Virus record (IMG/VR): IMGVR_UViG_3300044842_000203 | Span: 47,567-111,566 of that record | Source: a virus | Taxonomy: Duplodnaviria; Caudoviricetes | Reading direction: 5' to 3' (one strand) | DNA length: 64,000 nt | In this document: piece by piece, positions 1 to 64,000 of the stretch | Numbering within the stretch: the first letter of the stretch is position 1 | Layout of the letters: the number at the start of each line of letters is the position of its first letter | The notes under the pieces: model-generated | Told to the model about the DNA's origin: nothing | Database searches by the model: none | Seen by the model: the letters and a program-made list of their open reading frames with translations, nothing else | Translations under genes and position numbers: made by a program

Positions 1-1
1 G

Positions 2-1399
2 GCCACCATCCGCCACACCACCACACCAAAGAAGCCCAAGACATTCAAACAGTGGGCGGGGCAGCGCGGATCGAAGTGGATGGGCCGGCATTGGTCGACT
101 CGCGCGGTGCGCGGCCTGTACCGCTTTGGTCGGCGCGAAGCTGACGGTATCCGGCGTCGCCGCGCGGACACTAAAGCGAACCGGCCGCACAGCATGCCGT
201 CGCGGCGAGCGATGCTCGCGCGGAAGATGGCCCGCGCTCGGGCGAAGGCGCGCACCGGGTTCCGCAAGATCGCGCTAGCTGATCAGCACACTCATTGCCT
301 CGGATGCGGGCAGAACTTCCGCAACATTCGCGGCTACAACGAGCACGCGTGCGCGCAGAACCACGGGACCAAAGCGAAGGCACCGGTGCCGAAGGTGCAG
401 TCACCGACCGCGCCAGCTGCCCCCAAACCGGCAGCGAAACCCAAGGTGAAGGCGTCTAAACCGGCGTCGAACGGGGGCACAGCTGCCGCTGCTGCGGGTG
501 GTGCTGCGCTCGGGGCAGCCATGGCGGCCGCCGCGAAAGGGAAGATCGACCACTCGAATCATCCTGCACAGCCAGCCGCGCCGGCCGCTGAGGAGAAGCC
601 CCCCATGGGGCCGATGGCCGCGAAGGCACACGCGCGGGCTCGCGGGCGCCAGTGGCGGCAAGAGAACAAGGCGCGGCGCAAGCAGGACATGAAGTGGCAC
701 GAGCGGGCGCGGGACCGCGCTGGGCGGGAGGCCGGCGCCGCGGTTGGCCGCAACGCCAAGTGCGTGCAGTGCGGTTGGAAGATCCGCCCAGGTGAGCAGC
801 ACGACTGCCAGGGCCGCCGATCCAACGCCAAGACGGGCCCCGATCCGGCCGCCGGGGCGCAGTCACCGCCGGCCGCGCCCGCCAAAGCACCAGCACCAGC
901 CAAGACGCCGGCACCAGCACCCAGCAAACCAGTAGCAGTACCCAAACCCGCCAACGGTGGCGGAGCGACAGGAAAGGGGGCGGCGATGACCGCACCGGCA
1001 ACAACCAATGGCAGTGCCCCAACCCCATCAGGCAACAGCAGTGGCGGCCCGGGGCCGGGCCTCGCGGCGGCGCTCGTGCAGGCGTGGGGCGCGTGGTGTC
1101 AGGACATTCCCGAGTTCCACGACGACATGATCGTGAAAATGAATGCGACTCGGGAAGCCATGGGGCAAATCGCCACCATGCTCCAGGACCACGCCGCGCA
1201 GTTGGTGGCCGCGGAGTTCCATCCCGAGTGCGTCACTCCACTGCTGTCCGCATCCGCCCAAACGTTGGAAACCGCGAACCATTTCACCAACGTGCTCATG
1301 GCCATCGAGCGGGTTTACGGACCACTGCTAAACCACTACCGCTCCGGCATTCCTGACCCTGGTGAGAAGTACCTGTCCAGCGGTCGCAAAGGAAGTTGA
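2..1399 (+). CDS. 5'-partial Pro/Ala/Lys-rich protein with Cys/His clusters and helical C-terminal domain; transfer-module accessory (TraA-like position)
   Basis: Frame open from window edge; directly upstream of TraB-like gene; possible internal start at 986. Confidence 0.6.
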   Translation, partial: ATIRHTTTPKKPKTFKQWAGQRGSKWMGRHWSTRAVRGLYRFGRREADGIRRRRADTKANRPHSMPSRRAMLARKMARARAKARTGFRKIALADQHTHCLGCGQNFRNIRGYNEHACAQNHGTKAKAPVPKVQSPTAPAAPKPAAKPKVKASKPASNGGTAAAAAGGAALGAAMAAAAKGKIDHSNHPAQPAAPAAEEKPPMGPMAAKAHARARGRQWRQENKARRKQDMKWHERARDRAGREAGAAVGRNAKCVQCGWKIRPGEQHDCQGRRSNAKTGPDPAAGAQSPPAAPAKAPAPAKTPAPAPSKPVAVPKPANGGGATGKGAAMTAPATTNGSAPTPSGNSSGGPGPGLAAALVQAWGAWCQDIPEFHDDMIVKMNATREAMGQIATMLQDHAAQLVAAEFHPECVTPLLSASAQTLETANHFTNVLMAIERVYGPLLNHYRSGIPDPGEKYLSSGRKGS

Positions 1400-1435
1400 C
1401 GATAAACAGAGTCGGGGGAGAAGGGACTCATCAAT

Positions 1436-3601
1436 ATGTCTAGGCGCGTCGGCTACAGCCCGGCGATCACATCCGAGCAGACTTTCGGCGACTGGTACAA
1501 CGAGCGTCGTTTGTTGCTGAACCCTTGGGTTGCGGGTGCGGTCGTCGGGGCGGTCGGCGTGGGCAACTCGCTCATGTTCCCCTTGTGGCCGCACACCATT
1601 CTGTGGGTAGCAGTCGCTTCCCTACTGCTGCTCATTTGGACAGTGACGCTTACCCACGCACCGCAGCGTTTGTTCTACCGGATATTCATCGCCGTGGGGG
1701 CGGCGTGGATGTTCCTTCTGCAAACGCACTGGGCGGCCGAGCATTGGCGGGCCTTCGTCGTCGGATGGTTCATCGCCACCTCATTGGGATGGATCGGCTA
1801 TTGGACTGATCAACGGGAGCGGTACAAGGTACGGGTCCAGGCCGAGCACGACAGTTGGCCTGGTTTGGCGTCCATGCTGGGCATCCCGAAAGCGTGGATG
1901 TCACAAAAGGTGACCACGGCCACCGGATGGACCCAACGCCTGTCGTGGCCACAAGGCACCTACACCCTCTCCCAGATCAAAGGCATGCAGGAACGCCTAG
2001 AGGGCGCGCTGAATGTGCCCGCGGGGCAGCTACGACTCAAGCCCGTGCGCGACGACGACGACAACATCAACCCCAACGCCATCGAATTGGAGGCCAACAC
2101 GAACTCCCCCCTGCGCAAACAGCCACTGCGATTCGACGCACCCACCATGCGCTCGATCTGCGACCAGATGTACGTGGGTAACTACGAGAACCACGAACTG
2201 CTGAACGTTCACTGGTGGCACCCCGAGTACGGCGGTATCCACACGCTGGCCGCGGGCGCCACCCGTTCCGGCAAGAGTGGTTTGTACCGGCTGATGCTGG
2301 GCGAGACCGCACCGTGCGACGACGTGGTGCGCCTCGGCATCGACGCTAAGGGTGGCATGGCACTGCGGCCGTGGGCGCCGCTGTTCGAGTGGCTGGTGTG
2401 TGGCCGCTCGGGCCCGGCAGTCGCGGAAACGATCGCGATGCTGGAGTGGCTAGACGGGGTTATCGACTACCGCTCCACGTACGCGGCGGAGCGCGGCTGG
2501 GATGTGTGGAAGGTCAGCCGCCGCCACCCACTGATCATCCTTTACATCGACGAGGCCAAAGAGGTGCTGGGCCTCAAGGTCGACAAGTTCCACGCGCTGA
2601 GCCTGGTGGAAAAGATCGGCACCATGGGCGCGGGGGTCGGCGTGCTGCTGTGCGCCGCCACCCAGTATCCGACGATTGAGGCCATCGGATCCAGCCAGAT
2701 CCAGGCGAACATTTTGCGCCGGTTCTGTTTCCGCGTGGAGCGCACCAACCACCAGCACGTGATCCTGCCCGACGCCACGGGTATCGACGCGACGTTCCCG
2801 GACAAGCCGATCGGGCCGGCGGGGGCGGGCTGGTGCTTCTTCTCGGACATGGGTTCGATGAAGCCGATTCCGTTGCGGGTGCGGGATCTCAAGCCGGAGC
2901 AGGTGTACGAGATTGTCGATTCGTACTACCACGTGCGCTGCCCGGTGGATGTGGGCACGGCGACACAGCCGGTGCGTCGAGAGGCCTTCGAGGCGCGTAG
3001 GCGGTGGACGATGCGTGATCTTCACCGGCCGGAGTCCTACGGCGATTTGGACGCTGGCGAGTGGTCGGACGAGGCCGACGAGATGGGCGCACGGGACGAC
3101 GACACCGTGCCTGTGCCCACCCAGCAGAACGTGACTGAAAACGTGACTCAGGGCGTGACTGAGACCGTGACTAACAGCGTGACTGAAAGCGTGACTAACG
3201 GAAAGGAGCAGGTCGTGACTAGTACAGGAGATCCGACCACGGTCATCATCGACGGGCAGGAAATCACCGGCGTGCGGGTTCCACTGCGGGACCTCGTGCA
3301 TCCGCGCAACGCAGCGGATGCGGCGGCATTGCGTCAGGCCCAGGAGGCGTTCGCGGCGCAGCAGGCCGAGTGGCCGACGGAGATGGCCGACAAGGCGTTC
3401 TGGTTGACGTTGCAGACGGCAGGCGACGCCGGGGTAACCGCGGCGACGTTGATGGCCGCGTGCCACCGCAAGGCGTCGTGGGTGCACGAGCGGATGCACT
3501 CAGCCCGGATGTCCAAGCGGGTGGTCGAGGTGGAAGGTAAGAAGTCTTACTACAAGTTGGCTCCGGGTATGCCAATCCCCGAGCTTGCTAACGCTGTGTA
3601 G
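1436..3601 (+). CDS. traB: TraB-like FtsK/SpoIIIE DNA translocase
   Basis: N-terminal TM helices, Walker A AGATRSGKS, Walker B IILYIDEA, ATQYP motif, C-terminal winged helix as in actinomycete plasmid TraB. Confidence 0.8.
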   Translation: MSRRVGYSPAITSEQTFGDWYNERRLLLNPWVAGAVVGAVGVGNSLMFPLWPHTILWVAVASLLLLIWTVTLTHAPQRLFYRIFIAVGAAWMFLLQTHWAAEHWRAFVVGWFIATSLGWIGYWTDQRERYKVRVQAEHDSWPGLASMLGIPKAWMSQKVTTATGWTQRLSWPQGTYTLSQIKGMQERLEGALNVPAGQLRLKPVRDDDDNINPNAIELEANTNSPLRKQPLRFDAPTMRSICDQMYVGNYENHELLNVHWWHPEYGGIHTLAAGATRSGKSGLYRLMLGETAPCDDVVRLGIDAKGGMALRPWAPLFEWLVCGRSGPAVAETIAMLEWLDGVIDYRSTYAAERGWDVWKVSRRHPLIILYIDEAKEVLGLKVDKFHALSLVEKIGTMGAGVGVLLCAATQYPTIEAIGSSQIQANILRRFCFRVERTNHQHVILPDATGIDATFPDKPIGPAGAGWCFFSDMGSMKPIPLRVRDLKPEQVYEIVDSYYHVRCPVDVGTATQPVRREAFEARRRWTMRDLHRPESYGDLDAGEWSDEADEMGARDDDTVPVPTQQNVTENVTQGVTETVTNSVTESVTNGKEQVVTSTGDPTTVIIDGQEITGVRVPLRDLVHPRNAADAAALRQAQEAFAAQQAEWPTEMADKAFWLTLQTAGDAGVTAATLMAACHRKASWVHERMHSARMSKRVVEVEGKKSYYKLAPGMPIPELANAV
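3130..3220 (+). repeat. CGTGACT array, 7 copies, 12-bp period
   Basis: GTGACT at 3131,3143,3155,3167,3179,3191,3215. Confidence 0.9.
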
Positions 3602-3609
3602 CGGAGGGT

Positions 3610-3722
3610 TCTGGAGTCCAGAGGTCTCCGGAAGCCTCCGGAGAGTCGGAAAACGCGAGGCCACTCTAGGAAATCTGGAAAATCAGTCCGGAACCCTCCG
3701 GAGGTCTCCGGAAACCTCCGGG
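3610..3722. repeat. TCCGGA array with 10-bp period (clt-like)
   Basis: TCCGGA at 3627,3637,3687,3697,3707; variants at 3617,3717; 21-nt direct repeat 3621-3641/3701-3721. Confidence 0.8.
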
Positions 3723-3751
3723 CCGTCACGAACAGGAAGTGGTGACTACAG

Positions 3752-4072
3752 ATGGTGACGATGTGGCTCTTACAGCAGCCACCTCCCGAGCACACACACA
3801 GCAGCACTGCCGGGTGGGCGTTCCTGATCCTCACCGGGGTGCTGTGGGTGGCCTACAAGTGCATCAAGGCCCAAATCAAGCCGATCAACCGCTGCGGCGA
3901 CTGCCCCAAACCTGACGCCGAGGGCAACCGCAAACGCTGCCGCACATGCGGCGACAAACCCGAGATCCTCAACCGCTGGGCGTACTGGCAGATGCGGGCC
4001 GGCATTCGCGTGCCCCGCGCCGAACGCCTGCCGCACATCACACATCCACGGGCGGTGCCCAAGGATTGGTAG
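3752..4072 (+). CDS. Membrane-anchored Zn-finger protein
   Basis: One TM helix, CGDC...CRTC. Confidence 0.7.
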   Translation: MVTMWLLQQPPPEHTHSSTAGWAFLILTGVLWVAYKCIKAQIKPINRCGDCPKPDAEGNRKRCRTCGDKPEILNRWAYWQMRAGIRVPRAERLPHITHPRAVPKDW

Positions 4073-4098
4073 ACGCGAGATTCCGGTTCCCGCAACAC

Positions 4099-4137
4099 GA
4101 CTGAGCCCCCGGCAAGGACGACGCCGGGGGCTCAGTC
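4099..4137. terminator. Hairpin between convergent genes
   Basis: Perfect 15-bp stem GACTGAGCCCCCGGC/GCCGGGGGCTCAGTC. Confidence 0.75.
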
Positions 4138-4222
4138 ACATTCTCAGTCACGCTCGCGGGGGCGGCTCAGTCACGGGCAGAGTCACGTCGTCAGTCACGC
4201 TCCCCAGCTCAATCCAAGTCAC
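4134..4222 (-). repeat. GTGACT array on - strand, 6 copies, ~12-bp period
   Basis: AGTCAC at 4134,4146,4169,4181,4193,4217. Confidence 0.85.
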
Positions 4223-4441
4223 AGCCGGCGGCTCGATCACAGTCGCGACGGGACGCACGTAAGCAAGTTGCAGCGGCGTGTGGCCGGGCAGCGTGACCCA
4301 CTTGCGGAGGGCTTGTACGCCGGCCACGGTCTCGTTCTCAACGTCGGATACGAGGACCGCATCGAGCACGTCGGGGTCTAAGCCCACGGACCTCGCGGCC
4401 TCGTCATTGCGGGGTTCGATGATCACCCAGTAGTCAGCCAT
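4148..4441 (-). CDS. Hypothetical protein
   Basis: RBS GAGG, protein-like composition. Confidence 0.7.
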   Translation of the reverse strand: MADYWVIIEPRNDEAARSVGLDPDVLDAVLVSDVENETVAGVQALRKWVTLPGHTPLQLAYVRPVATVIEPPAVTWIELGSVTDDVTLPVTEPPPRA

Positions 4442-4451
4442 CGGGGGCCTC

Positions 4452-4727
4452 TCAGTGGTGCCAGTAGTAGACGGTGCCGGGCGGCGGGGTGTGCCCCCCG
4501 TAGCAGTGGTCCATCACGTAGTCGCGGGCCGCCTGGAGCTGCGCATCGGTCAGAGCGAAGGTGTCTTCGTAGTGGATGCCGATACCGCAGCCGTGGTCGT
4601 CGGACGCGGGTGGCCAGCCGGTGGTGACACCGGCCGGGAGTGGTTCGGGCAGTGGGTTGTGGTGGCCGGCGAGCCCGAAGCCGAGTAGGAGGGCGAGCAC
4701 AGCACCCACCACGGCGAGGATGCGCAT
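4452..4727 (-). CDS. Secreted/membrane hypothetical protein
   Basis: N-terminal hydrophobic segment. Confidence 0.65.
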   Translation of the reverse strand: MRILAVVGAVLALLLGFGLAGHHNPLPEPLPAGVTTGWPPASDDHGCGIGIHYEDTFALTDAQLQAARDYVMDHCYGGHTPPPGTVYYWHH

Positions 4728-4730
4728 GGG

Positions 4731-5360
4731 TCAGCTCTCCGCAGTGCGGGCGGCGTTGTCGAGCACGTCACCCAGGAAAGCGGCCAGGGCAGGGCGGATG
4801 TCGCCAGAGTCGACGTCGATGCCGCGGTGCGCCCAGTGGGAGAGGATGCCGGAGATGTCCATGGCGATGGTATCGAGGTCGCTGTCACTGATGCCACTAG
4901 GCAGTGCTGCGGGACGGTCTGCGGGGAAGACGTCGACCACCTCGAAATAGCGGCGAACAGCAGCATCGCCGTGATCTTCATCCATCCAGTTGAGCGCTTC
5001 TACTCCTGCGTTAGGACCATCGAGCACTGCAACGATGCTGGTGTCTTCGCCGGGCCGTTCACAGAGCAAGACGTGCACTCTGCGTCGTCCCAGGGCGCGG
5101 CTGATGCAGGTGTCGAGGTCGTCGTCGGAGTTTTGGACGAGGTCGAGTAGGTCGCGGGCTTTGGCCTCGCCGAATAGGCGGGTGGCTTCGGTTTGGAAGG
5201 CGGCAGCCACGCCGTCGATAGCTTGCCCGACATTGCTGTTGCGGGGGATGTCGAAGGGGTTGGGTACTGCGTCGCCGAAGGCGCGCATGGCGGAGTCGAG
5301 GGCGCGCAGGGGGATGAGTTCGGCGGGGTGGACGGGCTGATTGCGGGGGTCGAGTGCCAC
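4731..5360 (-). CDS. Hypothetical protein
   Basis: GTG start after GAGGAG, downstream of motif promoter. Confidence 0.7.
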   Translation of the reverse strand: MALDPRNQPVHPAELIPLRALDSAMRAFGDAVPNPFDIPRNSNVGQAIDGVAAAFQTEATRLFGEAKARDLLDLVQNSDDDLDTCISRALGRRRVHVLLCERPGEDTSIVAVLDGPNAGVEALNWMDEDHGDAAVRRYFEVVDVFPADRPAALPSGISDSDLDTIAMDISGILSHWAHRGIDVDSGDIRPALAAFLGDVLDNAARTAES

Positions 5361-5381
5361 GGGATTCTCCTCACAGGCTTG

Positions 5382-5401
5382 CCGGAACAACCCCCACCAT
5401 A
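5382..5401 (-). promoter_or_regulatory. Motif promoter TATGGT-N7-GTTCCGG
   Basis: -10 hexamer plus heptamer, upstream of RBS. Confidence 0.75.
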
Positions 5402-5427
5402 CCATCACTGTGTGGCTGCGCAACTCG

Positions 5428-5976
5428 TTAACCCAGTTGGACGCGTCGCAGATCCTCGAACCCCGAGCGGTACAGCTTGTGCGCCTGATTCATCACCCAT
5501 TCCCACCGATTGAGCAACAGGCGCCGCGCGTTGGTTTGCGCGTCCTCCCAGGTGATGCGTTCACCGAAGCGGCGCACCACGCGAGCGAACATTTCCCGAT
5601 CTGAACACGCGCCGTCGTAGGAATACTCCAGCGACCGGGCGCGGTCGTAGCCGGGTTTGGTTTTCTCCACCCATAATGCTTCGCCGGTTTGTCCCGCGGC
5701 GCATGCCAGTAGCCAGTGCACGACCTTTTCGTCTTTCACGTCAATCATCTTGACGAAAAGATCTTCCTCAATGTCGATGCTAGTAACCCCCGACACTGAC
5801 ATGTCCTGTTTGCCGCCCACATGCAGCATCACCGACATATCCGTCATCGGCAAACCGCCCAGGGCGGCCACCGTCATGTGGGATGCCTCGTGAACAGATG
5901 CGGCGGTCACCAGGTGGCGGGCCACCTCGTCACCGAAGTAGGAATGGCTCGGCAAATCAGCGTGGTAGCGGCTCAT
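5428..5976 (-). CDS. Stand-alone M41 (FtsH-like) Zn-metallopeptidase domain
   Basis: HEASH, AAGQTGE, DGACSD motifs. Confidence 0.65.
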   Translation of the reverse strand: MSRYHADLPSHSYFGDEVARHLVTAASVHEASHMTVAALGGLPMTDMSVMLHVGGKQDMSVSGVTSIDIEEDLFVKMIDVKDEKVVHWLLACAAGQTGEALWVEKTKPGYDRARSLEYSYDGACSDREMFARVVRRFGERITWEDAQTNARRLLLNRWEWVMNQAHKLYRSGFEDLRRVQLG

Positions 5977-5982
5977 GATGAA

Positions 5983-6117
5983 TCACTGTTCCTGTCCATT
6001 ACTGCCAGATTCGGTGGTGGACCGATCATCGGCGCCAGGGTCGTCGACGGGTGCCCTTACATCGCCATTAAGTGAAGGCTCGGGGAGGCGTTCAAGGTCA
6101 TCGTCAGGGCTGCTCAC
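5983..6117 (-). CDS. 44-aa acidic peptide
   Basis: GTG after AGGAG, fills intergenic gap. Confidence 0.45.
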   Translation of the reverse strand: MSSPDDDLERLPEPSLNGDVRAPVDDPGADDRSTTESGSNGQEQ

Positions 6118-6124
6118 AGTGCTC

Positions 6125-6502
6125 CTAGGTGAGGGTTTTGCGGTGCCATGTCATGCCGTGCGCGTCCAGCCACTCGCCGAGTTCGGCGGTGAGCTGATCG
6201 TGCAGCTCAACAGCGGTCTCCCCGTTGGGGCCGCGGTAGAACGAACCCGTGTCCCAGCACACCTCAGCTCGGCGAGCGCGGTTTTGCGAATCGACCAGGT
6301 ACAGCAGAATCGCCAAATGCCCCTTGCCGCTAGTGGAGGCTTCCCGATTCTGCGGGGTGAGCAGGGTGACTTCCGGGGCGATGTCGCTGGGCGCCTCGTA
6401 CCACTCGATGTTCTCGGGAATGTCGAGCTGGCGAGCACAGAACTCGCGCAGCTCGCGGAGGTGGGTGGGGTTGGCGATGTAGATGGTGGTGTCGAGGGTC
6501 AT
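6125..6502 (-). CDS. Hypothetical phage protein
   Basis: ATGA-coupled to upstream gene. Confidence 0.7.
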   Translation of the reverse strand: MTLDTTIYIANPTHLRELREFCARQLDIPENIEWYEAPSDIAPEVTLLTPQNREASTSGKGHLAILLYLVDSQNRARRAEVCWDTGSFYRGPNGETAVELHDQLTAELGEWLDAHGMTWHRKTLT

Positions 6503-6933
6503 CCGGCGTCTCCGGGCATGAGGGTGAGCAGGTCGCAGTCAATGTCGAGATCAGATCCGAGGGCGCGGCATTCCTTGCAGCGCAGGTCGTAGCAGGCGCG
6601 GGGGTCGCGGCAGGGGGGTACGAGACTGTAGGTCCACTGGAGGTAGTCGTAGACCTGCTCGTTATCCAGCAGTAGTCGCATAGATCGCTGGCCAGGTGGA
6701 TGGAGGTCGAGCACGAACGTGGCGCCCATACGCTGCGCGGACAGGTCGAGGTTGTTGACGTAGCGCAGTTGGGCGTCGGCGAAGGTGGCGCGATCAATGA
6801 TCCAGCGCACCCAGCGGTCGTGCTGGTAGATGGCCAGGTGGATGGCCATGGGGAACAGCTCGGCGTTGTAGCAGAGTTTGATGGGCCGCTCGCAGCATGC
6901 GGTGGTGTCGAGGGCGAGTAGTGGTTTGCACAT
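6499..6933 (-). CDS. SsgA-like protein with C-terminal Cys4 motif
   Basis: LCYNAELFPMAIHL, WIIDRATF, YLQWTYSLVPP match SALP pattern. Confidence 0.65.
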   Translation of the reverse strand: MCKPLLALDTTACCERPIKLCYNAELFPMAIHLAIYQHDRWVRWIIDRATFADAQLRYVNNLDLSAQRMGATFVLDLHPPGQRSMRLLLDNEQVYDYLQWTYSLVPPCRDPRACYDLRCKECRALGSDLDIDCDLLTLMPGDAG

Positions 6934-6949
6934 GGGAGTCTCCTCAAGG

Positions 6950-6969
6950 CCGGAACATGGCTAAGGGTA
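6950..6969 (-). promoter_or_regulatory. Motif promoter TACCCT-N7-GTTCCGG
   Basis: Upstream of GAGGAG and ATG 6933. Confidence 0.75.
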
Positions 6970-6996
6970 TCACCACACGGGGCGGTGTTGGTGCGG

Positions 6997-7680
6997 CTAG
7001 CGGGTGGTCTTGCGCTGCGGGATGGGCAGGCCGAGGGTCGCCATGGCGGTGTGCCAGTTGATGGCTATTGCCCACTGCGCGGCGGCGAGGGTGACCTTGC
7101 GTTGGCACACGCCGTCGTGCAGCCAGCCCTCGATGTCGTCTTTGGTGTTGCGGTACGGGGGGTTGGCGTTGGGGATGTCGGAGACCTGCGGCCAGAAGTT
7201 GGTGACGTCATCGGAGCCGCCGAGCCATAGGGGCACGTCGTGGTCGAGTTCGGTCTTGGCGCGCTGGCTGGGGGGCACGCCGTAGGCGTGCATCGCCGCG
7301 GTTTTGAGCGCGTCGGTTTCGTCTTTGGGTGGGCGGATCGTTTGGGTCGACCAGGCGGGGTTGCAGATGGTTTGGTCGATGTTGTCTTGGGTGATGTCGG
7401 AGCGCACGGAGCCGGGGGTGCAGGCGCGCACCGGGAGACTGGGGTCGGCGCCGGTGGGTCGGACGCACAGGCTTGGGTAGGGCAGTCCGGTGACGTGGTT
7501 GCCGTTGGGGGTGATGGTGAGTACGCCGGGGTGGTCGTCGCGGTGTGCGGCGAGTTGGGCGTCGGTGGGTGGTGTGTTGATGCCGGCGTCGGGTGGTGTG
7601 GTGACGCGGAATGCGGGCGCCTGATTGGTACAGCCGGCGAGTAGAAGTGTGCAGCAGATGGTTAGTAGTGCGCGGCGCAT
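6997..7680 (-). CDS. Lipoprotein with HNH-like nuclease domain
   Basis: Lipobox LLAGC; ELDHDVPLWLGGSDDVTNFWPQ. Confidence 0.7.
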   Translation of the reverse strand: MRRALLTICCTLLLAGCTNQAPAFRVTTPPDAGINTPPTDAQLAAHRDDHPGVLTITPNGNHVTGLPYPSLCVRPTGADPSLPVRACTPGSVRSDITQDNIDQTICNPAWSTQTIRPPKDETDALKTAAMHAYGVPPSQRAKTELDHDVPLWLGGSDDVTNFWPQVSDIPNANPPYRNTKDDIEGWLHDGVCQRKVTLAAAQWAIAINWHTAMATLGLPIPQRKTTR

Positions 7681-7835
7681 GGTTGTCCCCCAGTTTGTTC
7701 GGCTCGCCAGGCGGCGAGCATGCGGATCCACAGTGGCGCATCATCGGCGGGGCGGTGGTTGCCCGCGCCGATGATGTCTAGCTCGAAATCGTCGATGGTG
7801 ATGGCGAGGTCATCGGCTGCGGTCGCGGTGTTCAC
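7662..7835 (-). CDS. 57-aa protein resembling RsdA sigma-binding region
   Basis: GTG after GGAGG; DDFELDIIGAG...LAAWRAE. Confidence 0.45.
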   Translation of the reverse strand: MNTATAADDLAITIDDFELDIIGAGNHRPADDAPLWIRMLAAWRAEQTGGQPCAAHY

Positions 7836-7992
7836 AGTGCCTCCGGTAGAGGTGACCGAGGGCGGCGATGACGAGCAGGCCGAGCAGGAAGTAGCCGCCG
7901 ATGCAGACGAGTGCGATGGCGAGCACGGTGAGGCTGAGTGTTGCGACGCCATCGGCGGTTTTGCTGGCGGCCTTGCTGGTGAAGTAGATCAT
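7810..7992 (-). CDS. Small membrane protein
   Basis: Hydrophobic stretch, RBS GAGGG. Confidence 0.6.
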   Translation of the reverse strand: MIYFTSKAASKTADGVATLSLTVLAIALVCIGGYFLLGLLVIAALGHLYRRHCEHRDRSR

Positions 7993-8040
7993 CGTTGGTG
8001 GTCCCTCGGTTGCGGGTTGGTTACACCCGGTGTATCGCGG

Positions 8041-8079
8041 CCGGAACAGGGCGCATTACTTTGCAGCTACACAACTAGT
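8041..8079 (-). promoter_or_regulatory. GTTCCGG site with upstream operator-like element
   Basis: 8056-8079 identical to 18895-18918. Confidence 0.7.
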
Positions 8080-8263
8080 CGGTGAGTGCTCCCTCGGCAA
8101 TCAACGCCCGGATCAGTTCGGCCATCGCGTCGGCGGCCACCTCAGCCTTGAGCCCGTAATCCCAGTGCCGCGTATCCAGCTCGTCGGCAACCCGCTCCCA
8201 CGTCTTGCCGAAAGTGCCGTCCAGGGAACGCACCACCTCAAGAGCAGCAGCGACGCTAATCAT
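8075..8263 (-). CDS. Hypothetical protein
   Basis: RBS GGAGG. Confidence 0.65.
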   Translation of the reverse strand: MISVAAALEVVRSLDGTFGKTWERVADELDTRHWDYGLKAEVAADAMAELIRALIAEGALTD

Positions 8264-8639
8264 GGTGCTGCCTCCGCTTCTGGGCGTACCGCTCGTCGGC
8301 GCAGATCACCGCGTAGTCCTCCGAGCCGATCAGCTCAGCCAGTACCGACGTTTTCGCCCGCTCGTGCCCCTCGTCGGTGATACCGCCCGACTCGGTGATC
8401 GCCTCGTCGTCCTCGACGATGGTCTCGCGGTAGGCGTCGAGCACGTGCCCGACGTCGGTGAAGCAATACAACGCTTCGCTGCCCTCCGGCAGCGCGTCGA
8501 CCGGCTTCAAGCCGAGCGGCTCGCCCGCGCCGTTCAGGCCGAACCGGCGCCACTTGCCCCAGCAGGGCACATAAACGTAGAAGCCCACGTGCTCGCCCTC
8601 TGGTATCCAACGAATCGCGGGCGGGTCGACGTAGCTCAC
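8256..8639 (-). CDS. Hypothetical protein
   Basis: GTGA-coupled, GGAGG. Confidence 0.7.
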   Translation of the reverse strand: MSYVDPPAIRWIPEGEHVGFYVYVPCWGKWRRFGLNGAGEPLGLKPVDALPEGSEALYCFTDVGHVLDAYRETIVEDDEAITESGGITDEGHERAKTSVLAELIGSEDYAVICADERYAQKRRQHHD

Positions 8640-9010
8640 AGCTTCACCTCCGCGGGCGGGTCGAGCACAGTGAACCCGTTCTCCTCAGCAGCCGGGCGGT
8701 GCTGGGCGCAGATGCCGTGAAAAGCGTCGAAGTGAGGATTGCTGCTGACGGAACGACCATGCCGATATCCAGAGTCGTAGTAGCCGGCCGCGCAGCCAGT
8801 GCAGCGGCGAGACCAACGGCACCCCTCGGCGAGGGCGTCCCGGATGCGCTGCGGCCGACGACACAGATGCGCCAACCAATCGGCGTGCTTTGCGAGAGCG
8901 GCCTGTTCGCCGGGCAGCATCTCGGTGAGGATCCGTCGCTGTGCCTCGTCATCATTGCCTTCAATGATCAAGTTGAGCAGTTTGCCCTCGAATGAGATCG
9001 GCTCCTGCAT
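8636..9010 (-). CDS. Hypothetical protein with CxxC
   Basis: ATG after GGAGGT. Confidence 0.65.
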   Translation of the reverse strand: MQEPISFEGKLLNLIIEGNDDEAQRRILTEMLPGEQAALAKHADWLAHLCRRPQRIRDALAEGCRWSRRCTGCAAGYYDSGYRHGRSVSSNPHFDAFHGICAQHRPAAEENGFTVLDPPAEVKL

Positions 9011-9014
9011 GGCG

Positions 9015-9137
9015 TTACCTCCATATTCGGTAGATGGCCCGCGCGGTGAACACCCCCACCAGTGAGCAGAGGCACAGGGCGTTGGCGAAGGCCAGGAGCA
9101 GGGCAAAGGGGTAGCCAAGATCGGCGGGGGTGAGCAT
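9015..9137 (-). CDS. Small membrane protein
   Basis: TGATG-coupled. Confidence 0.5.
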   Translation of the reverse strand: MLTPADLGYPFALLLAFANALCLCSLVGVFTARAIYRIWR

Positions 9138-9364
9138 CAGTACAGCTTGCGGCGTCGACCCCCGGCATGCCCGATGGCGCGCACGGAGCGCCACTCCAGA
9201 TACGCCCAGCCGAGGCAGATCAGGGTCGCCCAGCCGGTCACCGGGGAGTGCGAGCCGAAGATGAACCACACGATGAACAGCGCCAGGCCGGGCAGGAACA
9301 GGATGCGCAGGGCGAGGCCGAGCAGCGCGAACGGAAGTGTGATCAGGGCGCGGATGGTGTTCAT
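9137..9364 (-). CDS. Membrane protein
   Basis: TM helices, ATGA-coupled. Confidence 0.65.
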   Translation of the reverse strand: MNTIRALITLPFALLGLALRILFLPGLALFIVWFIFGSHSPVTGWATLICLGWAYLEWRSVRAIGHAGGRRRKLY

Positions 9365-9837
9365 GCCTCCCGCCTTCCGGTCAGGGGCTCGCCCCACACG
9401 TAGTCGATGCCGGCGTGGATGGCGTAGGTGATCCAGCGGATCAGGGTGGTGCACACGGTGACGAGCACTGCCCAGGCGGGGATACCGGCCAGGGACCACA
9501 GGGCCATGTCGTCGCGAGTGTGGATGCGGCCAGTGTGCTTAGCGAGCAGCGCGGCGGTGACCATGCAGCCGACGAAACCCACAGCGAGGAACACCACGAA
9601 CGTGAGGTTGATGGCGATATCCAGCGGAGTGGGGGCGTCGGGCCACCGTCGGTCGGGGTACCACTCGTCGCCGCAGGTGCGGCAGTAGTAGTAGGCGATG
9701 CCGATGTTGCGGTCGTCCTCGTGCCCGGTGAATGCCTCGTAGCATTCGGGGCAGTCGCGGCTGATGTAGCCGTTGTCGCGGCACTCATCTTCGGTGAGGA
9801 TCGGGTCGGGGGCGCGGTCGCGGAGTAGTCCGAGCAT
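9361..9837 (-). CDS. Zn-ribbon membrane protein
   Basis: CPEC...CRTC plus 2 TM. Confidence 0.65.
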   Translation of the reverse strand: MLGLLRDRAPDPILTEDECRDNGYISRDCPECYEAFTGHEDDRNIGIAYYYCRTCGDEWYPDRRWPDAPTPLDIAINLTFVVFLAVGFVGCMVTAALLAKHTGRIHTRDDMALWSLAGIPAWAVLVTVCTTLIRWITYAIHAGIDYVWGEPLTGRREA

Positions 9838-9839
9838 GG

Positions 9840-10328
9840 TTATCGCCGCCCGTAGATGCCGGGCCGGGCCGCGGTGTAGGCGTCCCATTCGGCGGAGGTC
9901 ATGATTTCGTTGGTGATGGGGTGGTGGGCGTGACCAAACCAGGATTGGCACTGGTAGCAGGTCATGCGCTCGTCGCCGTGCATGCCGTAGACGCATTCGA
10001 GGGTGTCGTCGATTTGCAGAGCGGTGGCGAGGTCACCGTCGATAAATGCCTGCCCGCGGCGCTCGTACAGGTCTTCGATGTGCGCGGCGCGGCGTTCTTC
10101 GCGTAGACGCTGCTCAGTGATGTGGTAGTGGCAGCGGTCTTCGCCGGGGGCTTTGGTGTTGTAGCACTCGATGCAGATGTGGGTGAGTTTGACGGCGGGC
10201 TCGCACCACCAGCGTTGCATCGGAGGGGTGGAGCGGCGCGGGCGGTAGTCGGCGGGGTCGTAGGGGATTTGCGCGAACTCGTCGAGCGGGTTGACGGAAG
10301 GCTGAGCGGCGTGGCCGGTGGCGTACAT
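9840..10328 (-). CDS. Cys/His-rich hypothetical protein
   Basis: ORF downstream of motif promoter. Confidence 0.7.
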   Translation of the reverse strand: MYATGHAAQPSVNPLDEFAQIPYDPADYRPRRSTPPMQRWWCEPAVKLTHICIECYNTKAPGEDRCHYHITEQRLREERRAAHIEDLYERRGQAFIDGDLATALQIDDTLECVYGMHGDERMTCYQCQSWFGHAHHPITNEIMTSAEWDAYTAARPGIYGRR

Positions 10329-10355
10329 GATGTACTCGATTCACTTCGGGGCTTG

Positions 10356-10375
10356 CCGGAACAACCACGACCCTA
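10356..10375 (-). promoter_or_regulatory. Motif promoter TAGGGT-N7-GTTCCGG
   Basis: Intergenic. Confidence 0.75.
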
Positions 10376-10417
10376 CCACGATGCTCGGCAGGGTCGCTAC
10401 TGGGTAACACGGGTGGG

Positions 10418-10747
10418 TTAGACGCGCTTGGCTTGACCTTCGATCAGGTGCACGCCGACCGGCTCCCCGAGCGCCGCCACCTCCGACCAGGCGCCCGGAT
10501 CGGACAGGATCACCTCGGGCGCCGGCCACACGTACACCTCGGGCAGTCCCCGGCACGGCCGGTACGGCTGAGTGCGCTGGCCGATCAACTGCACCAAGTC
10601 CCACCGCATACGGCGGGACTCCGACCAGCCCACGGCGGTGCGGCACGACAGGCGCGAGCATTCCCGGCTGAGGTCGAACTCCCAGTGCGCACACCACAGC
10701 ACTGCTGTGCCAGCGTCCAACTTGGCGCGGATGTCGTCGGTGATCAC
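10418..10747 (-). CDS. Hypothetical protein
   Basis: GTGA-coupled to 27-aa ORF 10744-10827. Confidence 0.55.
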   Translation of the reverse strand: MITDDIRAKLDAGTAVLWCAHWEFDLSRECSRLSCRTAVGWSESRRMRWDLVQLIGQRTQPYRPCRGLPEVYVWPAPEVILSDPGAWSEVAALGEPVGVHLIEGQAKRV

Positions 10748-10846
10748 AGCAGCACCGTCACGATCGCGGCCACCAGAAGCCATCCGATGTGCCACCACTG
10801 CGCAGCGGGATCGAGTGGCCAGTGCATGGGGGTCTCCTCAGTGGGG

Positions 10847-10853
10847 CCGGAAC
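10847..10853 (-). promoter_or_regulatory. GTTCCGG site, weak -10
   Basis: Intergenic, upstream of GAGGAG-ATG 10827. Confidence 0.5.
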
Positions 10854-10862
10854 AGGGCCTAG

Positions 10863-11072
10863 CTATTTACCGCGGGTAGCGTGCGTGAGGCTGAATCTCT
10901 CACCGGGTACGGCGACGGTGAGCGGGCCACCGTCAGGCACCCAGAATCGGCGCGAAACCCCGTCGACGGTGCCGGTGATGATGTGCCCACCCTCGGCGGG
11001 TGGTTCGGTGGGCAGGTGCCGGCAATGCCCGCAGTCACAACCAGGCGTGGCCAGTTCGACCAATCTGGTCAC
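10863..11072 (-). CDS. Small Cys-containing protein
   Basis: GTGA-coupled. Confidence 0.5.
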   Translation of the reverse strand: MTRLVELATPGCDCGHCRHLPTEPPAEGGHIITGTVDGVSRRFWVPDGGPLTVAVPGERFSLTHATRGK

Positions 11073-11467
11073 AGCATGCGTCCCTTCATGTCGGCTTTGC
11101 ACAGTCGGTCGATGCGGCGCGCAGCAGCGGCGATCTGCTGCACTTCGCTGGTGGGTAGGCGCCGCAGCAAGGCGGCGATCTCCGTGTCCTCAGTTGCCTC
11201 GGGCAGCCCGCAGAGGACGTCCTCCGCGCTGATCTCAGCCGGCCCAGCCATGTCCCCGATCACCTCGTCGAGGCGGGAGTCGGGCATGGCCGGGTCGCAC
11301 ACCCAGCTGAGAACAACGACCACGGGATCAACACCGCTAGCAGTGGCGTGGTCGTTGGCCAGGGAGCGGTACAACAGAGCATCCCGCATGGCCCGGATCT
11401 CCGTCGCGGATCGAATATCACCAGGACGCACGTGCTTCCAAGGCAGGTCAGGGGCGCGCATCACCAC
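11069..11467 (-). CDS. Hypothetical protein
   Basis: Overlap-coupled. Confidence 0.65.
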   Translation of the reverse strand: MVMRAPDLPWKHVRPGDIRSATEIRAMRDALLYRSLANDHATASGVDPVVVVLSWVCDPAMPDSRLDEVIGDMAGPAEISAEDVLCGLPEATEDTEIAALLRRLPTSEVQQIAAAARRIDRLCKADMKGRML

Positions 11468-12501
11468 TCGTCCATTCGGGCTAGTTCCTCAACGCACCTG
11501 GCGCAACCGTCGCCTTCGCCGGGGCCGTGACCGTGGTCGCACCAGCGGCAATATTCGAGCCGGTGACCGTTGGCCTCAATCAGTGGCACGTCGTGTTCGC
11601 AGTATTCGTCGTCACGCAATTTGCGCCACTGGTCAGGGCCAGTTTCGAAGCTGCCGAACCCGGCGCGGTCAGGGTCGGGTGGCACCCATTCCTCAAGCCC
11701 AGCTCCCCAGATGATCGGCTGATCGGGGTATTCGGGCAGATCTGACCAGCGACCGATGAGAATGCCTTCGTAGTGCGGCGCTTCGTCGATCGGTAGCCAC
11801 GTGACCGGGGACTCGGCGTACGGGGTGGTCCACCGCACCAGGGCTTTGACCAAAGGCTGGTCTTCGATCCACTCAGCGGCGGGGGTGTCCCACTGGCGGA
11901 CGCATTCAGCCTCGAACGCAAGTTGCGCCATGTCGCCGTTGGGGCCAGGCGTGGCCGCGAAAAACCAGTCGGCGCGGGACTTGTACTGCCCGGCGCGCTG
12001 GCGCAGCCAGTCGAGTAGGGCTAGCCGGTGGTCGTGGGTCATGTCGGCGAGCTTCACCGCCACGGTAGGCAGCTGTGCCCGGCCGATCGGACTCAGTCCC
12101 GAGCCGGGCCGGTCAGCGACGCGCATACGCCACCAGGCGCCCTGGTCGAGGAGTTGGTTAATGCTCACCCGCTCCGGCGGTGGACCCACCTCATCGGCGC
12201 CTTCCCAGTCGTCCCACTCCAGGTCGTCGGCGAGCCACGCCCAGTGGCGGGCGGCTTCCCGCGCTTGCCGGTCGGCGGTTTCGCCGGGGGTTTCGGGCTG
12301 CCAATCGGTGGCGATGCGCAGGTAATGCCCGTGACGTACGGGGGTGAGGGGGTGCTCATCGCTGTTGGGGGTGGTAATGCGAGCGGCGTGCCATCCACTG
12401 GTGATGGCTCGCGCGGCTAGCTGGGCGCGCTCAGGGTCGATGGCCAGCACTCCGGCCAGGGTTTGGGCGATAGTGTTGTTGAGTTCGTTGCGGGCGCTCA
12501 T
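11461..12501 (-). CDS. Hypothetical actinophage-type protein
   Basis: ATGA-coupled, GGAAGG RBS. Confidence 0.75.
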   Translation of the reverse strand: MSARNELNNTIAQTLAGVLAIDPERAQLAARAITSGWHAARITTPNSDEHPLTPVRHGHYLRIATDWQPETPGETADRQAREAARHWAWLADDLEWDDWEGADEVGPPPERVSINQLLDQGAWWRMRVADRPGSGLSPIGRAQLPTVAVKLADMTHDHRLALLDWLRQRAGQYKSRADWFFAATPGPNGDMAQLAFEAECVRQWDTPAAEWIEDQPLVKALVRWTTPYAESPVTWLPIDEAPHYEGILIGRWSDLPEYPDQPIIWGAGLEEWVPPDPDRAGFGSFETGPDQWRKLRDDEYCEHDVPLIEANGHRLEYCRWCDHGHGPGEGDGCARCVEELARMDEW

Positions 12502-12740
12502 CGGCGTGTTTCCTTCCAACGTGACCAAGCGGCGTAAATGAACATCAGCGCCCAGGCGCCGAGGAACGCGGCAATGATCGGGTGACCAGTGGTGGTTTGG
12601 CGGTAGGCGAAAAAGGCCATAGCCAGTGCGGCTAGTCCGTGCACCCACCATCGGGCAGGGCGGGTGGCGCGCTGTTCAGCGGCGGCGGCGCGAGCTTTGA
12701 GATAGGCGCGGGCCGTATCGCGGTCGGGCATGCGGGTCAT
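12498..12740 (-). CDS. Membrane protein
   Basis: 2 TM, ATGA-coupled. Confidence 0.65.
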   Translation of the reverse strand: MTRMPDRDTARAYLKARAAAAEQRATRPARWWVHGLAALAMAFFAYRQTTTGHPIIAAFLGAWALMFIYAAWSRWKETRR

Positions 12741-13264
12741 GACGTGTTCCGTTGTGCTTTGAGCGCGGCGGCGAGGGCGGCGTGTAACTGGTCTTTGCCG
12801 GGGCCGTCCCATAGGCCCAGCACGTCAGCGGCGGCGTCGACCATGGCGTCGGTGACGACCGGCTCTACCGGGGTGAAGATGGGCAGGTCGGGCCGGTCGA
12901 GGTGACCGACGATGCGTAGTCGCCGTTTTTGCTCAGGCTGGTCACCGGCTTGCCGAACAACCTCGACGACGGGGCCGCGGCCGAATGAGTTGGTGGCCAG
13001 GATGGTGCCCTCGGGCCACGGGAATGCGGCGTTGAGGGTTTGAGTGTCGTAGCCCATGGCAGGACCGAGTTCGCGGGCGGAGCACACCACGTCTAGGCCG
13101 CAGTTGTTGAGATATTCGAAGGCGGCGCGGGCGGTGGTGGCCCACACGAGGATTTGGCCTTGCCGATGGCGGTTGGGTTCGCCGAGGGCGTCGAGCACGT
13201 CGCGGGGCAGCCACGCGGAGCGCGCGAAATCACGCACCGCGTAAACCTTGAGTTCGCGGGCCAT
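12737..13264 (-). CDS. Hypothetical protein
   Basis: C-terminal PVVTDAMV motif shared with next gene. Confidence 0.7.
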   Translation of the reverse strand: MARELKVYAVRDFARSAWLPRDVLDALGEPNRHRQGQILVWATTARAAFEYLNNCGLDVVCSARELGPAMGYDTQTLNAAFPWPEGTILATNSFGRGPVVEVVRQAGDQPEQKRRLRIVGHLDRPDLPIFTPVEPVVTDAMVDAAADVLGLWDGPGKDQLHAALAAALKAQRNTS

Positions 13265-13266
13265 GG

Positions 13267-13611
13267 CTAGTCCTCTCGGGCGCGCAGAGCAGCAGCCAGT
13301 GCGTCACGAATGCGCTGGTCTCGGATGGGGGCTTCACCTGCGGGGCGGCCTTCATAGGCAAGGGAAAAAGCGCAGACCATGGCGTCGGTGACGATGGGCT
13401 CGTCCAGGTCGCCGGGGTTGGCGTGGTTGCATCGCCAGGCGCAAGAGCCGTCGATGAGTAGCGGCCAGCCGCACACAGCACCACCGTCGGTGATGGCTTC
13501 GCATTGCTGATCAATGGTGGGCAGCTCAGTGAAGGGCACGGCTTCGCCTGCGAGGTAGCGGTTCCACATGAGGCGTTGCGTGGGTGACAGGTGGGACAGA
13601 TCGGGGTTCAT
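13267..13611 (-). CDS. Hypothetical protein
   Basis: RBS GAGG; PIVTDAMV motif. Confidence 0.7.
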   Translation of the reverse strand: MNPDLSHLSPTQRLMWNRYLAGEAVPFTELPTIDQQCEAITDGGAVCGWPLLIDGSCAWRCNHANPGDLDEPIVTDAMVCAFSLAYEGRPAGEAPIRDQRIRDALAAALRARED

Positions 13612-13617
13612 GGGGTA

Positions 13618-13791
13618 TCAGTAGTCCTCGCCGCATTCGATGAGGCTGGCCATGATGGCGGCGGAGCGGCAGGCGCCGCGCCCGCGACGAAAGCCTTTGA
13701 TGCGGGGGTGCGGGCCGGCGGCGTTGGAGCGGCGACGCTCTTGGACCTCGACAACGGGACGGGGGACGGGGCGCATGGTAGGCGCGGACAC
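13618..13791 (-). CDS. Small basic protein
   Basis: GTG after AGGAG. Confidence 0.55.
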   Translation of the reverse strand: MSAPTMRPVPRPVVEVQERRRSNAAGPHPRIKGFRRGRGACRSAAIMASLIECGEDY

Positions 13792-13817
13792 GATGGTCTC
13801 CTGTAGGTAGGACTTGA

Positions 13818-13837
13818 CCGGAACATGGTCGAGCCTA
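13818..13837 (-). promoter_or_regulatory. Motif promoter TAGGCT-N7-GTTCCGG
   Basis: Intergenic. Confidence 0.8.
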
Positions 13838-13855
13838 CCACGCACCGCCGTGGCG

Positions 13856-14254
13856 TCAACCTGTTGCTTTACCCGAGTCTGTTGGGGATGTCGCGTGCCC
13901 GTGCCGGGTACCGGTGCGCCTCTTGCGTTCCATCTGCGCCACCTCGGGTGGCTGCTCTTGCCCCACGTTGTCGCGGCGACCCAGCTCGACGCGGGCGTCC
14001 TGCTGAGTGACGAGATGCATTTCGCGGCGCATGCCGTTGGGGTCGGCGTATTCCCACTCACCGAGCGGGTCGCAGGTCTCGGGCACGAAGTAGCGCCAGC
14101 GTTTCAGCCCGCACGAAGTGCAGTGCGCGCGAGTGACCCAGACGACGGGCTTTTGAGTGTCGTCGCGTTGCATGGGGGCGGGCCCGTGGTCCCAGGTGTG
14201 CTGAAATCCGCGGCAGGTGAGGTTTTGCCGCTGTGCCTGCATGAGGTCGATCAA
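13856..14254 (-). CDS. Zn-binding actinophage-type protein
   Basis: CRGFQHTW...CTSC. Confidence 0.7.
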   Translation of the reverse strand: MIDLMQAQRQNLTCRGFQHTWDHGPAPMQRDDTQKPVVWVTRAHCTSCGLKRWRYFVPETCDPLGEWEYADPNGMRREMHLVTQQDARVELGRRDNVGQEQPPEVAQMERKRRTGTRHGHATSPTDSGKATG

Positions 14255-14292
14255 AGGTTGCTCCTACGGTCCAATTGTCCGGCCGGGTGTGG

Positions 14293-14312
14293 CCGGAACG
14301 GTTTTCACCGTA
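14293..14312 (-). promoter_or_regulatory. Motif promoter TACGGT-N7-GTTCCGG
   Basis: Intergenic. Confidence 0.75.
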
Positions 14313-14499
14313 GCGCGGGTTTCCGGGGGAGGGGACGGGCCTCGTGTCTGGGGGAGGTCGAGGCCCGTCACTGGGGGCGATCATCATGGAACCGGGTGCC
14401 CGTTTGCGGTGGGTGGGCCAGAAACCCGGCGTGTTCCAGTGTGCACAGATGAAACCGCCCAGCGCGGTGTTGGTGCGCTGGGCGGTCGGTTTGGGGCGG

Positions 14500-14790
14500 T
14501 TAGCGGGCGATCTGGACGTAGTTGGTGAGTTTGGTGATGCCCGTGACGGTTCCCTCAGTAACGAGGTAGGGAGCGGCGGGGCGCAGCTTGCGGCGCACGG
14601 CCTCCAGGGAGCGATAGGTGCCATTGCGCTGGCCTTGCGCGGCCATGGTGCGTTCGACGGCGGCAAGAGCCTCGCGGGGAGTGCCTTCGAAGATGACGTA
14701 GGTCTTGCCCTCGGTGATGTAGATGCCTTCGACGCGGCGCAGAGCACTGATGTTGTGACCGGTGAGCTGACGAACCTTAGTGGTGATCAT
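14500..14790 (-). CDS. Hypothetical protein
   Basis: GAGAGG RBS; GTTCCGG at 14815-14821; downstream hairpin near 14454-14486. Confidence 0.7.
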   Translation of the reverse strand: MITTKVRQLTGHNISALRRVEGIYITEGKTYVIFEGTPREALAAVERTMAAQGQRNGTYRSLEAVRRKLRPAAPYLVTEGTVTGITKLTNYVQIAR

Positions 14791-14829
14791 TGTTGCCTCT
14801 CTCGGATTGTGTGGCCGGAACGGTGGCGG

Positions 14830-14976
14830 TTAGCGGGTAGGTGGCTGGTCGCAGTGACACAGCATGAGTTCGCGGAAGTGCAAGTGACCGCTGCCGTAGC
14901 GAGGCCGTGAATCGCAGATGATGCAGGCTTCGTTGAGGGCTACGCCGTGCTCGCACTGAGCTTCGATGTGTTCCAT
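14830..14976 (-). CDS. Small Cys/His-rich protein
   Basis: ATG after AGGAG. Confidence 0.55.
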   Translation of the reverse strand: MEHIEAQCEHGVALNEACIICDSRPRYGSGHLHFRELMLCHCDQPPTR

Positions 14977-14994
14977 GGTGATGTCTCCTGGTGG

Positions 14995-15014
14995 CCGGAA
15001 CAGGTCATACACTA
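14995..15014 (-). promoter_or_regulatory. Motif promoter TAGTGT-N7-GTTCCGG
   Basis: Intergenic. Confidence 0.8.
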
Positions 15015-15093
15015 CCAGTATCGCGCAGCCACAAAGTAGCGTTACGCGGCGCGCCACCCGAACAGAGCAGTCACCGCGGGCTACCGTGCGCGC

Positions 15094-15255
15094 ATGATCG
15101 CCCTACTTGGCCTCCTGTTCATCCTCTGGATCGTGTGCATCCTGGTCGGCATCTTCGTCAAAGCCGTCGGATGGCTCCTGATCATCGGCCTCATCGGCCT
15201 GGTCATCACCGCACTCGGCGCCGTCGCCCGAGCCATCTTCGGATCATCGCGCTAG
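15094..15255 (+). CDS. 53-aa two-TM membrane protein, probably leaderless
   Basis: MIALLGLLFILWIVCILVGIFVKAVGWLLIIGLIG...; TACCGT 6 nt before ATG. Confidence 0.7.
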   Translation: MIALLGLLFILWIVCILVGIFVKAVGWLLIIGLIGLVITALGAVARAIFGSSR

Positions 15256-16197
15256 CCGATTCACCTTCGGCTTAATCCGAATCGGCAAGCTCGGGTCCTT
15301 CGGCCACCAATGCGCCGCGATGATGCGCCGCTCCCTGCGCCGATCCGCACCTGAACCCACCCACACCCACTTCGGGTAATCCTCCACCCACGTGCGGTGC
15401 CCTGGCGACGTACCCGTGCCCGGATTGACCACCGGGGGCGACTTCCGGCGCAGTGTGATCACCGTGACCTCACCGGGTAGCTCTGCGCGAGCCATCCGCC
15501 GGGCCTGCGCTCGCGGTGCCCGTTCAATGCTGTGATCCGAGAGGGTTTCACCGAGCATCTGCCACAGTGCCAGGATCACCCGGCCGGTGTTGCGGGTAAT
15601 GAACGCGACATCCCCCTCGGCCTCTACTCGCTGCCGGTCCAGCTTCGTGGGTTCGAGAACGTTGGGGCCGATGCGCAGCCCCATGGGCATCCAGTAAGAG
15701 GAGATACCGTGCCAGCGGCCGACAAAATTGCGGGTCACCGGATTCATCATGGCGGCGATCTCGTCCGGCTCCCGGTACAGGTCGTTGAACGTTTGCACCA
15801 GATAGCCGGGGTGGTTGTCCTGATCGGCGGAAGGTCCCCACGCCACGACGTGCATGATGATCTGCCGGCCGCGTAGCTCGGTGAACCTGATCGGCTCCTC
15901 GAACACGGCGAAACCCCACTTGCGGGGTGGGGCGGTTTCCTCGTCGAGGCGGGTGGTGTCGCGCATGTCGACAGCGCGCAGGTCGATGGGTGCGGTCATG
16001 TTCGCGGTGACCCAGTAGGGGCGGGCGTCGCGCAGGTTGCGGGCGATCACGTGGGCGATGTGGCCGCCGGGCCGGACCACGCTGTCTAGCTCGGCAACCT
16101 TGTCGAGGTATTCGGCGAGGCGAGTGGAACGCCCGTCGCCCAGCGTCTCAACGAGGTCGAGGTGCTGGGCGAGGACGTCGAGGGCGGTGAGCTTCAC
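15244..16197 (-). CDS. Hypothetical phage protein
   Basis: GTGA-coupled long ORF. Confidence 0.75.
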   Translation of the reverse strand: MKLTALDVLAQHLDLVETLGDGRSTRLAEYLDKVAELDSVVRPGGHIAHVIARNLRDARPYWVTANMTAPIDLRAVDMRDTTRLDEETAPPRKWGFAVFEEPIRFTELRGRQIIMHVVAWGPSADQDNHPGYLVQTFNDLYREPDEIAAMMNPVTRNFVGRWHGISSYWMPMGLRIGPNVLEPTKLDRQRVEAEGDVAFITRNTGRVILALWQMLGETLSDHSIERAPRAQARRMARAELPGEVTVITLRRKSPPVVNPGTGTSPGHRTWVEDYPKWVWVGSGADRRRERRIIAAHWWPKDPSLPIRIKPKVNRLAR

Positions 16198-16643
16198 TTC
16201 TCGTCTTTGCCGGGCACGTACACGATGCCGTCGCGCAGGTGCTCGGGAATGAGGCGTTCCAGCTTGAATGCCTCGTAATCGCGAGCATCGTAGGCGACCA
16301 TTCGCGGGTCCTGGTCGAGACCGTACTCGCGGGCCCATCCGGCGACGCTGACCTCGACGGTGCCGCCGACGCGGATGCGCACCACCTGGTCGCGCACGAC
16401 GCAGGGCTGCTCACCGGATTCGACGGAGATGCGGATGCAGCCGGCCTCGGGACGCTCGTCGTCGGCGTCGACGGAGATGGTGCCCATGAACCATCCGTTG
16501 CTGTAGCAGACGTACCAGGTGGCGTCGTCTTTCGCCTTCCAGGTGCCGTCGGTGTGCTCGACGTCGAGGGTGAACTTGTCGCCTTCGCCGAGCTGTTTGA
16601 CGGTGCGGGCGCGGTCGCGGTAGCGGATGACGGTGGTGGGCAT
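16194..16643 (-). CDS. Hypothetical protein
   Basis: GAGGAGG RBS. Confidence 0.75.
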   Translation of the reverse strand: MPTTVIRYRDRARTVKQLGEGDKFTLDVEHTDGTWKAKDDATWYVCYSNGWFMGTISVDADDERPEAGCIRISVESGEQPCVVRDQVVRIRVGGTVEVSVAGWAREYGLDQDPRMVAYDARDYEAFKLERLIPEHLRDGIVYVPGKDEK

Positions 16644-16659
16644 GATGCCTCCTCAAGGG

Positions 16660-16679
16660 CCGGAACGGTTTACAGCCTA
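16660..16679 (-). promoter_or_regulatory. Motif promoter TAGGCT-N7-GTTCCGG
   Basis: Intergenic. Confidence 0.8.
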
Positions 16680-16731
16680 CCAGGAGTAGGGTACTGCGGT
16701 TGGTGGTTACGCCATCTGGTGTAGTGAACGG

Positions 16732-16929
16732 GTGACACTCACCGTTGCGTTAGTGCTCGATTACAAGAACCTGGGTGGCCTAATCGCGTCACTCGCGAGC
16801 ATCTTGATTGCCTGCCTGGGTCTCGTGATGCTCAATGACTGGGATCGACCCAAGCAAGAGCGTGAGGCATACCGGCCTACGAACAGTCGGGGGACTGTCC
16901 ATGAGCGAGCAAGGCCAGACCAGCGGTGA
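16732..16929 (+). CDS. Small membrane protein
   Basis: One TM helix. Confidence 0.5.
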   Translation: MTLTVALVLDYKNLGGLIASLASILIACLGLVMLNDWDRPKQEREAYRPTNSRGTVHERARPDQR

Positions 16930-17053
16930 GCCCATCTTGAGTTCGGAACTTCCCTACGATCTACCCGCGCCCCGCTCGGGCAGGGACTACCAGGTGTGGC
17001 TAGCTGAGGTGCATGACGGCTGCCACGGGTGTCTCGACGCGCCGGTGGACTAG
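16901..17053 (+). CDS. Small hypothetical protein
   Basis: GGGGA RBS; followed by hairpin 17053-17076. Confidence 0.45.
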   Translation: MSEQGQTSGEPILSSELPYDLPAPRSGRDYQVWLAEVHDGCHGCLDAPVD

Positions 17054-17084
17054 CCGGGCCCGGTGAGGGGCCCGGCGTCGCGCG

Positions 17085-17630
17085 TCACCAGGGTTTGCTG
17101 GCGCAGATGTCGCCCATGCCGCGGGCGCGGGAGTCGGGGTTGGTGAGCGGCAGTGAGCAGCGTCCGCAGACTCCGAGCTTGAGCCCGTAGTCGGTGCATG
17201 CCTGCTGCGGGTCGGCGGCGATTTTGCGCAGTACGCCGTACTCGACGTCGCGCGGAAGACTGTGGAAGGTGCTGGACAGCTGGATGTGCACGACGGGCAC
17301 GCCTCGGCTGTTGCGCTTGACGCGGTAGAAAGCGTATTCACCAGCGTCGTTGAGTACGGCGTAGCGGCCGTCGGGCACGCGCGCGAACTGGTCGGTGGTG
17401 CGCTGCGCGGGGATGTTGCCCAGGGTGTTGTCGCGGGCGTCGAGCAGCATTTTGATCATGTCGGCGGCGAGGTTGACGTCGAAGCTGTGGGCGAGCCAGG
17501 CCTTGTTCATCGCCGCGCGGGTTTCGTCGAGGGTGTGTCCGCGGGATTCGAGCAGGGCGAGTAGGTAGCGGATGTCGTCGAGCTGCTCTTTGGTGGCGGC
17601 GGAGGCAGTGGCAGTGCTCATGGTTTTCAT
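17085..17630 (-). CDS. DUF6011-like Zn-finger protein
   Basis: CGRCSLPLTNPDSRARGMGDIC. Confidence 0.75.
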   Translation of the reverse strand: MKTMSTATASAATKEQLDDIRYLLALLESRGHTLDETRAAMNKAWLAHSFDVNLAADMIKMLLDARDNTLGNIPAQRTTDQFARVPDGRYAVLNDAGEYAFYRVKRNSRGVPVVHIQLSSTFHSLPRDVEYGVLRKIAADPQQACTDYGLKLGVCGRCSLPLTNPDSRARGMGDICASKPW

Positions 17631-17640
17631 CTCCTGGTGA

Positions 17641-17689
17641 CCGGAACGGGTCTAGCCTAGCGAGAGTTTTGCAGCTGCACAACTCTCGC
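17641..17689 (-). promoter_or_regulatory. Motif promoter TAGGCT-N6-GTTCCGG with 30-bp palindromic operator
   Basis: GCGAGAGTTTTGCAGCTGCACAACTCTCGC at 17660-17689. Confidence 0.75.
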
Positions 17690-17730
17690 CCGGTGTATCG
17701 GCCACCCACCACCCCTCGTTACTGGGTGGC

Positions 17731-17769
17731 TACAAAACAAACGGGCCCCCGCCGAAGCGGAGACCCGTT
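17731..17769 (-). terminator. Intrinsic terminator
   Basis: AACGGGTCTCCGC-TTCG-GCGGGGGCCCGTT then T-rich tail. Confidence 0.75.
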
Positions 17770-17783
17770 GCCGAGCAGCTGGA

Positions 17784-17951
17784 TCAGTACCAGCGGTCTT
17801 CCCAGCAGCGCCGACGGTTGTTCCACTCCCAGTGGTGCCAGTGCCAGCGGTGATCGCGGCCCAGGCCACGGTGCCAGGTGCCAGGGTGATCGCGCCAATC
17901 GTTGCGATCCCAGTCCCGCCGACCGGCGGTGAAAACGTCAGCAACCTTCAT
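17784..17951 (-). CDS. 55-aa Trp/His/Arg-rich peptide
   Basis: GAGGGAG RBS, own terminator. Confidence 0.65.
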   Translation of the reverse strand: MKVADVFTAGRRDWDRNDWRDHPGTWHRGLGRDHRWHWHHWEWNNRRRCWEDRWY

Positions 17952-18030
17952 GCTGCTCCCTCTCGGTGTGCACTTCCCGACGCAGAGTCATCGGTACCCG
18001 CCGTTCTCTCGTTACCCACCATCCGCTAGG

Positions 18031-18185
18031 AAGACACATCACGAGCCCGACCGGTGGGGAAGATTGGCCGGGCTCGTGACTACACGGAAAGACGGGATAG
18101 TGCTCTCGATAGACCTCCTCTCTCGGCGCCCCCTGGCAGACGGGCGCCGCGTCGACTAGCCAGGCTTGAGGCCAAGGACCGGAAC
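18031..18185 (-). ncRNA. Putative ~150-nt small RNA or attenuator leader
   Basis: TAGGCT-N7-GTTCCGG promoter (18179-18198), no ORF with RBS, terminator 18039-18079. Confidence 0.45.
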
Positions 18186-18211
18186 GGGCCACAGCCTACC
18201 ATGTCATTCGG

Positions 18212-18829
18212 TTAAGCGGTCAACAGCTTCACGTTGCGTCGACCCAGCTCAATCGCCACCACCGTGAGCAAGATGCCGATCAGCACGCTGGCCACGCCAT
18301 CCCACACCGCTGAACCGGTGGCGATGCGCAGGCCGATACTGGCCAGCGCGAGCACACAACCGAGGATGTCCGCGCCGTCCTCCAGAACAACGGTGACCAG
18401 CGCAAGCTCATCGGTTTCACGCAGGTAGGCCAACCACGGGCGGCCATTGCGCTTGGCGGCCAGCTCACCCCGTGCACCGGCCAGGCTGTAGGACTCCATG
18501 GCGATGCACACGACGAGCACGCCGACGCTGACCCAGGTGAGGGTGTCGGTGACCTGGGCGCCGAGCAGGGCGTTGATGCCGTCGCGGATGGCGAACATGC
18601 CACCGGCAAAGAAGATGTTGACCGCGGCGAGCAGCGCCCAGGCGTACTGCGCTTTGCTCCACCGTTGGGCGTGCGCGTCGCCGGCCAGCAGGAGCACCTC
18701 GGACATCGTGTCGGCGAGGCTGTGGAAGCCTTCGGAGGTCATCGCGGCGGAGCCGGTGACGGTGCCGAGGGCGAGTTTGCCGGTGGCGATGCTGGCGTTG
18801 ACGGTGAAGGCGCGCCACAGGGCACTCAT
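18212..18829 (-). CDS. Cation diffusion facilitator, TM domain only
   Basis: GSAAMTSEGFHSLAD, EDGADILG, DGVASVLIG. Confidence 0.85.
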   Translation of the reverse strand: MSALWRAFTVNASIATGKLALGTVTGSAAMTSEGFHSLADTMSEVLLLAGDAHAQRWSKAQYAWALLAAVNIFFAGGMFAIRDGINALLGAQVTDTLTWVSVGVLVVCIAMESYSLAGARGELAAKRNGRPWLAYLRETDELALVTVVLEDGADILGCVLALASIGLRIATGSAVWDGVASVLIGILLTVVAIELGRRNVKLLTA

Positions 18830-18856
18830 CGTTGATCACTCCTGGTGCGGGTAGGG

Positions 18857-18918
18857 CCGGAACACCCTATGTATCGGCCGGAACAAGGCATGCGTTACTT
18901 TGCAGCTACACAACTAGT
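18857..18918 (-). promoter_or_regulatory. Tandem GTTCCGG sites plus operator-like element
   Basis: CCGGAAC at 18857 and 18878; 24-mer shared with 8056-8079. Confidence 0.7.
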
Positions 18919-19270
18919 TGCCGAAGACCACACCCTGCGTCTGCGTCGGCGGATCAAACCACTGATGCCCGCACTCCCAGCACTTCAGCTGCCAACGCCG
19001 GCCATCCCCACACAACTCGATCAACGGCGAGCCATACACCGCACACGACGGACACGTCTGAAACGGCTCAATCACCGGCGCATGCGGTGCGGCCTCCATC
19101 TCCCGCCGCACCCGCTCCCGCGCATCCAGCCGCGCCGCCCGCCACGCCCACCAACCCAGCACCGTCACCACAAACACAACCAGCGCCCCCAGAAACGGCC
19201 AGCCCGCATCCGCGGCAAAAATCGCCACAACACCCAGTGCAACCAGCACCACCCAGCGGGCAGCGTTCAT
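18914..19270 (-). CDS. Membrane protein with Zn ribbon
   Basis: 2 TM, CPSC...CWEC. Confidence 0.65.
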   Translation of the reverse strand: MNAARWVVLVALGVVAIFAADAGWPFLGALVVFVVTVLGWWAWRAARLDARERVRREMEAAPHAPVIEPFQTCPSCAVYGSPLIELCGDGRRWQLKCWECGHQWFDPPTQTQGVVFGN

Positions 19271-19292
19271 GCGCGGTGGTCGCACCAGCACC

Positions 19293-19661
19293 TCACTCAA
19301 CAACGTCGCCGAACATCTCAATGAAGACGAGATCCGAACCCGGCCGGTAAATACCGGGAGTCCCCAGCCAGTAGCGCATTTCAAACGGTGGGGCCAGCGC
19401 CAACGCCGCCTCCTCACCGAACGTCGCCGCGGTACGCAGCTGCAAAATCTGCCCGTACTGCGACTTTGTGAGCCCCTTGACGCGCTCCCGAATGTCGGAG
19501 GCCTGCATGCCCCGATCCAGCATCAACCAGACCGCGCACAGCTTCTCCGCATCCGACAAGGGCCGATCCGGTATCTGGAACTCGATGACGCGCAGCACCC
19601 GAGCCCAGTCCGGCTCAATGCACTCCTGCTCTGTTGCTTCTACCTCCATGGCGGCAGTCAT
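19293..19661 (-). CDS. Putative HTH DNA-binding protein
   Basis: LSDAEKLCAVWLMLDRGMQASDIRER; GTTCCGG at 19687-19693. Confidence 0.55.
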   Translation of the reverse strand: MTAAMEVEATEQECIEPDWARVLRVIEFQIPDRPLSDAEKLCAVWLMLDRGMQASDIRERVKGLTKSQYGQILQLRTAATFGEEAALALAPPFEMRYWLGTPGIYRPGSDLVFIEMFGDVVE

Positions 19662-19702
19662 TGCCGTCTCCTCTCTATCGGGTTGACCGGAACCAGGTCA
19701 TT

Positions 19703-19978
19703 TCAGTTGGGCAGTACGCCGGGCACACATACGGTGAATCGCCCGGCGGAGTTGATAGGTGGACCGACCACTGCAAGCGTGCGCGGATGCAGCCGCGGGC
19801 CAGTCACAAACGCCTGACGCTGCGCGGCGGAAGCGACCATTGCGTTGCGGTCGGTGCCGTGATCAACCAGCCACCACTGGCCTTGCCACCACGAGTAGAC
19901 GCGGTACTCCTTGAGCATCGCGGCCATGCTGCGGGCGTAATCCTTGACCATGCCCTTATTCGGCTGGGTGTCCCTCAT
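19703..19978 (-). CDS. Hypothetical protein
   Basis: ATGA-coupled to small Trp-rich ORFs 19975-20076 and 20073-20165. Confidence 0.55.
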   Translation of the reverse strand: MRDTQPNKGMVKDYARSMAAMLKEYRVYSWWQGQWWLVDHGTDRNAMVASAAQRQAFVTGPRLHPRTLAVVGPPINSAGRFTVCVPGVLPN

Positions 19979-20161
19979 AGCGGCCACCACGCCCAGCGGC
20001 ACCACGCCCGGAAACACAGCTCGTCGAGCACGGTCAAACCGAGCATGGTGATCGCCCACAGTTGCCAAAAGCTCATCGGTTCGACCTCCACCACAACCAG
20101 CAGTCATAGCCCCAATACAGGGCAGTGATGATTCCCAGAAACGCGAAAACCTGTTGATAGC

Positions 20162-20416
20162 TCATGGGTGAAACGCCTCCCCCCGCTGCCACTGCCGGTC
20201 GTACCAGCGGTAGTAAGCGATCTTCGGGCCGAGATCGGCCAGTAGCCACGTGGCCAACATCAGTGCCCAGTCCACCGCGGCGTCGAGATCGGTAGGCGCC
20301 GGGCCGAGGAGCCACGACCACAGGGCAATCGAGCCAACCAGTGTGGCCAGCGTCCACCAGCCACCCGCGCGGCGGGCGAACCTGCCGTGCGGAAACGGCG
20401 CGTACCGGGGGATCAC
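20162..20416 (-). CDS. Membrane protein
   Basis: GTGA-coupled, TM helices. Confidence 0.6.
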   Translation of the reverse strand: MIPRYAPFPHGRFARRAGGWWTLATLVGSIALWSWLLGPAPTDLDAAVDWALMLATWLLADLGPKIAYYRWYDRQWQRGEAFHP

Positions 20417-20895
20417 GCGCGCCTCAGCAGTTCGACCGCGTCGTTGATGGCCTTGCTGGATTCGCGCTGAGCCACCGCACGCACCACAAGCTGGTCATCC
20501 ACACTGACGTGGTAGATGTCGTCGTGTTGTGGGCGTGAGCATCGCCCGTACAGCCACCGACCGTTCTCCCACCAGGTCAGAGTCGCCGAACAGCGCGGTT
20601 CATCGTCTCCGAGAGGAAGCCGAATCCCACCGCAGTAGTCGCCGGGGGTGAGGTTGAAGTACAGCTCGCGCACATGCGCCTCGTGCACGGCCAGTGCCTC
20701 GTCGAGCCGGTCACGCAAATCGCGAATACGCTGCCGTCCACCCGGTGCGGAAGGGTCAAACATAAGGTAAGTCGCGGGGCCATCGACGAGCACCAGATTG
20801 GGCTCTTCCTCCGCCCATCGCTCAATATAGACGTGGTATTCCTGACCCTCGCCATCAATCAGGGGGACATTCCCCACCTGCGTTCTCGTCGCCAT
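20413..20895 (-). CDS. Hypothetical protein
   Basis: Downstream of motif promoter. Confidence 0.7.
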   Translation of the reverse strand: MATRTQVGNVPLIDGEGQEYHVYIERWAEEEPNLVLVDGPATYLMFDPSAPGGRQRIRDLRDRLDEALAVHEAHVRELYFNLTPGDYCGGIRLPLGDDEPRCSATLTWWENGRWLYGRCSRPQHDDIYHVSVDDQLVVRAVAQRESSKAINDAVELLRRA

Positions 20896-21232
20896 GTTGG
20901 GCTACCTTCACTCGAAAAGTCGGACCGGAACAGGGTGCCAGGGTACCATGGAACCAGCCGTTGCGGTCAACGCGTGCCACCCAGTCGGAAACACTGATCA
21001 CAGGCAGGTACGGGCGACCCCGCGAGTCCCGCGGCCAGCCACTGGGCAATAGGCCAAGCATGTCGAGTAGCGCCACCCGATCCGCTTCATCCGGGCAGGT
21101 GCGGATCACTCTGCGTGCCGCGATAGCCCGATGCCGGGCAAGCTCGGCCTCCGCCGCGGAAGTCCGTCGAGGAGACCCATCTTCCGGAAGTGCGCCCCGC
21201 AAAGGTGGTGTGCCCATCCGCCCCCCCGGCAT
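20855..21232 (-). CDS. Hypothetical protein
   Basis: Follows dnaE; ARRVI...LLDMLGL. Confidence 0.5.
   Translation of the reverse strand: MPGGRMGTPPLRGALPEDGSPRRTSAAEAELARHRAIAARRVIRTCPDEADRVALLDMLGLLPSGWPRDSRGRPYLPVISVSDWVARVDRNGWFHGTLAPCSGPTFRVKVAQHGDENAGGECPPD
20925..20945 (-). promoter_or_regulatory. Motif promoter TACCCT-N8-GTTCCGG
   Basis: Upstream of ATG 20895. Confidence 0.7.
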
Positions 21233-21240
21233 GTTGCCCC

Positions 21241-24200
21241 CTATGTCGCTGCCGTCTCCAAAGCAGGCGCACCATCGGCGATGAACTGCACCCGGCCATC
21301 GCGGTGGTTGATCCGGCCGCGCAACACGATGATCGCGTCCTCGGCCAGGTCCGCACCGAACTTGGTGTAAGTGCGGGCGAACACGGTCACCTCGATGCTG
21401 GCAGCCAAATCCTCCAGGGTGAGTGTCACCCAGGGTTGACCGTTGCTGTTGTAACGACGCGACAGATTGGCAACCGTTCCACCCACGATCACTTCCTGCC
21501 CGTCAGGCAACTCCAGGGCGGTGGCGATGTCGGTGCAGTCGGCAAGAATCTCCTCCCTGCCCTGCAACGGGTGCCCCGACACGTACAAGCCCAGCATCTC
21601 CCGCTCATGAGCCAACCGCTCCATGGAGCCCCACTCCGTGTCGGGGATGCGCAACTCCAGACTGCCGTCGACCAGGCCGCCGAACAGGTCCAGCTGCCCG
21701 AACTGGGTGCGCTTGCCGCGCTCGCGGGCGCCGCGCAGTGACGGGCCGCAGATCTCGGCCAGGCCGGCGCGCGGATGCCCCAGGCCGTCGAACGCGCCGG
21801 CTTTGATCAGGGACTCGACGGTGCGCGTGTTGGCCGCGCCCTTGCCGGCGGAGCGGCAAAAATCATGGAAGTCGGCGTAGGGGCGTCCAGCGATGATGTC
21901 AGCCACGGCGGCGGCGCCCACGTTCGCGACACTGGCCAAGCCGGTGCGGATGGCAATGCCCTCAACGGTGAACTCGGCGCGGGAGTGGTTCACATCCGGG
22001 GGCAGCACGGTGATACCGAGCCGGCGGGCCTCGGCCAGGTAGATGCGCGCCCGGTCGTGGTTGTCGGCGGTGGTGGTGAGCAGCGCGGCGAGGTATTCGC
22101 ACGGGTGGTGGCACTTGAGGTAGGCCGTCCAGTAGGCGATCAGTCCGTAGGCTGCGGAGTGCGCCCGGTTGAAGGCGTAGCTCGCGAAGGGGATCAGGAT
22201 CTCCCACAGGGTGGTGATCGCCTCGTCGCTGAAACCGTTGGCGCGCATCCCCTCGGTGAACTTGCCGCGTTCTTTGTCGAGCACGGCGAGGATCTTTTTG
22301 CCCATGGCTTTGCGCAGCAGGTCAGCGCCGCCCATGGTGTAGCCGGCCAGCTGGCGGGCGATCTCGATGACCTGCTCCTGGTACACGATCAGGCCGTAGG
22401 TTTCGCCCAGGATTGGTTCGAGGGCGGTGGCGAGTTCTTTGTGCAGGGGTCGCACGGGTTCGCGCCCGTTTTTGCGGTCGGCGTAGAGCACGTGCGCCTT
22501 CTGCCCCATCGGGCCGGGCCGGTACAGGGCCAAGGCGGCGGAGATGTCTTCAAAGTGGGTGGGGCCCATGCGGCGCAGGAGTTCGCGCATGCCCACCGAG
22601 TCGAGTTGGAACACTCCGAGGGTGTCCCCGCGGGCGATCATCCGATAGGTGGCGGGGTCGGTGAGAGGAATACGGTCCAGGTCCAGGCTGGTGCCGGTAC
22701 TGGCCTCGATGTTGGCCAGTGCGTGGCGCAGGATGGTGAGGTTGCGCAAGCCGAGGAAGTCCATCTTCAGGAGACCGAGGGATTCGCACACCACCATGTC
22801 GAACTGGGTGACGATGGCCCCGTCGGAGGGTCGCTTGAGCAGGGGGATGACGTCGATGAGGGGCCGGGAGGCGACGATGACCCCGGCGGCGTGCACCCCC
22901 CACTGGCGGTGCATGCCCTCCAGTTGTTTGGCGAGGTCGATGATTTCGGCGACCTGCCGGTCGGTTTCGTACAGGGTGCGGACCTGCGCCGCTTCGGCGT
23001 AGCGGGGGTGCTCGGGGTTGAAGATGCCGGCTAGGGGGATGTCCTTGCCCATGATCGGCTCGGGCATGGTTTTGGTGATGCGGTCGGCCAGGGCGTAGCC
23101 GGGCTGGCCGTGGATGACTTTGGCGGCGTCTTTGACGGCGGCGCGGGATTTGATGGTGGAGTAGGTGACGATCTGCGCCACATGATCCACCCCGTACTTG
23201 GTGGCCACGTAGGCGAGCATGTCGTCGCGGCGCTCATCTTCGAAGTCGAGGTCGACGTCGGGCATGCTGGGGCGCTCGGGATTCAGGAACCGTTCGAACA
23301 CCAGCTTGTGAGCGAGCGGATCCAGGCCGGTGATCCCCAGCGCCCAGGCCACTAGGCTTCCGGCGACGGACCCCCGGCCGGGCCCTACCTGGATGCCTAC
23401 CTCGTGCGCGTGGCGCACTAAGTCTGCCACCATGAGGAAGTAGCCCGCGTACCCCATTTTGTTGATCAAATTGAGTTCGTAGTCGAGCTGATCCCAATAC
23501 TGGGCGTGCGCACCGGGGGTGAGCCGGTCTTTGAGCCCTTGCCGGGCGCACATCTCCAGGTAGGTGGCCTCGGTGTATTGCTGCGGCACCTCAAACCGGG
23601 GCATCAGCGTGCGATCCTCGGTGAAGCTCACCGGCTCGCAACGCTCGGCGATGAGCAGGGTGTTGTCGCAGGCGCCGGGCAGCTGGTCATCCCACAGGGC
23701 GCGCATCTCGGCGGGGGACTTGAGGTAGTAGCCGTCGCCTTCGAACCGGAACCGGTCGGGTTTGCCCAGCTGCGCCCCGGTTTGGACGCACAACAGGGCG
23801 TCGTGGCCTTTCGCGTCGTCGGGCCCCACGTAGTGCAGGTCGTTGGTGGCTACCGCAGGAAGTGCAAGGCGGTGCATCAAACGCTGTAGATCAGATGCGG
23901 TACGGCGCTCAATGTCGGTGCCGTGGTCCATCCATTCGACGTAGAAGTTGCCATCGCCGAAGATGTCGCGGTAGTCGGAGGCTGCCTGGCAGGCGGCGTC
24001 GAATTTGCCGGCCTGCAACAGGCGCGCCACTTCACCGGAGGGGCAGCCGGTGGTGGCGATCAGCCCGTCGGCGCACTCGGCGAGCAGTTCCCGATCGGCG
24101 CGGGGCTTGTAGTAGAAGCCTTCCATGAACGAGCGGGAGGACAGGCGGAACAGGTTGCGCACGCCGGCTTGTGTGGCGGCGAGCAGGGTCATATGGGTGT

Positions 24201-24492
24201 AGGCCTCACCGGGGTTGGTTTCGTCCAGCGGTGAGCCGTCCAGGGTGGTTTTCGACCGGTCGTGGCGTGAACCGGGCGCGAGGTAGCCCTCCATGCCGAT
24301 GATGGCTTTGATGCCGTGTTTGGCGGCGGTGCGGGCGAACTCGACGGCGCCGAACACGTTGCCGTGGTCGGTCATCGCCAGCGCGTCCATCCCCAGCTGT
24401 TGACAACGTGTGAACAGGGGGCCGAGGCGGGCGGCGCCGTCGAGCATCGAAAAAGTCGAGTGGACATGTAGGTGGGTGTAGCCGCGGGTCAT
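21241..24492 (-). CDS. dnaE: DNA polymerase III alpha subunit
   Basis: PHP HLHVHS/TDHGN/TNDLHY, PDVDLDF, KMDFLGL, FNRAHS, clamp motif QLDLF, OB fold. Confidence 0.97.
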   Translation of the reverse strand: MTRGYTHLHVHSTFSMLDGAARLGPLFTRCQQLGMDALAMTDHGNVFGAVEFARTAAKHGIKAIIGMEGYLAPGSRHDRSKTTLDGSPLDETNPGEAYTHMTLLAATQAGVRNLFRLSSRSFMEGFYYKPRADRELLAECADGLIATTGCPSGEVARLLQAGKFDAACQAASDYRDIFGDGNFYVEWMDHGTDIERRTASDLQRLMHRLALPAVATNDLHYVGPDDAKGHDALLCVQTGAQLGKPDRFRFEGDGYYLKSPAEMRALWDDQLPGACDNTLLIAERCEPVSFTEDRTLMPRFEVPQQYTEATYLEMCARQGLKDRLTPGAHAQYWDQLDYELNLINKMGYAGYFLMVADLVRHAHEVGIQVGPGRGSVAGSLVAWALGITGLDPLAHKLVFERFLNPERPSMPDVDLDFEDERRDDMLAYVATKYGVDHVAQIVTYSTIKSRAAVKDAAKVIHGQPGYALADRITKTMPEPIMGKDIPLAGIFNPEHPRYAEAAQVRTLYETDRQVAEIIDLAKQLEGMHRQWGVHAAGVIVASRPLIDVIPLLKRPSDGAIVTQFDMVVCESLGLLKMDFLGLRNLTILRHALANIEASTGTSLDLDRIPLTDPATYRMIARGDTLGVFQLDSVGMRELLRRMGPTHFEDISAALALYRPGPMGQKAHVLYADRKNGREPVRPLHKELATALEPILGETYGLIVYQEQVIEIARQLAGYTMGGADLLRKAMGKKILAVLDKERGKFTEGMRANGFSDEAITTLWEILIPFASYAFNRAHSAAYGLIAYWTAYLKCHHPCEYLAALLTTTADNHDRARIYLAEARRLGITVLPPDVNHSRAEFTVEGIAIRTGLASVANVGAAAVADIIAGRPYADFHDFCRSAGKGAANTRTVESLIKAGAFDGLGHPRAGLAEICGPSLRGARERGKRTQFGQLDLFGGLVDGSLELRIPDTEWGSMERLAHEREMLGLYVSGHPLQGREEILADCTDIATALELPDGQEVIVGGTVANLSRRYNSNGQPWVTLTLEDLAASIEVTVFARTYTKFGADLAEDAIIVLRGRINHRDGRVQFIADGAPALETAAT

Positions 24493-24722
24493 CAGTCATC
24501 CCCCGTGTAGAAATTGCTTTGACCACGTGGACAACCTTCCCGCAGGGTTGCAAATCCACGCCGCACGCTGGCCTCGGTATCGCCGTAAATCTCTGCTCTG
24601 TTACCGCAGCGCCCGCATTCGACTCGGACGCTCTCTATTTCAGTAGTCACTTCCTCGCCATCATCGTTTGTATAACTGCTCTCTAACGTTATGGGCGTCA
24701 CTTCACAGTAGATCCGAGCCAT
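24492..24722 (-). CDS. Small Zn-ribbon protein
   Basis: CGRC...C; GAGGAG RBS; coupled to dnaE. Confidence 0.65.
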   Translation of the reverse strand: MARIYCEVTPITLESSYTNDDGEEVTTEIESVRVECGRCGNRAEIYGDTEASVRRGFATLREGCPRGQSNFYTGDD

Positions 24723-24948
24723 TAGTCTCCTCCTCGCCGGGTTGGGTCCACAGTCCGAACGGAGTTTGCGCCGCGATCTCGCACGCCTCCGTCAAGCACC
24801 AGGCGCGCACAGTGAGCCGATACGGCTGCGCCTCGGGGTCGGGCTCGCAGTCGTAGTAATTCGGGTCGCCCTCAATCTGGTAGGCGCCCTGGACAGTCAC
24901 GGCGAAGTGGAATTGGTGACCGGCGGCGGATCCGAGATCAGCGGCCAT
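24703..24948 (-). CDS. Hypothetical protein
   Basis: TAATG-coupled. Confidence 0.6.
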   Translation of the reverse strand: MAADLGSAAGHQFHFAVTVQGAYQIEGDPNYYDCEPDPEAQPYRLTVRAWCLTEACEIAAQTPFGLWTQPGEEETNGSDLL

Positions 24949-25112
24949 TACACGTGGTCCCGGTCGTATTCGGCGATGTGTTCCGCGCACAGGTCAACGA
25001 AATACTCCATGTCGGCGGGCGCAGAAGCGGCGGTCATGACAGCCACAGTGCGGTGGCCGGCGTAGTCCCGGCCGCACACCACGCCCTCAACGACGCGCAG
25101 GCAAATTCTCAT
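24948..25112 (-). CDS. Small hypothetical protein
   Basis: ATGA-coupled 54-aa ORF. Confidence 0.5.
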   Translation of the reverse strand: MRICLRVVEGVVCGRDYAGHRTVAVMTAASAPADMEYFVDLCAEHIAEYDRDHV

Positions 25113-25267
25113 GAGTGGTGTTTCACTCCCCAGTGGTAGATGCCGGCGATGAGTAGACCGCTGGCGAGCACGCTGACCGGGTCGACGCCGTAAATGCCGA
25201 ACTGTTGGCCGATCCAGTCGAGTATCTGGCCGGCGATGTTGGCGAGCTGGATGGGCACCTGCTCCAT
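25109..25267 (-). CDS. Small membrane protein
   Basis: MEQVPIQLANIAGQILDWIG... Confidence 0.55.
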   Translation of the reverse strand: MEQVPIQLANIAGQILDWIGQQFGIYGVDPVSVLASGLLIAGIYHWGVKHHS

Positions 25268-25271
25268 CGGT

Positions 25272-25862
25272 TCACCCCCACTCGGGGCCGTTAGCCAGGG
25301 CGTCGGCCACAGTGAAACGGTTGACCGTCACGCGGGGAGCTTCGCGGCGGGCGATGGCGAGCGCGTCGTCGAGGGTGTGGCGGTAGCGTTCCAGGAACTC
25401 GTCGGTGCGGTTGCTTGAGCTAGGTTCAAACTGCCGGTGCCCGTTTTTGTCGAGGCACATGCCGTTGCGGATGACAGCCCACATGCCCTCACCGCGGTAT
25501 TCAACGTCGACCACGAAGTGTCGCCACGCCTTGAAGTGGGGCGGGAGGGCGCACACCTCGTAGCGGGTGGGCTGGACGTAGGTGCCGCCGTTGCGCAGCT
25601 GCGCGCAGATGTCATCGGCGGTTTCGTCGTTACGGGCGCCGATATGCCAGCTGACGTTGGATTCGATGGGGCCGGCGTTGGGCTCCTCACCAGTCATGTC
25701 GTAGACGGTGCCCCAACCGTAGGGGGTGGACACGATCCAGCGGGCGCGGCATTTACCGTCTGGGCTGGGCTCGGGCTGACCGAAGCAGGCCACGAGGTCG
25801 TCGTAGCTGGCGTGCACGAAGCCGCGCAGGCTGGTGCCGATGATGCGGGGATCGGCTGGCAT
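25272..25862 (-). CDS. Hypothetical phage protein
   Basis: GAGGAG RBS. Confidence 0.75.
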   Translation of the reverse strand: MPADPRIIGTSLRGFVHASYDDLVACFGQPEPSPDGKCRARWIVSTPYGWGTVYDMTGEEPNAGPIESNVSWHIGARNDETADDICAQLRNGGTYVQPTRYEVCALPPHFKAWRHFVVDVEYRGEGMWAVIRNGMCLDKNGHRQFEPSSSNRTDEFLERYRHTLDDALAIARREAPRVTVNRFTVADALANGPEWG

Positions 25863-25880
25863 GGTGTCTCCTCACGTGAG

Positions 25881-25900
25881 CCGGAACACCACGCAGCATA
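25881..25900 (-). promoter_or_regulatory. Motif promoter TATGCT-N7-GTTCCGG
   Basis: Intergenic, heads the dnaE-containing run. Confidence 0.8.
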
Positions 25901-25905
25901 CCACG

Positions 25906-26187
25906 CTACATGTGGAGCATGGCCGCCATCCGCTCGATGAATCCGCGGGACTCCTCAAGCATGTCCAGTGCCTCAGCCAGTCGGCACGCGGGGCAGGACT
26001 TCACCACCGACGACAGTGACGACGGGCCCACCGCAGCCACCCACACGCCCTCGCCGAACTGCGCGGTTGCTGTCGTGTGGATAGTGATGCCGCCCTTGCC
26101 GCTGCATAGCCAGCACGGGGGCGACGGCTTGCGCCTCTCGGCCGGGCCGGCAAGTTGCTCCGTGTCCTCACGTAGGCGTCGTTTCAC
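25906..26187 (-). CDS. Zn-finger hypothetical protein
   Basis: CWLC...CPAC. Confidence 0.55.
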   Translation of the reverse strand: MKRRLREDTEQLAGPAERRKPSPPCWLCSGKGGITIHTTATAQFGEGVWVAAVGPSSLSSVVKSCPACRLAEALDMLEESRGFIERMAAMLHM

Positions 26188-26759
26188 GCGTGTTCCCCCA
26201 CGAGTTGGCCAGCGGCGGCGCGGATCATCGCAACACACGGGTGCTCGGGTGCTTCGACGTAGGGGGCGATGAATCGCTCGTGCATCTTCCGGATCACGGT
26301 CTCGCCCACATAGCTGCCGCCAGTGTCGCGCCAGTAGTCCCGCTGGATGCAGATCTCCAGGGGCACGCGGGTGAAATCTTGTGCCAAGGGGATGGCGCCC
26401 GCGTTGGTGGCGACCTTGAGTAGGCGTTCCAGGTAGATCGGGTTGAGGTTGGTGTCGTCGCAGATGACGTGCACGCCACCGGATAGGAGCATATGCATCT
26501 GCTGGTATTGCAGGGTCGTGATGACGTCCTCGATCTCGGGGATCGGGGGTCGACCGTAGATGGCATCAAGCATCATGCGCCGGTAGTCATCACGGTTGGT
26601 GCGCCACAGTTTCCCGCGATGACCTTGGGCGAACGCCTGGTAGAGCTGTTGGGTGGCCCAGTAGGTTTTGCCCGACGCCGGCAGCCCGACGCAGATCACC
26701 AACTGCGGTCGCGGTTGATCATGCACGATTGTGGGGATGTCGACGGGGGTTGCGGCCAT
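26184..26759 (-). CDS. P-loop kinase, T4 Pnk kinase-domain-like
   Basis: GLPASGKT, NRDDYR, DDTN. Confidence 0.8.
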   Translation of the reverse strand: MAATPVDIPTIVHDQPRPQLVICVGLPASGKTYWATQQLYQAFAQGHRGKLWRTNRDDYRRMMLDAIYGRPPIPEIEDVITTLQYQQMHMLLSGGVHVICDDTNLNPIYLERLLKVATNAGAIPLAQDFTRVPLEICIQRDYWRDTGGSYVGETVIRKMHERFIAPYVEAPEHPCVAMIRAAAGQLVGEHA

Positions 26760-26893
26760 GCAGGATTGTCCTTCGGATCGGGCAACGGGGCGCCGTCGCA
26801 GCACGGTGTGTGAAACATGCACTGCGGGCACTGCCAGCGACACGCAATGGGGTCGAAGCGGTACCCGCAGCCTTCACGCGGACAAGTGATCAC
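26696..26893 (-). CDS. Small Zn-ribbon protein
   Basis: CPREGC...CPQC...CCDG. Confidence 0.55.
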   Translation of the reverse strand: MITCPREGCGYRFDPIACRWQCPQCMFHTPCCDGAPLPDPKDNPAWPQPPSTSPQSCMINRDRSW

Positions 26894-27042
26894 TTCTCCG
26901 CTTTCGTGGCAGAGTAGCCAGTAATCATATTGCCGGTCACGACAACCTGATCACCCGGCTTGCCACCATTAGCGATGTATTCCCTAATAGCCGGATCATG
27001 GGGACTGGGCTGCTTCGGATCAGCCGTGGTCACCGTTGCCAT
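26890..27042 (-). CDS. 50-aa hypothetical protein
   Basis: GGAGGT RBS. Confidence 0.5.
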   Translation of the reverse strand: MATVTTADPKQPSPHDPAIREYIANGGKPGDQVVVTGNMITGYSATKAEK

Positions 27043-27044
27043 CT

Positions 27045-27269
27045 TCACACCTCCCTCCCATTAGCCACCCACACATCAACCTCTTGTTTCGTGGGCCAGT
27101 GAGTGAACTGCCCGTTCCGATACAGATATATCACGTACTCTTGCCGGTCCTCCAGGAAACGCACCCGGTTATTCAGAAGACGCCCCCATAAGATCAACAT
27201 AAGAATGGCGCCAACCTCAACCAATTCAAGTATTGCATTACCAAAGTCGATAGTGTGCGTGAAACCCAC
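27045..27269 (-). CDS. Membrane protein
   Basis: One TM. Confidence 0.55.
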   Translation of the reverse strand: MGFTHTIDFGNAILELVEVGAILMLILWGRLLNNRVRFLEDRQEYVIYLYRNGQFTHWPTKQEVDVWVANGREV

Positions 27270-27275
27270 AACGCC

Positions 27276-27659
27276 TCACCCCTCAGCAGCGTCGATCACC
27301 ACAGGCTGCACCGGCACCCGGTGGTTCGAGTTCTGAGCTGCATCAATCGCCTCCGGCTCGTACACGTCAGGCTCATCCCGCCACACCAATCCCATCGCCG
27401 CGAGCACCGTGGCCCCAGCGATGAACGCGTCAGCGAAATTCAGAACCATCCACCCGTGCTCGCCCGTGTACCAGCGCAACAAACCGAACACCATGAACAT
27501 GGCCGCAGTCCAACCATAGGCCTTAGCCAAGGTAGTCAATCGAGCCGAAGGGATCTCTTGCTGCCACACCAAACCGATGAGCCCGGCGCACCCAATCGGT
27601 AAACCGATGAGCGCAAAAATCTGATTAACTAGCAAAATGATGTGCGTGAGTGGCTGCAT
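27276..27659 (-). CDS. Membrane protein
   Basis: 3 TM. Confidence 0.7.
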   Translation of the reverse strand: MQPLTHIILLVNQIFALIGLPIGCAGLIGLVWQQEIPSARLTTLAKAYGWTAAMFMVFGLLRWYTGEHGWMVLNFADAFIAGATVLAAMGLVWRDEPDVYEPEAIDAAQNSNHRVPVQPVVIDAAEG

Positions 27660-27673
27660 GTGCTGTGCCTTTC

Positions 27674-28057
27674 CTATTCTCTGACCACCGCAGTGGGATG
27701 GTCATCCGGTACTACCGGGAGTGGCGCCGTGGGAGGCGCCGAACTACGTGACCGCGCTGGCCGGCGCGCGGACTCACGATCAGCAATGGTGATCTGCTCC
27801 AAGAGCGCCATATCCCGCTCATGAAACCGATCCGGATAGTAGGTGTCCATGAAATGCTGGTAGGCGAGAAACAAACCAAACGCGACAAATAGCACCACCA
27901 CCAGCAAAGTGATGCCGATAATCAGCCCGCGACTGGCGCCGTCGAACAGCCATGCGCCCGTAGTGCCCGGATCCGGCTTAAGCATCTGATTGCCGATCAA
28001 CAGTCCGGCCATAGCGATGAGACCTAGAACAGCGAGGACGGTACCGGTGAGACGCAT
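27674..28057 (-). CDS. Membrane protein
   Basis: 2 TM, GAGGAG RBS. Confidence 0.7.
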   Translation of the reverse strand: MRLTGTVLAVLGLIAMAGLLIGNQMLKPDPGTTGAWLFDGASRGLIIGITLLVVVLFVAFGLFLAYQHFMDTYYPDRFHERDMALLEQITIADRESARRPARSRSSAPPTAPLPVVPDDHPTAVVRE

Positions 28058-28401
28058 ACTCGACTCCTCTCCACATCCGGGTGCGGGCCGTAGCCCAAAG
28101 CGGGAGCCTGCGTCTGGAGCAGATGCAAAATCAGCTCCTCACAAGCCCGTTGCAGCGTGGACTCCGAGCCGGCGCCCAACAGGTGCTCGGGCACCTTGTC
28201 CTCCAGCCCGTCGGTTTCCAGGCCGGGCCGACCGTCCCCGCGAAACGCGGGTTTCGTCGACGCCCACATCCACCTTGAGCGGATCTTGTAAACCACGCCG
28301 ATGGACCGGTCGGAAGGTCGAATGTGCACCCAGTATTGGCTGCGCACCGTCGAAGGAACTAGGCGTAGCTGCAACCCATCAACGTCGATCTGGCGGCTCA
28401 T
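28024..28401 (-). CDS. Hypothetical protein
   Basis: Downstream of motif promoter. Confidence 0.65.
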   Translation of the reverse strand: MSRQIDVDGLQLRLVPSTVRSQYWVHIRPSDRSIGVVYKIRSRWMWASTKPAFRGDGRPGLETDGLEDKVPEHLLGAGSESTLQRACEELILHLLQTQAPALGYGPHPDVERSRVCVSPVPSSLF

Positions 28402-28424
28402 CGGGCCTCAACTCTCACGGTCGG

Positions 28425-28444
28425 TCGGAACACACACGACCATA
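28425..28444 (-). promoter_or_regulatory. Variant motif promoter TATGGT-N7-GTTCCGA
   Basis: Intergenic. Confidence 0.7.
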
Positions 28445-28479
28445 CCACTAGCCTGCTGGGCGATCATCCCCTTAACGCA

Positions 28480-28510
28480 ACAACCCCCGGTTTTCCAGGC
28501 CGGGGGTTGT
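28480..28510 (-). terminator. Hairpin terminator
   Basis: ACAACCCCCGG/CCGGGGGTTGT stem. Confidence 0.65.
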
Positions 28511-28749
28511 CGTCACGCAGGCACTACAGCACAACAGCAGCAAGGCCAGAATGGCCGCGCGCAGACTACTCGACTATCTCCACGGGCACGTGCTCGTGCT
28601 CGCCATCCATGGCGTCACAGGTGCAACTCAACATCCCAACCACCTCGGTGGGTTCGTTGGATGCACGTCGCAGTGCACCCCGCGGACATGGCATGTGCAC
28701 TCTTGACTCATCCCAGCTACCACCCTTCCTGTCCGATGCGAAGATGGCC

Positions 28750-29014
28750 GGACCCCCACCCCGGCCGGTTCGGGCCGCAGCACACCCGCCGCGCCAGCGG
28801 CGAAAGACCCCGAGCGTGCGCGTTCCACGGGAGGTACGAGACTGGTGACCAGAAGCAGAGCCAGCAACCCGCGCCCAACCGGTCAAGCGCGCTACTCCTG
28901 ATCTCAACGGGTGACCGTCCCCACCAGCGCCGGGCTCCCACCCCGGCGGTTGGGCTAAGACCCTCGCCACGCGCCCGAGACCCTCGCGTTACGACCGGGC
29001 AGCCCTGGAAGTCC
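28750..29014 (-). ncRNA. Putative ~265-nt structured RNA, family unrecognised
   Basis: Four nested long-range stems with G-U pairs on - strand; no credible ORF. Confidence 0.55.
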
Positions 29015-29017
29015 ATT

Positions 29018-29359
29018 TCAGCCCTCTGGTGTCTCGTCCAACTGGATCGCCTGATCCAGCATGCCCAGGGCATGCACTAGCAGTGCTTGCATAAACCGCA
29101 GCTCCACGGGGTGCATCCCCCACCGGTTCCGCAAACTCTGCGCGTCGATTTCGCCGAGATTCACGGCGCCCTTCGGGGACACGTACACCAGTGTGGGCGA
29201 GCCCATCGCGGAGATCAGCGCCACCGCGGTCGACCCCGGCTCGGGTACATGGCCCTCGATGCTGGACAGGATCTCCCGCAGTACGCCCGTGCACGGGCCA
29301 CCGTTCGGCGACACCGACAGCGCGGCATGCGCCCGGCCGAGCAGATCGCGGCTGATCAT
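29018..29359 (-). CDS. Hypothetical protein
   Basis: ATGA-coupled. Confidence 0.6.
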   Translation of the reverse strand: MISRDLLGRAHAALSVSPNGGPCTGVLREILSSIEGHVPEPGSTAVALISAMGSPTLVYVSPKGAVNLGEIDAQSLRNRWGMHPVELRFMQALLVHALGMLDQAIQLDETPEG

Positions 29360-29685
29360 GGCCGCCACCCGTCGGCCAGCCAGTCGAGCATCAACCGGCC
29401 ATCGTCGGACAGTTGCACCCGGCACCCGGATATCAGCGGCTCAACCAAACCCAGCAGAGCCAGCGTGCACACGTCGATCCGTTCCTCGGGGGTGGCCAGG
29501 ATCAGCCGATCCAGCGGCCCGACCCACACCCAGCAGGGACCGTTGCGGCCCTGCCAGCCCTCGGGGGTGTCAGGTTCACCGACCTGCCAATCCGGGGGCG
29601 GTGACTGCCAGTAGAGGAGCACCTCACCGGCCACGTCGCGAAGTAGACGCCGCTGGTGCGGCGACACATCCAGGATGCCGATCAC
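29356..29685 (-). CDS. Hypothetical protein
   Basis: GTGA-coupled. Confidence 0.6.
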   Translation of the reverse strand: MIGILDVSPHQRRLLRDVAGEVLLYWQSPPPDWQVGEPDTPEGWQGRNGPCWVWVGPLDRLILATPEERIDVCTLALLGLVEPLISGCRVQLSDDGRLMLDWLADGWRP

Positions 29686-30017
29686 GCCACCACTCCCTTA
29701 CTGCGCAGAACAAGATCCTTATGCGATGCCCGGCAATGGCGATTAGCGAACTTCCACCGCTCGCGCACTAAATACGCATCCCATACCCACGTCTCATCGC
29801 CCCCAACGAGATCCACCAAGCTCCCCGTGCTCACCCACCGCCACGAAGCGCAGTTGACCTGCCACTCGGCGTTGATCCACGCCTCGCGGGCCCGCCGGTA
29901 GGCCATGGTGATGCCGTACCAGCCGCCGAACGGTTCATGGGACGGGGCGAAGTTCATCCGATCCACCCAGTAGACGTATTCGTCGTACGCGTCGGGCACG
30001 CTCGGCAAACCGCTCAC
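29682..30017 (-). CDS. Hypothetical protein
   Basis: Coupled ORF. Confidence 0.6.
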   Translation of the reverse strand: MSGLPSVPDAYDEYVYWVDRMNFAPSHEPFGGWYGITMAYRRAREAWINAEWQVNCASWRWVSTGSLVDLVGGDETWVWDAYLVRERWKFANRHCRASHKDLVLRSKGVVA

Positions 30018-30114
30018 CACAAGTCCCTTTTGTTCGCCGCCCGGATGCACAGCAACCCCGCGAGCGCCAGCAGAAACGCGAGCACGAAGAACGCGATGGC
30101 CAGCTGTCCCTGCG

Positions 30115-30588
30115 TCATGGCACATCAATCCGGGAGATCGGCAGCAGTCGTTCGAAGCCGGCCAGATCGGCGGCCTGCTCAGCCCGCCAGTAGCCGTCCT
30201 CACCGCCCTCGGTGTAGATACCGATCAAGTCGATTTCGTTGCCGTCAGCGTTGAGCGCCACCACCCGGTAGCAGTCCGACTCGCGGTAGTGGATGACGCG
30301 CACCGTGACGGGCACGGCGATGCTGCGTGCCTTCAGGAAAGCGCGCACAGCCTCATCGTCGATCTCTTGTCGGGTGCGAGCTGGGCGCACGTGAAACAGC
30401 CGGGCTGTCCCGTCTTTGCCGTCGTAGTAGGTCGCCACGCCACGCGTGCCGGGGCGCCACGACTTGCCTCGACCAGACTTCATCGGCACCAGCCACGGGC
30501 CGGAGTCATGCCGCTCGGCGAGATCATCCGGTAGGTAGGCCGGGGTGCCGTCAGCGTGCCAGCCGACGGGGATCCGCTCATCGCTCAT
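30115..30588 (-). CDS. Hypothetical protein
   Basis: Abuts upstream stop. Confidence 0.65.
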   Translation of the reverse strand: MSDERIPVGWHADGTPAYLPDDLAERHDSGPWLVPMKSGRGKSWRPGTRGVATYYDGKDGTARLFHVRPARTRQEIDDEAVRAFLKARSIAVPVTVRVIHYRESDCYRVVALNADGNEIDLIGIYTEGGEDGYWRAEQAADLAGFERLLPISRIDVP

Positions 30589-30849
30589 TCAGTCCACATC
30601 CAATCGGGAAATGTCGAGTCGGCGGATGCGGGCGGCGCGGGCGGCCTCACGCTCAGCCAAAGCCTCAGCCTGCTCCGCGTCGAAACGCTGGCCAACCGCG
30701 ATGCAGGTGATCGGCTCAACCACGTTGTGCGCCTCGACCACATCCACGGAGAACAGGTCACGGCCACGCAGATAAGTGATGCGCACGGTGCGCCGTGCCA
30801 GGAGTCGTTGGATCGCGGCGGCGTTGGCGCCGGCGAAAGCGGCGGTCAT
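30589..30849 (-). CDS. Hypothetical protein
   Basis: GGGGAG RBS. Confidence 0.65.
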   Translation of the reverse strand: MTAAFAGANAAAIQRLLARRTVRITYLRGRDLFSVDVVEAHNVVEPITCIAVGQRFDAEQAEALAEREAARAARIRRLDISRLDVD

Positions 30850-30874
30850 CGGGTCTCCCCAGGTAGGCAACTAA

Positions 30875-30894
30875 CCGGAACATCGCCCACCCTA
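30875..30894 (-). promoter_or_regulatory. Motif promoter TAGGGT-N7-GTTCCGG
   Basis: Intergenic. Confidence 0.8.
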
Positions 30895-30906
30895 CCACAT
30901 TAAGGG

Positions 30907-31488
30907 TTAGGCGCGTCCAGACACGCGCGCCTCAGCCTGGAGCACCGCCCGCTGCGCCAGCCGCCGGGTCTCCTCATTCGCCCAATCCAAACCCACCAAC
31001 TCCGCCATCGACTGCGCCAGCGCCGCCATGCGCTGCGCATGCTGAGTGCGCGCGGCTGCGGACTGCACCTCCAGCTTCAGCCGCACCGCCGTGGTGAGCA
31101 GGGTGCGCAACTCCCGGCGCTCCTCGGCCTCCATGCGGGCCAGCGCAGTCGGCTCCTCCCCAGCAACCTCCACGTCCTGCGTGGCCGGGTTGTAGATCAG
31201 TTTGTCGCGCACGAGGGCGGCCATGCCGTGATCGCGGTACTGCTCGGTGAGTTGAGCGGAGAGCACACGGAGGCGTTGCATCGACAGAGCAGCGAGCCGG
31301 GCGTAGGTGGGGCCGATCTGTTCGGCCTCCAGGGGCGCGACGGAGTCGAAGGTGCCCAGATCCATGTCGGCGGCCTTCTGCGGCGCCCAGGAGCGTGCTG
31401 AGGCCGTCAGGGCGGCCTGCTGGGCACGGTGGTCGGCGAAGCGTTGGGCGATGCCGTCGAGCGGGTTGTCGGGGGTGGTGTCGGGCAC
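30907..31488 (-). CDS. Helical protein, possible terminase small subunit-like
   Basis: GEEPTALARMEAEERRELR recalls actinophage TerS C-termini; TACCCT 6 nt before GTG. Confidence 0.45.
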   Translation of the reverse strand: MPDTTPDNPLDGIAQRFADHRAQQAALTASARSWAPQKAADMDLGTFDSVAPLEAEQIGPTYARLAALSMQRLRVLSAQLTEQYRDHGMAALVRDKLIYNPATQDVEVAGEEPTALARMEAEERRELRTLLTTAVRLKLEVQSAAARTQHAQRMAALAQSMAELVGLDWANEETRRLAQRAVLQAEARVSGRA

Positions 31489-31586
31489 GTGGGGAGGGTA
31501 GCGCCCACCATGATCATCCGCGCACAAATCTAACCTCGGGTCGAGCGGCGCCTTTATAACTCAACCTTTGTGGCATAACTGTTTCC

Positions 31587-31728
31587 GGCCCTGAGCGCCA
31601 GATCCCGACTTACGACGGGTATACACACGGGGTGTCGGGAGCGTCCATCAGCTGGGTACCTGACAAAGGGCGGGTGGCCAATTTCATGTGTATACCCCTC
31701 CTAAGTCGGACCTGGCGCCGCTCAGGCC
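31587..31728. repeat. Long imperfect inverted repeat, ~41-bp arms
   Basis: Arms 31587-31627 and 31687-31728. Confidence 0.85.
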
Positions 31729-31900
31729 CAATGTTGCGCTGCCATATTGATAAGTCCGGAGCCGTGGATGTATGGCCAGATGGCTCACGTGCAGGACCCC
31801 TTTACGCCAACATTGATGTTGATCTTCCCGAAGGGTGGACAGCGATCATGGACGAACCGCCCACTTCACGTGCCTAGAAGGGGTCCGTGCACGCGTGTGG

Positions 31901-31921
31901 TAGGCTCTGGTCACGTTCCGG
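31901..31921 (+). promoter_or_regulatory. Motif promoter TAGGCT-N8-GTTCCGG
   Basis: Heads rightward block. Confidence 0.75.
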
Positions 31922-32008
31922 CAAGGGTTCCGATCCTCTGACACAAGTTGATCAGATCTATGCGTCAACAAGTATACGGAGATCGGCCATATTACTGAGG
32001 AGTAACAA

Positions 32009-33259
32009 ATGTCATCTGGCACTATTTCGGCTGCCAATGTTGAGCACTACGTCCACGCCGCACTCAGCCACACGCCCGTTACGGCCACCAGGATGGGTGT
32101 GCTCACAATGATTCGGGATGCCCTCGTGGGCACCGAGCACCCAGCGATTGCCCGCGAGTTAGAGCGCACCGCAGTCCCCCTGGCACGCGCTCTGGCCGTC
32201 GAGACTCTGGACGAGATCGACGGTGCGATGCGTGCCCTCAAGGGTCGGCCGCCGATCGGCGTGACTCGTGCTCTGGCTGATCCGGAGTTCGTGACGGTGC
32301 TGGTGGACTCGATGGAGGTAATGGGCTGGTCGGATCTGGCGTTGCGCGCAGCTCGGTGGGGCGCACGCAATCCGCGTAATCCTCTGGAGGCGTTGCCGCT
32401 GGCCGGTGATGCTCTGGCGCAGCGAGCGGATCTGTTGGGTCAGTTGCGGCTGCGTGCGGAGGAGTTGCGGACGGGTTGGCGCGAGGCCGGGGCGATGCTC
32501 AATGGCGATGCGGTGTTCGTTGATGGGCGTTCGCTTGCGGCGGCGGCGCGGGCGTGGCAGATACCGATGATCACGGGCGAGGTGCCGGAGAAGCCGACTG
32601 CAACGGCGGTGCTGCATCCGAATCGGCTGGGCCGTACGGCAGCGATTGTGGCGTTTGCGCAGCTGCCGAAGGTGGTGCGGTCGACAGCACCAGACGCGGT
32701 GATCTTTGAGTCGCTGGCTTTGATGGTTGCGGTGGGGGAGTCGATTACGCGCTGGGTTCCCAGTAATGAGCAGCGGGGCTTGATGGTGTGGGACGCGTCG
32801 ACGGTCACAGCGGCAACTCGGGGGGAGCTGCCGGTGCGTGTGCGCGTGGGCGAGCCGGTGGAGCCTGAGTCAGCGAACTTGTCGATGTGGTGGCCGGTGC
32901 TTTCGGCGTGGGGTGCGACATCGAAGCGCGCGGCGACGGCGATGCCGACGGCGTGGCGGCTATCAGAGGTTGAGGCCGATGTTCTGGTGTGGGTGTTGTG
33001 TAGTTGCGCGGCGCGTTTGGGGGTGGCTGCGTCGATGCCGGCGCCGGTGCGGTCGGTTCGCCCGTGGGCGGCTCCGACTCCGGTGACGTGGGAGCAGCAC
33101 TGGTCTGAGGAGTCGCGTAAGTGGGAGATGGGGGTGCGCTCGGTGTGGGGGTTGATGCAGAGCGTGCGTCGGTTTGAGTCGCGTACGGCGTACCCGGAGG
33201 ATGGGTCACTGGCGTGGGCCTTGGATGACGATTCGTTGTGGCCGTGGCGGGCGCGGTAG
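32009..33259 (+). CDS. Hypothetical protein
   Basis: GAGGAG RBS, 416 aa. Confidence 0.75.
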   Translation: MSSGTISAANVEHYVHAALSHTPVTATRMGVLTMIRDALVGTEHPAIARELERTAVPLARALAVETLDEIDGAMRALKGRPPIGVTRALADPEFVTVLVDSMEVMGWSDLALRAARWGARNPRNPLEALPLAGDALAQRADLLGQLRLRAEELRTGWREAGAMLNGDAVFVDGRSLAAAARAWQIPMITGEVPEKPTATAVLHPNRLGRTAAIVAFAQLPKVVRSTAPDAVIFESLALMVAVGESITRWVPSNEQRGLMVWDASTVTAATRGELPVRVRVGEPVEPESANLSMWWPVLSAWGATSKRAATAMPTAWRLSEVEADVLVWVLCSCAARLGVAASMPAPVRSVRPWAAPTPVTWEQHWSEESRKWEMGVRSVWGLMQSVRRFESRTAYPEDGSLAWALDDDSLWPWRAR

Positions 33260-33280
33260 CGCCCCATCCCGCAGCAATGG

Positions 33281-33300
33281 TACGCTGTACCCTGTTCCGG
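33281..33300 (+). promoter_or_regulatory. Motif promoter TACGCT-N7-GTTCCGG
   Basis: Intergenic. Confidence 0.8.
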
Positions 33301-33325
33301 CTTGACCGATGAGAGAGGCATACCG

Positions 33326-34675
33326 ATGACCACGGCGACCACCGTCTGGACGCCCGGCGCGCAGCAGGCCGAGGCGTTAGCTGACATCCGCGACTGGTAC
33401 ACCAACCCGGCCCGTAAGCATGAGCAGATCTACCGACTGTTCGGCTACGCGGGCGTGGGCAAGACCACGTGCTCGTGTCACGCGGTGGGCCAGCTGGGCT
33501 TGTCGGATGTGTGCGCGGCGGCGTACACGGGCAAGGCGGCGCACGTGATGCGCACTCGCGGCGGGTGGCCGCAGGCACAGACGATCCACTCGTTGATTTA
33601 CAAGCCGTTGGGGGACTCGAATCCGGAGTTGGATCGGCTTCGGGCTGAGTTGCTGGCCATCGAGGAGAATCCCGAGATCAGCGATGAGCTGCGCGCGGAG
33701 CTGGTCGCCGAGATCAAGACGCAGATCAAGGCGGAGGAGCGTAAGCCGAAGCAGATGCGGTTCACGCTGGCTGAGGACTCGGATCTGGCGTACGCCCAGT
33801 TGTGCGTGGTCGACGAGGTGTCGATGGTGGGCGAGAACATGGCCGCAGATTTGCTGCGGTTCGGTAAGAAGATCCTGGTGTTGGGTGATCCGGCGCAGCT
33901 GCCCCCGGTGGGTCGTGATGAGGGGTTTTTCACGAACGCGGCACCGAATTACCTGTTGACGGAGGTGCACCGGGCGGCGTGGGATCACCCGATCACGCGG
34001 ATTGCCACGATGATCCGGGAGTCGGATCCGCGCCAGCGCATGCTGGGTTTCACGACCAGTGTGGGTAACTGTGGCCGCTATGACCGGTTGCCGACGGGCA
34101 TTGAGCGTTATGACCAGGTGATTTGTGGCACGAACCGCACCCGCTGGCGTTTGATCAACAAGATTCGGGATGCGCTCGGGTTCTACGGGCCGGCTCCGGT
34201 GGTGGGGGATCGGATCATTGTGCTGGCCAACTCGAAAGACGCTGGGGTTTTCAACGGTCAGCAGTTTGAGGTGTTGGCGTGCGAGGCGGATCCGGAGGAT
34301 CGGCGGGCCGAGAAGTGGATGCTCACTGTCCGCGATGACGAGGGTTTGGAGCGGTCGTTGCGGGTGTGGCGTGAGGGTTTCACCGGTCCGGAGGGTGAGA
34401 AGGACATCAAGTTCTCGGGTCGTGGGCTCACCGCGGCGGCTACGTTCGCGCAGGCGATCACCTGTCACAAGTCGCAAGGATCTGAGTTCAGTAATGTTCT
34501 TGTGGTAGACGAGTCGCACGTGTTCCGCACGGCCAGGCTCAAGTCAGCGCAGGGGCAGCGGGAAGTGGCGCGAGCGCACGAAGAGGCCCGCAGTTGGCTC
34601 TACACGGCGGTGACACGGGCCAGTAATCACGTCAGCGTGATGGATGTTGATGACCTGTTGCCGAGGCGGCGGTGA
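33326..34675 (+). CDS. RecD/Dda-like SF1B helicase
   Basis: GYAGVGKT, VDEVSM, GDPAQLPPV, TCHKSQGSE, YTAVTRA. Confidence 0.92.
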   Translation: MTTATTVWTPGAQQAEALADIRDWYTNPARKHEQIYRLFGYAGVGKTTCSCHAVGQLGLSDVCAAAYTGKAAHVMRTRGGWPQAQTIHSLIYKPLGDSNPELDRLRAELLAIEENPEISDELRAELVAEIKTQIKAEERKPKQMRFTLAEDSDLAYAQLCVVDEVSMVGENMAADLLRFGKKILVLGDPAQLPPVGRDEGFFTNAAPNYLLTEVHRAAWDHPITRIATMIRESDPRQRMLGFTTSVGNCGRYDRLPTGIERYDQVICGTNRTRWRLINKIRDALGFYGPAPVVGDRIIVLANSKDAGVFNGQQFEVLACEADPEDRRAEKWMLTVRDDEGLERSLRVWREGFTGPEGEKDIKFSGRGLTAAATFAQAITCHKSQGSEFSNVLVVDESHVFRTARLKSAQGQREVARAHEEARSWLYTAVTRASNHVSVMDVDDLLPRRR

Positions 34676-34816
34676 TCCGTTGTGGGAGCTGCGCTCAGCC
34701 CATCACGGGTTGGGCGTGGTTCCATCAGCGGTTGCGGCTTCATGTGCACGACGACCCGACCTGCCAGGCGAACCTGCCAGGCGAACCTGGCAGGTGAGGA
34801 TGTGCGGAGGCAGTGC

Positions 34817-35104
34817 ATGTCTCGGGTCAATGTGCCTCCCGTGGGCCCGGTGGATCTTCCGTGGCCGGCGCCTCCGCCGGGTAGCCCGTATGCGCAGATG
34901 TGGATTGCGGAGTTAACCGAGGATCAGCGAAAGGCTTTACCGGCGCACTATCACCGACCATTTTTCGATGCGCTGTCCACGCCGTCGGCGTGGGTGTGTG
35001 AGGTGTGCTGGGGCGATGGCTGGTCGACGCAGTGGCCGTGCCTGCCTGCGCGGGATGGCGGTATCGAGTTGGCGAAGTCGCTGAATCTTGGGTTCGTGTC
35101 GTGA
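34817..35104 (+). CDS. Hypothetical protein
   Basis: GGAGG RBS; CEVC...WPC. Confidence 0.65.
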   Translation: MSRVNVPPVGPVDLPWPAPPPGSPYAQMWIAELTEDQRKALPAHYHRPFFDALSTPSAWVCEVCWGDGWSTQWPCLPARDGGIELAKSLNLGFVS

Positions 35105-35289
35105 CTGCTCGCATCTTTGTGCTTATCGTGCTCGACTATGTGGTGTGTTTCTATTTGGTGTTTTGGTGGGGCTGGTCACCGTTGTGGCTGTTTATGTTGT
35201 GGCTGGTGGCTGGTGTGTTGTTTGCGTTCAAATCGGAGATTGATGAGTGGTGGAGGGGGAGTCGTGACGGTTATTCAGACAATTCATGA
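35101..35289 (+). CDS. Small membrane protein
   Basis: GTGA-coupled, 2 TM. Confidence 0.55.
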   Translation: MTARIFVLIVLDYVVCFYLVFWWGWSPLWLFMLWLVAGVLFAFKSEIDEWWRGSRDGYSDNS

Positions 35290-35431
35290 TCTCGCGGTGA
35301 TGATTGTTGCGGCGGGTGCTGGCTTGGGTGGTATTTTGATCGGTCATTACATTCGCCGTGATCAGGAGCGCCAGTCCCGTGATCAGTCCAGGGCGCTCAA
35401 CGATCAAACTGTTCGGCTTCCGAAGTCATGA
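35264..35431 (+). CDS. Small membrane protein
   Basis: GGAGG RBS, one TM. Confidence 0.55.
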   Translation: MTVIQTIHDLAVMIVAAGAGLGGILIGHYIRRDQERQSRDQSRALNDQTVRLPKS

Positions 35432-37416
35432 CCGCGCAGCTGCACCATCAGCCTCCGGAGGTGGGTATTGATGCCCGTGGGCGGCTGATAGCGCGCCACG
35501 TGTACGCCTGGCATGAGGCGATCCGGGACATCCCCGGTGCCCGCTACGCCGGCCAGCAGGCCCGCTACTGGTACATGCCGGCCTCGCCGGAGATCGCGGC
35601 CCGGCTGCTCTCGGTGCTGTCCGAATCGGGTGCTCTGGTTTCGCCACGGGTTGCGGCGCTGGTTGCCGACCATGAGGGCCGGGAGGCGCGCCGGGCGGCG
35701 GCAGCGGACGAGTCAGCGCCGTTGCCGCGCCTGCCGTGGCATGAGTGGCTGCGCACCAACCCGTGGGATCACCAGAAGCGGGGGATCAACTTCATCAAAG
35801 AGTCCTCCGCTGTGGCGATCGGCTCGGGTATGGGTACGGGCAAAAGCCTCATGGTGGTGGGTGGGGCGAACGCGAAACAGGTCCGCAAGCTGCTGATTGT
35901 GGCCCCCGCGAAGGCCGCGGGGGTGTGGCCGCGGGAGTTCCGGCTGCACAGCTCGATCGAGTGGCATGTGGTGAACGGCAACGTGCGCGGCAGGCGGGGC
36001 GCGCTGATTCGGCAGTCTCTGGAGGCCCGCTGGCGGTCCATGGTGGATGCGCTGACCCGTTGTGGTTGCGGGAAACCGCATGCGGTGGTGGTGGGCTATG
36101 AGGCTTTGGCGAAGGATCCGATGGCTTCAGCGGACATGAACGCTTTGGGTATCGAGATGGTGGTGCATGACGAGTGCCATCGGCTGAAGTCCCCGAGTGG
36201 GGGCTCGTCGTGGACGGCGGCGTCGTGGGTGGGGAAGATCCCGAACCGGGTGGGGTTGTCGGGCACGTTGATGCCGCAGTCCCCGGCGGATGTGTACGCC
36301 ATTTACCGCGCCCTGGATCCGGGTATTTTCGGCACGAACTATCAGCTGTTTTGTCAGCGTTACATTGTGATGCGCAAGAATCGGGAGGGCACACGGGAGT
36401 TCCCGGTCGATGTGCTCAAAGAAAAGCGTGTCGAGTTTTCCCGCAAGTTTCATTCGATCTGCTATTTGCCGGTGGTGGATCTGCGCCTGCCGCCGATGAT
36501 TCACAACATTGTGCCGGTGGAGTTTGAGCCGGCCGCGCGGCGCGCCTACGACGATGTGCGCGATAAGGGGATCGCGAATCTGCGTGAGGCGATGGTTGCC
36601 GCGGGCCAGTCGGTGGATCCGGATGCTGATGAGGTGACGGTGGCCCCGGCGAACTCGGGTGTGGAGTTGCTGCGCCTGGCGCAGTTGACGGGTGGGGCAA
36701 CGCGGGATGACGAGAACAACACGGTGATCGTGTCGCATGCGAAGGCTAACGCTCTGGCGGAGTTGCTCAACGATGTGGGCTGCCGTAGGGGCGGCACGGA
36801 TGGCCGGCATCAACCGGAGCCGGTGGTGGTGTTTTGCCGTTTCCGGCATGACTTGGACGCGGTGCGGGGGGTGGCGGAGGCTGCGCAGTTGCGGTATGCG
36901 GAGGTCTCGGGCGCGCGTAAGGATGGCCTGGACGCGGATGCGAAGATGAACCCGGATTGTGATGTGGTGGGGGTGCAGATCGCTTCGGGTGGTGAGGCGG
37001 TTGATTTCACTCGCGCACATATTGTGGTGTGGTGGTCGGTGGGATTTGAGCTGTGGCGTTTTCAGCAGGCGCAGAAGCGGGTGCACCGGCCGGGGCAGAC
37101 TCGCCCGACACTGAATTATTACCTTATTGTGGAGAACACCATTGATGGGATCATTTACGCGTCGCTGAATAAGAAAGAGCGGGTTATTGACACGATTGTG
37201 GCGGCGGCGTATGCGCGGGGTGGGGCGGATGCGGAGCCGTCTACTGAGTCGTTGCCGGGTTTGGACACCGAAGGCGAGCTGATCACTCCGGAGCCGGGGG
37301 TGCCGAGTTGGTTGCTGCCCGAGACGACGGGTTCGCGTAAGCGGGCAACTCCGGAGCGTGATAGAGAGGCTGCGCAGTTGGCGTTGATCGGCATGGAGGG
37401 ACTGGGCGAGTTCTGA
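35428..37416 (+). CDS. SNF2-family helicase
   Basis: GMGTGKS, DECH, LSGTL, QAQKRVHRPGQ. Confidence 0.92.
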   Translation: MTAQLHHQPPEVGIDARGRLIARHVYAWHEAIRDIPGARYAGQQARYWYMPASPEIAARLLSVLSESGALVSPRVAALVADHEGREARRAAAADESAPLPRLPWHEWLRTNPWDHQKRGINFIKESSAVAIGSGMGTGKSLMVVGGANAKQVRKLLIVAPAKAAGVWPREFRLHSSIEWHVVNGNVRGRRGALIRQSLEARWRSMVDALTRCGCGKPHAVVVGYEALAKDPMASADMNALGIEMVVHDECHRLKSPSGGSSWTAASWVGKIPNRVGLSGTLMPQSPADVYAIYRALDPGIFGTNYQLFCQRYIVMRKNREGTREFPVDVLKEKRVEFSRKFHSICYLPVVDLRLPPMIHNIVPVEFEPAARRAYDDVRDKGIANLREAMVAAGQSVDPDADEVTVAPANSGVELLRLAQLTGGATRDDENNTVIVSHAKANALAELLNDVGCRRGGTDGRHQPEPVVVFCRFRHDLDAVRGVAEAAQLRYAEVSGARKDGLDADAKMNPDCDVVGVQIASGGEAVDFTRAHIVVWWSVGFELWRFQQAQKRVHRPGQTRPTLNYYLIVENTIDGIIYASLNKKERVIDTIVAAAYARGGADAEPSTESLPGLDTEGELITPEPGVPSWLLPETTGSRKRATPERDREAAQLALIGMEGLGEF

Positions 37417-37443
37417 CCTGCGCTTATTGTCGTAGGCGTTTGA

Positions 37444-37463
37444 TAGAGTGCGCCGTGTTCCAG
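37444..37463 (+). promoter_or_regulatory. Variant motif promoter TAGAGT-N7-GTTCCAG
   Basis: Intergenic. Confidence 0.7.
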
Positions 37464-37479
37464 GTCGGGAGGAGACACC

Positions 37480-38340
37480 ATGGCGCACTTCATCACGGGC
37501 AAGCTCTGTTTGTTTGACCTCGAAACGGACGCAAAGGACCCGGATGAGGCGCATCTCGTGCAGGCGGCGGCGGTGCACGTGCGCCCCGGTGAGGACCGCA
37601 CCGAACTGGAGTGGATCGCGCGCCCGCGCCGACCAATCCCGGATGAGGCGGCTGGCGTGCACGGCATCACCACGGAGCGCGCGCGGGCCGAGGGGCGCGA
37701 TATTCGCCTGGTGCTTGACGAGATCCTGAGTCGGGGTCTGGCCCCGTGGGGTTCGAACTGCCCACTGATAGGGCATAACATCTCATATGATCTTACTGTT
37801 CTTGATCGGGAGTTGCGGCGCTGCTGCGGCCAGGAGCTGACCTTGCGCGGCCCGGTGATCGACACACTGCTGCTGGACAAGTGCTGTGATCAGTGGCGGC
37901 CGGGTTCGCGGCAGCTCAAAGACACTGCCGCGCATTACGGGTTTGAGCTGGTAGAGGCGCACAGCGCGGCGCCGGATGCGTTGATGGCGGGCCGTATCGC
38001 GTGGCGCATGGCGGTCAAGCAAGACTGGCCCAACGGCAAGTACGGGCCTTCGAAGCTGGAGCGCGAGGCGCGCAAGGCGGTCCGCATGGGGGATGCGGCG
38101 GCGCTGCACGAGTTGCAGATCCGCTGGTATGAGGAAACTCAGCTGGGTTTGGCGGATTACTTCGAGACTCCGAAGGCGATCGAGGCGATCGAGCGCAAGG
38201 TCGCCGATGAGCGCATGACGCGCGAGCAGGGTGATGCGGCGATTGCGGCGTTGCCGGAGGATGCGCGGCGCTGTCGGGAGTCTGCGGTGGGTGGTTGGCC
38301 GGTGCGCCCGCGTCGCGCGGCGCCGGTGGTGGTTGTTTAG
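37480..38340 (+). CDS. DEDDh 3'-5' exonuclease (DnaQ-like)
   Basis: FDLET, GHNISYD, AHSAAPD. Confidence 0.9.
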   Translation: MAHFITGKLCLFDLETDAKDPDEAHLVQAAAVHVRPGEDRTELEWIARPRRPIPDEAAGVHGITTERARAEGRDIRLVLDEILSRGLAPWGSNCPLIGHNISYDLTVLDRELRRCCGQELTLRGPVIDTLLLDKCCDQWRPGSRQLKDTAAHYGFELVEAHSAAPDALMAGRIAWRMAVKQDWPNGKYGPSKLEREARKAVRMGDAAALHELQIRWYEETQLGLADYFETPKAIEAIERKVADERMTREQGDAAIAALPEDARRCRESAVGGWPVRPRRAAPVVVV

Positions 38341-38429
38341 TCTGCACTTCCCTGCGCGCTGCGTGAGGGGCGCCGTACCCTGCGTGAACTCGCGGCAGGA
38401 GCACGTTGCGTGCCCTACCCCGCGGCTGG

Positions 38430-38449
38430 TAGGGTGTGACTCGTTCCGG
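38430..38449 (+). promoter_or_regulatory. Motif promoter TAGGGT-N7-GTTCCGG
   Basis: Intergenic. Confidence 0.8.
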
Positions 38450-38478
38450 CAGTGCCCTGTAGTGAGGAGTGCGATCCC

Positions 38479-39063
38479 ATGGCCGATTTGTCTGTTGCTG
38501 CGCCCGTTGACCCGGTTGCACGCGCCGTCACCGCTATCGAAGCCGTCGAAGCTGTCATCCAGGCCGGGTTGCTGGGATGCAGCGGCGGCAACGTGGTCGA
38601 CGGCGCACTGTTCCGCCGCGTCGATCAACTCGACGCGCTGCGTAAAGAACTCAAGCGGCTCACCGAGCAGGTCGCCGAACTGGTCGCCAAAGGTCAAGAA
38701 GTCCTCGTCGATCAGTACGCGGCCATGGGGATCAGCGAAATCGGTTTCGATGACCGGTTCGGCTCCCTCCAGTCGCAGGTGTGGGCGCGCAAAAAGGATC
38801 CGACCGTGACCACACAGGATGTGGTCGCCGCGCTGGCGGCCGATGGCTTGACGGAATTGATTACCGAGCCGTCCTACAACGCACAAAGCCTGTCCGCATT
38901 CGTGCGGGGATTGGAGGAAGAAGGCAAGCCCATTCCACAGAATCTTGCCGAGGTTATCGAGGCGTATGAGACGTGGAAGGTGAGCTTCACAACGCGCCGG
39001 CCCAACCGGGCGCGCCGCCGGTTGGCGGGGGCTCACAGCGCCGTCCTCGACGGCGAGTCGTAG
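38479..39063 (+). CDS. Phage protein of replication region
   Basis: GAGGAG RBS, coiled N-terminus. Confidence 0.7.
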   Translation: MADLSVAAPVDPVARAVTAIEAVEAVIQAGLLGCSGGNVVDGALFRRVDQLDALRKELKRLTEQVAELVAKGQEVLVDQYAAMGISEIGFDDRFGSLQSQVWARKKDPTVTTQDVVAALAADGLTELITEPSYNAQSLSAFVRGLEEEGKPIPQNLAEVIEAYETWKVSFTTRRPNRARRRLAGAHSAVLDGES

Positions 39064-39186
39064 CCCGCTCGTGCACATGCACCGGGCTAGCGTTGTGGCC
39101 CCCTGCGTGTGCGGCCGGGTGGGTTGTGGTGACCCATCCCGAGTCGGCAGACGGCCACTCGGGGAGAGAACAAGGGAGTGCAACAC

Positions 39187-40161
39187 ATGGCGGGAACCGT
39201 TGCACGGCGCGATGAAGGCGCCGTGGCCACATTCGATTACGACACCTTCCCGGTGCTGGCCGAGGGCGTGGACGCACTGTCTGACGTGCTCGACGCCAAC
39301 GTCGGCGACGAAGGCATCAAGCTCACCGACCTCACGCGGGTGCGTTTCCCCACCGGGGGTGCCACCGCGTGGGAGATCCCAGATGACCTGACTGGTGAGC
39401 CGGAGACCACCCGCACCATCCGCGGCATGCTGGTGCACTGGCAGCCCAGCCGGGTGTACTGGGATCCCCCGGCCGAGGGTGAGCCGGAGACCACCAATGA
39501 GCCACCGATTTGTTCTTCGGTGGATGGCAAGGTCCCGGTGCCCGGTGGGGCGTTCGGTGATGACGGCGAGTACGCGCACCGTAACTTGCCGGTGCTGGTG
39601 GAGGGTCGGGGCAATGTGCGCACGTGCGAACACTGCCCGATGAACCAGTGGGGCTCGCATCCGAAGGAAGGCCGCAAAGGTAAGGCCTGTAAACAGCAGA
39701 TTCTGCTGTTTGTGGTCCGCGAGGGTGAGACGCTGCCGACGATCGTGAGCGTTCCGCCCACGTCGCTGGCCGTGATCCGCGCCACGATGGTGAAGCTGTC
39801 TGCGCGCTACCAGATGCATTTCAGTCAGTTCGTGTTCGATCTCAGCCTGGAGAAGATCACCAAGGGTGAGACGTACTCCAAGCTCGTGATCCGGGTGGCT
39901 GGGCTGCTCGACGGTGCGCGCAAGGGCCGGCAGGGCCCGGTTGAGGACTCCCCGGCCGCTTCGGCGCTGGCGTTCTCGCACGAGTTCGCGAAGATGCTCA
40001 CCCCAGCTGATGTGATCGAGGCAGCGGCCGGTTCGGGTCGCGAGACCAATGGCCATGTGCGCACCGGGGCGTCGGTGGATGACGTGATACCGGGCGGCCT
40101 CGCTGATGACGATGAACTGGGCGGCGACTTCGCCCACCAGGAAGAAGCGGCACTGTCGTGA
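39187..40161 (+). CDS. Putative ssDNA-binding/replication protein
   Basis: CEHCPMNQWGS...GKACK, acidic tail, precedes primase. Confidence 0.6.
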   Translation: MAGTVARRDEGAVATFDYDTFPVLAEGVDALSDVLDANVGDEGIKLTDLTRVRFPTGGATAWEIPDDLTGEPETTRTIRGMLVHWQPSRVYWDPPAEGEPETTNEPPICSSVDGKVPVPGGAFGDDGEYAHRNLPVLVEGRGNVRTCEHCPMNQWGSHPKEGRKGKACKQQILLFVVREGETLPTIVSVPPTSLAVIRATMVKLSARYQMHFSQFVFDLSLEKITKGETYSKLVIRVAGLLDGARKGRQGPVEDSPAASALAFSHEFAKMLTPADVIEAAAGSGRETNGHVRTGASVDDVIPGGLADDDELGGDFAHQEEAALS

Positions 40162-42380
40162 ACCCTGCCGAGCAGGCGCAAACCTTTTTTGGTGCGCTGC
40201 TCGGTGGGACCGGCGAACAGCTGGGCGGGTGTTGGCTCACCATCACCAAGATCTACCCGGCGAAAGACGCGGAACCACGGACGCAGTGGGTGAGGGCTGA
40301 TCCTGACTCACTTGCGACCGTGGTGACGCGCACCGTGGGGGATGCCGACGCATCGGGGATCTACGTCGGCCTGGGACTGACCGACAACCGGCAATCCGAC
40401 CCCAAGGTGGGCCGGTTACGCGCCGCGCACGTCACGGGTTTGGCCTTCCTATCCCTCGACATTGACATCGCTGGCGATGGCCACGAGTCGGGCAAGCCCT
40501 ACGTGCCCGATCTGGCCACCGCGCTGGCGCTGGCCTACGACTTGGGTCTTGAGCCGACCGTGGTGATTCACACGGGGCACGGGATTCAGGCGTTCTACCG
40601 GCTGGCCCAGCCGTGGGTGTTCGGCGCGGTCGACGAGGACGACGACGGTGCCCCGGTTATCGACGACTCCAAGGTTGAGGCGGAGCGTAGGCGCGCGGCT
40701 GATCTGGTGTGGTCGTTCGTGACCAGCGTGCGGATCCGGGCGAAACAAAAAGGTGGTTGGGCGGTCGACCCGACGGGGGATCTGGCTCGACTAGTGCGCA
40801 TCCCCGGCACCCGCAACCGCAAGGTCGCTGGCGAAGACTTGCCGGTGGAGATCCTGGAGTGCGACCCGAATCGCCGCTACGACATTGAGCAGATCGAGGC
40901 GGTGCTGGCACCGTGTTCCCTGCTGGACCCCTACCGGTCTTCGCATGAGGCGAAGGGCTCCCTGGCGGGCGCTGACCTGGCGGGTTTGTGGGCGCAGGTG
41001 CAGGCCGCGCAGCATCAGGGGTGGATGCCGGATTGGCTGCTCGCGGTGATCGAGTCGGGCTGGGATGACGCCCTGTGCCGCGTCTGGTCGGGTGCGGATG
41101 ACAAGCGGTACCGCAATGACGATTCGGCTATTGATCAAGCGTTGGCGGCGGCGATCCTGCGTTTGGAGTTGGGCGCGGAGGCGGCGGCGCAGGCCATCAT
41201 GGCGCGGCGCTGCCGGATCGGGCGGAAGGTGGAGAAGGCCGACCCGGCGGAGCGGGGCGGCTACTACCTGGACTTGACGATCTCGAAGGTGGCGGCGCGG
41301 ATCGCGGCCCGGCAGGAGTCGGGGCGTTCCGCGGAGCAGGTCATTGACGAGGTGATGGCGACTGCGCCAGAGGATGATCCCCCCCTGGACGTCAGCAGCC
41401 AGCCACCTACAGCGCCAGCTGTAGCTGACGAGCCAACCCCCAGCGATAGCGCTGTTTCGTTGGAAGTTGCGCCCGAGCCGACGCCTCACCCTCAACCTGA
41501 GGTTGAGACTGAGGCCCCGTCGGCGCCGGTCACGCCGCTGCGCCGGCCCGAGCCCGAAGACGAAGGTCCTCCTCCGGAGGTGCAGCACGCGGACGCGCCG
41601 AAGGCGCCCCGGTTGGGCCTGGACCCGTCCACCCCCGGCGGCCCGGATGCCACGGAGAAAAGCGTCGGCACGCAGCTGGCCGCGCAGCTGGGCCTGCCGG
41701 AGGGGGTGGCGATCTGGGCGGTTCAGGAGCGGCGTATGGCCGCTGTTGACGAGATCCGGGTGTGGATGGTGCGCAACGCCCGCGCTGAGGTGCACGGCAA
41801 CAAACGGTGGCGCCCGAACACGGTGCGCCCGACCCGCTGGCGCCCGAAGGGCGAATGGGGCGACTCCAACGCGGTGCGCGAGCTTTACCTGCATGACCTG
41901 GGGCTGGTGGTGGACCCGGCGCGCGGCCGGGCGTGGCGTAACGATGGTTTTCTGCGGCTGCTGGAGTTGGCTCGCTGGTGCGATGAGGGCACCCCGGCGG
42001 AGCAGGTGCGCCTGGCGGTGGTGGGGATGCTGCGCCGCGCGGAGGGCACGAGCGTGTTCACCACGGCGCGGTCGAGTCGTGATCCGTGGCTGTCGGATGG
42101 GCACGTGTGGGTGCCGCTGGATTCGGTGCGCACGGCTATCGCGCAGGCCGGTTTCGGGGTGCCGAAGGCGTCTCCGTTGATGGACATCCTTGACGAGATG
42201 GGCTGCAAGGTGCAGTCGGGGATGCGGGTGGTCGAGGCGCATCAGGTGGCGGATGACGAGACGCCGTGGGTGCTGCTCAACGATGAGTTGATCACGCCGG
42301 AGTTGGCGGAGCACGTGCGGTTGCGGGCCACGGATCGGGACGCGGCGGATGCCCGTTCGGGTTTGCGGAGAATCCAGTGA
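40158..42380 (+). CDS. RepB-like AEP primase
   Basis: LDID, HTGHGIQAFY, RLVRIPGTRNRK, helical bundle DDSAID. Confidence 0.8.
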   Translation: MNPAEQAQTFFGALLGGTGEQLGGCWLTITKIYPAKDAEPRTQWVRADPDSLATVVTRTVGDADASGIYVGLGLTDNRQSDPKVGRLRAAHVTGLAFLSLDIDIAGDGHESGKPYVPDLATALALAYDLGLEPTVVIHTGHGIQAFYRLAQPWVFGAVDEDDDGAPVIDDSKVEAERRRAADLVWSFVTSVRIRAKQKGGWAVDPTGDLARLVRIPGTRNRKVAGEDLPVEILECDPNRRYDIEQIEAVLAPCSLLDPYRSSHEAKGSLAGADLAGLWAQVQAAQHQGWMPDWLLAVIESGWDDALCRVWSGADDKRYRNDDSAIDQALAAAILRLELGAEAAAQAIMARRCRIGRKVEKADPAERGGYYLDLTISKVAARIAARQESGRSAEQVIDEVMATAPEDDPPLDVSSQPPTAPAVADEPTPSDSAVSLEVAPEPTPHPQPEVETEAPSAPVTPLRRPEPEDEGPPPEVQHADAPKAPRLGLDPSTPGGPDATEKSVGTQLAAQLGLPEGVAIWAVQERRMAAVDEIRVWMVRNARAEVHGNKRWRPNTVRPTRWRPKGEWGDSNAVRELYLHDLGLVVDPARGRAWRNDGFLRLLELARWCDEGTPAEQVRLAVVGMLRRAEGTSVFTTARSSRDPWLSDGHVWVPLDSVRTAIAQAGFGVPKASPLMDILDEMGCKVQSGMRVVEAHQVADDETPWVLLNDELITPELAEHVRLRATDRDAADARSGLRRIQ

Positions 42381-42712
42381 GCGCGCTGGCGCCGTGCACG
42401 CCGGCTGGGTGTTTGGTGTGCCGGTATCCGGTGGCGACCGCGCATGCACGTTGGGGCCCGATTCATGCATCGTGCCTGGACAAAAGCGCCGACATCGTGG
42501 AGTGGTTGTCGGTGCTGGTGGCGGGCCGGCTGGGTGGGTGTGTGGCGTGTCGGGGCTCGTCGATGTGGCATCACCCGGTGCATGGCCCGCTGCATCCGGC
42601 GTGTGTGCGTCGGGCGATGACGTTGCTGGATGACGGGGGTCAGGCGCCGACTGCGGTGCCGGTGGGGGGTCCGAAGCGGGGTGCCTACGCCCGCCGTGCC
42701 ATGGTAGGCTAG
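42377..42712 (+). CDS. Tandem Zn-binding repeat protein
   Basis: Two CxxC...GP(I/L)HxxC units. Confidence 0.6.
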   Translation: MSALAPCTPAGCLVCRYPVATAHARWGPIHASCLDKSADIVEWLSVLVAGRLGGCVACRGSSMWHHPVHGPLHPACVRRAMTLLDDGGQAPTAVPVGGPKRGAYARRAMVG

Positions 42713-42724
42713 TCTCCGTTCCGG
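42705..42724 (+). promoter_or_regulatory. Motif promoter TAGGCT-N7-GTTCCGG
   Basis: Upstream of AGGAG-ATG 42746. Confidence 0.8.
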
Positions 42725-42745
42725 CATTTCGAGGCAGGAGACCAC

Positions 42746-43036
42746 ATGCCTACCAGGCGGGACATCCGCGTAGCCAAGAAGCGGCTGCTCGTCGAGCTGG
42801 TCGAGGAGCTGGAGGATCGCGAGCAGTACGAAACCGGGGCCGGTGTCGAGGCCACACATCAGCTGGTCGCCGAGTTCCGCGCTCGCGCCGGCATCGCGCT
42901 GCCCGAACCTGCCCCCGGCCAGGAGCCGCTACCCGGTATCGGGTTGTGGCAAATCGACTTCCCCGAAGGCTTCCGCAACGGCCAGCCGGCCGTGGTGACC
43001 GAGTTCCGGCCAACCTGGAGGACTGATGAACACTGA
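42746..43036 (+). CDS. Hypothetical protein
   Basis: AGGAG RBS. Confidence 0.65.
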   Translation: MPTRRDIRVAKKRLLVELVEELEDREQYETGAGVEATHQLVAEFRARAGIALPEPAPGQEPLPGIGLWQIDFPEGFRNGQPAVVTEFRPTWRTDEH

Positions 43037-43451
43037 CGAGCTGAACATGCAGATACAACAGCTGCGCAGGGCCGTGCCGGCTTTAGAGTTCCCGCCCCCC
43101 GACTGCCAGTTTTGCGGTGAGCCAACCAACCCGGTCGACGACTGTTTTGACTGCGAGAACTGCGGCCTAACCTGGGACCGAGAGGGCAGGTTCCTGGAGC
43201 CGATCAACAGGGATGTGCCGCGCTGCGGCGCTGAAATCAAGCCCTGGGCTGATAACCCGAAGTACGCGGTTATTCAGGGACACACCTACTGCTGCGTGCT
43301 CGATGCGGGCCACGGTGAGGGCGAGCACCCGCGGATGACTCATCGCGGCTACCGGGTGGACAAGGACTACACCCTCGACGACACGCACTCGTGGCCCGTG
43401 GATCCAAACAATCCCCGCTACCCAGAGCTAGAAGTGGTGGTGAAGTCGTGA
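43026..43451 (+). CDS. Zn-ribbon hypothetical protein
   Basis: CQFC...CENC. Confidence 0.7.
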   Translation: MNTDELNMQIQQLRRAVPALEFPPPDCQFCGEPTNPVDDCFDCENCGLTWDREGRFLEPINRDVPRCGAEIKPWADNPKYAVIQGHTYCCVLDAGHGEGEHPRMTHRGYRVDKDYTLDDTHSWPVDPNNPRYPELEVVVKS

Positions 43452-43630
43452 GCCACTCCGTGACTTGGAAAGTCACGCTGCGCACTGAGGAGGAGCTGAC
43501 TGCCACGGTGACCGCGGATGTGGACGCTGATGAGGAAACACTGCGCGAGCTGGCACTCCAGCAAGCCGATGACGGCGAGGTGACCTGGGAAACCGTCTAC
43601 GCGGAGACCTCGGCGGTGATGGTCGAATGA
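43448..43630 (+). CDS. Small acidic protein
   Basis: Coupled at both ends. Confidence 0.6.
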   Translation: MSHSVTWKVTLRTEEELTATVTADVDADEETLRELALQQADDGEVTWETVYAETSAVMVE

Positions 43631-44406
43631 CCGCCACTATCACCCGCCGCTGGACCTACTCGGCCGCGCTCGCTTACGTCACCTGTCCACATCAGTGGTG
43701 GCTGACCCGAGTCGCCAACACTCCCCGCGCCCCGGCCGAGCCCGAGGCGTTCCGCGGGATGCTCATGCACGCTGGCCTGGCGGCTGGCTGGCCCGAGGCG
43801 CATCGCCTGATTCAGGCCGGCGTGGACCCCGCCATGGTGGAGCTATCCGCCGACGACGCCCTGATCGACGCCATGGAGCAAGAGGCAACCCGACTCAACG
43901 TTCCGGTCACCCCCGAGATGGTGGACACCGCTTGCCGGGCCTTGCATTACTGCGGCCCCCAACCTGGTGATGAACTGATCGGTACGGAGTTGGATCTCGA
44001 CATCCGCGTCGACGGGGTGCCAGTTGGTTACCGCGCCGATCTGATTTACCGCCGGGACGGGGCGCACGTGGTGCGCGACTGGAAGTCCCGCACCACCCTG
44101 CCCAAGACTCGCGACCTGCCGCGGGACTGGCAGCTGGGGGTGGGCGCACTTGCGGTGGCCCGCACCTACGGTACGACGAACGTGCTCGTCGAGATGGCGT
44201 CCATCAACGGTGCTACTTCCGTGTGCACCCCGATCGGCCGTGATCAGGCCCGCCGGCACGGTCAGCTGGTGGCCGAGGTGGCCCATAAAGCGGAGGCCGA
44301 TACCGAGCATGCGCCGAAGCCTGGCAAAGCATGCGGTGCTTGTCCGGTGCGCGGCGCCTGTTTCGTGCACAACCCAGTTCCGGCTATACAGGAGGCAATC
44401 TCATGA
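43627..44406 (+). CDS. RecB/Cas4-like PD-(D/E)XK nuclease
   Basis: CP near N-terminus, RADL, DWKS, CGACPVRGAC. Confidence 0.85.
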   Translation: MTATITRRWTYSAALAYVTCPHQWWLTRVANTPRAPAEPEAFRGMLMHAGLAAGWPEAHRLIQAGVDPAMVELSADDALIDAMEQEATRLNVPVTPEMVDTACRALHYCGPQPGDELIGTELDLDIRVDGVPVGYRADLIYRRDGAHVVRDWKSRTTLPKTRDLPRDWQLGVGALAVARTYGTTNVLVEMASINGATSVCTPIGRDQARRHGQLVAEVAHKAEADTEHAPKPGKACGACPVRGACFVHNPVPAIQEAIS

Positions 44407-44912
44407 TTTTCGTCGATGACGTAGCGATTCAGGCTGACGTGCACAACGCTGAGGTGGGCATCACCCACCGATCACGCTGGTATCACCTGATCTCTGATCG
44501 GCTCGATCCCGAGGAGTTGCATAAGTTTGCTACGGAATCACTCAAACTGCGCCGCTCCTACTTCCAGCCGGGTCGCGATCTTATGAGCCGGGAGCACGAT
44601 CCGGCGCACGACCACTATGACCTGACCGAAGGCAAGCGCAAGCTAGCTATTCAGAAGGGCGCGATTCCGATCAGCACCGTTGATCTGGGGTCGATTATTC
44701 GGCTCAAGCGCGAAGCACTCCGGTTTCCGCAATGCGGCTACGCCCTTGTTCAGAATCGCAGTGATGGGTGGGTTTGTGGCTTGGAATGGGGCCAGGAAGC
44801 TGAGGATTCTCCGATGGTCGGGGCAGCGGCCTATGGGGTGGGCGAAACCATTCACGAGGCGATCACCGCTGCCCTGCGTGAATCGTCACCGGTAGGAGGC
44901 TCCCATGCTTGA
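44403..44912 (+). CDS. DUF4031-domain protein
   Basis: IFVDD, WYHLISD, EELHKFA, HYDLT. Confidence 0.8.
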   Translation: MIFVDDVAIQADVHNAEVGITHRSRWYHLISDRLDPEELHKFATESLKLRRSYFQPGRDLMSREHDPAHDHYDLTEGKRKLAIQKGAIPISTVDLGSIIRLKREALRFPQCGYALVQNRSDGWVCGLEWGQEAEDSPMVGAAAYGVGETIHEAITAALRESSPVGGSHA

Positions 44913-45435
44913 TCTCGATGTGGCCGCGGCGGAGATTTGCTCCAACGTCGGCAAAGCCTTCCCCGATCAGCTCGATCATCGCGGCGAGATGATCCTGCGT
45001 CAGCTGCTCGCGCTGGCTGAGGAAGCCACCGAACTCGACGAGGCACTAGAGCTTCACCACGTCCTGGGCACCATCCCCATGCACGATCACCTCGGTGAGG
45101 AGATTGTCGACACGATCCTCACCGCGCACATGGTGGCGTTCTATGTGCAGCGGCCACTGTCGCTTGTTGTTGAAAAGCTGGAAGCCGAGGGCATGGAGAT
45201 CACCGAGGCGCCCTATCGGGTTGCCGGTAGGGCGGTGAAAGCCGGCCGGCGTTTCCTGGGCATCGCCCGACGCACCGGAGATGAAGCCACCCTGTACCGG
45301 GAACTGGCCGCGCTCGTGCTCGCCTGCAAACACGTGGCGCGGCGCGAGTTCGTCCTACTCGACCAGGCCGTGGCCGCGAAACTCCAAGTGATCTTTTCCC
45401 GCGGCTGGAAGGAGAGCGCGCCGTGTGCCGGGTAG
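44905..45435 (+). CDS. MazG-like NTP pyrophosphatase
   Basis: LAEEATEL...EEIVD. Confidence 0.6.
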   Translation: MLDLDVAAAEICSNVGKAFPDQLDHRGEMILRQLLALAEEATELDEALELHHVLGTIPMHDHLGEEIVDTILTAHMVAFYVQRPLSLVVEKLEAEGMEITEAPYRVAGRAVKAGRRFLGIARRTGDEATLYRELAALVLACKHVARREFVLLDQAVAAKLQVIFSRGWKESAPCAG

Positions 45436-45854
45436 AAGACTGCGACCCTTGGGCGGTTTACCGCGAAACTACGCGCACCGCCCGTAAACCACACCTGTGC
45501 TTCGAGTGCGGGCGCATCATCGCCAAAGGCGAACGCTACCGCTACGCCACGGGGAAACACCCAGACAATCCGCGCGGCGGCTGGGACGAGTTCAAACTTT
45601 GCGTCCACTGCAACGCCGCCGCGCAATGGCTGATCGTCATGTGCAACGGCTATCTGTTCGGCGGTATCGGCGAAGAGTTGCGCGAACACTGGGACGAGGA
45701 GTGGCGGCTACGCAGTGTCGGACTTGCCCGATTGATCATCGGCATTGACAACCGCTGGCGGCGCAGCAAGTACGCCACCGGCCTCATCGAAGTGCCCGAC
45801 TGGGCCGGCGACTGCGCCCGCGAAACCCTGAAACGAAACAAGGTCGCCGCATGA
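45423..45854 (+). CDS. Zn-binding phage protein
   Basis: TARKPHLCFECGRII...CVHC. Confidence 0.7.
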   Translation: MCRVEDCDPWAVYRETTRTARKPHLCFECGRIIAKGERYRYATGKHPDNPRGGWDEFKLCVHCNAAAQWLIVMCNGYLFGGIGEELREHWDEEWRLRSVGLARLIIGIDNRWRRSKYATGLIEVPDWAGDCARETLKRNKVAA

Positions 45855-46402
45855 TCGCCGAACCTGCACACGACCCGGAAAGGACCGAACAACTTGACCT
45901 CACCCGCCACGACACCACCGGTGTCCGCCGAGCCGGAGCAGGCCCCCGCTGGTCCCCCGAGCCCACCCCCGACTTTCACCCCCATCTTCGACCAGTTGTG
46001 TCGGGACATCGGCCCTTTGATGCGGCAGAAGGCGGTCGACGCACGGATAGATCCGAGCGACCCGCTGGGCAGCACGCCAAAGACAGATCCACCAAAGCAC
46101 GCCGACCTGAGCGACGACGAATAGCTCCAGACTGGATGCACCGAGCCTATGCGCACCTGCGCGGCTGGTTCTGGGTTGATTGCCCCGTGTGCGGCCAGCA
46201 GTTCGGCGGGCATGAGTGGCGCCGCATGGACCGGGCTGCTGATCGGGGCATGGGGCACATCGCCACATTGTGGACCCCGCCCGATGAGCCGCTGGCGGAG
46301 ATCTGCCCGGCGTGCACGATGCGCGGCGAGGGCTGCATCTCGCACGCCCGTCACGGCAACCGGCATGCTCGCTGCCCCTACCTGTTCGCGCTGCCACAGT
46401 AG
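45851..46402 (+). CDS. Hypothetical protein, 5' part uncertain
   Basis: ATGA-coupled; CPVCGQQFGGHEW...CPAC. Confidence 0.5.
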   Translation: MIAEPAHDPERTEQLDLTRHDTTGVRRAGAGPRWSPEPTPDFHPHLRPVVSGHRPFDAAEGGRRTDRSERPAGQHAKDRSTKARRPERRRIAPDWMHRAYAHLRGWFWVDCPVCGQQFGGHEWRRMDRAADRGMGHIATLWTPPDEPLAEICPACTMRGEGCISHARHGNRHARCPYLFALPQ

Positions 46403-46407
46403 CTCGC

Positions 46408-46875
46408 ATGGACATCACCGTGCCGATGGTCAGCGCCACAGGTGTCCCGCTGTCGGGGCGACTGATCTACGACCCGGTTCGCAATCCGCTGGCGATTGAC
46501 CTGATTCTTAGCTGCATCACGGGTGAGGTGTTCCCGATCGCCCGGCAGTTGGTCGCCGAGGCGTATGCGCATTCCCCGGTGCTGCTCGGCCTGGGTGCGC
46601 GGGTGCAGATGCAGATCCGGGACAGGCAGACCACGGTGATCGTGCTGTTCCCCCGAGAGGCGCCCGCGCAGATGTTCTACCTCTCGACGCAGTCCCTGTT
46701 GACGTTCGTGACGGGCACTCGGCAGTTGACGGAGCCGTGCGTGGAGGGGGTGTGTGAGCAAGCGGGGTGTTTTGAGTGCGCGTGGCTGCGCAGGCAGATC
46801 CCCGCCTGCTCCTGCGGGGTGGTAGACTGCAACTCGTTCCGGCCTGTTGAGTGTCCGCCCGAGGAGGATCTGTGA
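46408..46875 (+). CDS. SsgA-like protein with C-terminal Cys-rich motif
   Basis: GRLIYDPVRNPLAIDL, FPIARQLV, LLTFVTGTRQL. Confidence 0.6.
   Translation: MDITVPMVSATGVPLSGRLIYDPVRNPLAIDLILSCITGEVFPIARQLVAEAYAHSPVLLGLGARVQMQIRDRQTTVIVLFPREAPAQMFYLSTQSLLTFVTGTRQLTEPCVEGVCEQAGCFECAWLRRQIPACSCGVVDCNSFRPVECPPEEDL
46823..46842 (+). promoter_or_regulatory. Motif promoter TAGACT-N7-GTTCCGG
   Basis: Upstream of GAGGAGG-GTG 46872. Confidence 0.75.
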
Positions 46876-47006
46876 AGGCACCCATCAAGCGCGTGCGCGC
46901 CTACTACCGCGACCGCGATGTCGTCTGGTGGATCAGCTATGTAGTGGCCTGTCTCTGCTGGCTCATCGTGATCGGCTGCATGGTTGACCTGGTGTGGCCG
47001 CTATAG
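46872..47006 (+). CDS. 44-aa membrane protein
   Basis: GAGGAGG RBS, one TM. Confidence 0.55.
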   Translation: MKAPIKRVRAYYRDRDVVWWISYVVACLCWLIVIGCMVDLVWPL

Positions 47007-47067
47007 CCATGGGCGCGCGGCTGCAAAAAGTGTCGCGCAGATTATCGAACGGAGGAGGTGGTCGAAG

Positions 47068-48781
47068 ATGGGAGAACTCACGCCCGATACAGTGCACTTG
47101 TTAGCTAGCGGACAAATCGAGCGTATTTGGGGTCCTCCCGGTTAGCACCGGGAAATCCACCAAGCTCAAAGAGCGCATCAAAGACGCGGTGGCCGAACAC
47201 GGGGCCGACGCCGTAGCGGTCACCTCGTTCACCGTTACCGCCGCGCGCTCCATCGCCCAGATGGATCTATCCCTACCCGATCACGCCGTCGGCACACTGC
47301 ACTCACTGGCCTACCGGGCCATCGGGCACCCCGACGTCGCACTCGACAAAAAGGTCATCGCCGACTGGAACAAGCGCGTCGGCTTCGAGTGGCGCATCAC
47401 CCCCGACTCCCGCCGGGGCGCCCCCGACGCCGACCAGGGCGGCCGGGACTCCGGCGATGCCCTGCTGGCCGCCTACGACATGCTGCGATCTCAACTGACC
47501 CCACCGGAGGCGATGCCTGCCGATGTGCGCCGTTTCGCCGCAGCCTGGGATGGGTGGAAACGCGAGGCCGGTGGCTGTGTGGATTACACAGACATGATCT
47601 CTATGGCGTTGCAGCAGGCCCTGGAGGGGCAGAAGGCGCCCGGCGCCCCAAAGGTGCTGATCTCCGACGAGGCGCAGGATATGACCCCGCTGGAGACGGC
47701 GCTGCTGCTGGCGTGGCGGGCGCCGCACACCATCTTCGCCCTCGACGACGACCAGGCCATCAATGAGTGGCGCGGTGGAGACGCTGGCCCGATCCTGCTC
47801 ATGGAAGACAGTGACGACTGCGCTATCACCGATACACCACTTGAGCAGTCGTGGCGGATTCCCGCCGCGGTGCACATGATCGCCCAAACGTGGATTGAGC
47901 AGTGCTCATTTCGCCGCGACAAGGAGTACCGGCCGCGGGACTACGACGGTCGCGCCTACGCGGTGCGCTACCCGATCGAGCATCAGGCCACCGCGGAGGC
48001 CATCGCCAACGATGTGCACGCTGGGCGGTCCGTGATGGCCATCGCTTCGTGCGAGTACATGCTGCGTGTCCTGATCTCGAACCTGCGCCGACTCGGGGTG
48101 CCTTATGCCAACCGCTACCGGCCCGCGGAGGGGCGCTGGAATCCGTTGTACTCAGCGACGGGCATGACCACGGCGGAGCGCCTGTACCGCTACCTGGTGC
48201 TTGATGAGCGCGCCCTGGGGGCTGATTCGCGGCTGTGGACCGGCGATGACGTGCGCGCATGGCTGGAGTTGGTGGGGGTGAAAGAGGCCCGGCTCGCGAA
48301 GGGCGCGAAAGCGAAAGCGAAGAACTTCCCCGCCGGGGAGCTGGACGTGGCGCAGGTTATTGGCATGTTCGCCGACGAGGACGCTTTTGGGGACGCCACT
48401 GAACCGTCCCTGAATTGGCTACTGAACGCGGCGAAGGGCATCAAGGGCATGGTGGGCACGGCGACCGAGCCGGGCAAGCTCGACTATCCGGCCCGGATCG
48501 CTACCCAGTTTGGTCCGGCTGCGCTGGTCGACGAGCCACTGTGCACGGTGGGGACAATTCATAGCGTGAAAGGCGCGGAGGCTGATGTTGTATATCTCAG
48601 CCCGAGCTTGTCGCCGGCCGGGCATTCTGAGTGGATGCGTAATCGGCGGGGCCGGGATGCGACGCGCCGACTCATGTATGTGGGCTTGACCAGGGCGAAG
48701 CAGACGTGCGTGGTGCTGTCTTCGACGGAGGCGCACGTGCGCCCGAGTGAGTTGTGCCCGCCAGAAATGAGTGTGCGATGA
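47068..48781 (+). CDS. UvrD/Rep-like SF1A helicase with Walker A split by 4 nt (recoded or pseudogene)
   Basis: GPPG-TAG-C-TGKST; intact DEAQD, DDDQAI, LEQSWR, TIHSVKGAE, YVGLTRA. Confidence 0.85.
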
Positions 48782-48881
48782 GTATTTACTTCGACAGCCG
48801 AGACTGGTGGGTGGGTCTTTATATCGGGCCGAACCATCTTTACTTCTGCCCATTGCCGACATTGGTGATCAGGATTAAGCG

Positions 48882-49115
48882 ATGAATCAGCCTGTCCGAG
48901 CGTGCACCTGCCATGAGCACCGCAACGGCGCTCCTACGGTTGACGGTTCGCACGAGTTCATCCTCGACGAGGAGAACCACGGCTCCTTCGGCACATGCTG
49001 GCGACCCCGTTGCTTATGTGGTTATCGCGGCCACTGGCAATACCAGTCCGGCTCGGTGGCCTATCACTCGTGGCTGCGGCACGTTGCGAGTGCGAAGAAA
49101 AGGGGGCAGCTGTGA
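48882..49115 (+). CDS. Small Cys/His-rich protein
   Basis: AGGA RBS. Confidence 0.55.
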   Translation: MNQPVRACTCHEHRNGAPTVDGSHEFILDEENHGSFGTCWRPRCLCGYRGHWQYQSGSVAYHSWLRHVASAKKRGQL

Positions 49116-49291
49116 CCGAGGACTGGAACGGGCATATACCGCTGACGGCCGAGGAGTGGGGCATGCCATCGCATCTCAATGCGTCATCGCTGTGGTGCAA
49201 GCGGTGCGGGTTTCTGCTGGTGCGCAGTGACGGGGTGCGCCGACCGCGTGCGGATCAACCCTGTAAGCCGGTGAGGATTGCTCTGCGATGA
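49112..49291 (+). CDS. Small Zn-binding protein
   Basis: Coupled at both ends. Confidence 0.5.
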   Translation: MTEDWNGHIPLTAEEWGMPSHLNASSLWCKRCGFLLVRSDGVRRPRADQPCKPVRIALR

Positions 49292-49719
49292 GTGTCTTGG
49301 ATGGGTTCGCGGTGGTGCCGTCCTTGGATGAGCGGCCACGCGAGACCCCACGTTCGAAACGTCGGGTAGCTGCGCCTCCATCGGAGAAGTCGGTGCGTGA
49401 TCGGGTGGTGGCGGCGATCATCGGTCGGGGCGGCTATGCGATCCCGAAGCACATGACGCAGAACGGGGTGCGGGGCACGCCGGATGTGCTGGGCTGTCTT
49501 GAGGGCAGAATGCTCACGATCGAATGTAAGCGGATTGGTTACGATCTGCAACCCGTCCAGCGTGCCCAGTTGCAAAAGTGGCAAGATGCGGGGGCACTCG
49601 CCGGTTGGGTCACCTCGGTCGAACACCTAGAGCAACTGCTGGACCACCTGCATGACCCCGCTTGGCGTAACACATTTGAACATCCGGGGGACGGGCGAGG
49701 TGCTGGTGAAGCATGGTGA
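49288..49719 (+). CDS. VRR-NUC domain nuclease
   Basis: SEKSV, GTPDVL, IECKR, VQ. Confidence 0.85.
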   Translation: MSVLDGFAVVPSLDERPRETPRSKRRVAAPPSEKSVRDRVVAAIIGRGGYAIPKHMTQNGVRGTPDVLGCLEGRMLTIECKRIGYDLQPVQRAQLQKWQDAGALAGWVTSVEHLEQLLDHLHDPAWRNTFEHPGDGRGAGEAW

Positions 49720-49964
49720 CTCTACGCAACCAATTGACCTTTACGGCTGCGGCGGTGGCCGACCATTACCCGGCACCGCGCAGCACCGCATGCGCGTAGG
49801 CATGGCCGCCGGGCAGCTCTACCGCACCGCCCTGGAATCCGATCTCGACCTCACCCTGCCCGCCTTGCAAGACTGCCTCGGCGCGCCTGTGGGCTCCGCC
49901 TTGCTCAACCTGCTCGACGCGTGTCACGTCATGCTGGACTGCTGAGCCTGCTCATACTGCGGTC

Positions 49965-51497
49965 GTGCCAGCGAGAAGCGCATACACCCGGCGCGGCGTA
50001 GACGCCGATCCGGAGATCTTCGCTGCCACGTTGGAGTTCATCAAGGCCATTCCGGTTGATCCGACCGATGTGGACCTGTTCACCCCTAAACCGTTGTCCG
50101 AGGGCATCGACTGGGGTGCGCTCGGGTTCACCGAGGTGCCCTACTGGGCTGACGCCGCTTCGCCCACGATCGCCGCACTGCGCGCTATCGAACCACCGGG
50201 TGCGCGACGCTGGCGCCAGACCGCCCGGCCGTCGCAGATTCCGCCCGCGGGCGATCAGTGGATGTATTGGGTCATTATGGCGGGCAGAGGCTTTGGGAAG
50301 ACTTTTTGCGGCAGTAACACTCTCGCCGAGATGGCGATTGCCAACCGGGGCGACTACGCGGTGATCGCGCCGACCTTCGGTGACGCGCGCAAGATCTGCA
50401 CCGAGGGTCCGTCCGGGCTATTGGTGGCACTCGGTGATGATCTCGCCGATTACAACAAATCCGACTACATCATCTACCTGGTCAACGGCAGTCGCATCGT
50501 GCTCGCCTCCGCCGATGCGCCAGATCGTTTGCGCGGGTGGAACCTGTCGGGCGCCTGGTGCGATGAGCTGGCGTCGTTTGGCACGGGTCAAAAAGAGCTG
50601 TGGGACGAGGCGCTGATGCCGGCGCTGCGTATCGGCCAGCGCCCCCGCATGGTCATCACTACTACTCCCCGGCGCTCCGCTGTGGTGCTGCGCGAACTGC
50701 TGGTCCGTGCTAAGCACGGTGATCCCGCGGTTGCTATCACGCGCGGTTCGACATTCGAGAATCGCGCAAACCTGTCGCCCGCCTTCCTGGCGGAAATGGA
50801 GAACCGCTACGCAGGCACGACCACGGGCCGTCAAGAACTCGACGGCGAGATGCTCGATGAAGTCGAAGGCGCCCTCGTCACCGCGCGACTCATCGACTCC
50901 ACCCGCATCCTCGACGGCAACCTCGTGCCCAACCTGCGACGGCTCGCCATCGGTATCGACCCCGCGGTCACCGCCAACGACACCTCCGATGCGTGCGGAC
51001 TTATCGCTGTTGGGCTCGGCGGGCCGCCGCTGCACGGCTGGACGGGCGCGCCCTCGAAAGTGGAAGGGCCACATCTCTACTTCCTCGGTGACGCCACGAT
51101 GCGGGGCACACCGCACGCGTGGGCGCTGCGATCACTGCTGCTCGCCGAGGAGTGGGCGGCGGATCTCATGGTGGTGGAAAAGAACCAAGGCGGCGACCTG
51201 TGTTCCACCATGCTGAGGATGGTGGCCAAAGAGGCCGATGTGTATCTGCCGCGGATTCTGCCGGTGACCGCCACGCACGGTAAGAAGACTCGCGCCGAGC
51301 CGGTGGCGGGCATGTTCGAGCAGCACCGGGCGCACATCGTGGGTGGTCTGCCCGGTTTGGAGGATGGGTTCACGAGTTGGGTGCCGGGTGACCCCGAGAG
51401 CCCGAATGAGCTGGATGCAGGCGTGTGGGGCGCGGTGGGCCTGATACCGCAGCTCGCGCCGAAGGGGCGGCCTCCGGCGCGAGTGATAGCAGGGTAG
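49965..51497 (+). CDS. terL: Terminase large subunit
   Basis: AGRGFGKT, WCDE, TTTP, GRQELDGE, GIDPA, VEKNQGG, KKTRAEP. Confidence 0.93.
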   Translation: MPARSAYTRRGVDADPEIFAATLEFIKAIPVDPTDVDLFTPKPLSEGIDWGALGFTEVPYWADAASPTIAALRAIEPPGARRWRQTARPSQIPPAGDQWMYWVIMAGRGFGKTFCGSNTLAEMAIANRGDYAVIAPTFGDARKICTEGPSGLLVALGDDLADYNKSDYIIYLVNGSRIVLASADAPDRLRGWNLSGAWCDELASFGTGQKELWDEALMPALRIGQRPRMVITTTPRRSAVVLRELLVRAKHGDPAVAITRGSTFENRANLSPAFLAEMENRYAGTTTGRQELDGEMLDEVEGALVTARLIDSTRILDGNLVPNLRRLAIGIDPAVTANDTSDACGLIAVGLGGPPLHGWTGAPSKVEGPHLYFLGDATMRGTPHAWALRSLLLAEEWAADLMVVEKNQGGDLCSTMLRMVAKEADVYLPRILPVTATHGKKTRAEPVAGMFEQHRAHIVGGLPGLEDGFTSWVPGDPESPNELDAGVWGAVGLIPQLAPKGRPPARVIAG

Positions 51498-51643
51498 GCC
51501 GGCGCTCCTGCACGCCGTCGGGGGCGATGCCCAGCGCGGCGCGTTTGCACCACGTACAGCGACAGTTCCATGGCTGTGCGTAGCCTGCCAGCGTTCCATG
51601 CGGAGCGTCGGGGACCGATACCACCTAGCCTCCTGGAGTTGAT

Positions 51644-52384
51644 GTGATCACAGTCGTCAATGCGAGCACGCGCGTAACCAATGACCAGGTGTCGTTGATG
51701 ACCCGCGCCTGCTGGACGCAGGTTCAGCGCGATGCCGGCCCCGCGTGGCGGTTGCAGCCTATGCCCGTGGTGTTCAGCACCGACCCGAAGACTGCCCCGC
51801 CCGGATCGTGGCTAATCACCGTGTTCGACACCCCTGACCAGGCAAATGCGCTCGGTTACCACGATGTCACCAACGGCGACGTGATCTACGGGAAGGTGTT
51901 CGCCGGCCCGGTCCTCGACAACGGCGGCGACGCCCTGTCCAAGCCGCTGAGCGTGGCCAGCGTGCTCTCACACGAGGTACTCGAAACGTTCGTTGATCCT
52001 TTTTGCAACGTGTGGCACGACACTGAGCGCGGCTACTCCATCGCCCGCGAGGTGGGTGACCCGGTGGAGTCGGACTCCTACCCGGTGACGGTCGACTCCT
52101 ACCAGATCACCGTGTCCAACTTCGTCACCGAACGATGGTTCGATCCTTTCGCCAAGGGCGGCCGGTTCGACTTCATGGGCCGGGTGTCCAAGCCGTTCAC
52201 CATGACCAGCGGCGGCTACCTGATTTTGATGAAGGATGGCAAGGTCAGCCAAACCTTCGGCGAACACTTCCCCAGCTGGAAGCGCGCCGGCAAAGAGTTC
52301 CCGATCGCACGCACCGCGCGGCGCGTCGAGCAGCAGCAGCGCAGGCCGCTGATCGACAAGATCCTCGATGTAGTCGCAGAGTAG
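51644..52384 (+). CDS. Putative Zn-metallopeptidase-like protein
   Basis: ALGYH, SHEVLETFVDP, EVGDP. Confidence 0.6.
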   Translation: MITVVNASTRVTNDQVSLMTRACWTQVQRDAGPAWRLQPMPVVFSTDPKTAPPGSWLITVFDTPDQANALGYHDVTNGDVIYGKVFAGPVLDNGGDALSKPLSVASVLSHEVLETFVDPFCNVWHDTERGYSIAREVGDPVESDSYPVTVDSYQITVSNFVTERWFDPFAKGGRFDFMGRVSKPFTMTSGGYLILMKDGKVSQTFGEHFPSWKRAGKEFPIARTARRVEQQQRRPLIDKILDVVAE

Positions 52385-52401
52385 AGTCTGCGGTGTTCCG
52401 G
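52382..52401 (+). promoter_or_regulatory. Motif promoter TAGAGT-N7-GTTCCGG
   Basis: Drives no ORF. Confidence 0.75.
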
Positions 52402-52463
52402 CCGGGACGAATGTTCTCGGTCCGACGTTCGCTCCCATGGCGGGAGCACCGGCCGGAGCACCA
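52395..52463 (+). ncRNA. 69-nt tRNA-like RNA ending in ACCA
   Basis: GTTCCGGCCGG pairs with CCGGCCGGAGC; two internal hairpins. Confidence 0.55.
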
Positions 52464-52486
52464 CAAATCGCGCGACTACCCTCTGG

Positions 52487-52506
52487 TAGGATCGCAGTCG
52501 TTCCGC
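52487..52506 (+). promoter_or_regulatory. Variant motif promoter TAGGAT-N7-GTTCCGC
   Basis: Upstream of GGGAG-ATG 52533. Confidence 0.7.
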
Positions 52507-52532
52507 CCGTCCTGACGTATTAAGGGAGTCTC

Positions 52533-52937
52533 ATGTTTGATCAAGCTGCGGCGCAACGCGCCGCACAGCAGGTCATCGCCGCCGCTCCCGTCATCGAGGG
52601 CGGCTCCGGCAACGAGATCGCCATCAACGTGAAAGAACTCGTCGCCGCCATCATCGCTGCGGGCAACCCAGATGCGGCTATCGTCCCAGCGTACGACCAC
52701 ACCACGGCCATGAGCGCCTGGCATCGACTGGAGATCCCCGAACATGGGACACAAGGCGCCAAGCTCAACGCCCGAGCCCACAAGGGTTCCGTGGCCATCG
52801 TGATTTACGACGGGGATGGCCGTCGAGTCGTAAACGGATTCATCGGGCCCGAGTTCGCGTGGCACCTTGGGATGGCATTGTGCAGTGCGTCTCAAGAGTC
52901 CGCGCGACTGAACAACATGGCGGAGGTTCAGTCGTGA
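52533..52937 (+). CDS. Hypothetical protein
   Basis: GGGAG RBS. Confidence 0.7.
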   Translation: MFDQAAAQRAAQQVIAAAPVIEGGSGNEIAINVKELVAAIIAAGNPDAAIVPAYDHTTAMSAWHRLEIPEHGTQGAKLNARAHKGSVAIVIYDGDGRRVVNGFIGPEFAWHLGMALCSASQESARLNNMAEVQS

Positions 52938-53518
52938 CCATGGCAGCTACGAAGCCACCCATCTGGTGGGAGGACGCGCAAGAAGTCGATGAGCAACCGC
53001 GCGGCTCCCTAACCATCGCCGAACTAGCCAGCCTCACCGGGCTGGCCAGTTCGACAATCCAGACCGCCATCAACAGCGTGGCCAACACAGGTCGCCGAGC
53101 CCGGCTGCAAACCATCGCCCGCCCCGCCTACCGCTGGCAAGGCGTACCCCTGTGGTCGATCGAGCAGGCATCCGCCTACCACGACAAAGTGGCCGCCCGC
53201 TGGTCCACCCGCAAAGAGTTCGCCCACCTGCCCACCTACACCGCCGAGCAAGCCATCGAACACCAGGTGACCTCCCTGCGTGGTATCGAGCGCCTAACCA
53301 CTGTGCCGCTCACCACGCTGCATCGCTGGAAACTGGGCGCCGACTGGCCCCTGCCCGCCGCACTCATGCAGGTCAACTCGCCCACCCCGCGGCTGCTGTA
53401 CTCGTGGCCAGCCGTGCGCGATGCCATCAAAGAGCACCATGCGGACTGGCTCGCCGCGCACCCCGACGTGGTGATCGACGGGGCGCGGGTCACCGAAACC
53501 ACCGATCCCGCCGAATGA
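52934..53518 (+). CDS. Tandem MerR/Xis-like HTH protein
   Basis: LTIAELASLTGLASSTI and SLRGIERLTTVPLTTLHRW...WPLP. Confidence 0.7.
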   Translation: MTMAATKPPIWWEDAQEVDEQPRGSLTIAELASLTGLASSTIQTAINSVANTGRRARLQTIARPAYRWQGVPLWSIEQASAYHDKVAARWSTRKEFAHLPTYTAEQAIEHQVTSLRGIERLTTVPLTTLHRWKLGADWPLPAALMQVNSPTPRLLYSWPAVRDAIKEHHADWLAAHPDVVIDGARVTETTDPAE

Positions 53519-53563
53519 CTGCCGACAGCCGCACGCTCAGCAAGCCGTAGACGGCTGATCGCA

Positions 53564-53599
53564 GACGCCCGGCCCTCTCCCGCCAGGGGGCCGGGCGTT
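53564..53599. terminator. Hairpin between convergent blocks
   Basis: GACGCCCGGCCCTCT/AGGGGGCCGGGCGTT. Confidence 0.7.
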
Positions 53600-53601
53600 C
53601 C

Positions 53602-56600
53602 CTATTGCAGAGCCAGCTCGCCCGTCGCCGCGGGCACCAATTCCGCATAGCCGCGCGCCACTGACTCGACATCGACTTCCGCGTCAGCGGCGTCTTCGAG
53701 CACGACTGTTGCCATAGCCACGGTGGCGATGTCCACTACAGCGGCGGCCACCGTCAGCAGGCTCACGCTGGTCGCGACGGGCGGCCACGTGAACGTGGCC
53801 TTCCCGATGACGCGCAACGCTTCAGCGAGCACACCAGCCAGCTGAACCTGCGCTGCTACCGCGGGACCACTCAGCGGCGAAACCGCCGCGATGTGAGTAG
53901 TTGGGACTCTTGACTGCACGCTCGGTGCGAATGCTGGCGCTACTACTTGAGTAGTGGCCGCGCCCGCGTGCGCCACGGATTGTCCGGTGCTGCTCACAGC
54001 CGGCGCGGTGTTCGCCGCACCAGCTGTGCTCACTCGGGGGGTCACCACGGGCGCCGGATCGAATGCCTGCGTAGTGGTACTGGCCCCACCTGCCGCGACG
54101 TGCACATCGGCTCGCGCATCCGCGGCGGCGCTGACTGCGGCGGGTCGCGCCGATGTGGCGATGATGTTGCTAGTGGCGGGCACGGTGGTGTCAGCTGTGC
54201 CCGCGCCAGGGTGACCGGACACGAGAGGTGCCGCGTTCCCAGCGGCGACGCCGGCCGCGCCTAGTCCTACCGGTGTGCTCACCGTTGTTCGCGCCACCCC
54301 CGCCCCGGCCGATGCGCCAGCCGCGGGTGGTGTGCTCACCAATGCCACTCCGGCGTCGAGCGCGGCGATGGTGACTCCGGCGGTTTCGGCCTGCGCGAAG
54401 GTGACGGTCTCATCGGAGGCAAGCGCGTCGATCCCCTGCGCGTTGACGTTCGCGACCCCCGGCTGCGCGCTGATCAAGGTGGCAGCAGCGGGCACCGCAA
54501 CGGCGCTAGCCGCCTCGATCGGCCGGGCTCCTACTATCGGCGTGGCCGGCAGCGCGGTGGCCGTTCCGGCCGCTGTAGAGGCCGTGGAGGCCAGTGCGAC
54601 CGCGACCGCTGGCGCACCAGCCGTGACCGCGGCGGGGCCCGCTGGGGCCGCTACAGCCGGTGCCTGGGCGCCTGCGGCGCCACTGGCCCCCGCGGTGGAC
54701 AGCCCGGCGGCGAGGGTGGCGGTCAGATCGCCCGCGGCGGCGTTAACTCCTGTTAACCCCGCTGGTGCGGCCACTGAAGGGGCAGCGGCCACGGTGGCCG
54801 TGACCGAGGCCGTATTGGTTTGGGTGGTGGCGCTGCCGCTGGCCATGTTGTTGCCCGCGGCGCTGACACCGGAGGTGGATGCTGGGACCGCCACACTCGC
54901 GCTCGACGCCGTGGCCGCGCTGGCGCCACTGCCCCCGGCCGGCGCGGCTACAGATGGCAGGGGGGTGGGTGCCGAGGTGGAGACAGCGGCGGTGCTGGTG
55001 GTCGCTGTAACGGTGGTGGTGGGGGTGTTGGCGCTGGCGCTGGCCCCGGTGGTGGGCGCTCCGACGGCAACATCGCTGCGCGCGGTGGGGCTGGCCGCGG
55101 TCGCGGCGGCGGTGGGGATCGCCGTGGTACCGGTGGCGGTCGGGTTGTTAGCTGCGGCGCTGGTTTGGCTGGCGGTCGCGGTGGGCGCGACACTGGGTGC
55201 CGCCGCGTTCGCGGCGGCAGTGATTGTGCTGCTGGCCGCGTTCGCGGCGACGGTTTTGCTCGCCGCTGGGCTGGTCGCCGTGGCGGTGGCCGTGGTGATT
55301 GAGCTGCTGACCTGACCCGTCGGTGATTGTGCGGCTGCACTACTGCCCGCGGTGGGCGCACCCGATGCGACACTCCGCGCGGGCGCGTACGCCGTGGCTG
55401 TGGCCGCCGGGGCGCCCGCCGGGGCGCTGACACTGCTGCTGGGCGCCTGCCCGGCCGCGTTCGCGCTACCAGCCCCCAGCGGCGCGGTGAGCGCGGTGGT
55501 GGGGGTCTGGGCGGCAGCGCCTACCCCAGCTGCCGTCGCAACCGAGGCCGTGGTCGCGCCGGGCAGCTGCGCTGCCGCGCTGACGACGCTAACCGCGGCA
55601 ACCGGGGCCACGCCAGTCGAGGGACTGGGCGCGCTGACCGATGCGCCGGCCACTCCGGCGACCACGGTCACGCTCGTGCTGGGGGCCTGCGCCGCGACTG
55701 TGCCCGAGCTGCCCCCGGCTACCGGGGTGACACTGGGCGCCGGGCTGGGTGCGGTGGCAACAGCATCCGCGTCGACAGGTGTCGCGGTGATCGCTGAGGT
55801 GGCATTCCCCGCGGTGGCGGTGACGTCTGCGTCGGTCGCGGTGGGACTGGCGGAGACCGAGACGATGACGCTGACGGAGCTACGCGGTGTCTGGTAGTGG
55901 CGGGCGCGCCGATTCGGGCCTTTGCCGGGATGCCACGAGGTGGACTGGTAGCCCTTGACGGGGGCCGGAATGACCTCCATCGCCAAAGCGACGGTGATGG
56001 AAGTGGTGGTCCCCCACGTGCCCCCGAGCGTGATCGCCTGCCCAGGGTTTTTCGTGTAGGAATTAGCGTAAATGTCGATGATGGTGACGCCATCGGTGGG
56101 CCCAGAGGCGTCTGTCCAGTCCAGCGTGGTATTAGCGTTCGCCGTGAAGGTCGTGTTGACGTTGGGGTTATCAACAATCGCCCAAATCCACGAACCCATT
56201 CGGTTCGGGGTGATGCTGAATGTACCGTCGTTGCTTTGTCCGCCGGTCGCTTTGATGGCGATAGCGGCGGGTGTTTGATCCCAGTGCGCCCCGGTGAAAA
56301 TCAACGGGTCGAGGACTCGGCCACCGGAGCTAGTTCCCCATCCGCTGAAAGTGATGGTGACGGTGATCGAGCCCGGTGATTGATCGAAGTAGTGGTACCA
56401 GCCGGCGACACCGCCACCCGCTGTCGACGCGGAAGGATTGGCGACAACACCGTTGGTGGTTCCAGGTAGCGGCGTCCAGGTGTTGCCCCCGGTGTCGCTG
56501 ATGGCCATACCCGCTACACCGGAGGCGTTCGTCCAGCCCTGCGCAGCGAAAATGACCACCAGCGAATGCGCTGGCGGGGTGAACGTCGAGGTGCAGGTGG

Positions 56601-56673
56601 AGGGAGTGCCCTGCCCCGTGGCGACCGTTGATGCCGGGGTTGACCCGTCGACGAGCACCGCGGGATACGGCAC
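53602..56673 (-). CDS. Large Ala/Thr/Ser-rich putative virion protein
   Basis: Beta-rich N-terminal domain, long low-complexity stalk, structural block. Confidence 0.7.
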   Translation of the reverse strand: MPYPAVLVDGSTPASTVATGQGTPSTCTSTFTPPAHSLVVIFAAQGWTNASGVAGMAISDTGGNTWTPLPGTTNGVVANPSASTAGGGVAGWYHYFDQSPGSITVTITFSGWGTSSGGRVLDPLIFTGAHWDQTPAAIAIKATGGQSNDGTFSITPNRMGSWIWAIVDNPNVNTTFTANANTTLDWTDASGPTDGVTIIDIYANSYTKNPGQAITLGGTWGTTTSITVALAMEVIPAPVKGYQSTSWHPGKGPNRRARHYQTPRSSVSVIVSVSASPTATDADVTATAGNATSAITATPVDADAVATAPSPAPSVTPVAGGSSGTVAAQAPSTSVTVVAGVAGASVSAPSPSTGVAPVAAVSVVSAAAQLPGATTASVATAAGVGAAAQTPTTALTAPLGAGSANAAGQAPSSSVSAPAGAPAATATAYAPARSVASGAPTAGSSAAAQSPTGQVSSSITTATATATSPAASKTVAANAASSTITAAANAAAPSVAPTATASQTSAAANNPTATGTTAIPTAAATAASPTARSDVAVGAPTTGASASANTPTTTVTATTSTAAVSTSAPTPLPSVAAPAGGSGASAATASSASVAVPASTSGVSAAGNNMASGSATTQTNTASVTATVAAAPSVAAPAGLTGVNAAAGDLTATLAAGLSTAGASGAAGAQAPAVAAPAGPAAVTAGAPAVAVALASTASTAAGTATALPATPIVGARPIEAASAVAVPAAATLISAQPGVANVNAQGIDALASDETVTFAQAETAGVTIAALDAGVALVSTPPAAGASAGAGVARTTVSTPVGLGAAGVAAGNAAPLVSGHPGAGTADTTVPATSNIIATSARPAAVSAAADARADVHVAAGGASTTTQAFDPAPVVTPRVSTAGAANTAPAVSSTGQSVAHAGAATTQVVAPAFAPSVQSRVPTTHIAAVSPLSGPAVAAQVQLAGVLAEALRVIGKATFTWPPVATSVSLLTVAAAVVDIATVAMATVVLEDAADAEVDVESVARGYAELVPAATGELALQ

Positions 56674-56703
56674 GTCAACCCCCTACGTCATAGCACCTCG
56701 TGA

Positions 56704-57252
56704 TCAGTTGAGTGCTTCGAGAATGAAGTTGTGCAGCTGGATGGTGTTGCTGGCGCTGGCCGCTGACCAGGTGCCGAACAAATCGAGCTGCAAGGCGGTG
56801 GTGGTGTCGATGTTGCTGCCGACTGCGGGCGCGGAGTCAGGTAGCACCCACGTGTTCGCGTTACCGCCCGTGGAGCCAACCGCAGCGGAGGATGTGCACT
56901 TGCCAACACCCAGCAGGTTGCCGGTGGAACCGATGGCGCGGCAAATGAGGTGCACCATCAATTCCCACGATTTGTTCGTCACTGAGGCGACGGTGACCGC
57001 TGCGCCACCGTTCCACACCACTGTGTTGTTGAGGCGTATATCCCACGTGAATGATGGTGGGCCGGTGGTGGTGGAGATACGACCCTGCGCAGTGACGCGC
57101 AGCGCCTTTCCGGGGGCGCTAAAGAAGTTCGCCGGCAGAGTGAACTTCGCCGCCGCGGGTAACAAAGATGTCGCGGTAACGCTGTTAGCTAATGCAGCAC
57201 CGTCGACCTGCGACGTGATGAGTGTTTCTTGCCATGTTTGGAGACTCATCAC
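56704..57252 (-). CDS. Putative virion structural protein
   Basis: Beta-rich, T/S/G-rich. Confidence 0.65.
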   Translation of the reverse strand: MMSLQTWQETLITSQVDGAALANSVTATSLLPAAAKFTLPANFFSAPGKALRVTAQGRISTTTGPPSFTWDIRLNNTVVWNGGAAVTVASVTNKSWELMVHLICRAIGSTGNLLGVGKCTSSAAVGSTGGNANTWVLPDSAPAVGSNIDTTTALQLDLFGTWSAASASNTIQLHNFILEALN

Positions 57253-57258
57253 ACCCCC

Positions 57259-57732
57259 TTATGTGATGGTCATGCGTACAAGGCCGTTGGCATTGGGCAC
57301 CGCAGTGAATGTGCCATTAGTCACAGCATTCAGGCCGCCGAAGTAATTAAAGCAAATGCCCTGATTCGCAACCGGCGTGGCCACCGTGGTGTCGTAAATC
57401 TGCATGCCGTAGATGTTGTTCAGCGTGGCCGCAGAGCCAGAAGCGATGTTCGCAGATGTAAAGAACACCACATCAGCGGTGCCCGAGTTCAGCGACGTGC
57501 TCGATAGCGCCTGCCCACCCTGCGGCCACTGACCAGCCTGGTAGACCTCTTGCGCGGTTGCCCACTGGCCAGCGTTGTAGGCGGAGTTCGCCGAAGTGAC
57601 GTTCTCATCGGGCGTGATCGAGTTGTTATATAGCGCCGCCTTGAAAGCATCACTGCCCAAGTCGAGAGCGGTGGTGTTGTCCAGAACATCCGCGAGGTAA
57701 GCGCGGAAGACCTTACTTGCTGACCAGGCCAT
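57259..57732 (-). CDS. Putative tail-associated structural protein
   Basis: DLGSDAFKAALY...GG..L; TAATG-coupled. Confidence 0.7.
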   Translation of the reverse strand: MAWSASKVFRAYLADVLDNTTALDLGSDAFKAALYNNSITPDENVTSANSAYNAGQWATAQEVYQAGQWPQGGQALSSTSLNSGTADVVFFTSANIASGSAATLNNIYGMQIYDTTVATPVANQGICFNYFGGLNAVTNGTFTAVPNANGLVRMTIT

Positions 57733-58043
57733 TAGCTGTTACCGCCCTTGCCTTCAATAGCGGCGCCGGCTACGCCGGCCAGCGCGCGCACCTCTTGACC
57801 GCGGATCGACACCGGGCCCTCCGCGAGCACGGCTTCAGCCTTCCTGCGGGCCTCGTCCAGCGCGGCTTCCTCGTCGCGCAGTTCCTCTTTGGCGCGCTTG
57901 AGGTCATCCCGCAGCGACGAAAGGTGCGCCTCGAACTTGCTCACCTTGTCCTGCGCGCCGTCGACTTTGCTTTTCACGTAGCGCACTAGGTGCTCGTGCA
58001 CGGGCACCGCAGCAACGGCCTCCCGGCGTTCCTGCTCACTCAT
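57732..58043 (-). CDS. Coiled-coil protein
   Basis: GGAG RBS. Confidence 0.65.
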   Translation of the reverse strand: MSEQERREAVAAVPVHEHLVRYVKSKVDGAQDKVSKFEAHLSSLRDDLKRAKEELRDEEAALDEARRKAEAVLAEGPVSIRGQEVRALAGVAGAAIEGKGGNS

Positions 58044-58044
58044 T

Positions 58045-58371
58045 TCACTTACTCCGGGCAAGACTCCCCCTCTCCACCGTTGCTGTTGCGCACGGCACGT
58101 ACACCGTTGTGTCGTAGCCGTCGTCGTGCTCCACCGTTGTGGACATCACGGGAATGCCCTCAACCATGGTCACGATGTCTTTGCCGACGTAATCCCCACG
58201 CTCGTGAATCTTCACCCCGGCCTTAGTGCCCGCGGGGATGAGCGCGATCATCAACCCACCAGCGTATTTGCACGGATGATGGGGCAACGCGTCATCATAG
58301 GTGCGGGCGCTACTGCCGCACCCTTTGGCGCATTCCCAATCCCGATGCAGCAGGGTCGCTGTGTTACTCAT
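58045..58371 (-). CDS. Hypothetical phage protein
   Basis: ATGA-coupled. Confidence 0.7.
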   Translation of the reverse strand: MSNTATLLHRDWECAKGCGSSARTYDDALPHHPCKYAGGLMIALIPAGTKAGVKIHERGDYVGKDIVTMVEGIPVMSTTVEHDDGYDTTVYVPCATATVERGSLARSK

Positions 58372-58727
58372 GCGGGCACCGCGATTCTCCGGTCAAAGTC
58401 GTAGGTTCTGTTGATGATCCGTTCGGTTTGTGTCCCGTCGGGGGAAGTGATGTAGGCCTGCACCACCACCCGATCGCAATCCCAGAAGTTAGTTTGATCA
58501 GGCTGGACAAAGATCTGCACATCACGTCCGGAAGCGGTTGCTACCCCCACGCCGCTGGGTCGATTCGATGCGCTCGACCAGACCTGGAGGAGGGGGCCGC
58601 CAACGGTTTCAGCGGCGGCGTAGGCGATCACGGACCAGCCATCCATGGACAGCGCCATACCGGAGCCGTCGGTGACGTCCTTAGCTCGGATGATCCGGTT
58701 CGTGCCCTGCGCCAGCCGCTCCCTCAT
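58368..58727 (-). CDS. Putative virion/baseplate-like small protein
   Basis: ATGA-coupled, beta-rich. Confidence 0.6.
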   Translation of the reverse strand: MRERLAQGTNRIIRAKDVTDGSGMALSMDGWSVIAYAAAETVGGPLLQVWSSASNRPSGVGVATASGRDVQIFVQPDQTNFWDCDRVVVQAYITSPDGTQTERIINRTYDFDRRIAVPA

Positions 58728-59110
58728 GGCGTGGTGGTCACCACCGGGGGAGGAGCGGTAGGCGGGACAACGACGGGCACATCGGGTGGCACGGGCGCGA
58801 TGACCTGTGTGCGCAGGTACCAGGCCACAATGCCCTCGACCACGATCATCACGCCGGCCTGCAACTGGTCCGGCAGTGCGATGTGCAGCGCGAGTGCGAG
58901 CGCGAACAAAGCCTTGAGCAGGCCGGCGACCAGCGGCGCGGCCTGCTCCCCTGACACGGTGGCCGCGGTGACCAGCCCGGATGCGGCGGTGATGACAGCC
59001 AACACAGCGCCGTTAATTACTGGGTCGAGGTGCAGGAATGGGACGAGGAAAATCAGCACCCCGCTGATGAGGTGAATCCACTGAGCGGGCTCACGACCAA
59101 AGATTTTCAC
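58724..59110 (-). CDS. Holin
   Basis: 4 TM, FGREP...RTQV, follows endolysin. Confidence 0.8.
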   Translation of the reverse strand: MKIFGREPAQWIHLISGVLIFLVPFLHLDPVINGAVLAVITAASGLVTAATVSGEQAAPLVAGLLKALFALALALHIALPDQLQAGVMIVVEGIVAWYLRTQVIAPVPPDVPVVVPPTAPPPVVTTTP

Positions 59111-59118
59111 GATGCCCC

Positions 59119-60048
59119 CTAGTAGGTCGGTTTCGTTTCGATGGTGAATTTGGCGTCCACTGCGTGAGTGAAGTCCCACTTCATCACCAGCTTCGTGGTC
59201 CCCGACTTGAGTTCGCGCCCCACGCGCCGATAGTTGTTCTTGGCGTCTTGGGTGAGGTCCTTTTCCGTCCAGGTCCAGCCCTCAATGCCGCCTCCGTCGC
59301 CTTGGGCGAGGATTTCCAGGGACACGGGCCCGGATACGTCCATCGCGACGACGGATAGCCACGCCTTGCGACCGCTGTAGCCATCAGCGGACCCGACGAT
59401 GATGGGGAAGATCTCGTGCCCGGCGCCGTCGAGTTTGATCGGAGGCCAAATCATCGCTTCCTCCAAGGGTTTGCCGGTCAGGGCCGCCCAGATGCCGGCG
59501 CGGAATGCGTTCATGTCGATAGAGCGTTCGCTGCCATCCCCCAACCCCGGATCCCACTTGCCCTCACCGGAGGTTTCGAAATGCCCCCGCACCCACCCGG
59601 TGTCGGTTTGGCCGAGGACACCGAGGATCACTCCGCCGAGGATTTGCGCGGAGCGGCGTTGTGCAGCGGTCATGGGCTGCAAACCGGGGTACATGATTTC
59701 GTTGCCCCACACGCGCGGATTGAACAACCCGGTGGGGGTGAACGGGCCGAGGCTAGATCCGGCGGCGGCCCCGGCGTGGTTGGCGGGGAATGCGGCGATG
59801 ATGTGCACCCTGCCGTCGGGGTAGGTGCAGCAGTTACACAGCGGCGGGTCGAGATCGGGTCGACCGTTGACGAGGATGGACAGCCCGGCGCCGTAGTTGT
59901 CGCCTGTGTGGTGCTGGATTAGCCCCTGCGGGCGGCCGTTGGGGAACACGTAGCCGTTGCCACGGGTGTCCCAACCGGGCTCGAAGCTGACCGTGACGCC
60001 GTTGTAGCGCAGGCCCGCGGCTACGGCGTTGGCGAACCCGACGCTCAC
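59119..60048 (-). CDS. Endolysin, amidase_2 family
   Basis: GWDTRG, HHTG, NHAG, GNE, GHFE, KWDP. Confidence 0.9.
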   Translation of the reverse strand: MSVGFANAVAAGLRYNGVTVSFEPGWDTRGNGYVFPNGRPQGLIQHHTGDNYGAGLSILVNGRPDLDPPLCNCCTYPDGRVHIIAAFPANHAGAAAGSSLGPFTPTGLFNPRVWGNEIMYPGLQPMTAAQRRSAQILGGVILGVLGQTDTGWVRGHFETSGEGKWDPGLGDGSERSIDMNAFRAGIWAALTGKPLEEAMIWPPIKLDGAGHEIFPIIVGSADGYSGRKAWLSVVAMDVSGPVSLEILAQGDGGGIEGWTWTEKDLTQDAKNNYRRVGRELKSGTTKLVMKWDFTHAVDAKFTIETKPTY

Positions 60049-60425
60049 GATTCGGGCCTTTCGTGATGTCCACGGGTAGTCCACCGTAGGTAGGCGTCGT
60101 GATCAGCGACCAGGCCGGCGGGGATGTCCTCGAAAGGCTGGAAGGCGATCTCGGGGTGGTCGGCGGCCGGGTCGAAACCGGGCTTGAGGTAGGGGGCGTT
60201 GGGCTCGGCGTCGATCTCACCAATGAAACTCACGTGCCCCGGCGAGAGGTCATCTTCCCGGTAGACGGTGACCAGGGGGGCGTCACCGACGCCGAATCCG
60301 CGCGGGTCGTCATGGGGGTGCGCGGCACCGAGAAGGTGCTCAACGATGTGGTGGATGACTTCGTGAGACAGCTCGATACCGCGCTCGTCGAGTAGCGCGG
60401 TCGGGATGTCTCTGCGGTAACGCAC
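60045..60425 (-). CDS. Hypothetical protein
   Basis: GTGA-coupled to endolysin. Confidence 0.65.
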   Translation of the reverse strand: MRYRRDIPTALLDERGIELSHEVIHHIVEHLLGAAHPHDDPRGFGVGDAPLVTVYREDDLSPGHVSFIGEIDAEPNAPYLKPGFDPAADHPEIAFQPFEDIPAGLVADHDAYLRWTTRGHHERPES

Positions 60426-60481
60426 AGGGCCTCACTTGTGGACCGCGCCGGGAGGTTGGGGCCCCCCGGCGCGGTTGCGGA

Positions 60482-60568
60482 TCAGGATTGTTTCTTGTCG
60501 CGGTTAAACAGCTTGTCGAGCAGCTTCTTGATGCCCCAGGCCTCAAGCAGCTTGCCGATCTTGCTCAC
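60482..60568 (-). CDS. 28-aa cationic amphipathic peptide
   Basis: MSKIGKLLEAWGIKKLLDKLFNRDKKQS, GTGA-coupled. Confidence 0.55.
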   Translation of the reverse strand: MSKIGKLLEAWGIKKLLDKLFNRDKKQS

Positions 60569-60876
60569 CGTCGGCGTGCGGACGGGGGGGTATCGCCACC
60601 CGCGCCAGTGTCACCACCAGTGCCGGTGTCAGTGCCGCCAGTGCCGGGGTCGCTGGGAGACGGGGCCGGGTTGTCCTGCGCCAGGGCCTGCTCCAACTGG
60701 TCAAGCTGGTCACTCAACGACTGCGCGTCAGCGTTCATCTGGTCGGTAGTCGCGGTGGAAACCTGACCCTGAAGCTGCGTGATCTGGTCCTGGAGGGACT
60801 GCACCTTGTTGCGCATGTTCTGTGCGTAGTTGGTGACGTCGCTCTTGAGCCGGTCAAGCTCGTCCTGGAAAGCCAC
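60565..60876 (-). CDS. Coiled-coil protein with G/T/P tail
   Basis: GGAGGAG RBS; frame extends to 61014. Confidence 0.65.
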   Translation of the reverse strand: MAFQDELDRLKSDVTNYAQNMRNKVQSLQDQITQLQGQVSTATTDQMNADAQSLSDQLDQLEQALAQDNPAPSPSDPGTGGTDTGTGGDTGAGGDTPPSARRR

Positions 60877-61066
60877 GATGAACTCCTCCAATAGTTGAAG
60901 TTGCGCCCTCAGCCGGCCGAACTGCTCAAGGATCGACGGGCGGTGACGTGCCCACCCATGCCCGTCGCCTTGCTCCGGCAGATGCGCATGGCCGTGTGTC
61001 ACGCGGGCCATCATGGGCCAGCGATCGAGCGACTACAGGCAGGCACGCCGGGGCACCAGCGAGTGT

Positions 61067-61363
61067 TCAGCCCGGTGCCGACGGCCTTTCGGCGCGGGAC
61101 ATGCGCAGGCCCCAGTTGGCGACAAGCACCGCGACCAGTGACAGGAACAGTCGGTAGGAGGCGATGTTGCCCAGGTTTTCCAGCTCGGTGGCGATGACGA
61201 TGAAGGCGAACAGTCCCAGCGCCAGGTAGCGGGCTCGCTGCCCACCGTGCGCGTAGGCCCGCTGCCACTGCACGCTGATCCGGCCGATGAGCACCAAACA
61301 GGAGATCACGCACAGGATGCGGATCACGTCGAAGATCGTCAGATACCAGGTTCCGAACGGCAT
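61067..61363 (-). CDS. Membrane protein
   Basis: 3 TM. Confidence 0.65.
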   Translation of the reverse strand: MPFGTWYLTIFDVIRILCVISCLVLIGRISVQWQRAYAHGGQRARYLALGLFAFIVIATELENLGNIASYRLFLSLVAVLVANWGLRMSRAERPSAPG

Positions 61364-61427
61364 GCTCGGGTATGAGGGGCTACAGATGAGGGGGATGCAA
61401 TTGGCGGGGAATCCCACACTGCGCCTC

Positions 61428-62039
61428 CTAGCAGTGGTTTGTGGGGACGGGGAAGTTGTGCGCGGACTGCTGGGCTGCCTGTAGGGATTTGGTGTAGGTC
61501 TGATTAGCGGTGAAGTAGCCGGTAAGCGCGGCCAGGCCCGTCGCGCGCTGCTCGGGACTGGGCTGGCCGCCGTTCGCTGGAGCGTTAGTGATGACTTCCT
61601 TAACGAGGTTGCCCAGGGCGACGTTGTTGGCGATAGCTGCGTCGCGGGCACGCTGTGAGTCCTGGTCGCGGGCGGCGAATGCGTTGGTGAACTCGTGCGC
61701 GTACTGCACGTAGCACGCGGTGGTGCGATCCAGCTGGATCTTTTGGTAGAGCACGAGTATCACGGTGACCAGGGCCATGACGGCAACAATGAAGCTCAAG
61801 ACGTGCTGACTGTCGTCGGAGTGCAGCGACCACCAGTAGGACCGCCGATGTCGCCGAGACACAGGCACGGCTGCGGGTTCGGCGAGGGTCGGCTCCACGA
61901 TGACCTTCTCTCGTATGTCGTTGACGTCATTCCTGATGTCACTGACGCTGTTGCCCAGTCGCCCGAGGGAGTACCCAACGACGATGCCAACTAATGACCA
62001 GATCGCCGAGTTGAGGATATAGCTGATGGTGACGCTCAC
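61428..62039 (-). CDS. Membrane protein of lysis region
   Basis: 2 TM plus helical ectodomain with paired Cys. Confidence 0.75.
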   Translation of the reverse strand: MSVTISYILNSAIWSLVGIVVGYSLGRLGNSVSDIRNDVNDIREKVIVEPTLAEPAAVPVSRRHRRSYWWSLHSDDSQHVLSFIVAVMALVTVILVLYQKIQLDRTTACYVQYAHEFTNAFAARDQDSQRARDAAIANNVALGNLVKEVITNAPANGGQPSPEQRATGLAALTGYFTANQTYTKSLQAAQQSAHNFPVPTNHC

Positions 62040-62230
62040 TTTTTACCGCTTTCGTCGCTGTCGCCGCGCTTGGCTTTGAGCGCCATCGCCCCGCCCACAA
62101 TTGCCATGAAAATCACATTGATTTGTGGATCGGGCTTATAGGTCATTGAGGTTACAGACAAGCCAAAGGAAACCACCCACACGCAGGTGACTATGCTGAT
62201 AACAATGTTGGCCAGCTTAGGTGATATCAC
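62036..62230 (-). CDS. Small 2-TM membrane protein
   Basis: Coupled, lysis region. Confidence 0.65.
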   Translation of the reverse strand: MISPKLANIVISIVTCVWVVSFGLSVTSMTYKPDPQINVIFMAIVGGAMALKAKRGDSDESGKK

Positions 62231-62438
62231 TGCCGGCCACTTCGACTGCCGGCTCCCTCGTGTGCACAGCGATAGCGGCTTCCAGGCGCGACTGCTGGGC
62301 TACTAGTTCGGCGGACTTGTCGGGGTCGGTGCACTCCACGATGAGCAACTCCAGCTTGTAATGCTCAGCTTCTAGTTGGAGAACACGCTGCCGAAGTAGA
62401 TCATTCTTGTCTTTATCGGTGAGTAGCTGGTAATCCAT
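62217..62438 (-). CDS. Small helical phage protein
   Basis: Follows tail gene. Confidence 0.65.
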   Translation of the reverse strand: MDYQLLTDKDKNDLLRQRVLQLEAEHYKLELLIVECTDPDKSAELVAQQSRLEAAIAVHTREPAVEVAGSDIT

Positions 62439-62441
62439 TCA

Positions 62442-63998
62442 TCACTCCGACGGCGAATAGACTTCGACAATGGATTCGCGGACCTTGAGGTCCGCGCGGC
62501 GCAGCTTCGCATCACAGGCGTACTGGTAGAGGTAAATCACCATGCGCATGCGGAAAGTCTGCCCCGCGCTTGCGGTGACCGGCACCAGCACCGTCCAGGT
62601 GTTTTGCAGTCCTGGCGCCTGCGGCCACTGCGAGTCAACCACCGTTTGGGCGCCTTCCTGATACCAGGAGTCGGCGAGAGTGAATGCTCCGTTGCCCAGC
62701 TGGTAGTACCAGCGAACCTGCGCGACCTGCCGGTCCGGGTTGGCGCCGGAGTTCTGCTTGAAAAACAACAGCTCCATGCGCATCTCCACCTCAAGCTGCG
62801 TGATCGAGGCGGAGCGCACCGTCATGGTGGGCCAGGTGTAGGTGAACGTGGTGTTCGAGCCGACGAACAGGCCGCCGTTGTAGTCACCTGGATCGGCCCA
62901 TTTGCGCACGCAGGTGTGCACGATGTACTGCCGGGCGTCGCGTAGGTGGACGGGCTTGTTTCCGGACCCGCGCCACGGGGCGTTCACGCTCAGCTGGCCG
63001 GAAGGGTTGAGCTGCGTGACCAGCGCGGTGCTGGGTGAGCCCGAGATGATTTCAGCCTGGTAGGCGGAGAGCAGGTTGCCGGACCAGGTGTTGAGTGCGG
63101 AGGAGTAGGAGGCGAGGGTGAGGCCGTCCCGCGTCGGCGCCCCGTAGTTGTGCAGCTGCGAACCCACGATGCTGGATAGGCCGTTGGCCTGATCCATCCC
63201 CACAAACCCAGTCATCCCAGGGAACGGAGCAAACGGCGTGCTCCCCGACTGCGACGCGGCGCTCGGGAACCACGCAACCCGCGGCGTGACCAGACGCGTC
63301 AACGCCGCACCCAGATCCAGCTCACCCGTCCAGTCCGTGGCAATCCGGCCCACGATGATCTGATTCGGGGCTACCGAGAGGATCGCCGCCGCATCGGAGC
63401 TGCCCGGCTGGAAACGATTCAGCTGCGCAATCGCCCGAGTCGGCGCCGACTCCTGCCCGTAGCCCAACAGTCCGGTGTTGATCGCCCCCGACGATTGCGG
63501 GCCCACCGTAAGGCTCGCCGAGCTGCTGGGCGTGGTACCGCCGAACGCGGCGCCCTGCGTGCTCGTCAGCTGCCCCGTGCCCGAGACAGTGAGTACCTGA
63601 TTACCCGACGAGTCGATGCCGCGTAGCAGCGCCGTCACGTTCGCATCCCCGGCGCGAATCTCGAGGCCCGCTTCCGCGCCCAGTGGGGTGATCCGGGCGC
63701 GCACACCAGCCGGTACCGCGTCCAGGCCACCGACCGAAAGTCGGCCGATAGTCCCGTCTGCGGTGCCGCCGAGGATGAGTTGCTTGCGCAGCGTCATCCC
63801 GCCATCCCAGGAGGTCGACAAGCTCGGCCCGTTAGCCACGCTCGTGTGCTCCACCCGGAACGCCTCAGCGGTCACCGAGGGGGATGTGTCCGGCGGCCGG
63901 ACGATTAGTCGTTCCGGAACCCAGTTCTGCGCCCGCCACGTCGCGCCAGGGTCCGTGCGGTACAGGTGATAGCCGGTCGCGCCCCCGCCCAGATCGAG
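62442..63998 (-). CDS. 5'-partial tail fibre/minor tail protein
   Basis: Frame open to window edge, G/S/T-rich, upstream of lysis genes. Confidence 0.7.
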   Translation of the reverse strand, partial: LDLGGGATGYHLYRTDPGATWRAQNWVPERLIVRPPDTSPSVTAEAFRVEHTSVANGPSLSTSWDGGMTLRKQLILGGTADGTIGRLSVGGLDAVPAGVRARITPLGAEAGLEIRAGDANVTALLRGIDSSGNQVLTVSGTGQLTSTQGAAFGGTTPSSSASLTVGPQSSGAINTGLLGYGQESAPTRAIAQLNRFQPGSSDAAAILSVAPNQIIVGRIATDWTGELDLGAALTRLVTPRVAWFPSAASQSGSTPFAPFPGMTGFVGMDQANGLSSIVGSQLHNYGAPTRDGLTLASYSSALNTWSGNLLSAYQAEIISGSPSTALVTQLNPSGQLSVNAPWRGSGNKPVHLRDARQYIVHTCVRKWADPGDYNGGLFVGSNTTFTYTWPTMTVRSASITQLEVEMRMELLFFKQNSGANPDRQVAQVRWYYQLGNGAFTLADSWYQEGAQTVVDSQWPQAPGLQNTWTVLVPVTASAGQTFRMRMVIYLYQYACDAKLRRADLKVRESIVEVYSPSE

Positions 63999-64000
63999 GG

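Follow-up and report, generated by a model that had tools for sequence, protein, structure and literature searches.

A probable TraB-type module with candidate cis-acting repeat arrays in the genome of an uncultured contractile-tailed soil phage

An uncultured, contractile-tailed phage from soil, with a genome of 111 kb, very probably carries a native TraB-type module together with its cognate cis sites. The window analyzed here is a 64,000-nucleotide stretch (positions 47567-111566 of one 111,566-bp viral record, IMGVR_UViG_3300044842_000203), and the module occupies its positions 1-4441 as well as ~2 kb upstream. The best explanation overall, which we give about an even chance of being correct, is that this region is a DNA-transfer module of the "kil-kor" type found in Streptomyces plasmids. 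By analogy with those plasmids, cell-to-cell spread is a plausible function of the module, at slightly below an even chance. If so, the phage may move DNA without virus particles, and the similar module already known in the plasmid-phage pZL12, as far as the accounts cited below describe it, provides an experimental precedent.

The contig that bears the module also encodes TerL and DnaE, a portal and a MuF-like protein, sheath, baseplate, tape measure and major head proteins, and an endolysin. A mycelial actinomycete host is assumed from best matches to Streptomyces phages and plasmids. The module is a plus-strand operon whose first gene begins 1.1 kb upstream of the window and whose four genes encode a 4-TM coiled-coil protein, a zinc-knuckle protein, a TraB-like motor and a membrane zinc-ribbon protein. 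The first of these, a polytopic membrane protein of 349 aa (genome positions 46452-47501, plus strand), is separated by 86 bp from a divergent gene for a predicted GntR/UTRA repressor (genome positions 45613-46365, minus strand). Within these 86 bp, two 20-bp palindromes (CCGTAG[GA]TGTAC[GA]CCTACGG) surround an extended -10 element and are strongly supported as operators of the predicted repressor. The best matches of the phage GntR protein are GntR proteins of Streptomyces plasmids (37-39% identity), and in Streptomyces plasmids L011, L012 and L021 and in phage ZL12 a GntR gene likewise points away from an operon in which a Tra gene is present or comes last; the layout of the phage module is that of traR-traB in Streptomyces plasmids. 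A second repressor-like gene, HTH_31-DUF5753, also adjoins the module. The initial annotation had described a TraB-type module composed of an accessory gene, a TM-FtsK-wHTH translocase, repeat arrays and a membrane Zn-finger gene, on one contig with TerL, endolysin and tail genes; all of these elements were recovered, and the full-length TraB alignment, the tree, the divergent GntR gene and the clt-like arrays agree with the TraB assignment.

The TraB-like dsDNA translocase (positions 1436-3601, plus strand; 721 aa) combines an N-terminal TM segment, an FtsK/HerA-type motor, a repeat-bearing linker and a C-terminal winged helix. The membrane segment (aa 27-123; 1514-1804, plus strand) has 2-4 predicted TM helices, judged by hydropathy and by predicted helices at residues 30-47, 52-69, 75-95 and 104-148. 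The ATPase core, from Walker A (aa 273-281) to Walker B (aa 366-374), lies at 2252-2557 (plus strand) and is marked by invariant columns: Walker A (GATRSGKSG), Walker B (LIILYIDEA) and an ATQYPT motif do not vary across 18 homologues, and in homologue P0001 an intein interrupts the P-loop after K280. The protein matches PHROG 1358 FtsK/SpoIIIE at 9.5e-15, and its top Foldseek matches are TcpA and the FtsK motor (8e-9), the matched FtsK structure being the dsDNA-bound form. The C-terminal segment (3377-3565, plus strand), which contains a putative recognition helix, CHRKASWVHERMHSAR, was modeled as helices and a beta-hairpin (pLDDT 79) with winged-helix domains as best structural matches; the full-length model is of low confidence (pLDDT 58).

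Profile comparison by hhalign placed residues 22-697 of this family on residues 20-661 of an NCBI-annotated plasmid TraB (probability 98.3%, E 2.5e-14) and matched a second plasmid TraB-like protein at E 2e-16, whereas E. coli FtsK aligned with the family profile over 109 columns only. NCBIfam plasmid_TraB is the first-ranked family for member P0002 (1.8e-17), and a sister clade matches it end to end at 1e-22 to 3e-34, ahead of EccC and FtsK. The window protein itself has no match to the NCBIfam TraB model and a weak one to Pfam FtsK_SpoIIIE (E 0.15); all family members score far short of the TraB model's cut-off of 800 bits. The window family, metagenomic sister clades and plasmid TraB share one supported clade of the tree (SH-aLRT 95), with Gilgamesh gp10, two short AICE-like Tra proteins and E. 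coli FtsK outside it. The phylogeny called for in the initial annotation therefore groups the protein with plasmid TraB, apart from Gilgamesh-type phage ATPases and FtsK, and ordinary chromosomal FtsK was rejected on the basis of full-length TraB collinearity, the tree and the short FtsK match. No cultured representative of the family was found.

Seven copies of CGTGACT at 12-bp spacing form an array within traB (3106-3221, plus strand) that is a candidate clt, or TraB recognition site. The seven lie at 3130-3196 and 3214; at 3106 this strain has a degenerate eighth copy (CGTGCCT) in phase with them. Linker codons (NVTENVTQGVTETVTNSVTESVTNG) carry the array, ~400 bp before the traB stop. The rare Thr codon ACT accounts for 7 of the 10 Thr codons in the array versus 2 of 40 elsewhere in traB, and among relatives the motif occupies two codon phases; the rare codons and mixed phases therefore point to selection at the DNA level. 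A mirrored array of six copies of (C)GTGACT (4134-4223, minus strand; spacing 12, 23, 12, 12 and 24 bp) lies 1 kb downstream. It runs into the 3' end of a minus-strand gene from a hairpin between the convergent genes (4099-4137; 15-bp perfect stem, -45.6 kcal/mol, z -5.6) that is probably a bidirectional terminator and whose arms contain the repeat core (GACTGAG/CTCAGTC). The minus-strand gene (4148-4441; 97 aa, no assigned function) overlaps the array with its last codons and is not conserved in relatives L005-L009. Because the mirrored array enters the hairpin and persists in those relatives, it is a DNA feature; of the earlier claim that the gene at 4148-4441 carries the traB repeat, the overlap at the 3' end stands, but the repeat is not a property of that gene.

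Across the genome GTGACT occurs 23 times per strand, as expected by chance, and the seven and six copies fall in two 85-bp clusters, the sole clusters in 111.5 kb. Both arrays change jointly to GGGGAMT/AKTCCCC in L007-L009, and most GTGACT-class proteins have W.HE.M..AR in the putative recognition helix where most of the GGGGAMT class have W.QN.R..AQ, a co-variation of array and protein lineage that represents essentially one switch between two clades. The picture of two convergent arrays of short oriented repeats that are under DNA-level selection and change with the protein lineage is strongly supported.

A second candidate protein-binding array (3617-3721) consists of 3 + 4 TCCGGA boxes at 10-bp spacing, which flank a conserved -10-like element, TAGG(G/A)A, upstream of the zinc-ribbon gene; in relatives the boxes read CNCCAG or TCCAR, with invariant CC dinucleotides every 10 columns. 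The zinc-ribbon gene (3752-4072, plus strand), last in the operon, encodes a protein of 106 aa with one TM helix and four cysteines in a CxxC...CxxC motif conserved in relatives. The accessory gene of the initial annotation is longer than its span in the window, which holds the 3' 466 codons (1-1399, plus strand): the true start is a TTG at genome position 47502, 64 nt upstream of the window, where it abuts the stop codon of the 4-TM gene. Its product is a basic, Pro/Ala-rich protein of 487 aa with two C-x2-C...H-x-C knuckles and a conserved C-terminal domain; it has no match in Pfam, PHROG or NCBIfam, and orthologues occupy the same position in L004-L009. Homology of the accessory proteins to Spd/DUF2637 was undetectable, a weak language-model lead aside.

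We hypothesize that the winged helix would dock TraB hexamers on the CGTGACT arrays, which would serve as clt; the TCCGGA boxes, spaced at 10 bp, may offer another docking site or an operator. Phage dsDNA would then be pumped by the motor through a septal or cell membrane, such that the replicating genome could reach adjoining hyphal compartments, or adjoining hyphae, with no virions involved. Because a lytic phage is lethal to the donor compartment, whether transfer brings any benefit would depend on timing, and the GntR repressor may set the timing of this step.

An unlikely alternative, though the one that retains most weight, is segregation in the manner of SpoIIIE, in which the motor would load on arrays acting like KOPS/SRS guides and pump DNA across closing septa, trapping the genome in spores or daughter compartments as a carrier state and giving dispersal in time rather than from cell to cell. 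FtsK/SpoIIIE-like genes are common in phages of sporulating hosts (Streptomyces and Bacillus), the motor fold matches dsDNA-bound FtsK, and the arrays have convergent orientations, like those of KOPS around dif. Against this reading, collinearity over the full length and the tree speak for TraB rather than FtsK, a GntR kil-kor layout with membrane partner genes is characteristic of conjugative modules, and the words are confined to two local arrays instead of being distributed with polarity over the genome.

The initial annotation also called the element a phage-plasmid. No Phage_integrase, Resolvase, ParB_N or ParA-type AAA_31 was found when this genome and three relatives were searched in six frames, and two of these relatives are complete, with direct terminal repeats; the label is therefore unsupported. 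It would apply only if the module served maintenance of an unrecognized extrachromosomal prophage or pseudolysogen, with centromere- or iteron-like arrays and with the motor and its partners partitioning or resolving genomes. We consider this improbable, given those searches, the lack of a family homologue in 185,579 species genomes and the phage's own DnaE, primase and helicases, which are typical of lytic replication, although distantly related Gilgamesh-type elements exist as 125-132-kb circular "plasmids" with a TraB-like gene in sequenced Streptomyces strains, boxes phased at 10 bp around a promoter recall centromere/iteron arrangements, and two repressor-like genes lie beside the module.

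A conflict function, in which the module would mobilize or expel host plasmids, AICEs or a clt-bearing chromosome, or exclude superinfecting phages at the membrane, is more improbable still. TraB proteins can mobilize chromosomal clt-like sequences (PMC3429521), and the PHROG class of phage FtsK-like genes is "moron / host takeover," but cognate arrays in the phage's own genome that co-vary with its own protein indicate self-recognition, and the lineage has the module as core content, not as a variable moron. The position of the module as a plus-strand island between minus-strand blocks might suggest an assembly chimera, or an AICE or plasmid inserted into one phage genome, but this is refuted by an independent 13.5-kb assembly that spans the join (TraB 99% identical in protein) and by four further phage lineages with the same synteny, two of them on complete viral records.

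Five other viral contigs have the module in the same place beside their portal gene, and hence it is not chimeric; its gene order there is conserved across L004-L009, short contigs from four other soil runs bridge its internal gene junctions, it does not stand out from the rest of the genome in GC content or GC3, and no integrase or att-like flank was found. The P-loop intein of one homologue also speaks for a module native to the phage. Continuity with the phage genome, as initially proposed, is thus upheld, and the module has probably become a stable component, passed on by vertical descent, of a lineage of 110-120-kb actinomycete myoviruses.

TraB-clt-TraR(-Spd) modules are known from Streptomyces conjugative plasmids and AICEs, including pSVH1, pWTY27, pJV1 and pIJ101 (PMC4447253, PMC3583192, PMC3429521), in which helix alpha-3 of the TraB winged helix recognizes clt, a site made up of clustered 5-9-bp repeats, direct and inverted, that lie at the 3' end of tra or overlap it (PMC3583192; PMC4447253). 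The phage module resembles them in having one FtsK-like motor that is anchored in the membrane and ends in a winged helix, a divergent GntR repressor (kil-kor), small membrane partner genes and arrays of direct and inverted 6-9-bp repeats at the tra 3' end or overlapping it. It differs in its carrier, a contractile-tailed phage of 111 kb that lacks Rep, Int and Par genes, in a protein far below the NCBIfam TraB cut-off, in the placement of the main array in linker codons with a mirrored copy 1 kb away, and in accessory proteins that are not detectably Spd homologues.

The Streptomyces plasmid-phage pZL12/ZL12 (NC_013420.1; Zhong et al. 2010, J Bacteriol 192:3747, as cited in PMC3583192 and PMC4487206) likewise has a tailed-phage genome in which a GntR gene points away from an operon whose last gene is an FtsK/SpoIIIE-like Tra gene, but it is a circular plasmid prophage with ParA/ParB, neither of which was found in the present lineage, and its Tra protein matches the window family marginally (hhalign probability 76%, E 2e-5, motor domain only). 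Gilgamesh gp10, a Streptomyces phage "FtsK-like DNA translocase," also has plasmid_TraB as its best NCBIfam family (8e-15), and its gene is followed by a membrane protein gene as in the window module; unlike the window protein, it belongs to a separate tree clade, aligns with the window family over the motor only (254 columns) and has no GntR gene annotated beside it. For such translocase genes of cultured actinophages, published papers mention only a possible role in replication or development. With chromosomal FtsK/SpoIIIE and their KOPS/SRS words the phage protein shares a RecA-type hexameric dsDNA pump, a winged-helix reader of short oriented DNA words, convergent word orientation and structural matches to the FtsK motor, but its words lie in two local arrays instead of a genome-wide skew, 109 columns align with E. 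coli FtsK, and the module is free of XerCD/dif context.

The initial annotation proposed that a TraB-type transfer module lies within a tailed-phage genome, and our analysis bears this out through a full-length alignment to plasmid TraB, placement in a plasmid-TraB clade, a repressor, putative operators, and co-varying repeat arrays. The module forms a plus-strand island flanked by minus-strand blocks, in which a GC3-based gene call and ORF list place four plus-strand genes: a 349-aa gene (genome 46452-47501), a 487-aa gene (window -64 to 1399) whose TTG start abuts the preceding stop 64 nt before the window start, a gene for a 721-aa TraB-like protein (1436-3601), and a 106-aa zinc-ribbon gene (3752-4072). 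Directly upstream of this operon, and divergent from it, is a gene for a 250-aa GntR + UTRA regulator, next to which lies an HTH_31-DUF5753 regulator gene, with the portal gene 3 kb beyond the two. Direct Pfam scans of seven local proteins gave no match at E ≤ 0.01.

The 721-aa protein has an FtsK/HerA-type ATPase motor, with Walker A and Walker B motifs intact, and matches PHROG 1358 (FtsK/SpoIIIE-like) at 9.5e-15, an FtsK profile from the PDB at 1e-4, and Pfam FtsK_SpoIIIE at an E value of 0.15. An exhaustive HMMER search recovered 778 relatives, 48 of them below 1e-30, and a word-indexed search yielded a tight set of full-length homologues with 45 to 62% identity, whose alignment (A1) contains invariant GxTRSGKSG (Walker A), LIILYVDEA (Walker B), ATQYPT, and C-terminal CHR..W motifs. 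The N-terminal membrane anchor comprises two to four hydrophobic helices (aa 27-123), at a position similar to that of the two transmembrane helices of pWTY27 TraA (PMC3583192). The AlphaFold model of the full-length protein is weak (pLDDT 58), with four N-terminal helices and the motor visible; a Foldseek search with the modelled motor returned the pCW3 coupling protein TcpA and FtsK on dsDNA at 8e-9. The C-terminal 115 residues were modelled at pLDDT 79 as an H-H-H-H-beta-beta arrangement of helices and a beta hairpin, for which the top structural matches were winged-helix domains (probability 1.0, with weak E values of 4e-3 to 0.1). One metagenomic homologue, P0001 (1158 aa), carries a 447-residue intein exactly after the P-loop (Walker A) lysine, equivalent to window 2273-2278, with Hom_end and LAGLIDADG Pfam matches. 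As inteins usually occupy conserved positions in important proteins, its presence at the P-loop is what one typically sees in a phage gene that is conserved and encodes an active site. FtsK/SpoIIIE-like genes that are distant kin of this superfamily are common in Bacillus phages (34 of 52 matches in the phage collection), and Bacillus species, like Streptomyces, sporulate.

Profile comparisons extend the similarity to TraB well beyond the motor. In hhalign, the A1 profile aligned over 22-697 with residues 20-661 of 666 of an NCBI-annotated plasmid TraB (probability 98.3%, E 2.5e-14), an alignment that spans the membrane segment and the C-terminal DNA-binding domain, so that the C terminus of the 721-aa protein is matched to that of TraB. 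A second plasmid TraB-like protein was matched at E 2e-16 over a shorter alignment, and the pZL12 Tra protein, also over a shorter alignment, at a probability of 76%. The match to gp10 of the cultured Streptomyces phage Gilgamesh covered 254 columns, all within the motor, and that to Escherichia coli FtsK covered 109 columns. By these alignments the 721-aa protein appears full-length collinear with TraB and nearer to it than to chromosomal FtsK. Consistent with this, plasmid_TraB is the best NCBIfam family, ahead of EccC and FtsK, for the family member P0002 (1.8e-17), for the sister clade (end to end, up to 3e-34), and for Gilgamesh gp10. The 721-aa protein itself had no match to the plasmid_TraB model NF041214 at E ≤ 1, and P0002 (63 bits) and the sister clade (77 to 118 bits) fall short of its 800-bit cut-off, as does even the TraB-like protein of the Streptomyces plasmid L012, with only 419 bits; the model is narrow, and failure to reach its cut-off thus excludes the equivalog, not the wider TraB family.

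A quick maximum-likelihood search over 634 columns recovered the window protein family as a clade (100% SH-aLRT) nested among metagenomic clades. A larger clade (SH-aLRT 95) unites it with these and with two pairs of TraB-type proteins from plasmids, and leaves outside E. coli FtsK, a pair of short AICE-like Tra proteins, and Gilgamesh gp10 with its plasmid counterpart. The phylogeny therefore sides with the original TraB assignment, with moderate weight given the long outgroup branches. A scan of metagenome contigs with the family recovered only three distant loci.

The closest homologues of the phage GntR protein are GntR proteins of Streptomyces plasmids. The 86-bp gap between its gene and the operon (genome 46366-46451; window -1200 to -1115) contains two 20-bp palindromes, CCGTAGGTGTACGCCTACGG and CCGTAGATGTACACCTACGG (consensus CCGTAG[GA]TGTAC[GA]CCTACGG), which flank an extended -10 element, TGCTACGAT. 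Relatives have their own, different GTAC-centred palindromes at the same position between the GntR gene and the operon, and we read the 20-bp palindromes as candidate GntR operators. In its sequence, this arrangement of a GntR repressor divergent from a tra operon, with putative operators in the common promoter region, is that of a kil-kor pair. A separate scan for sigma-70 consensus promoters found 0 sites. We rejected the possibility that GntR acts at the GTGACT arrays described below, given that the divergent promoter already offers this protein its own putative operator palindromes.

Each strand of the genome has 23 copies of GTGACT, matching the composition prediction, and the only clusters of the motif are two arrays at the module. 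The first (3130-3221, plus strand) has seven copies of CGTGACT, spaced 12, 12, 12, 12, 12, and 24 bp, within the part of the traB-like gene that encodes the linker between motor and winged helix; the encoded peptide is NVTENVTQGVTETVTNSVTESVTNG. Its mirrored partner (4134-4223, minus strand) has six copies, spaced 12, 23, 12, 12, and 24 bp, and extends from a terminator hairpin with a 15-bp stem into the end of the minus-strand gene at 4148-4441. Position 3110, C in the window, is A in the near-identical contig L004 and in contigs from four other, independent soil runs, which gives them an eighth CGTGACT in phase with the rest; in the window strain this copy is degenerate. The Thr codon ACT accounts for 7 of the 10 Thr codons in the in-gene array, against 2 of 40 elsewhere in the gene and 2 of 67 in DnaE. 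In the more distant viral contigs L007-L009, GGGGA[AC]T takes the place of this motif in the linker, about 12 bp apart and in two codon phases, and L008 and L009 have mirrored A[GT]TCCCC copies past the terminator of the zinc-ribbon gene. L005 and L006 likewise combine in-gene GTGACT with AGTCAC after the terminator, though without the 97-aa minus-strand gene at 4148-4441. The ACT codon bias, the two codon phases, and the matching mirrored copies together show selection at the level of the DNA rather than of the peptide.

Sorted by linker peptide, 18 homologues form the same two classes, with VT repeats or G[TN] repeats; the classes follow the protein tree, and the putative recognition helix reads W.HE.M..AR in most VT-class proteins and W.QN.R..AQ in most G[TN]-class proteins. 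We regard this co-variation of array motif and helix as suggestive; it amounts to essentially one switch and is not statistical. The module thus contains a clt-like feature, a co-varying short-repeat array, unique in the genome, in the 3' part of the tra gene. It resembles the known clt sites of Streptomyces plasmids, which are short-repeat arrays of the same kind: four TGACACC repeats plus inverted repeats over 16 bp of traA and adjoining DNA in pWTY27, nine 9-bp repeats in pJV1, and, in pSVH1, 8-bp repeats that the TraB winged helix recognises through its helix alpha-3 (PMC3583192, PMC4447253). At 7800-7900 of the metagenomic locus L013 (Ga0105036_100010), a 29%-identical TraB-like gene is directly followed by TGTGACA / GTGTCAC / GTGACAC repeats, another clt-like site, resembling the TGACACC repeats of pWTY27.

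The interval from traB to the zinc-ribbon gene has an array of a second kind (3617-3721), in which 3 + 4 TCCGGA boxes spaced by 10 bp surround a conserved TTAGGGATAC-like element. In relatives the 10-bp phasing of CC in this second array is preserved and the boxes read CNCCAG or TCCAR; in the window its TCCGGAA boxes contain CCGGAAC. As for the arrays being an origin of replication, nothing specific favours it, and no initiator-type protein is adjacent.

Among the accessory proteins, four membrane helices, a coiled coil rich in Ala, Gln, and Glu, and a conserved HTH-like C-terminal domain give the 349-aa protein a build like that of SpdB proteins, and a language-model search gave a weak lead to SpdB_N / HTH_SpdB_C clusters (0.82-0.83). 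We do not accept an SpdB identity; an hhalign comparison of the 349-aa family with two plasmid DUF2637 proteins was negative and a Pfam scan of the protein gave no match. Zinc-binding motifs are conserved in both the 487-aa and the 106-aa protein, and searches that included NCBIfam found no known relatives of either.

The single 111,566-bp viral record that carries the module (linear in IMG/VR, 92% complete in CheckV; the window covers 47567-111566 of it) is that of a contractile-tailed phage with a complete virion gene set, including tail sheath, baseplate wedge, tape measure, major head protein, a protease-fused giant gene, portal, and a MuF-like protein. It also encodes a large terminase, a DnaE-type polymerase, helicases, a primase-polymerase, and an endolysin. 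The portal is 32% identical to that of Gilgamesh and DnaE 50% identical to DnaE of Streptomyces phages, and a megablast search of window 1-8000 against the phage collection gave no match; on these identities the nearest cultured relatives are distant. Several circular Streptomyces plasmids of 125-132 kb in PLSDB (L016; CP108533.1, NZ_CP122459.1, NZ_CP108441.1, NZ_CP070374.1, and others) encode a phage portal 32-36% identical to that of the window, to which at least two add a gene for a TraB-like protein of the Gilgamesh gp10 type; to judge from these genes, they are Gilgamesh-like phages living as plasmids in sequenced strains. A 1023-aa ORF without a PHROG match (53602-56673, minus strand) occupies a stretch of 74% GC, well over the genome mean.

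Several observations indicate that the module is native to this lineage. The order portal ... GntR, 349-aa, 487-aa, traB, zinc-ribbon is kept in six viral contigs, L004-L009, one of which (L004) is an independently assembled 13.5-kb contig with a 99% identical TraB. Across L005-L009 identities are 67-69% for the portal, 46-55% for TraB, and 27-43% for the accessory proteins and GntR, and two of the records, at 120-121 kb, are complete genomes that have direct terminal repeats. The module matches its flanks in composition (GC is 64-66% all along the window, module region included), and short contigs from four further soil runs bridge its internal junctions; these Logan contigs are short fragments, several of them interrupted at the tandem array, and none extends over the full stretch. 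Shared synteny, flank-like composition, and junction-bridging contigs exclude a chimera or a recent AICE insertion.

We do not adopt the further proposal that this element is a phage-plasmid. Six-frame searches of the window genome and three relatives (G000-G003) found no tyrosine integrase or serine recombinase and, among partition families, no ParB_N or ParA-type AAA_31. A pattern-limited search of 185,579 species genomes with the family profile found no relative, PLSDB yielded only distant plasmid proteins with ≤29% identity, and the phage encodes its own replication enzymes.

Taken together, the sequence evidence describes what is very probably a genuine, lineage-conserved TraB-type unit with a repressor, predicted operators, and co-varying candidate recognition arrays. 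We tentatively favour, as its most likely function, the virion-independent movement of phage dsDNA between hyphal compartments or cells. A more specific and more doubtful form of this hypothesis is that, in a contractile-tailed phage that is strictly lytic, a TraB/clt machine of plasmid origin pushes the genome into neighbouring compartments before lysis. The GntR repressor would switch this machine, the TraB pump would drive the replicating genome across hyphal cross-walls ahead of lysis, and the candidate docking site would lie in the pump's own coding sequence. It is unlikely, though still worth weighing, that the module instead serves septal or spore segregation of phage DNA. Maintenance in a carrier state seems more improbable again in a lineage with the negative integrase, recombinase, and Par searches reported here; the more distant Gilgamesh-type elements occur as circular 125-132-kb plasmids in sequenced Streptomyces strains, which leaves room for an unrecognised carrier state. 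A conflict role is the least probable of these readings.

If the module does move phage DNA between compartments, adsorption and burst would not be the sole basis of phage spread in mycelial bacteria, and the way in which plaque formation, resistance based on receptors, and gene flow among Streptomyces in soil are read would have to change. A push before lysis would amount to virion-free cell-to-cell movement of a bacterial virus, functionally like that provided by plant-virus movement proteins. The full plasmid-type context of repressor, putative operators, membrane partners, TraB-like motor, and arrays is conserved in a lineage without sign of lysogeny, and the GTGACT to GGGGAMT switch between two clades offers a ready specificity-swap experiment for the TraB winged helix.

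FtsK-like genes are found in many actinophage genomes, and to our knowledge nobody has shown their function; for cultured Streptomyces phages, the literature lists "FtsK-like" genes and offers guesses at a part in replication or development. Streptomyces plasmids share the design of the window module: their GntR gene diverges from an operon that has TraB within it or at its end, and traR-traB is termed a kil-kor pair (PMC4447253). The Streptomyces plasmid-phage ZL12/pZL12 is also like the window phage in having a GntR gene divergent from an operon that ends in an FtsK/SpoIIIE-like gene, and pZL12 is reported to undergo conjugal transfer by means of this tra gene and the two genes next to it (Zhong et al. 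2010, as cited in PMC3583192 and PMC4487206), so one Streptomyces phage proficient in transfer is already known. The window module is set apart from these known modules by its apparently non-temperate myovirus carrier, by a candidate recognition array embedded in the linker codons of the pump gene itself, whose mirrored counterpart lies 1 kb away, and by a natural motif switch that could be put to experimental use.

Follow-up and report, generated by a model that had tools for sequence, protein, structure and literature searches.

In the 111.6-kb genome of an uncultivated soil phage, the heptamer GTTCCGG stands where about 25 early transcripts are predicted to begin, and it could be part of a promoter, a DNA operator or a tag on the RNA. 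The host is probably an actinobacterium. The window considered here is a 64-kb stretch of that genome. The full module, TGGTAnnnT-N6-Y-GTTCCGG-Y (logo of 60 sites from four related genomes), is perhaps best regarded, with caution, as an expression signal of a small clade of 110-120-kb soil phages whose hosts are probably actinobacteria. It has two separable parts, an extended -10 promoter without a -35 and a 9-nt box, Y-GTTCCG(G>A)-Y, and sequence comparison indicates that the box is a separate, phage-specific signal and not merely a part of the promoter.

The promoter module and its phasing

All sites listed in an earlier note on this DNA were checked and lie at the coordinates given there: 13 promoter-type sites on the minus strand, 8 on the plus strand and six sites described as having a weaker -10 (Table 1). 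The variant boxes at 28425 (GTTCCGA), 37457 (GTTCCAG) and 52500 (GTTCCGC) are also as described. The six supposedly weaker sites do carry the box, but no TANNNT whatever is found at a spacing of 6-8 nt. GTTCCGG is enriched over shuffled sequence, with 35 copies in the window versus 12.95 +/- 3.4 expected; none of 100 dinucleotide shuffles reached 35. The 111.6-kb genome contains 23 instances of the composite TANNNT-N6-8-GTTCCGG, where 100 order-2 Markov simulations gave a mean of 0.21 and a maximum of 2, and a position weight matrix at a threshold of at least 18 bits returned 22 genome sites and none in 20 simulated genomes.

Spacers among the 23 composite sites are of 7 nt (n=20), 8 nt (n=2) or 6 nt (n=1). 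Twenty-one of these sites are intergenic, 18 have a called start codon 23-54 nt downstream, and orientation tracks gene direction with zero exceptions, as claimed in the earlier note. The statement that virion blocks contain no such sites is true within the window, but five further promoter-type sites lie in the remaining 47 kb, one of them within a giant head-associated gene.

The search imposed the TA and the final T of the hexamer and left its interior free. The bases just before the TA, which were not imposed, are T (54/60), G (58/60) and G (51/60), and a pyrimidine occupies -1 in 59 of the 60 sites and +8 in 59 of the 60. There is no conserved -35, all positions from -50 to -17 carrying at most 0.33 bit in the 60-site logo, and a T4 MotA-type activator box at about -30 is absent, with no conservation upstream of -17. 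In high-GC actinobacteria the -10 is TANNNT, a hexamer whose second base (A) and sixth base (T) are invariant (PMC4895711). The sites have the attributes of a primary-sigma extended -10, namely a TANNNT hexamer, a TG one base upstream and no requirement for a -35, and this TGnTAnnnT form supports their earlier assignment to sigmaA/HrdB-type promoters. The form of the motif suggests that TGGTAnnnT is recognised by host RNA polymerase carrying the primary sigma factor. E. coli-type -35/-10 promoters (TTGACA-type) number 0 at positions 4000-23999 versus 2.9 expected; the module sites therefore appear to be the main promoters there.

The earlier note was right that the heptamer is not a -35: it occupies the expected start region, its G being the eighth base after the hexamer. 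A predicted start 6-8 nt after the hexamer would fit both the 7-nt spacer and the Y-1/G+1 context, and because the box lies 7 nt after the -10, transcription would be expected to start at or beside the box G. The middle and late promoters of Thermus phage P23-45 have an extended -10 and are used with gp39, which displaces sigma region 4 (PMC3950348). They resemble the present promoters in relying on the host primary-sigma holoenzyme and on TGn plus -10 alone, without a -35, a design by which host promoters that depend on a -35 can be silenced while those of the phage keep firing (PMC3950348). In this phage, however, no gp39-like factor was identified, and the box also occurs apart from promoters.

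Table 1. Promoter modules, boxes and related features in the window
Feature	Position	Strand	Sequence elements	Context
Promoter module	5381..5404	-	TGGTATGGT, spacer 7, T-GTTCCGG-C	Gene 4731-5360 starts 28 nt downstream
Promoter module	6949..6972	-	TGATACCCT, spacer 7, box	Gene 6499-6933 starts 23 nt downstream
Box, no TANNNT at 6-8	8040..8048	-	AGTTGTGTAGCTGCAAA motif precedes	Leader, 55 nt before gene 7810-7992
Promoter module	10355..10378	-	TGGTAGGGT, spacer 7, box	Gene 9840-10328 starts 34 nt downstream
Box without canonical -10	10846..10854	-	Then GAGGAGAC and ATG	
Promoter module	13817..13840	-	TGGTAGGCT, spacer 7, box; TTGACG -35-like hexamer	Module kept in orthologue G001_149
Promoter module, weak extended part	14292..14315	-	CGCTACGGT, spacer 7, box	Gene 13856-14254
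Box without -10	14814..14822	-		31 nt before gene 14500-14790; orthologue G001_145 has full module in same place
Promoter module	14994..15017	-	TGGTAGTGT, spacer 7, box	48-aa ORF 25 nt downstream
Promoter module	16659..16682	-	TGGTAGGCT, spacer 7, box	Gene 16194-16643 starts 23 nt downstream
Promoter module, spacer 6	17640..17662	-	CGCTAGGCT; AGTTGTGCAGCTGCAAA upstream	Gene 17085-17621
Promoter module	18178..18201	-	TGGTAGGCT, spacer 7, box	No called gene before strong terminator 17769-17740
Two tandem boxes, 21 nt apart, without canonical -10	18856..18885	-		Before cation-efflux gene 18212-18829; orthologue G003_80 has full module, G001_147 has -10-less box
Box without -10	19686..19694	-		41-nt gap, co-directional genes; -10-less in G000_78, G001_138 and G003_84 alike
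Promoter module, spacer 8	20924..20948	-	TGGTACCCT	Gene 20413-20877; kept in orthologues
Promoter module	25880..25903	-	TGGTATGCT, spacer 7, box	Gene 25272-25862
Promoter module, box GTTCCGA	28424..28447	-		Gene 28024-28401
Promoter module	30874..30897	-	TGGTAGGGT, spacer 7, box	Gene 30589-30849; kept in G001_112, G003_101
Promoter module, spacer 8	31898..31922	+	Second GTTCCGA 12 nt downstream	94-nt leader to gene 32009-33259
Promoter module	33278..33301	+		Before SF1 helicase gene 33326-34675
Promoter module, box GTTCCAG	37441..37464	+	Variant TGATAGAGT	Before RNase T-type exonuclease gene 37480-38340
Promoter module	38427..38450	+		Before DUF7307 gene 38479-39063; kept in G001_96, G004_78
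Promoter module	42702..42725	+		Before gene 42746-43036
Heptamer, A at -1, doubtful member	43002..43010	+		Within gene end, 23 nt before gene 43026-43451
Heptamer, A at -1, doubtful member	44376..44384	+		26 nt before gene 44403-44912
Promoter module	46820..46843	+	TGGTAGACT, spacer 7, box	44-aa ORF from 46872
Promoter module and predicted structured RNA	52379..52463	+	GAGTAGAGT	RNA of ~65-69 nt, ORF-free
Promoter module, box GTTCCGC	52484..52507	+		Before gene 52533-52937

Boxes apart from promoters and their conservation

A new observation is that the box also occurs in leaders that lack any -10 and that such copies are kept between orthologues. They lie 23-58 nt before start codons; for the box in general the median distance is 30 nt, with the ribosome site about 18 nt after it. 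Among non-promoter copies, the share in leader position was 9/30, 9/38, 3/27 and 3/31, versus about 3-4% expected. The -10-less leader box of gene 78 in this phage (G000) is conserved in three orthologues; at its genes 71 and 76, the promoter-docked form replaces the -10-less form between orthologues, and three orthologues of one set have the box 24-25 nt downstream of a different TANNNT. Because -10-less leader boxes are conserved between orthologues, the box is separable from the promoter. Its description as a feature of +1 may hold for the copies phased to a -10 and does not cover those in -10-less leaders or placed 24-25 nt past another TANNNT. Some of the -10-less copies could be cryptic promoters.

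Every copy is sense-oriented, and the whole box lies within the predicted transcript. Most of the heptamers inside genes are TTC-CGG codon pairs whose flanks are at chance level (29% Y/Y), and function therefore seems to need the leader context. The module inside the giant gene is kept in four of four genomes, and the codon before its box alternates between CGT and TGT, a change that alters the amino acid and preserves the Y at -1.

Six other IMG/VR contigs contain the module (18 copies in G001, 18 in G002, 16 in G003, 6 in G004, 3 in G005 and 6 in G007), and the control for these relatives, the pattern read backward, gave 0-1 occurrences. Upstream of orthologous genes, whose proteins are 30-60% identical, the flanks have fully diverged and nothing but the -10 and the box remains. 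Where G000 has a box, so does the orthologue in 20 of 31 pairs; where G000 has none, the orthologue has one in 3 of 145 (Fisher p = 1e-15). The module offers a simple sequence marker for this clade of 110-120-kb soil phages, which is so far uncultivated. Among 5 + 301 Actinomycetes genomes, a set that may lack the relevant host species, it occurs at most three times per genome, not above control.

Readings of the box

Between the two options that the earlier note had offered, the evidence leans to an RNA tag over a DNA operator. The reading favoured here, though tentatively, is that the box is a leader tag in the RNA, read by a putative factor that the members of the clade have in common. On this view, leaders that are short (23-45 nt), unstructured and run into a GAG/GGAG ribosome site would begin with the box, which would be the constant element onto which promoters are docked. 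It is read as acting in the transcript because it is kept in -10-less leaders and switches between docked and undocked forms among orthologues. Recognition would take place at the RNA level, by a trans-acting factor that would set the stability, translation or read-through of tagged mRNAs; this factor may be encoded by the phage, as protein or RNA, or be a host component that the phage modifies. Neither an RNA-binding protein nor a conserved antisense RNA was identified in this analysis.

In favour of the RNA tag, leader structure is weaker than in shuffles (z = +0.77) and pairing of the box is lower than in controls (0.46 vs 0.54, p = 0.003). On the other side, unstructured leaders are expected around any ribosome site, and the exact 7-nt phasing would also suit a factor touching RNA polymerase on DNA. 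The leaders share no hairpin and so do not resemble a lambda-type nut site with its boxA and conserved boxB hairpin.

The 'cold box' is a short conserved 5' sequence of E. coli cold-shock mRNA leaders, thought to act after initiation. GTTCCGG is similarly a short conserved sequence at the predicted start of a regulon's leaders; the cold box, however, serves a host regulon with few members, has another sequence and lacks extended -10 phasing. The SAS/ESAS motifs of Cluster K phages are likewise clade-specific, asymmetric, sense-oriented leader motifs of non-structural genes, conserved across gene families, with a suspected post-transcriptional role and no assigned reader (PMC3203893). The SAS is a 13-bp sequence, GGGATAGGAGCCC, that includes the core of the Shine-Dalgarno site and ends up 3-7 bp before the start codon (PMC3203893); the box is not an SAS, lying 23-58 nt upstream without a Shine-Dalgarno sequence and docked to a -10. 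Phage-specific promoter and leader motifs are already known, and what is unusual here is an invariant first-base box on host-polymerase promoters that is kept without a promoter too. As an RNA tag, it would reveal a previously unseen means by which phage messages are marked as such.

A lesser but real possibility is that the box is a DNA operator or roadblock, an asymmetric site bound by a phage-encoded monomeric protein that blocks initiation over +1 at promoters and stops elongation at promoter-less intergenic copies. The outcome would be global early-gene shut-off, serving as a temporal switch or as immunity, like that of the Cluster A stoperators. The stoperator consensus is 13 bp, of the GGTGGMTGTCAAG type. 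The pattern of about 30 asymmetric copies in short intergenic regions, in a single orientation to transcription, matches the published description of stoperators (L5 gp71 type), some of which overlap a promoter (PMC9283540, PMC6550527); a site over +1 is also the classical repressor position, and -10-less intergenic copies fit a roadblock. However, stoperators belong to temperate phages with an identified repressor and show no -10 phasing, whereas here two thirds of the copies have the predicted +1 as their exact first base and the scans brought up neither a repressor nor an integrase; the 9-nt Y-GTTCCGG-Y is moreover unlike GGTGGMTGTCAAG. A 9-bp target is small for a sequence-specific DNA-binding protein, genes are not free of the full 9-mer but contain fifteen sense-oriented copies without avoidance, and steric occlusion needs neither transcription of the whole box nor a start at its exact first base. 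The only helix-turn-helix (HTH) proteins found are of the GntR/UTRA and XRE-DUF5753 types, the latter without an orthologue in the relatives, and Pfam scans revealed no integrase, small ORFs of unassigned function remaining. As a rule, GntR/UTRA proteins bind palindromic sites as dimers. A DNA site at this place would mean that stoperator-like control reaches a further clade and, over +1, a position new for it; either way, the module, at ~24 bp, would be compact and portable as a signal for expression in high-GC actinobacteria.

It is improbable that the box is an intrinsic initiation element, at which the host sigmaA polymerase with RbpA and CarD initiates or escapes best with no extra factor, the phage having settled on an optimal +1 to +8. 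Exact phasing to the -10 (spacer 7 in 20/23), the usual start-site preference for Y at -1 and G at +1, and the standing of the module sites as main promoters at 4000-23999 would suit such an element. T7-type promoters, conserved from -17 to +6 and read by a phage single-subunit polymerase, provide a precedent for conserved +1 to +6 bases in promoter function. Yet the -10-less boxes are conserved in leaders, a generally optimal start sequence would not be expected to remain at control level in 306 actinobacterial genomes, and polymerase is not known to read as many as seven invariant bases beyond +2.

In T7-type promoters, too, the start region lies in a conserved element that gives every transcript of the class the same first bases. 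It is very improbable that all 23 bp of the motif serve as promoter for an RNA polymerase or sigma factor encoded by the phage and that the sigmaA-like -10 is coincidental. Conservation through +1 is typical of phage single-subunit polymerase promoters, but no RNA polymerase or sigma domain came up when about 130 ORFs were scanned against Pfam and PHROGs, the large proteins of unfamiliar family resolved to an FtsK-like translocase and a primase-polymerase, and the upstream half, with a free -10 interior (TAnnnT) and an extended TG, is exactly what a primary sigma factor reads. No more credible is a polar word for the FtsK/TraB-like translocase (cf. KOPS, SRS, TRS) with a secondary leader position: clt-like repeats at ~3640-3700 share the TCCGG core and the in-gene hexamer is skewed to the sense strand (strand asymmetry rank 10th of 2178), but the z-scores lie inside a broad null distribution (SD 3.5), TTC-CGG codon pairs account for the sense copies, and a translocase word would have no need of fixed phasing to a -10 or start codon.

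A predicted small RNA with a box and an anti-box

The leader-tag reading has a more far-reaching form, unlikely though conceivable, in which GUUCCGG is a genome-wide 5' tag by which a clade-specific factor tells phage messages from those of the host, and small RNAs that pair a box with an anti-box are decoys or regulators. Such a tag would serve the protection, preferential translation or read-through of phage messages, and would be a bacterial-virus counterpart of the shared leaders in some eukaryotic viruses. In the RNA at 52379..52463, the 5' box is predicted to pair with a 3' anti-box in an 11-bp closing stem that is followed by ACCA; the RNA has no tRNA match and no Rfam match. A small promoter-driven RNA closed by a box:anti-box stem is predicted in two different phages.

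An extended -10 promoter motif joined to a box at the predicted transcript start

The window has 35 copies of the heptamer GTTCCGG, where 12.95 +/- 3.4 are expected, and the observation made in an earlier note holds; the site coordinates given there are all correct, and motif orientation tracks gene direction throughout, as it had described. Five further sites lie in the genome beyond the window. Genome-wide, the composite TANNNT-N6-8-GTTCCGG is present 23 times, whereas order-2 Markov simulations give 0.21; its spacer is 7 at 20 sites, 6 at one and 8 at two, and a weight matrix at >=18 bits finds 22 sites in the genome and none in 20 simulated genomes. Most composite sites are intergenic (21/23), and 18 of the 23 lie 23-54 nt ahead of a called start. 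k-mer statistics were set aside as a test: the motif is absorbed at maximal Markov order, and low orders are swamped by codon effects.

A logo built from 60 sites in four related genomes reads T(54) G(58) G(51) TAnnnT, six free bases, a pyrimidine (59/60), GTTCCGG and another pyrimidine (59/60), with no conservation upstream of -17. We call the nine-base element Y-GTTCCGG-Y the box, and the box with its promoter half the module. TANNNT is the actinobacterial -10 (PMC4895711), and by its bases the part before the spacer has the textbook form of a primary-sigma extended -10. It would function in the way of Thermus phage P23-45, whose extended -10 promoters evade a phage factor that blocks reading of the -35 (PMC3950348). 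The pyrimidine-G step at bases 7 and 8 after the hexamer is the expected start position, and in strict promoter context only box position 7 varies (G 45, A 6, C 1, T 1). Window positions 4000-23999 contain no E. coli-type -35/-10 pairs versus 2.9 expected; the early region therefore appears to use the module as its main class of promoter. The motif is unreported as far as a full-text literature search for the heptamer goes, which returned primer noise only, and literature on Streptomyces phage early promoters held nothing comparable to the module.

Clade distribution and the likely host

Pattern scans of 2.9 million viral contigs confine more than one match per contig to a single family. Six other IMG/VR contigs carry the module (G001 and G002, 18 copies each; G003, 16; G004 and G007, 6 each; G005, 3), and a backward-read control pattern occurs 0-1 times in them. 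G001 and G002 are about 120 kb long with direct terminal repeats. Relatives match the phage of the window (G000) in patches at 65-75% nucleotide identity, and orthologous proteins are 30-60% identical. Where a G000 gene has a box upstream, its orthologue is boxed in 20/31 cases, against 3/145 otherwise (p = 1e-15), and in aligned orthologous upstream regions the extended -10 and box alone survive. On these comparisons the module is a clade trait under selection. A giant head-associated gene holds the module at the same internal place in all four genomes; the codon preceding this box is CGT or TGT, so that the amino acid differs and the -1 pyrimidine is kept. This gene (>3000 aa) has, about 620-650 nt from its start, a complete module with a ribosome site (GAGGGG) and a start codon in frame, an arrangement which, found in four genomes, suggests that the large C-terminal part is expressed separately.

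The module was also counted in 5 + 301 Actinomycetes genomes: no genome has more than three copies, and the total of about 80 is not above that of the control pattern; the tally takes in one unpublished genome (G277) with a single match, which leaves the conclusion unaffected. A recurrent match in them is gyrase-like coding sequence. This makes the box specific to the phages, as opposed to a start sequence in general use by hosts.

The G000 record comprises 111,566 bp at 65% G+C, of which the window is the final 64 kb. Its two ends share 547 bp, within one gene, at 99.1% identity (5 mismatches); the assembly probably mixes variants and is either closed into a circle or terminally redundant. 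By gene content G000 is a tailed phage, encoding a large terminase, portal, capsid, baseplate J, gp25 and endolysin, together with a DnaE-type polymerase, SF1 and SNF2 helicases and a primase-polymerase. An FtsK/TraB-like translocase gene adjoins a GntR regulator. Several features point to an actinobacterial host: an SsgA-like ORF, an XRE-DUF5753 regulator, the affinities of the polymerase and the soil/rhizosphere sources. The polymerase is closest to Pseudonocardia and other Actinomycetota (58-60% identity; Streptomyces phages, 50%), and the sequencing runs listed for window 10000-19900 are all of soil and rhizosphere DNA, with no RNA run among them. The TraB-like protein, tried as a route to the host, had no relative in genome_contigs, and 20-kb pieces of the sequence matched no phage or plasmid by megablast.

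Host-like accessory genes, several of them at approximate positions, occur in both halves of the genome: window 3752-31488 has the SsgA-like ORF, a cation-efflux protein (18212-18829) and an AAA_33 kinase, and genome 1-42532 has sortase, STAS (anti-sigma antagonist type), iron permease and YdjM domains. The palindromes CCGCGG, CCCGGG, CTGCAG and CTCGAG are strongly depleted in coding regions of G000, G001, G003 and G004 (z = -19 to -9 against synonymous shuffles), which looks like avoidance of restriction sites.

The box without its promoter and its possible reader

Heptamers that have no TANNNT at spacing 6-8 fall in sense intergenic leaders <=60 nt from a start in 9/30, 9/38, 3/27 and 3/31 cases, against an expected share of about 3-4%. 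Many of these -10-less boxes have C-rich flanks and nothing -10-like. Sites that the earlier note had listed with a weaker -10 belong to this class instead. At 19687 all three orthologues likewise have the box with no -10, and orthologues of the genes behind 14815 and 18857 carry the full module in its place. One set of orthologues has its box 24-25 nt 3' of a different TANNNT. Boxes of the two classes stand equally far from the start codon (medians 30 and 31 nt). As the orthologues present it, the box is separable from the promoter. Upstream hairpins, considered as a mark of -10-less boxes, show no clear difference from promoter sites.

In-gene heptamers are mainly TTC-CGG codon pairs with flanks as by chance, and their strand asymmetry, although present, is within the null spread, the codon pairs accounting for the skew; the active unit is therefore the 9-mer in leader context. 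Leaders have less structure than their shuffles (z = +0.77), and pairing of the box is lower than in controls (0.46 vs 0.54, p = 0.003), which rules out a 5' stem-loop or sequestration of the Shine-Dalgarno (ribosome) site by the box.

The module, carried by an uncultivated phage, is a clean and well-supported cis-element, whose reader and level of action are still proposals. In the reading we tentatively rank first, host polymerase with its primary sigma would open the -35-less extended -10 and start at or next to the G, and the box would be an RNA-level leader tag recognised by a clade-conserved factor. This ranking reflects a box that is predicted to be always fully transcribed, is always sense-oriented and accessible, is interchangeable between promoter and promoter-less contexts, and keeps its place ahead of ribosome sites whether a promoter is there or not. 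The conserved gene at 30907-31488, a candidate regulator, drew only unnamed viral clusters from the protein atlas.

Like stoperators (PMC9283540) and the start-associated sequences of Cluster K (PMC3203893), the box is clade-specific, asymmetric and oriented, but it departs from both in defining features. A DNA operator or roadblock in the stoperator manner, which we place second and consider unlikely, would account for the orientation and intergenic placement; it leaves unexplained why the whole site would have to be transcribed, first base included, and no suitable conserved DNA binder was seen for it. An intrinsic initiation element is third and improbable, as neither the -10-less copies nor the host-genome control agrees with it. 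Minor alternatives are a translocase word and a promoter for a phage polymerase; Pfam or PHROGs scans of about 130 ORFs found no phage RNA polymerase or sigma.

Small RNAs and other neighbouring elements

Two phages each encode one small promoter-driven, ORF-free RNA (about 62-69 nt), closed by a predicted stem of 10-11 bp between its 5' box and an anti-box at the 3' end; a second box promoter follows each after about 90-105 nt. The G000 RNA has no tRNA or Rfam match. It terminates in an ACCA tail that is absent from the G003 analogue, and a tRNA-like or guide-RNA identity was therefore dropped.

Positions of features in the phage genomes (L labels are sequence pieces of these genomes)
Feature	Location	Remark
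Box:anti-box RNA, G000	window 52395-52463 (stem span 52395-52459)	deltaG about -40
Box:anti-box RNA, G003	L153 10392-10452	
ORF-free hairpin-box-hairpin element	L162 16674-16885 (genome 36174-36385); L146 (G001) 17937-18108	conserved G000/G001
Giant-gene internal module	L162 13850-13875 (genome about 33352-33374)	orthologous positions in G001, G003, G004
AGTTGTGYAGCTGCAAA motif sites	window 8049-8075, 17663-17690, 18886-18910; genome 38486-38499	
ORF-poor stretch behind box promoter 18179	window 17740-18201	about 440 nt
Terminator of that stretch	window 17769-17740	13-bp stem and T run
Record-end overlap	genome 1-547; window 63454-64000	
FtsK/TraB-like gene	window 1436-3601	
TCCGGAG-type direct repeats	window 3640-3700	

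An ORF-free element between two co-directional genes consists of a terminator-like hairpin, a -10-less box and a second small hairpin. The first hairpin shows compensatory changes, and the opposite strand has a conserved -10 (TACACT), so that either strand may be the one expressed. Upstream of gene 84 of G003 (L156), a tRNA-like 3' half (GGTTCGACTCC T-arm and acceptor strand) lies directly 5' of a -10-less box, so that the box would be co-transcribed behind a tRNA.

A second motif, AGTTGTGYAGCTGCAAA, with a core near the palindrome TGCAGCTGCA, lies upstream of four G000 box sites; a simple search did not find it in relatives, and it may serve a regulator specific to G000 as operator. The stretch from box promoter 18179 to a strong terminator has no convincing ORF, and its transcript may be non-coding or encode a small peptide. 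Direct repeats 3' of the FtsK/TraB-like gene resemble the clt locus of conjugative plasmids; they have the TCCGG core in common with the box, and one of them is a chance GTTCCGG.

What the first reader, a model, noticed from the sequence alone, without database searches (positions are those of the whole stretch)
47068..47161. UvrD Walker A split by a 4-nt stop-containing hairpin loop: candidate ribosomal bypass
Seen: a strong RBS (GGAGGAGGT) and ATG 47068 give MGELTPDTVHLLASGQIERIWGPPG, then TAG C, then TGKSTKLK in the +1 frame, continuous with the 530-aa ORF. Removing exactly TAGC (47143-47146) restores GPPGTGKST. Those four bases are the loop of a 7-bp stem TCCCGGT/ACCGGGA. The downstream helicase motifs are intact. 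A simple +1 slip leaves one extra P-loop residue. Known: T4 gene 60 bypassing uses a Gly take-off codon followed by UAG in a hairpin. Inference: a stop-hop from GGU to AGC or RNA-level excision controls helicase expression. A recent mutation or assembly error is the null explanation.
Basis: partly seen in the sequence, partly recalled or inferred. Interest (0 to 1): 0.8.

Follow-up and report, generated by a model that had tools for sequence, protein, structure and literature searches.

The report
Four-base stop insert splitting helicase P-loop
A phage helicase gene is cut in two by four extra bases (a stop codon plus C) in the middle of its ATP-binding motif; the same kind of insert sits at the same spot in two other, distantly related phages and is linked to a homing-endonuclease gene, so it looks like a selfish-DNA "immunity scar" that ribosomes probably hop over rather than a random mutation.

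Summary
ATG 47068 opens 25 codons ending GGT, then TAG+C (47143-47146), then ACC GGG AAA in the +1 frame. Skipping exactly four bases gives GPPGTGKST. It is not an assembly error: a second assembler reproduces it.

A 75%-identical helicase on an unrelated metagenome contig (L006) carries the identical 27-mer with TAGC. A 33%-identical helicase in another viral contig (L046) has GGT TGA C ACC at the same junction.

The nearest relatives (99%, 98% and 87% identity) are uninterrupted. In this phage, TAGC is the right end of a 140-nt imported patch (47005-47144). The patch starts with the last ~20 codons of an HNH endonuclease gene that is intact just upstream of the helicase in L006.

Between the two TAGC alleles the N-terminal codons show pS 0.64 against pN 0.10. 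With the four bases skipped, the window's protein keeps all 123 highly conserved residues.

Best reading (about 0.55): this is a homing-endonuclease-linked, target-disrupting micro-insert, as in T4 mobA/gene 60, decoded by a +4 stop-hop. The hop is inferred, not shown, and there is no matched landing codon. The main rival is a dead allele driven by the endonuclease. The same stretch was also noted from an overlapping window of this genome.

The parts
47005..47144 (+). Imported 140-nt patch that replaces 71 nt in the closest relatives
   Evidence: tables 5 and 8: contigs of three other runs (X3, X5, X9) match 46400-47004 and 47145 onward at 96-100%. Between those points they hold 71 other letters. 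2+71+2 = 75 nt = 25 codons, so in those relatives the helicase ATG probably overlaps the upstream ORF's stop (inference from the arithmetic). GC3 is 0.48 in the patch's codons against 0.80 just after it.
47007..47069 (+). 3' remnant (about 20 codons, reads PWARGCKKCRADYRTEEVVED) of an HNH homing endonuclease gene
   Evidence: It aligns with the 3' end of the intact HNH ORF of L006 (NWARGCRECRTSYRKGVVGNG), 67% nt identity. The L006 ORF matches phrog_826 HNH endonuclease at E 2.4e-32. No similarity exists upstream of 47005. pN/pS is about 0.8, which fits a dead remnant.
47051..47059 (+). Shine-Dalgarno GGAGGAGGT for helicase part 1
   Evidence: Read directly, 8 nt before ATG 47068. The homologous position in L006 is GGGGGTGG.
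47068..47142 (+). Helicase ORF part 1: 25 codons ending WGPPG (first half of Walker A)
   Evidence: 23 of 25 residues are identical to the N-terminus of uninterrupted P0121 and P0001. Against the L006 allele pS is 0.64 and pN 0.10, binomial p 6e-4.
47140..47142 (+). GGT, last sense codon before the stop (proposed take-off codon)
   Evidence: It is GGT in all three interrupted alleles. It is GGC in most GC-rich uninterrupted relatives.
47143..47146 (+). The 4-nt insert TAGC: in-frame UAG stop plus C
   Evidence: Absent from all uninterrupted homologues. Identical in L006. TGAC at the same place in L046.
47136..47153 (+). Hairpin TCCCGGT-TAGC-ACCGGGA (7 bp, 4-nt loop)
   Evidence: It forms in the minimum-energy fold of all three interrupted alleles. 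Local z-scores are -3.0, -0.6 and 0.05, so it is not consistently more stable than shuffled sequence.
47147..48781 (+). Helicase ORF part 2: 544 codons from TGKST (second half of Walker A) to the stop
   Evidence: Pfam UvrD_C_2, UvrD-helicase, AAA_19. phrog_1967 DNA helicase at E 1.5e-40. With the 4 nt skipped, there are 0 deviations at 123 columns that are at least 95% conserved in 119 homologues.
47150..47152 (+). GGG, the nearest cognate Gly codon downstream (alternative landing site, +10)
   Evidence: Read. A matched hop GGU to GGG would give GPPGKST, two residues short of every homologue's P-loop.

Best explanation
TAGC is a genuine, inherited micro-insert in the Walker A codons of a phage SF1 (UvrD-like) helicase gene. 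It reached this phage as the right-hand end of a 140-nt gene-conversion patch. The donor was a relative in which an HNH homing endonuclease gene lies directly upstream of the helicase. The patch carries the last ~20 codons of that endonuclease gene, a new ribosome-binding site, re-coded helicase codons 1-25 and the four extra bases.

Most likely the endonuclease cuts the conserved P-loop coding sequence of insert-free helicase genes (inferred). The insert would then make its carrier immune, as argued for the 50-nt gap of T4 gene 60 and MobA.

The helicase would still be made because some ribosomes skip the four bases and resume at ACC. These ribosomes would be paused with Gly-tRNA on GGU after a Pro-Pro-Gly stretch, facing a stop codon in the weak 'stop + C' context. 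The product would carry the canonical GPPGTGKST (inferred, a +4 stop-hop).

Shown: the insert, its recurrence, the patch, the HNH linkage, and the selection signals on both halves. Inferred: the endonuclease's target, the immunity, and the hop.
For: 1. Recurrence at one junction. The window and L006 share the identical 27-mer with TAGC, although their helicases are 75% identical. L046, 33% identical, has GGT TGA C ACC at the same junction. Its truncated ORF was seen on 4 contigs. The two inserts differ, but both are 'stop + C'. The +1-frame codon changes from Ser (AGC) to Asp (GAC) while the zero-frame codon stays a stop.

2. Selection. For N-terminal codons of the window against L006, pS is 0.64 and pN 0.10 (p 6e-4). 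Fourfold sites in the core differ at 0 of 6, against 58 of 119 in the flanks. The conceptual protein has 0 of 123 deviations at conserved columns in the window and 1 of 70 in L006; the homologue median is 1.

3. HNH linkage. An intact HNH ORF lies upstream in L006 (phrog_826 E 2.4e-32). Its GC is 0.49 against 0.67 for the helicase. The window holds its 3' remnant. Patch boundaries are at 47004/47005 and 47144/47145, within flanks 96-100% identical to insert-free relatives. GC3 steps up at the insert in both alleles.

4. Other family members have N-termini that fit further designs at the same Gly|Thr junction: 5-, 7- and 8-nt gaps beginning with TGA, the 5-nt and 7-nt readings compatible with a landing codon that matches the take-off codon. 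These are P0149, P0176, P0247, P0204 and P0011. This is inferred from protein only.

5. Precedent. Short gaps in the Streptomyces phage Hau3 terminase were read here. PMC10732093 reports mass-spectrometry support for bypassing there. The MobA/gene 60 cassette is described in PMC5009743 and in bioRxiv 10.1101/2022.08.31.505936.
Against: No product or RNA was observed. The landing triplet does not match the take-off codon (AGC in the window, GAC in L046, each 2 of 3 pairs with a Gly GCC anticodon). Every well-studied bypass has a matched landing codon. The nearest cognate codon (GGG, +10) would give a P-loop two residues short.

The nearest relatives of both the window (99%) and L046 (87%) are uninterrupted, so each carrier may have gained the insert recently. 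An intact downstream ORF is then weak evidence. The window and L046 carry no HNH gene of this family, and L046 shows no remnant.

The hairpin is mostly dictated by the codons and is not consistently stable. The selection test rests on 24 codons and two alleles. It also assumes that TAGC predates their divergence. The endonuclease's cleavage site is unknown.
Confidence: 0.55

Rival explanations
1. Dead allele. The insert is a knock-out of a dispensable helicase, created or selected because it resists a homing endonuclease. Gene conversion spreads it, and no full-length helicase is made.
For: The closest relatives are uninterrupted. There is no matched landing codon. The HNH gene itself is already deleted down to a remnant in the window. 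The downstream ORF is 98.5-99% identical to insert-free relatives, so it could be too young to have decayed. Two of the three window-specific differences listed change an amino acid, though both sites are variable.
Against: A neutral scar would not keep a stop codon through a TAG/TGA difference, nor keep the following C, in helicases only 33% identical. N-terminal codons upstream of the stop show strong purifying selection between the two TAGC alleles. No conserved residue is lost. Other members show inserts with matched take-off and landing codons, which a knock-out does not need.
Confidence: 0.27
2. Conventional +1 frameshift of the prfB type at GGU UAG C. The product would be GPPG-S-TGKST (GPPG-D-TGKTT in L046), with a nine-residue P-loop.
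For: A stop codon followed by C is the classical weak-termination context of the RF2 frameshift site (PMC5009743 and PMC10732093). A G-rich SD-like GGGGU lies upstream in the window.
Against: The extra residue differs between alleles (Ser against Asp). None of about 230 homologues with a readable motif has an extra P-loop residue. The SD-like element ends 9 nt before the stop, against 6 nt reported for prfB, and it is absent in L046. GGU re-pairs poorly on GUU.
Confidence: 0.08
3. Canonical matched-codon hop of 10 nt, from GGU (47140) to GGG (47150), resuming at AAA. The gap length would be the same as in phage Hau3.
For: This is the first cognate Gly codon downstream in both the window and L046. 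The Hau3 gaps are 10 nt with matched codons, GGC..GGT and TCT..TCC.
Against: The product GPPGKST lacks two invariant P-loop residues. The codons ACC GGG would then be non-coding, yet they are exactly the codons of the missing residues.
Confidence: 0.05
4. Sequencing or assembly artefact, or removal of the four bases at RNA or DNA level.
For: Palindromes can trouble library preparation. No read-level data could be examined, because the runs are held as contigs.
Against: Two assemblers agree at depth ~69. The same site is interrupted in two other data sets with different surrounding sequence. No known RNA-processing system removes 4 nt, and no repeat exists for slippage.
Confidence: 0.03

Closest known systems
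Phage T4 gene 60 coding gap with the MobA homing endonuclease cassette (Bonocora et al. 2011, cited in PMC5009743; Manning & Atkins, bioRxiv 10.1101/2022.08.31.505936)
   Same: A non-coding insert begins with a stop codon right after a Gly take-off codon, inside a conserved DNA-metabolism gene. It travels with a free-standing homing endonuclease gene placed just 5' of the interrupted gene. Close relatives lack both. Carriers that have lost the endonuclease exist, as in the 'hit and run' cases described in the preprint.
   Different: The gap is 4 nt, not 50. There is no matched landing codon and no gap-internal SD. The endonuclease is of the HNH_3/phrog_826 type, not MobA. The target gene is an SF1 helicase, cut inside its Walker A motif. 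Bypassing is not demonstrated here.
Streptomyces phage Hau3 large terminase, 10-nt gaps (7 nt in two prophages) (Smith et al. 2013; Antonov et al. 2023, PMC10732093)
   Same: Very short frame-breaking inserts sit at highly conserved protein junctions in phages of GC-rich hosts. Only skipping the insert restores the conserved motif. One Hau3 gap also takes off from a Gly codon.
   Different: Hau3 uses the rare sense codon UUA in the A site and has matched take-off and landing codons (GGC..GGT, TCT..TCC). Here the A-site codon is a stop, the gap is 4 nt and there is no match. No endonuclease link is reported for Hau3.
Synthetic 'stop-hops' and +5/+6 hops in E. coli (Weiss et al. 1987, as summarised in PMC5009743)
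   Same: Peptidyl-tRNA detaches at a stop codon and re-pairs a few bases downstream.
   Different: Those hops need a matched codon after the stop and are inefficient laboratory constructs. PMC5009743 reports no known natural case of in-frame stop hopping.
RF2 (prfB) programmed +1 frameshift
   Same: Stop codon followed by C, with a G-rich element upstream.
   Different: A +1 shift here would add a non-conserved residue to the P-loop. The spacing of the SD-like element differs, and the element is absent in L046.

Membership tests
Programmed translational bypassing (gene 60 type) | Two ORF parts that give the conserved protein only if a defined block is skipped | tested here: met
   Skipping 47143-47146 gives GPPGTGKST, as in 114 of 123 held proteins. 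There are 0 of 123 deviations at conserved columns.
Programmed translational bypassing (gene 60 type) | Stop or slow-to-decode codon immediately 3' of the take-off codon | tested here: met
   UAG in the window and L006, UGA in L046, each followed by C.
Programmed translational bypassing (gene 60 type) | Landing triplet at the 3' end of the gap cognate to the take-off codon | tested here: not met
   Take-off is GGU. The last three gap bases are AGC (window, L006) or GAC (L046). The first cognate codon, GGG, is at +10 and gives a shortened P-loop.
Programmed translational bypassing (gene 60 type) | Stem-loop at the take-off site that contains the stop codon | tested here: inconclusive
   The hairpin forms in all three alleles, but 6 of its pairs follow from the Pro-Gly/Thr-Gly codons. 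Stems of this size occur 14 times in the genome. Z-scores range from -3.0 to 0.05.
Programmed translational bypassing (gene 60 type) | Full-length product spanning the gap is made | not testable with these tools
   No RNA-holding run was listed and no proteomics is available.
Homing-endonuclease mobile cassette with a protective insert | Free-standing endonuclease gene adjacent to the interrupted gene, with sporadic distribution and foreign composition | tested here: met
   L006 has an HNH ORF (phrog_826 E 2.4e-32) directly upstream, with GC 0.49 against 0.67. It is absent from insert-free relatives. Only a remnant remains in the window. Neither gene nor remnant is present in L046.
Homing-endonuclease mobile cassette with a protective insert | Gene-conversion tract running from the endonuclease gene to the insert | tested here: met
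   The 140-nt patch 47005-47144 lies inside flanks 96-100% identical to insert-free relatives. GC3 steps at the insert.
Homing-endonuclease mobile cassette with a protective insert | The endonuclease cuts the insert-free site and spares the interrupted one | not testable with these tools
   This needs an enzyme assay.
prfB-type +1 frameshift | The +1 product is the conserved, functional protein | tested here: not met
   A +1 shift adds Ser (window) or Asp (L046) to the P-loop. No homologue has a nine-residue P-loop.
Hau3-type UUA-triggered bypass | Rare UUA codon in the A site at take-off | tested here: not met
   The zero-frame codon is UAG or UGA. UUA occurs only out of frame in GGUUAGC and is UUG in L046.
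SF1 UvrD-like helicase | UvrD N- and C-terminal domains and Walker A GxxGxGK[ST] | tested here: met
   Pfam PF00580, PF13245, PF13538 and PF13361 score above their cut-offs. phrog_1967 matches. Walker A is complete only when the two parts are joined.

The most novel reading that the evidence does not exclude
Phage SF1 helicase genes harbour a family of ultra-short (4-8 nt) coding gaps that begin with a stop codon, all at the Gly|Thr junction of Walker A. Homing-endonuclease-driven gene conversion seeds and spreads them. The 4-nt form (GGU-stop-C-ACC) would be decoded by a ribosomal +4 hop that needs no cognate landing codon. That would be the shortest natural bypass and the first without a matched landing site.
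Probability: 0.4. Interest if true: 0.9.

Novelty: new variant of a known kind. Interest (0 to 1): 0.8.

Why it matters
Natural translational bypassing is known from very few systems: T4 gene 60 and its relatives, yeast mitochondrial byps, and the Hau3 terminase. Why such gaps exist is still debated.

This locus offers a second, independent case in which a coding gap travels with a homing endonuclease. That makes the 'gap as immunity to the endonuclease' idea directly testable, with a small enzyme and an 18-nt target.

The gap is only four bases and has no matched landing codon. If the helicase is made, it would show that peptidyl-tRNA re-pairing is not obligatory for short hops.

There is also a practical consequence. 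Gene callers truncate these helicases (530 instead of 569 residues here). Phage annotation pipelines would therefore misreport them as N-terminally short or broken.

Tried and rejected
The DNA of the closest uninterrupted relatives (P0121, P0001) and of the protein-inferred interrupted alleles (P0149, P0176, P0204, P0011, P0250, P0035) could not be fetched.
- No RNA holder was listed among sequencing runs. All laid runs were contigs, so no read-level minority variants could be seen. The 71 letters that replace the patch in relatives were not shown.
- Megablast and blastn against isolate phages found nothing useful. The phage has no close cultured relative.
- The exact-core pattern scan gave 0 hits in IMG/VR and 2 chance hits in GTDB genomes, neither in a P-loop gene. 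The downstream 24-mer gave 0 hits.
- The generalised pattern gave 9 hits, of which 8 were chance.
- HNH relatives in IMG/VR (29-37% identity) are not next to helicases.
- A search for small ORFs ending in GPPG found no candidates.
- No tRNA or suppressor tRNA is present in the genome.
- No HNH of this family is present elsewhere in G000 or in L046's record.
- Smith et al. 2013 (PMC3807479) is not held.
- Rejected: a restriction-site fill-in origin, because TAGC is not a duplication of neighbouring bases.
- Rejected: termination-reinitiation, because there is no start codon before GTG 47189, which lies after the P-loop.
- Rejected: a UUA/bldA effect, because UUA is out of frame and absent in L046.

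Full report
**The observation**

The letters are as described. GGAGGAGGT lies at 47051-47059 and ATG at 47068. Twenty-five codons end in TGG GGT CCT CCC GGT. TAG follows at 47143-47145, then C at 47146, then ACC GGG AAA TCC ACC in the +1 frame. That frame stays open for 544 codons up to the stop codon ending at 48781.

The downstream part is an SF1 UvrD-like helicase: Pfam PF00580, PF13245, PF13538 and PF13361, and phrog_1967. The window is the last 64 kb of a 111,566-nt IMG/VR virus record estimated 92% complete. It has no close cultured relative.

**Homologues**

The nearest proteins are P0121 (569 aa, about 99% identical) and P0001 (568 aa, 98%). Both read MSELTPETVHLLASGQIERIWGPPGTGKST without a break, as do P0003 to P0008. 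Of the 123 proteins then held, 114 have GPPG[TCA]GK[ST], and none has an extra P-loop residue. The window therefore carries a 4-nt insertion relative to its family. Only removal of exactly four bases restores the motif.

**Not an artefact**

The Logan assembly of the probable source run gives a 12,091-nt contig identical across 46400-48800 at depth about 69. It is the same sample, so this excludes an assembler error only.

**An imported patch**

Contigs of related phages in three other runs align at 96-100% to 46400-47004 and again from 47145 onward. Window 47005-47144 (140 nt) is replaced in them by 71 other letters (tables 5 and 8). Since 2+71+2 = 75 nt = 25 codons, their helicase ATG most likely overlaps the stop of the upstream 51-codon ORF; this is an inference. 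The window thus holds a foreign patch whose right edge is the insert. GC3 is 0.48 in the patch's 25 codons, 0.80 in the next 25, and 0.81 over the rest of the gene.

**A second allele and an endonuclease**

L006 is a 1,465-nt contig from an unrelated metagenome assembly. Its helicase is 75% identical. It contains the identical 27-mer TGGGGTCCTCCCGGTTAGCACCGGGAA with TAGC.

Directly upstream lies an ORF with HNH motifs. It matches phrog_826 'HNH endonuclease' at E 2.4e-32; the Pfam HNH_3 match is below its cut-off. Its GC is 0.49, against 0.67 for the helicase.

The window's 63-nt 'spacer' (47005-47067) aligns with the last ~20 codons of this gene: PWARGCKKCRADYRTEEVVED against NWARGCRECRTSYRKGVVGNG. 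Similarity stops at 47005. The window therefore keeps a 3' stump of the endonuclease gene. No other copy exists in the genome.

**A third allele**

A generalised scan of IMG/VR returned one real hit among nine. L046 comes from a 61-kb viral contig. Its helicase is 33% identical to the window's and reads VDEFTQLGECRLIGPPG, then TGA C, then TGKTTFLARQIE in the +1 frame: GGT TGA C ACC GGG AAA. Its truncated ORF occurs on four contigs. Its 87% relative P0125 is uninterrupted and has the same N-terminus. Its upstream neighbour is a DNA methyltransferase, not an HNH gene.

The two inserts differ by two bases, but both are 'stop + C'. The +1-frame triplet changes from AGC (Ser) to GAC (Asp).

**Selection**

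- N-terminal codons, window against L006: pS 0.64 and pN 0.10, binomial p 6e-4.
- Fourfold sites in the core differ at 0 of 6, against 58 of 119 in the flanks.
- With the four bases skipped, the window's protein deviates at 0 of 123 columns that are at least 95% conserved in 119 homologues. L006 deviates at 1 of 70. The homologue median is 1.
- The HNH stump has pN/pS of about 0.8, as expected for a remnant.

Two caveats apply. The test covers 24 codons and two alleles. It also assumes that TAGC is older than their divergence.

**Other designs, inferred from proteins only**

Several homologues start at or just before TGK, or read an odd peptide upstream of it.

- P0149/P0244 and P0176: the upstream residues are compatible, one base out of frame, with GPPG followed by Thr or Met/Ile and then a stop or Leu/Ser. 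The background rate for such GPPG compatibility is 0.4% of windows. This implies a 5-nt gap, compatible with ACN UGA C.. and with matched Thr codons.
- P0247 (ATG ACN) and P0011/P0249 (ATG AAR GGN ACN) must each contain TGA at that spot. P0011 fits an 8-nt gap, with the Gly codon GGN lying just before ACN.
- P0204 fits GGA UGA Y GGN ACN, a 7-nt gap with matched Gly codons.
- Cluster mates of some of these are uninterrupted.

If DNA confirms these readings, matched-codon designs at the same junction argue that hopping is how this family copes with such inserts.

**Mechanism**

Only a +4 skip gives the canonical P-loop.

- A +1 shift adds a non-conserved residue.
- A hop to the first cognate Gly codon (GGG, +10) removes two invariant residues.
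- Reinitiation is excluded, because no start codon precedes GTG 47189.

The hairpin forms in all three alleles, but it is largely implied by the codons CCC GGT / ACC GGG and is not unusual in number. The landing triplet pairs at only 2 of 3 positions with a Gly GCC anticodon.

Known features that could favour a hop are the Pro-Pro-Gly stretch (a known stalling motif; from general knowledge, not tested here) and the weak 'stop + C' context (PMC5009743; PMC10732093). No tRNA gene is present in the genome.

**Comparison with known systems**

The closest parallel is T4 gene 60 with mobA (preprint). Next come the Hau3 terminase gaps. I read these directly as GGC[TTACTCCGGT]AAG and TCT[TTAACGGTCC]ACG. 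They have mass-spectrometry support.

The present case differs in four ways: gap length (4 nt), a stop codon rather than UUA, the absence of a matched landing codon, and the target (Walker A of a helicase).

**Verdict**

The insert is real, recurrent and linked to a homing endonuclease. Decoding by a hop is the best-supported but unproven reading (about 0.55). A dead allele driven by the endonuclease is the main rival (about 0.27).

Noticed in passing
Proteins P0149/P0244, P0247, P0176, P0204, P0011/P0249 (no DNA held): N-termini of these helicase homologues fit other short TGA-containing gaps (5, 7 and 8 nt) at the same Gly|Thr junction of Walker A; the 5-nt and 7-nt readings are compatible with matched take-off and landing codons. 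Uninterrupted sequences sit in the same 90% clusters.
   Followed up: partly
Proteins P0250/P0030, P0035, P0192: Gene calls start a few residues downstream of the P-loop, although the contigs are long (37 kb and 13 kb). A cluster mate (P0251) has the full N-terminus. These may be further interrupted alleles.
   Followed up: no
Protein P0016 (911 aa): This helicase homologue carries an insertion of roughly 330 residues that starts with Cys after AVDF and looks like an intein. It would be another mobile element in this gene family, at a different site.
   Followed up: no
L006:1-44: The contig begins with an Illumina TruSeq adapter sequence. Its first bases, and the called 5' end of the HNH ORF, are therefore not phage DNA.
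   Followed up: no
window 46851-47006: A 51-codon ORF with a hydrophobic C-terminal half ends in TAG exactly at the left edge of the patch. The HNH remnant continues in the same frame immediately after this stop.
   Followed up: no
L038 (phage Hau3) 2602-2625 and 2912-2935: Both Hau3 terminase gaps are 10 nt, start with TTA and end with a codon synonymous with the take-off codon. The record annotates the region only as a misc_feature.
   Followed up: yes
L046:4675-5565 (minus strand): A DNA methyltransferase gene (phrog_498, phrog_12517) ends about 35 nt before the start of the interrupted helicase.
   Followed up: partly
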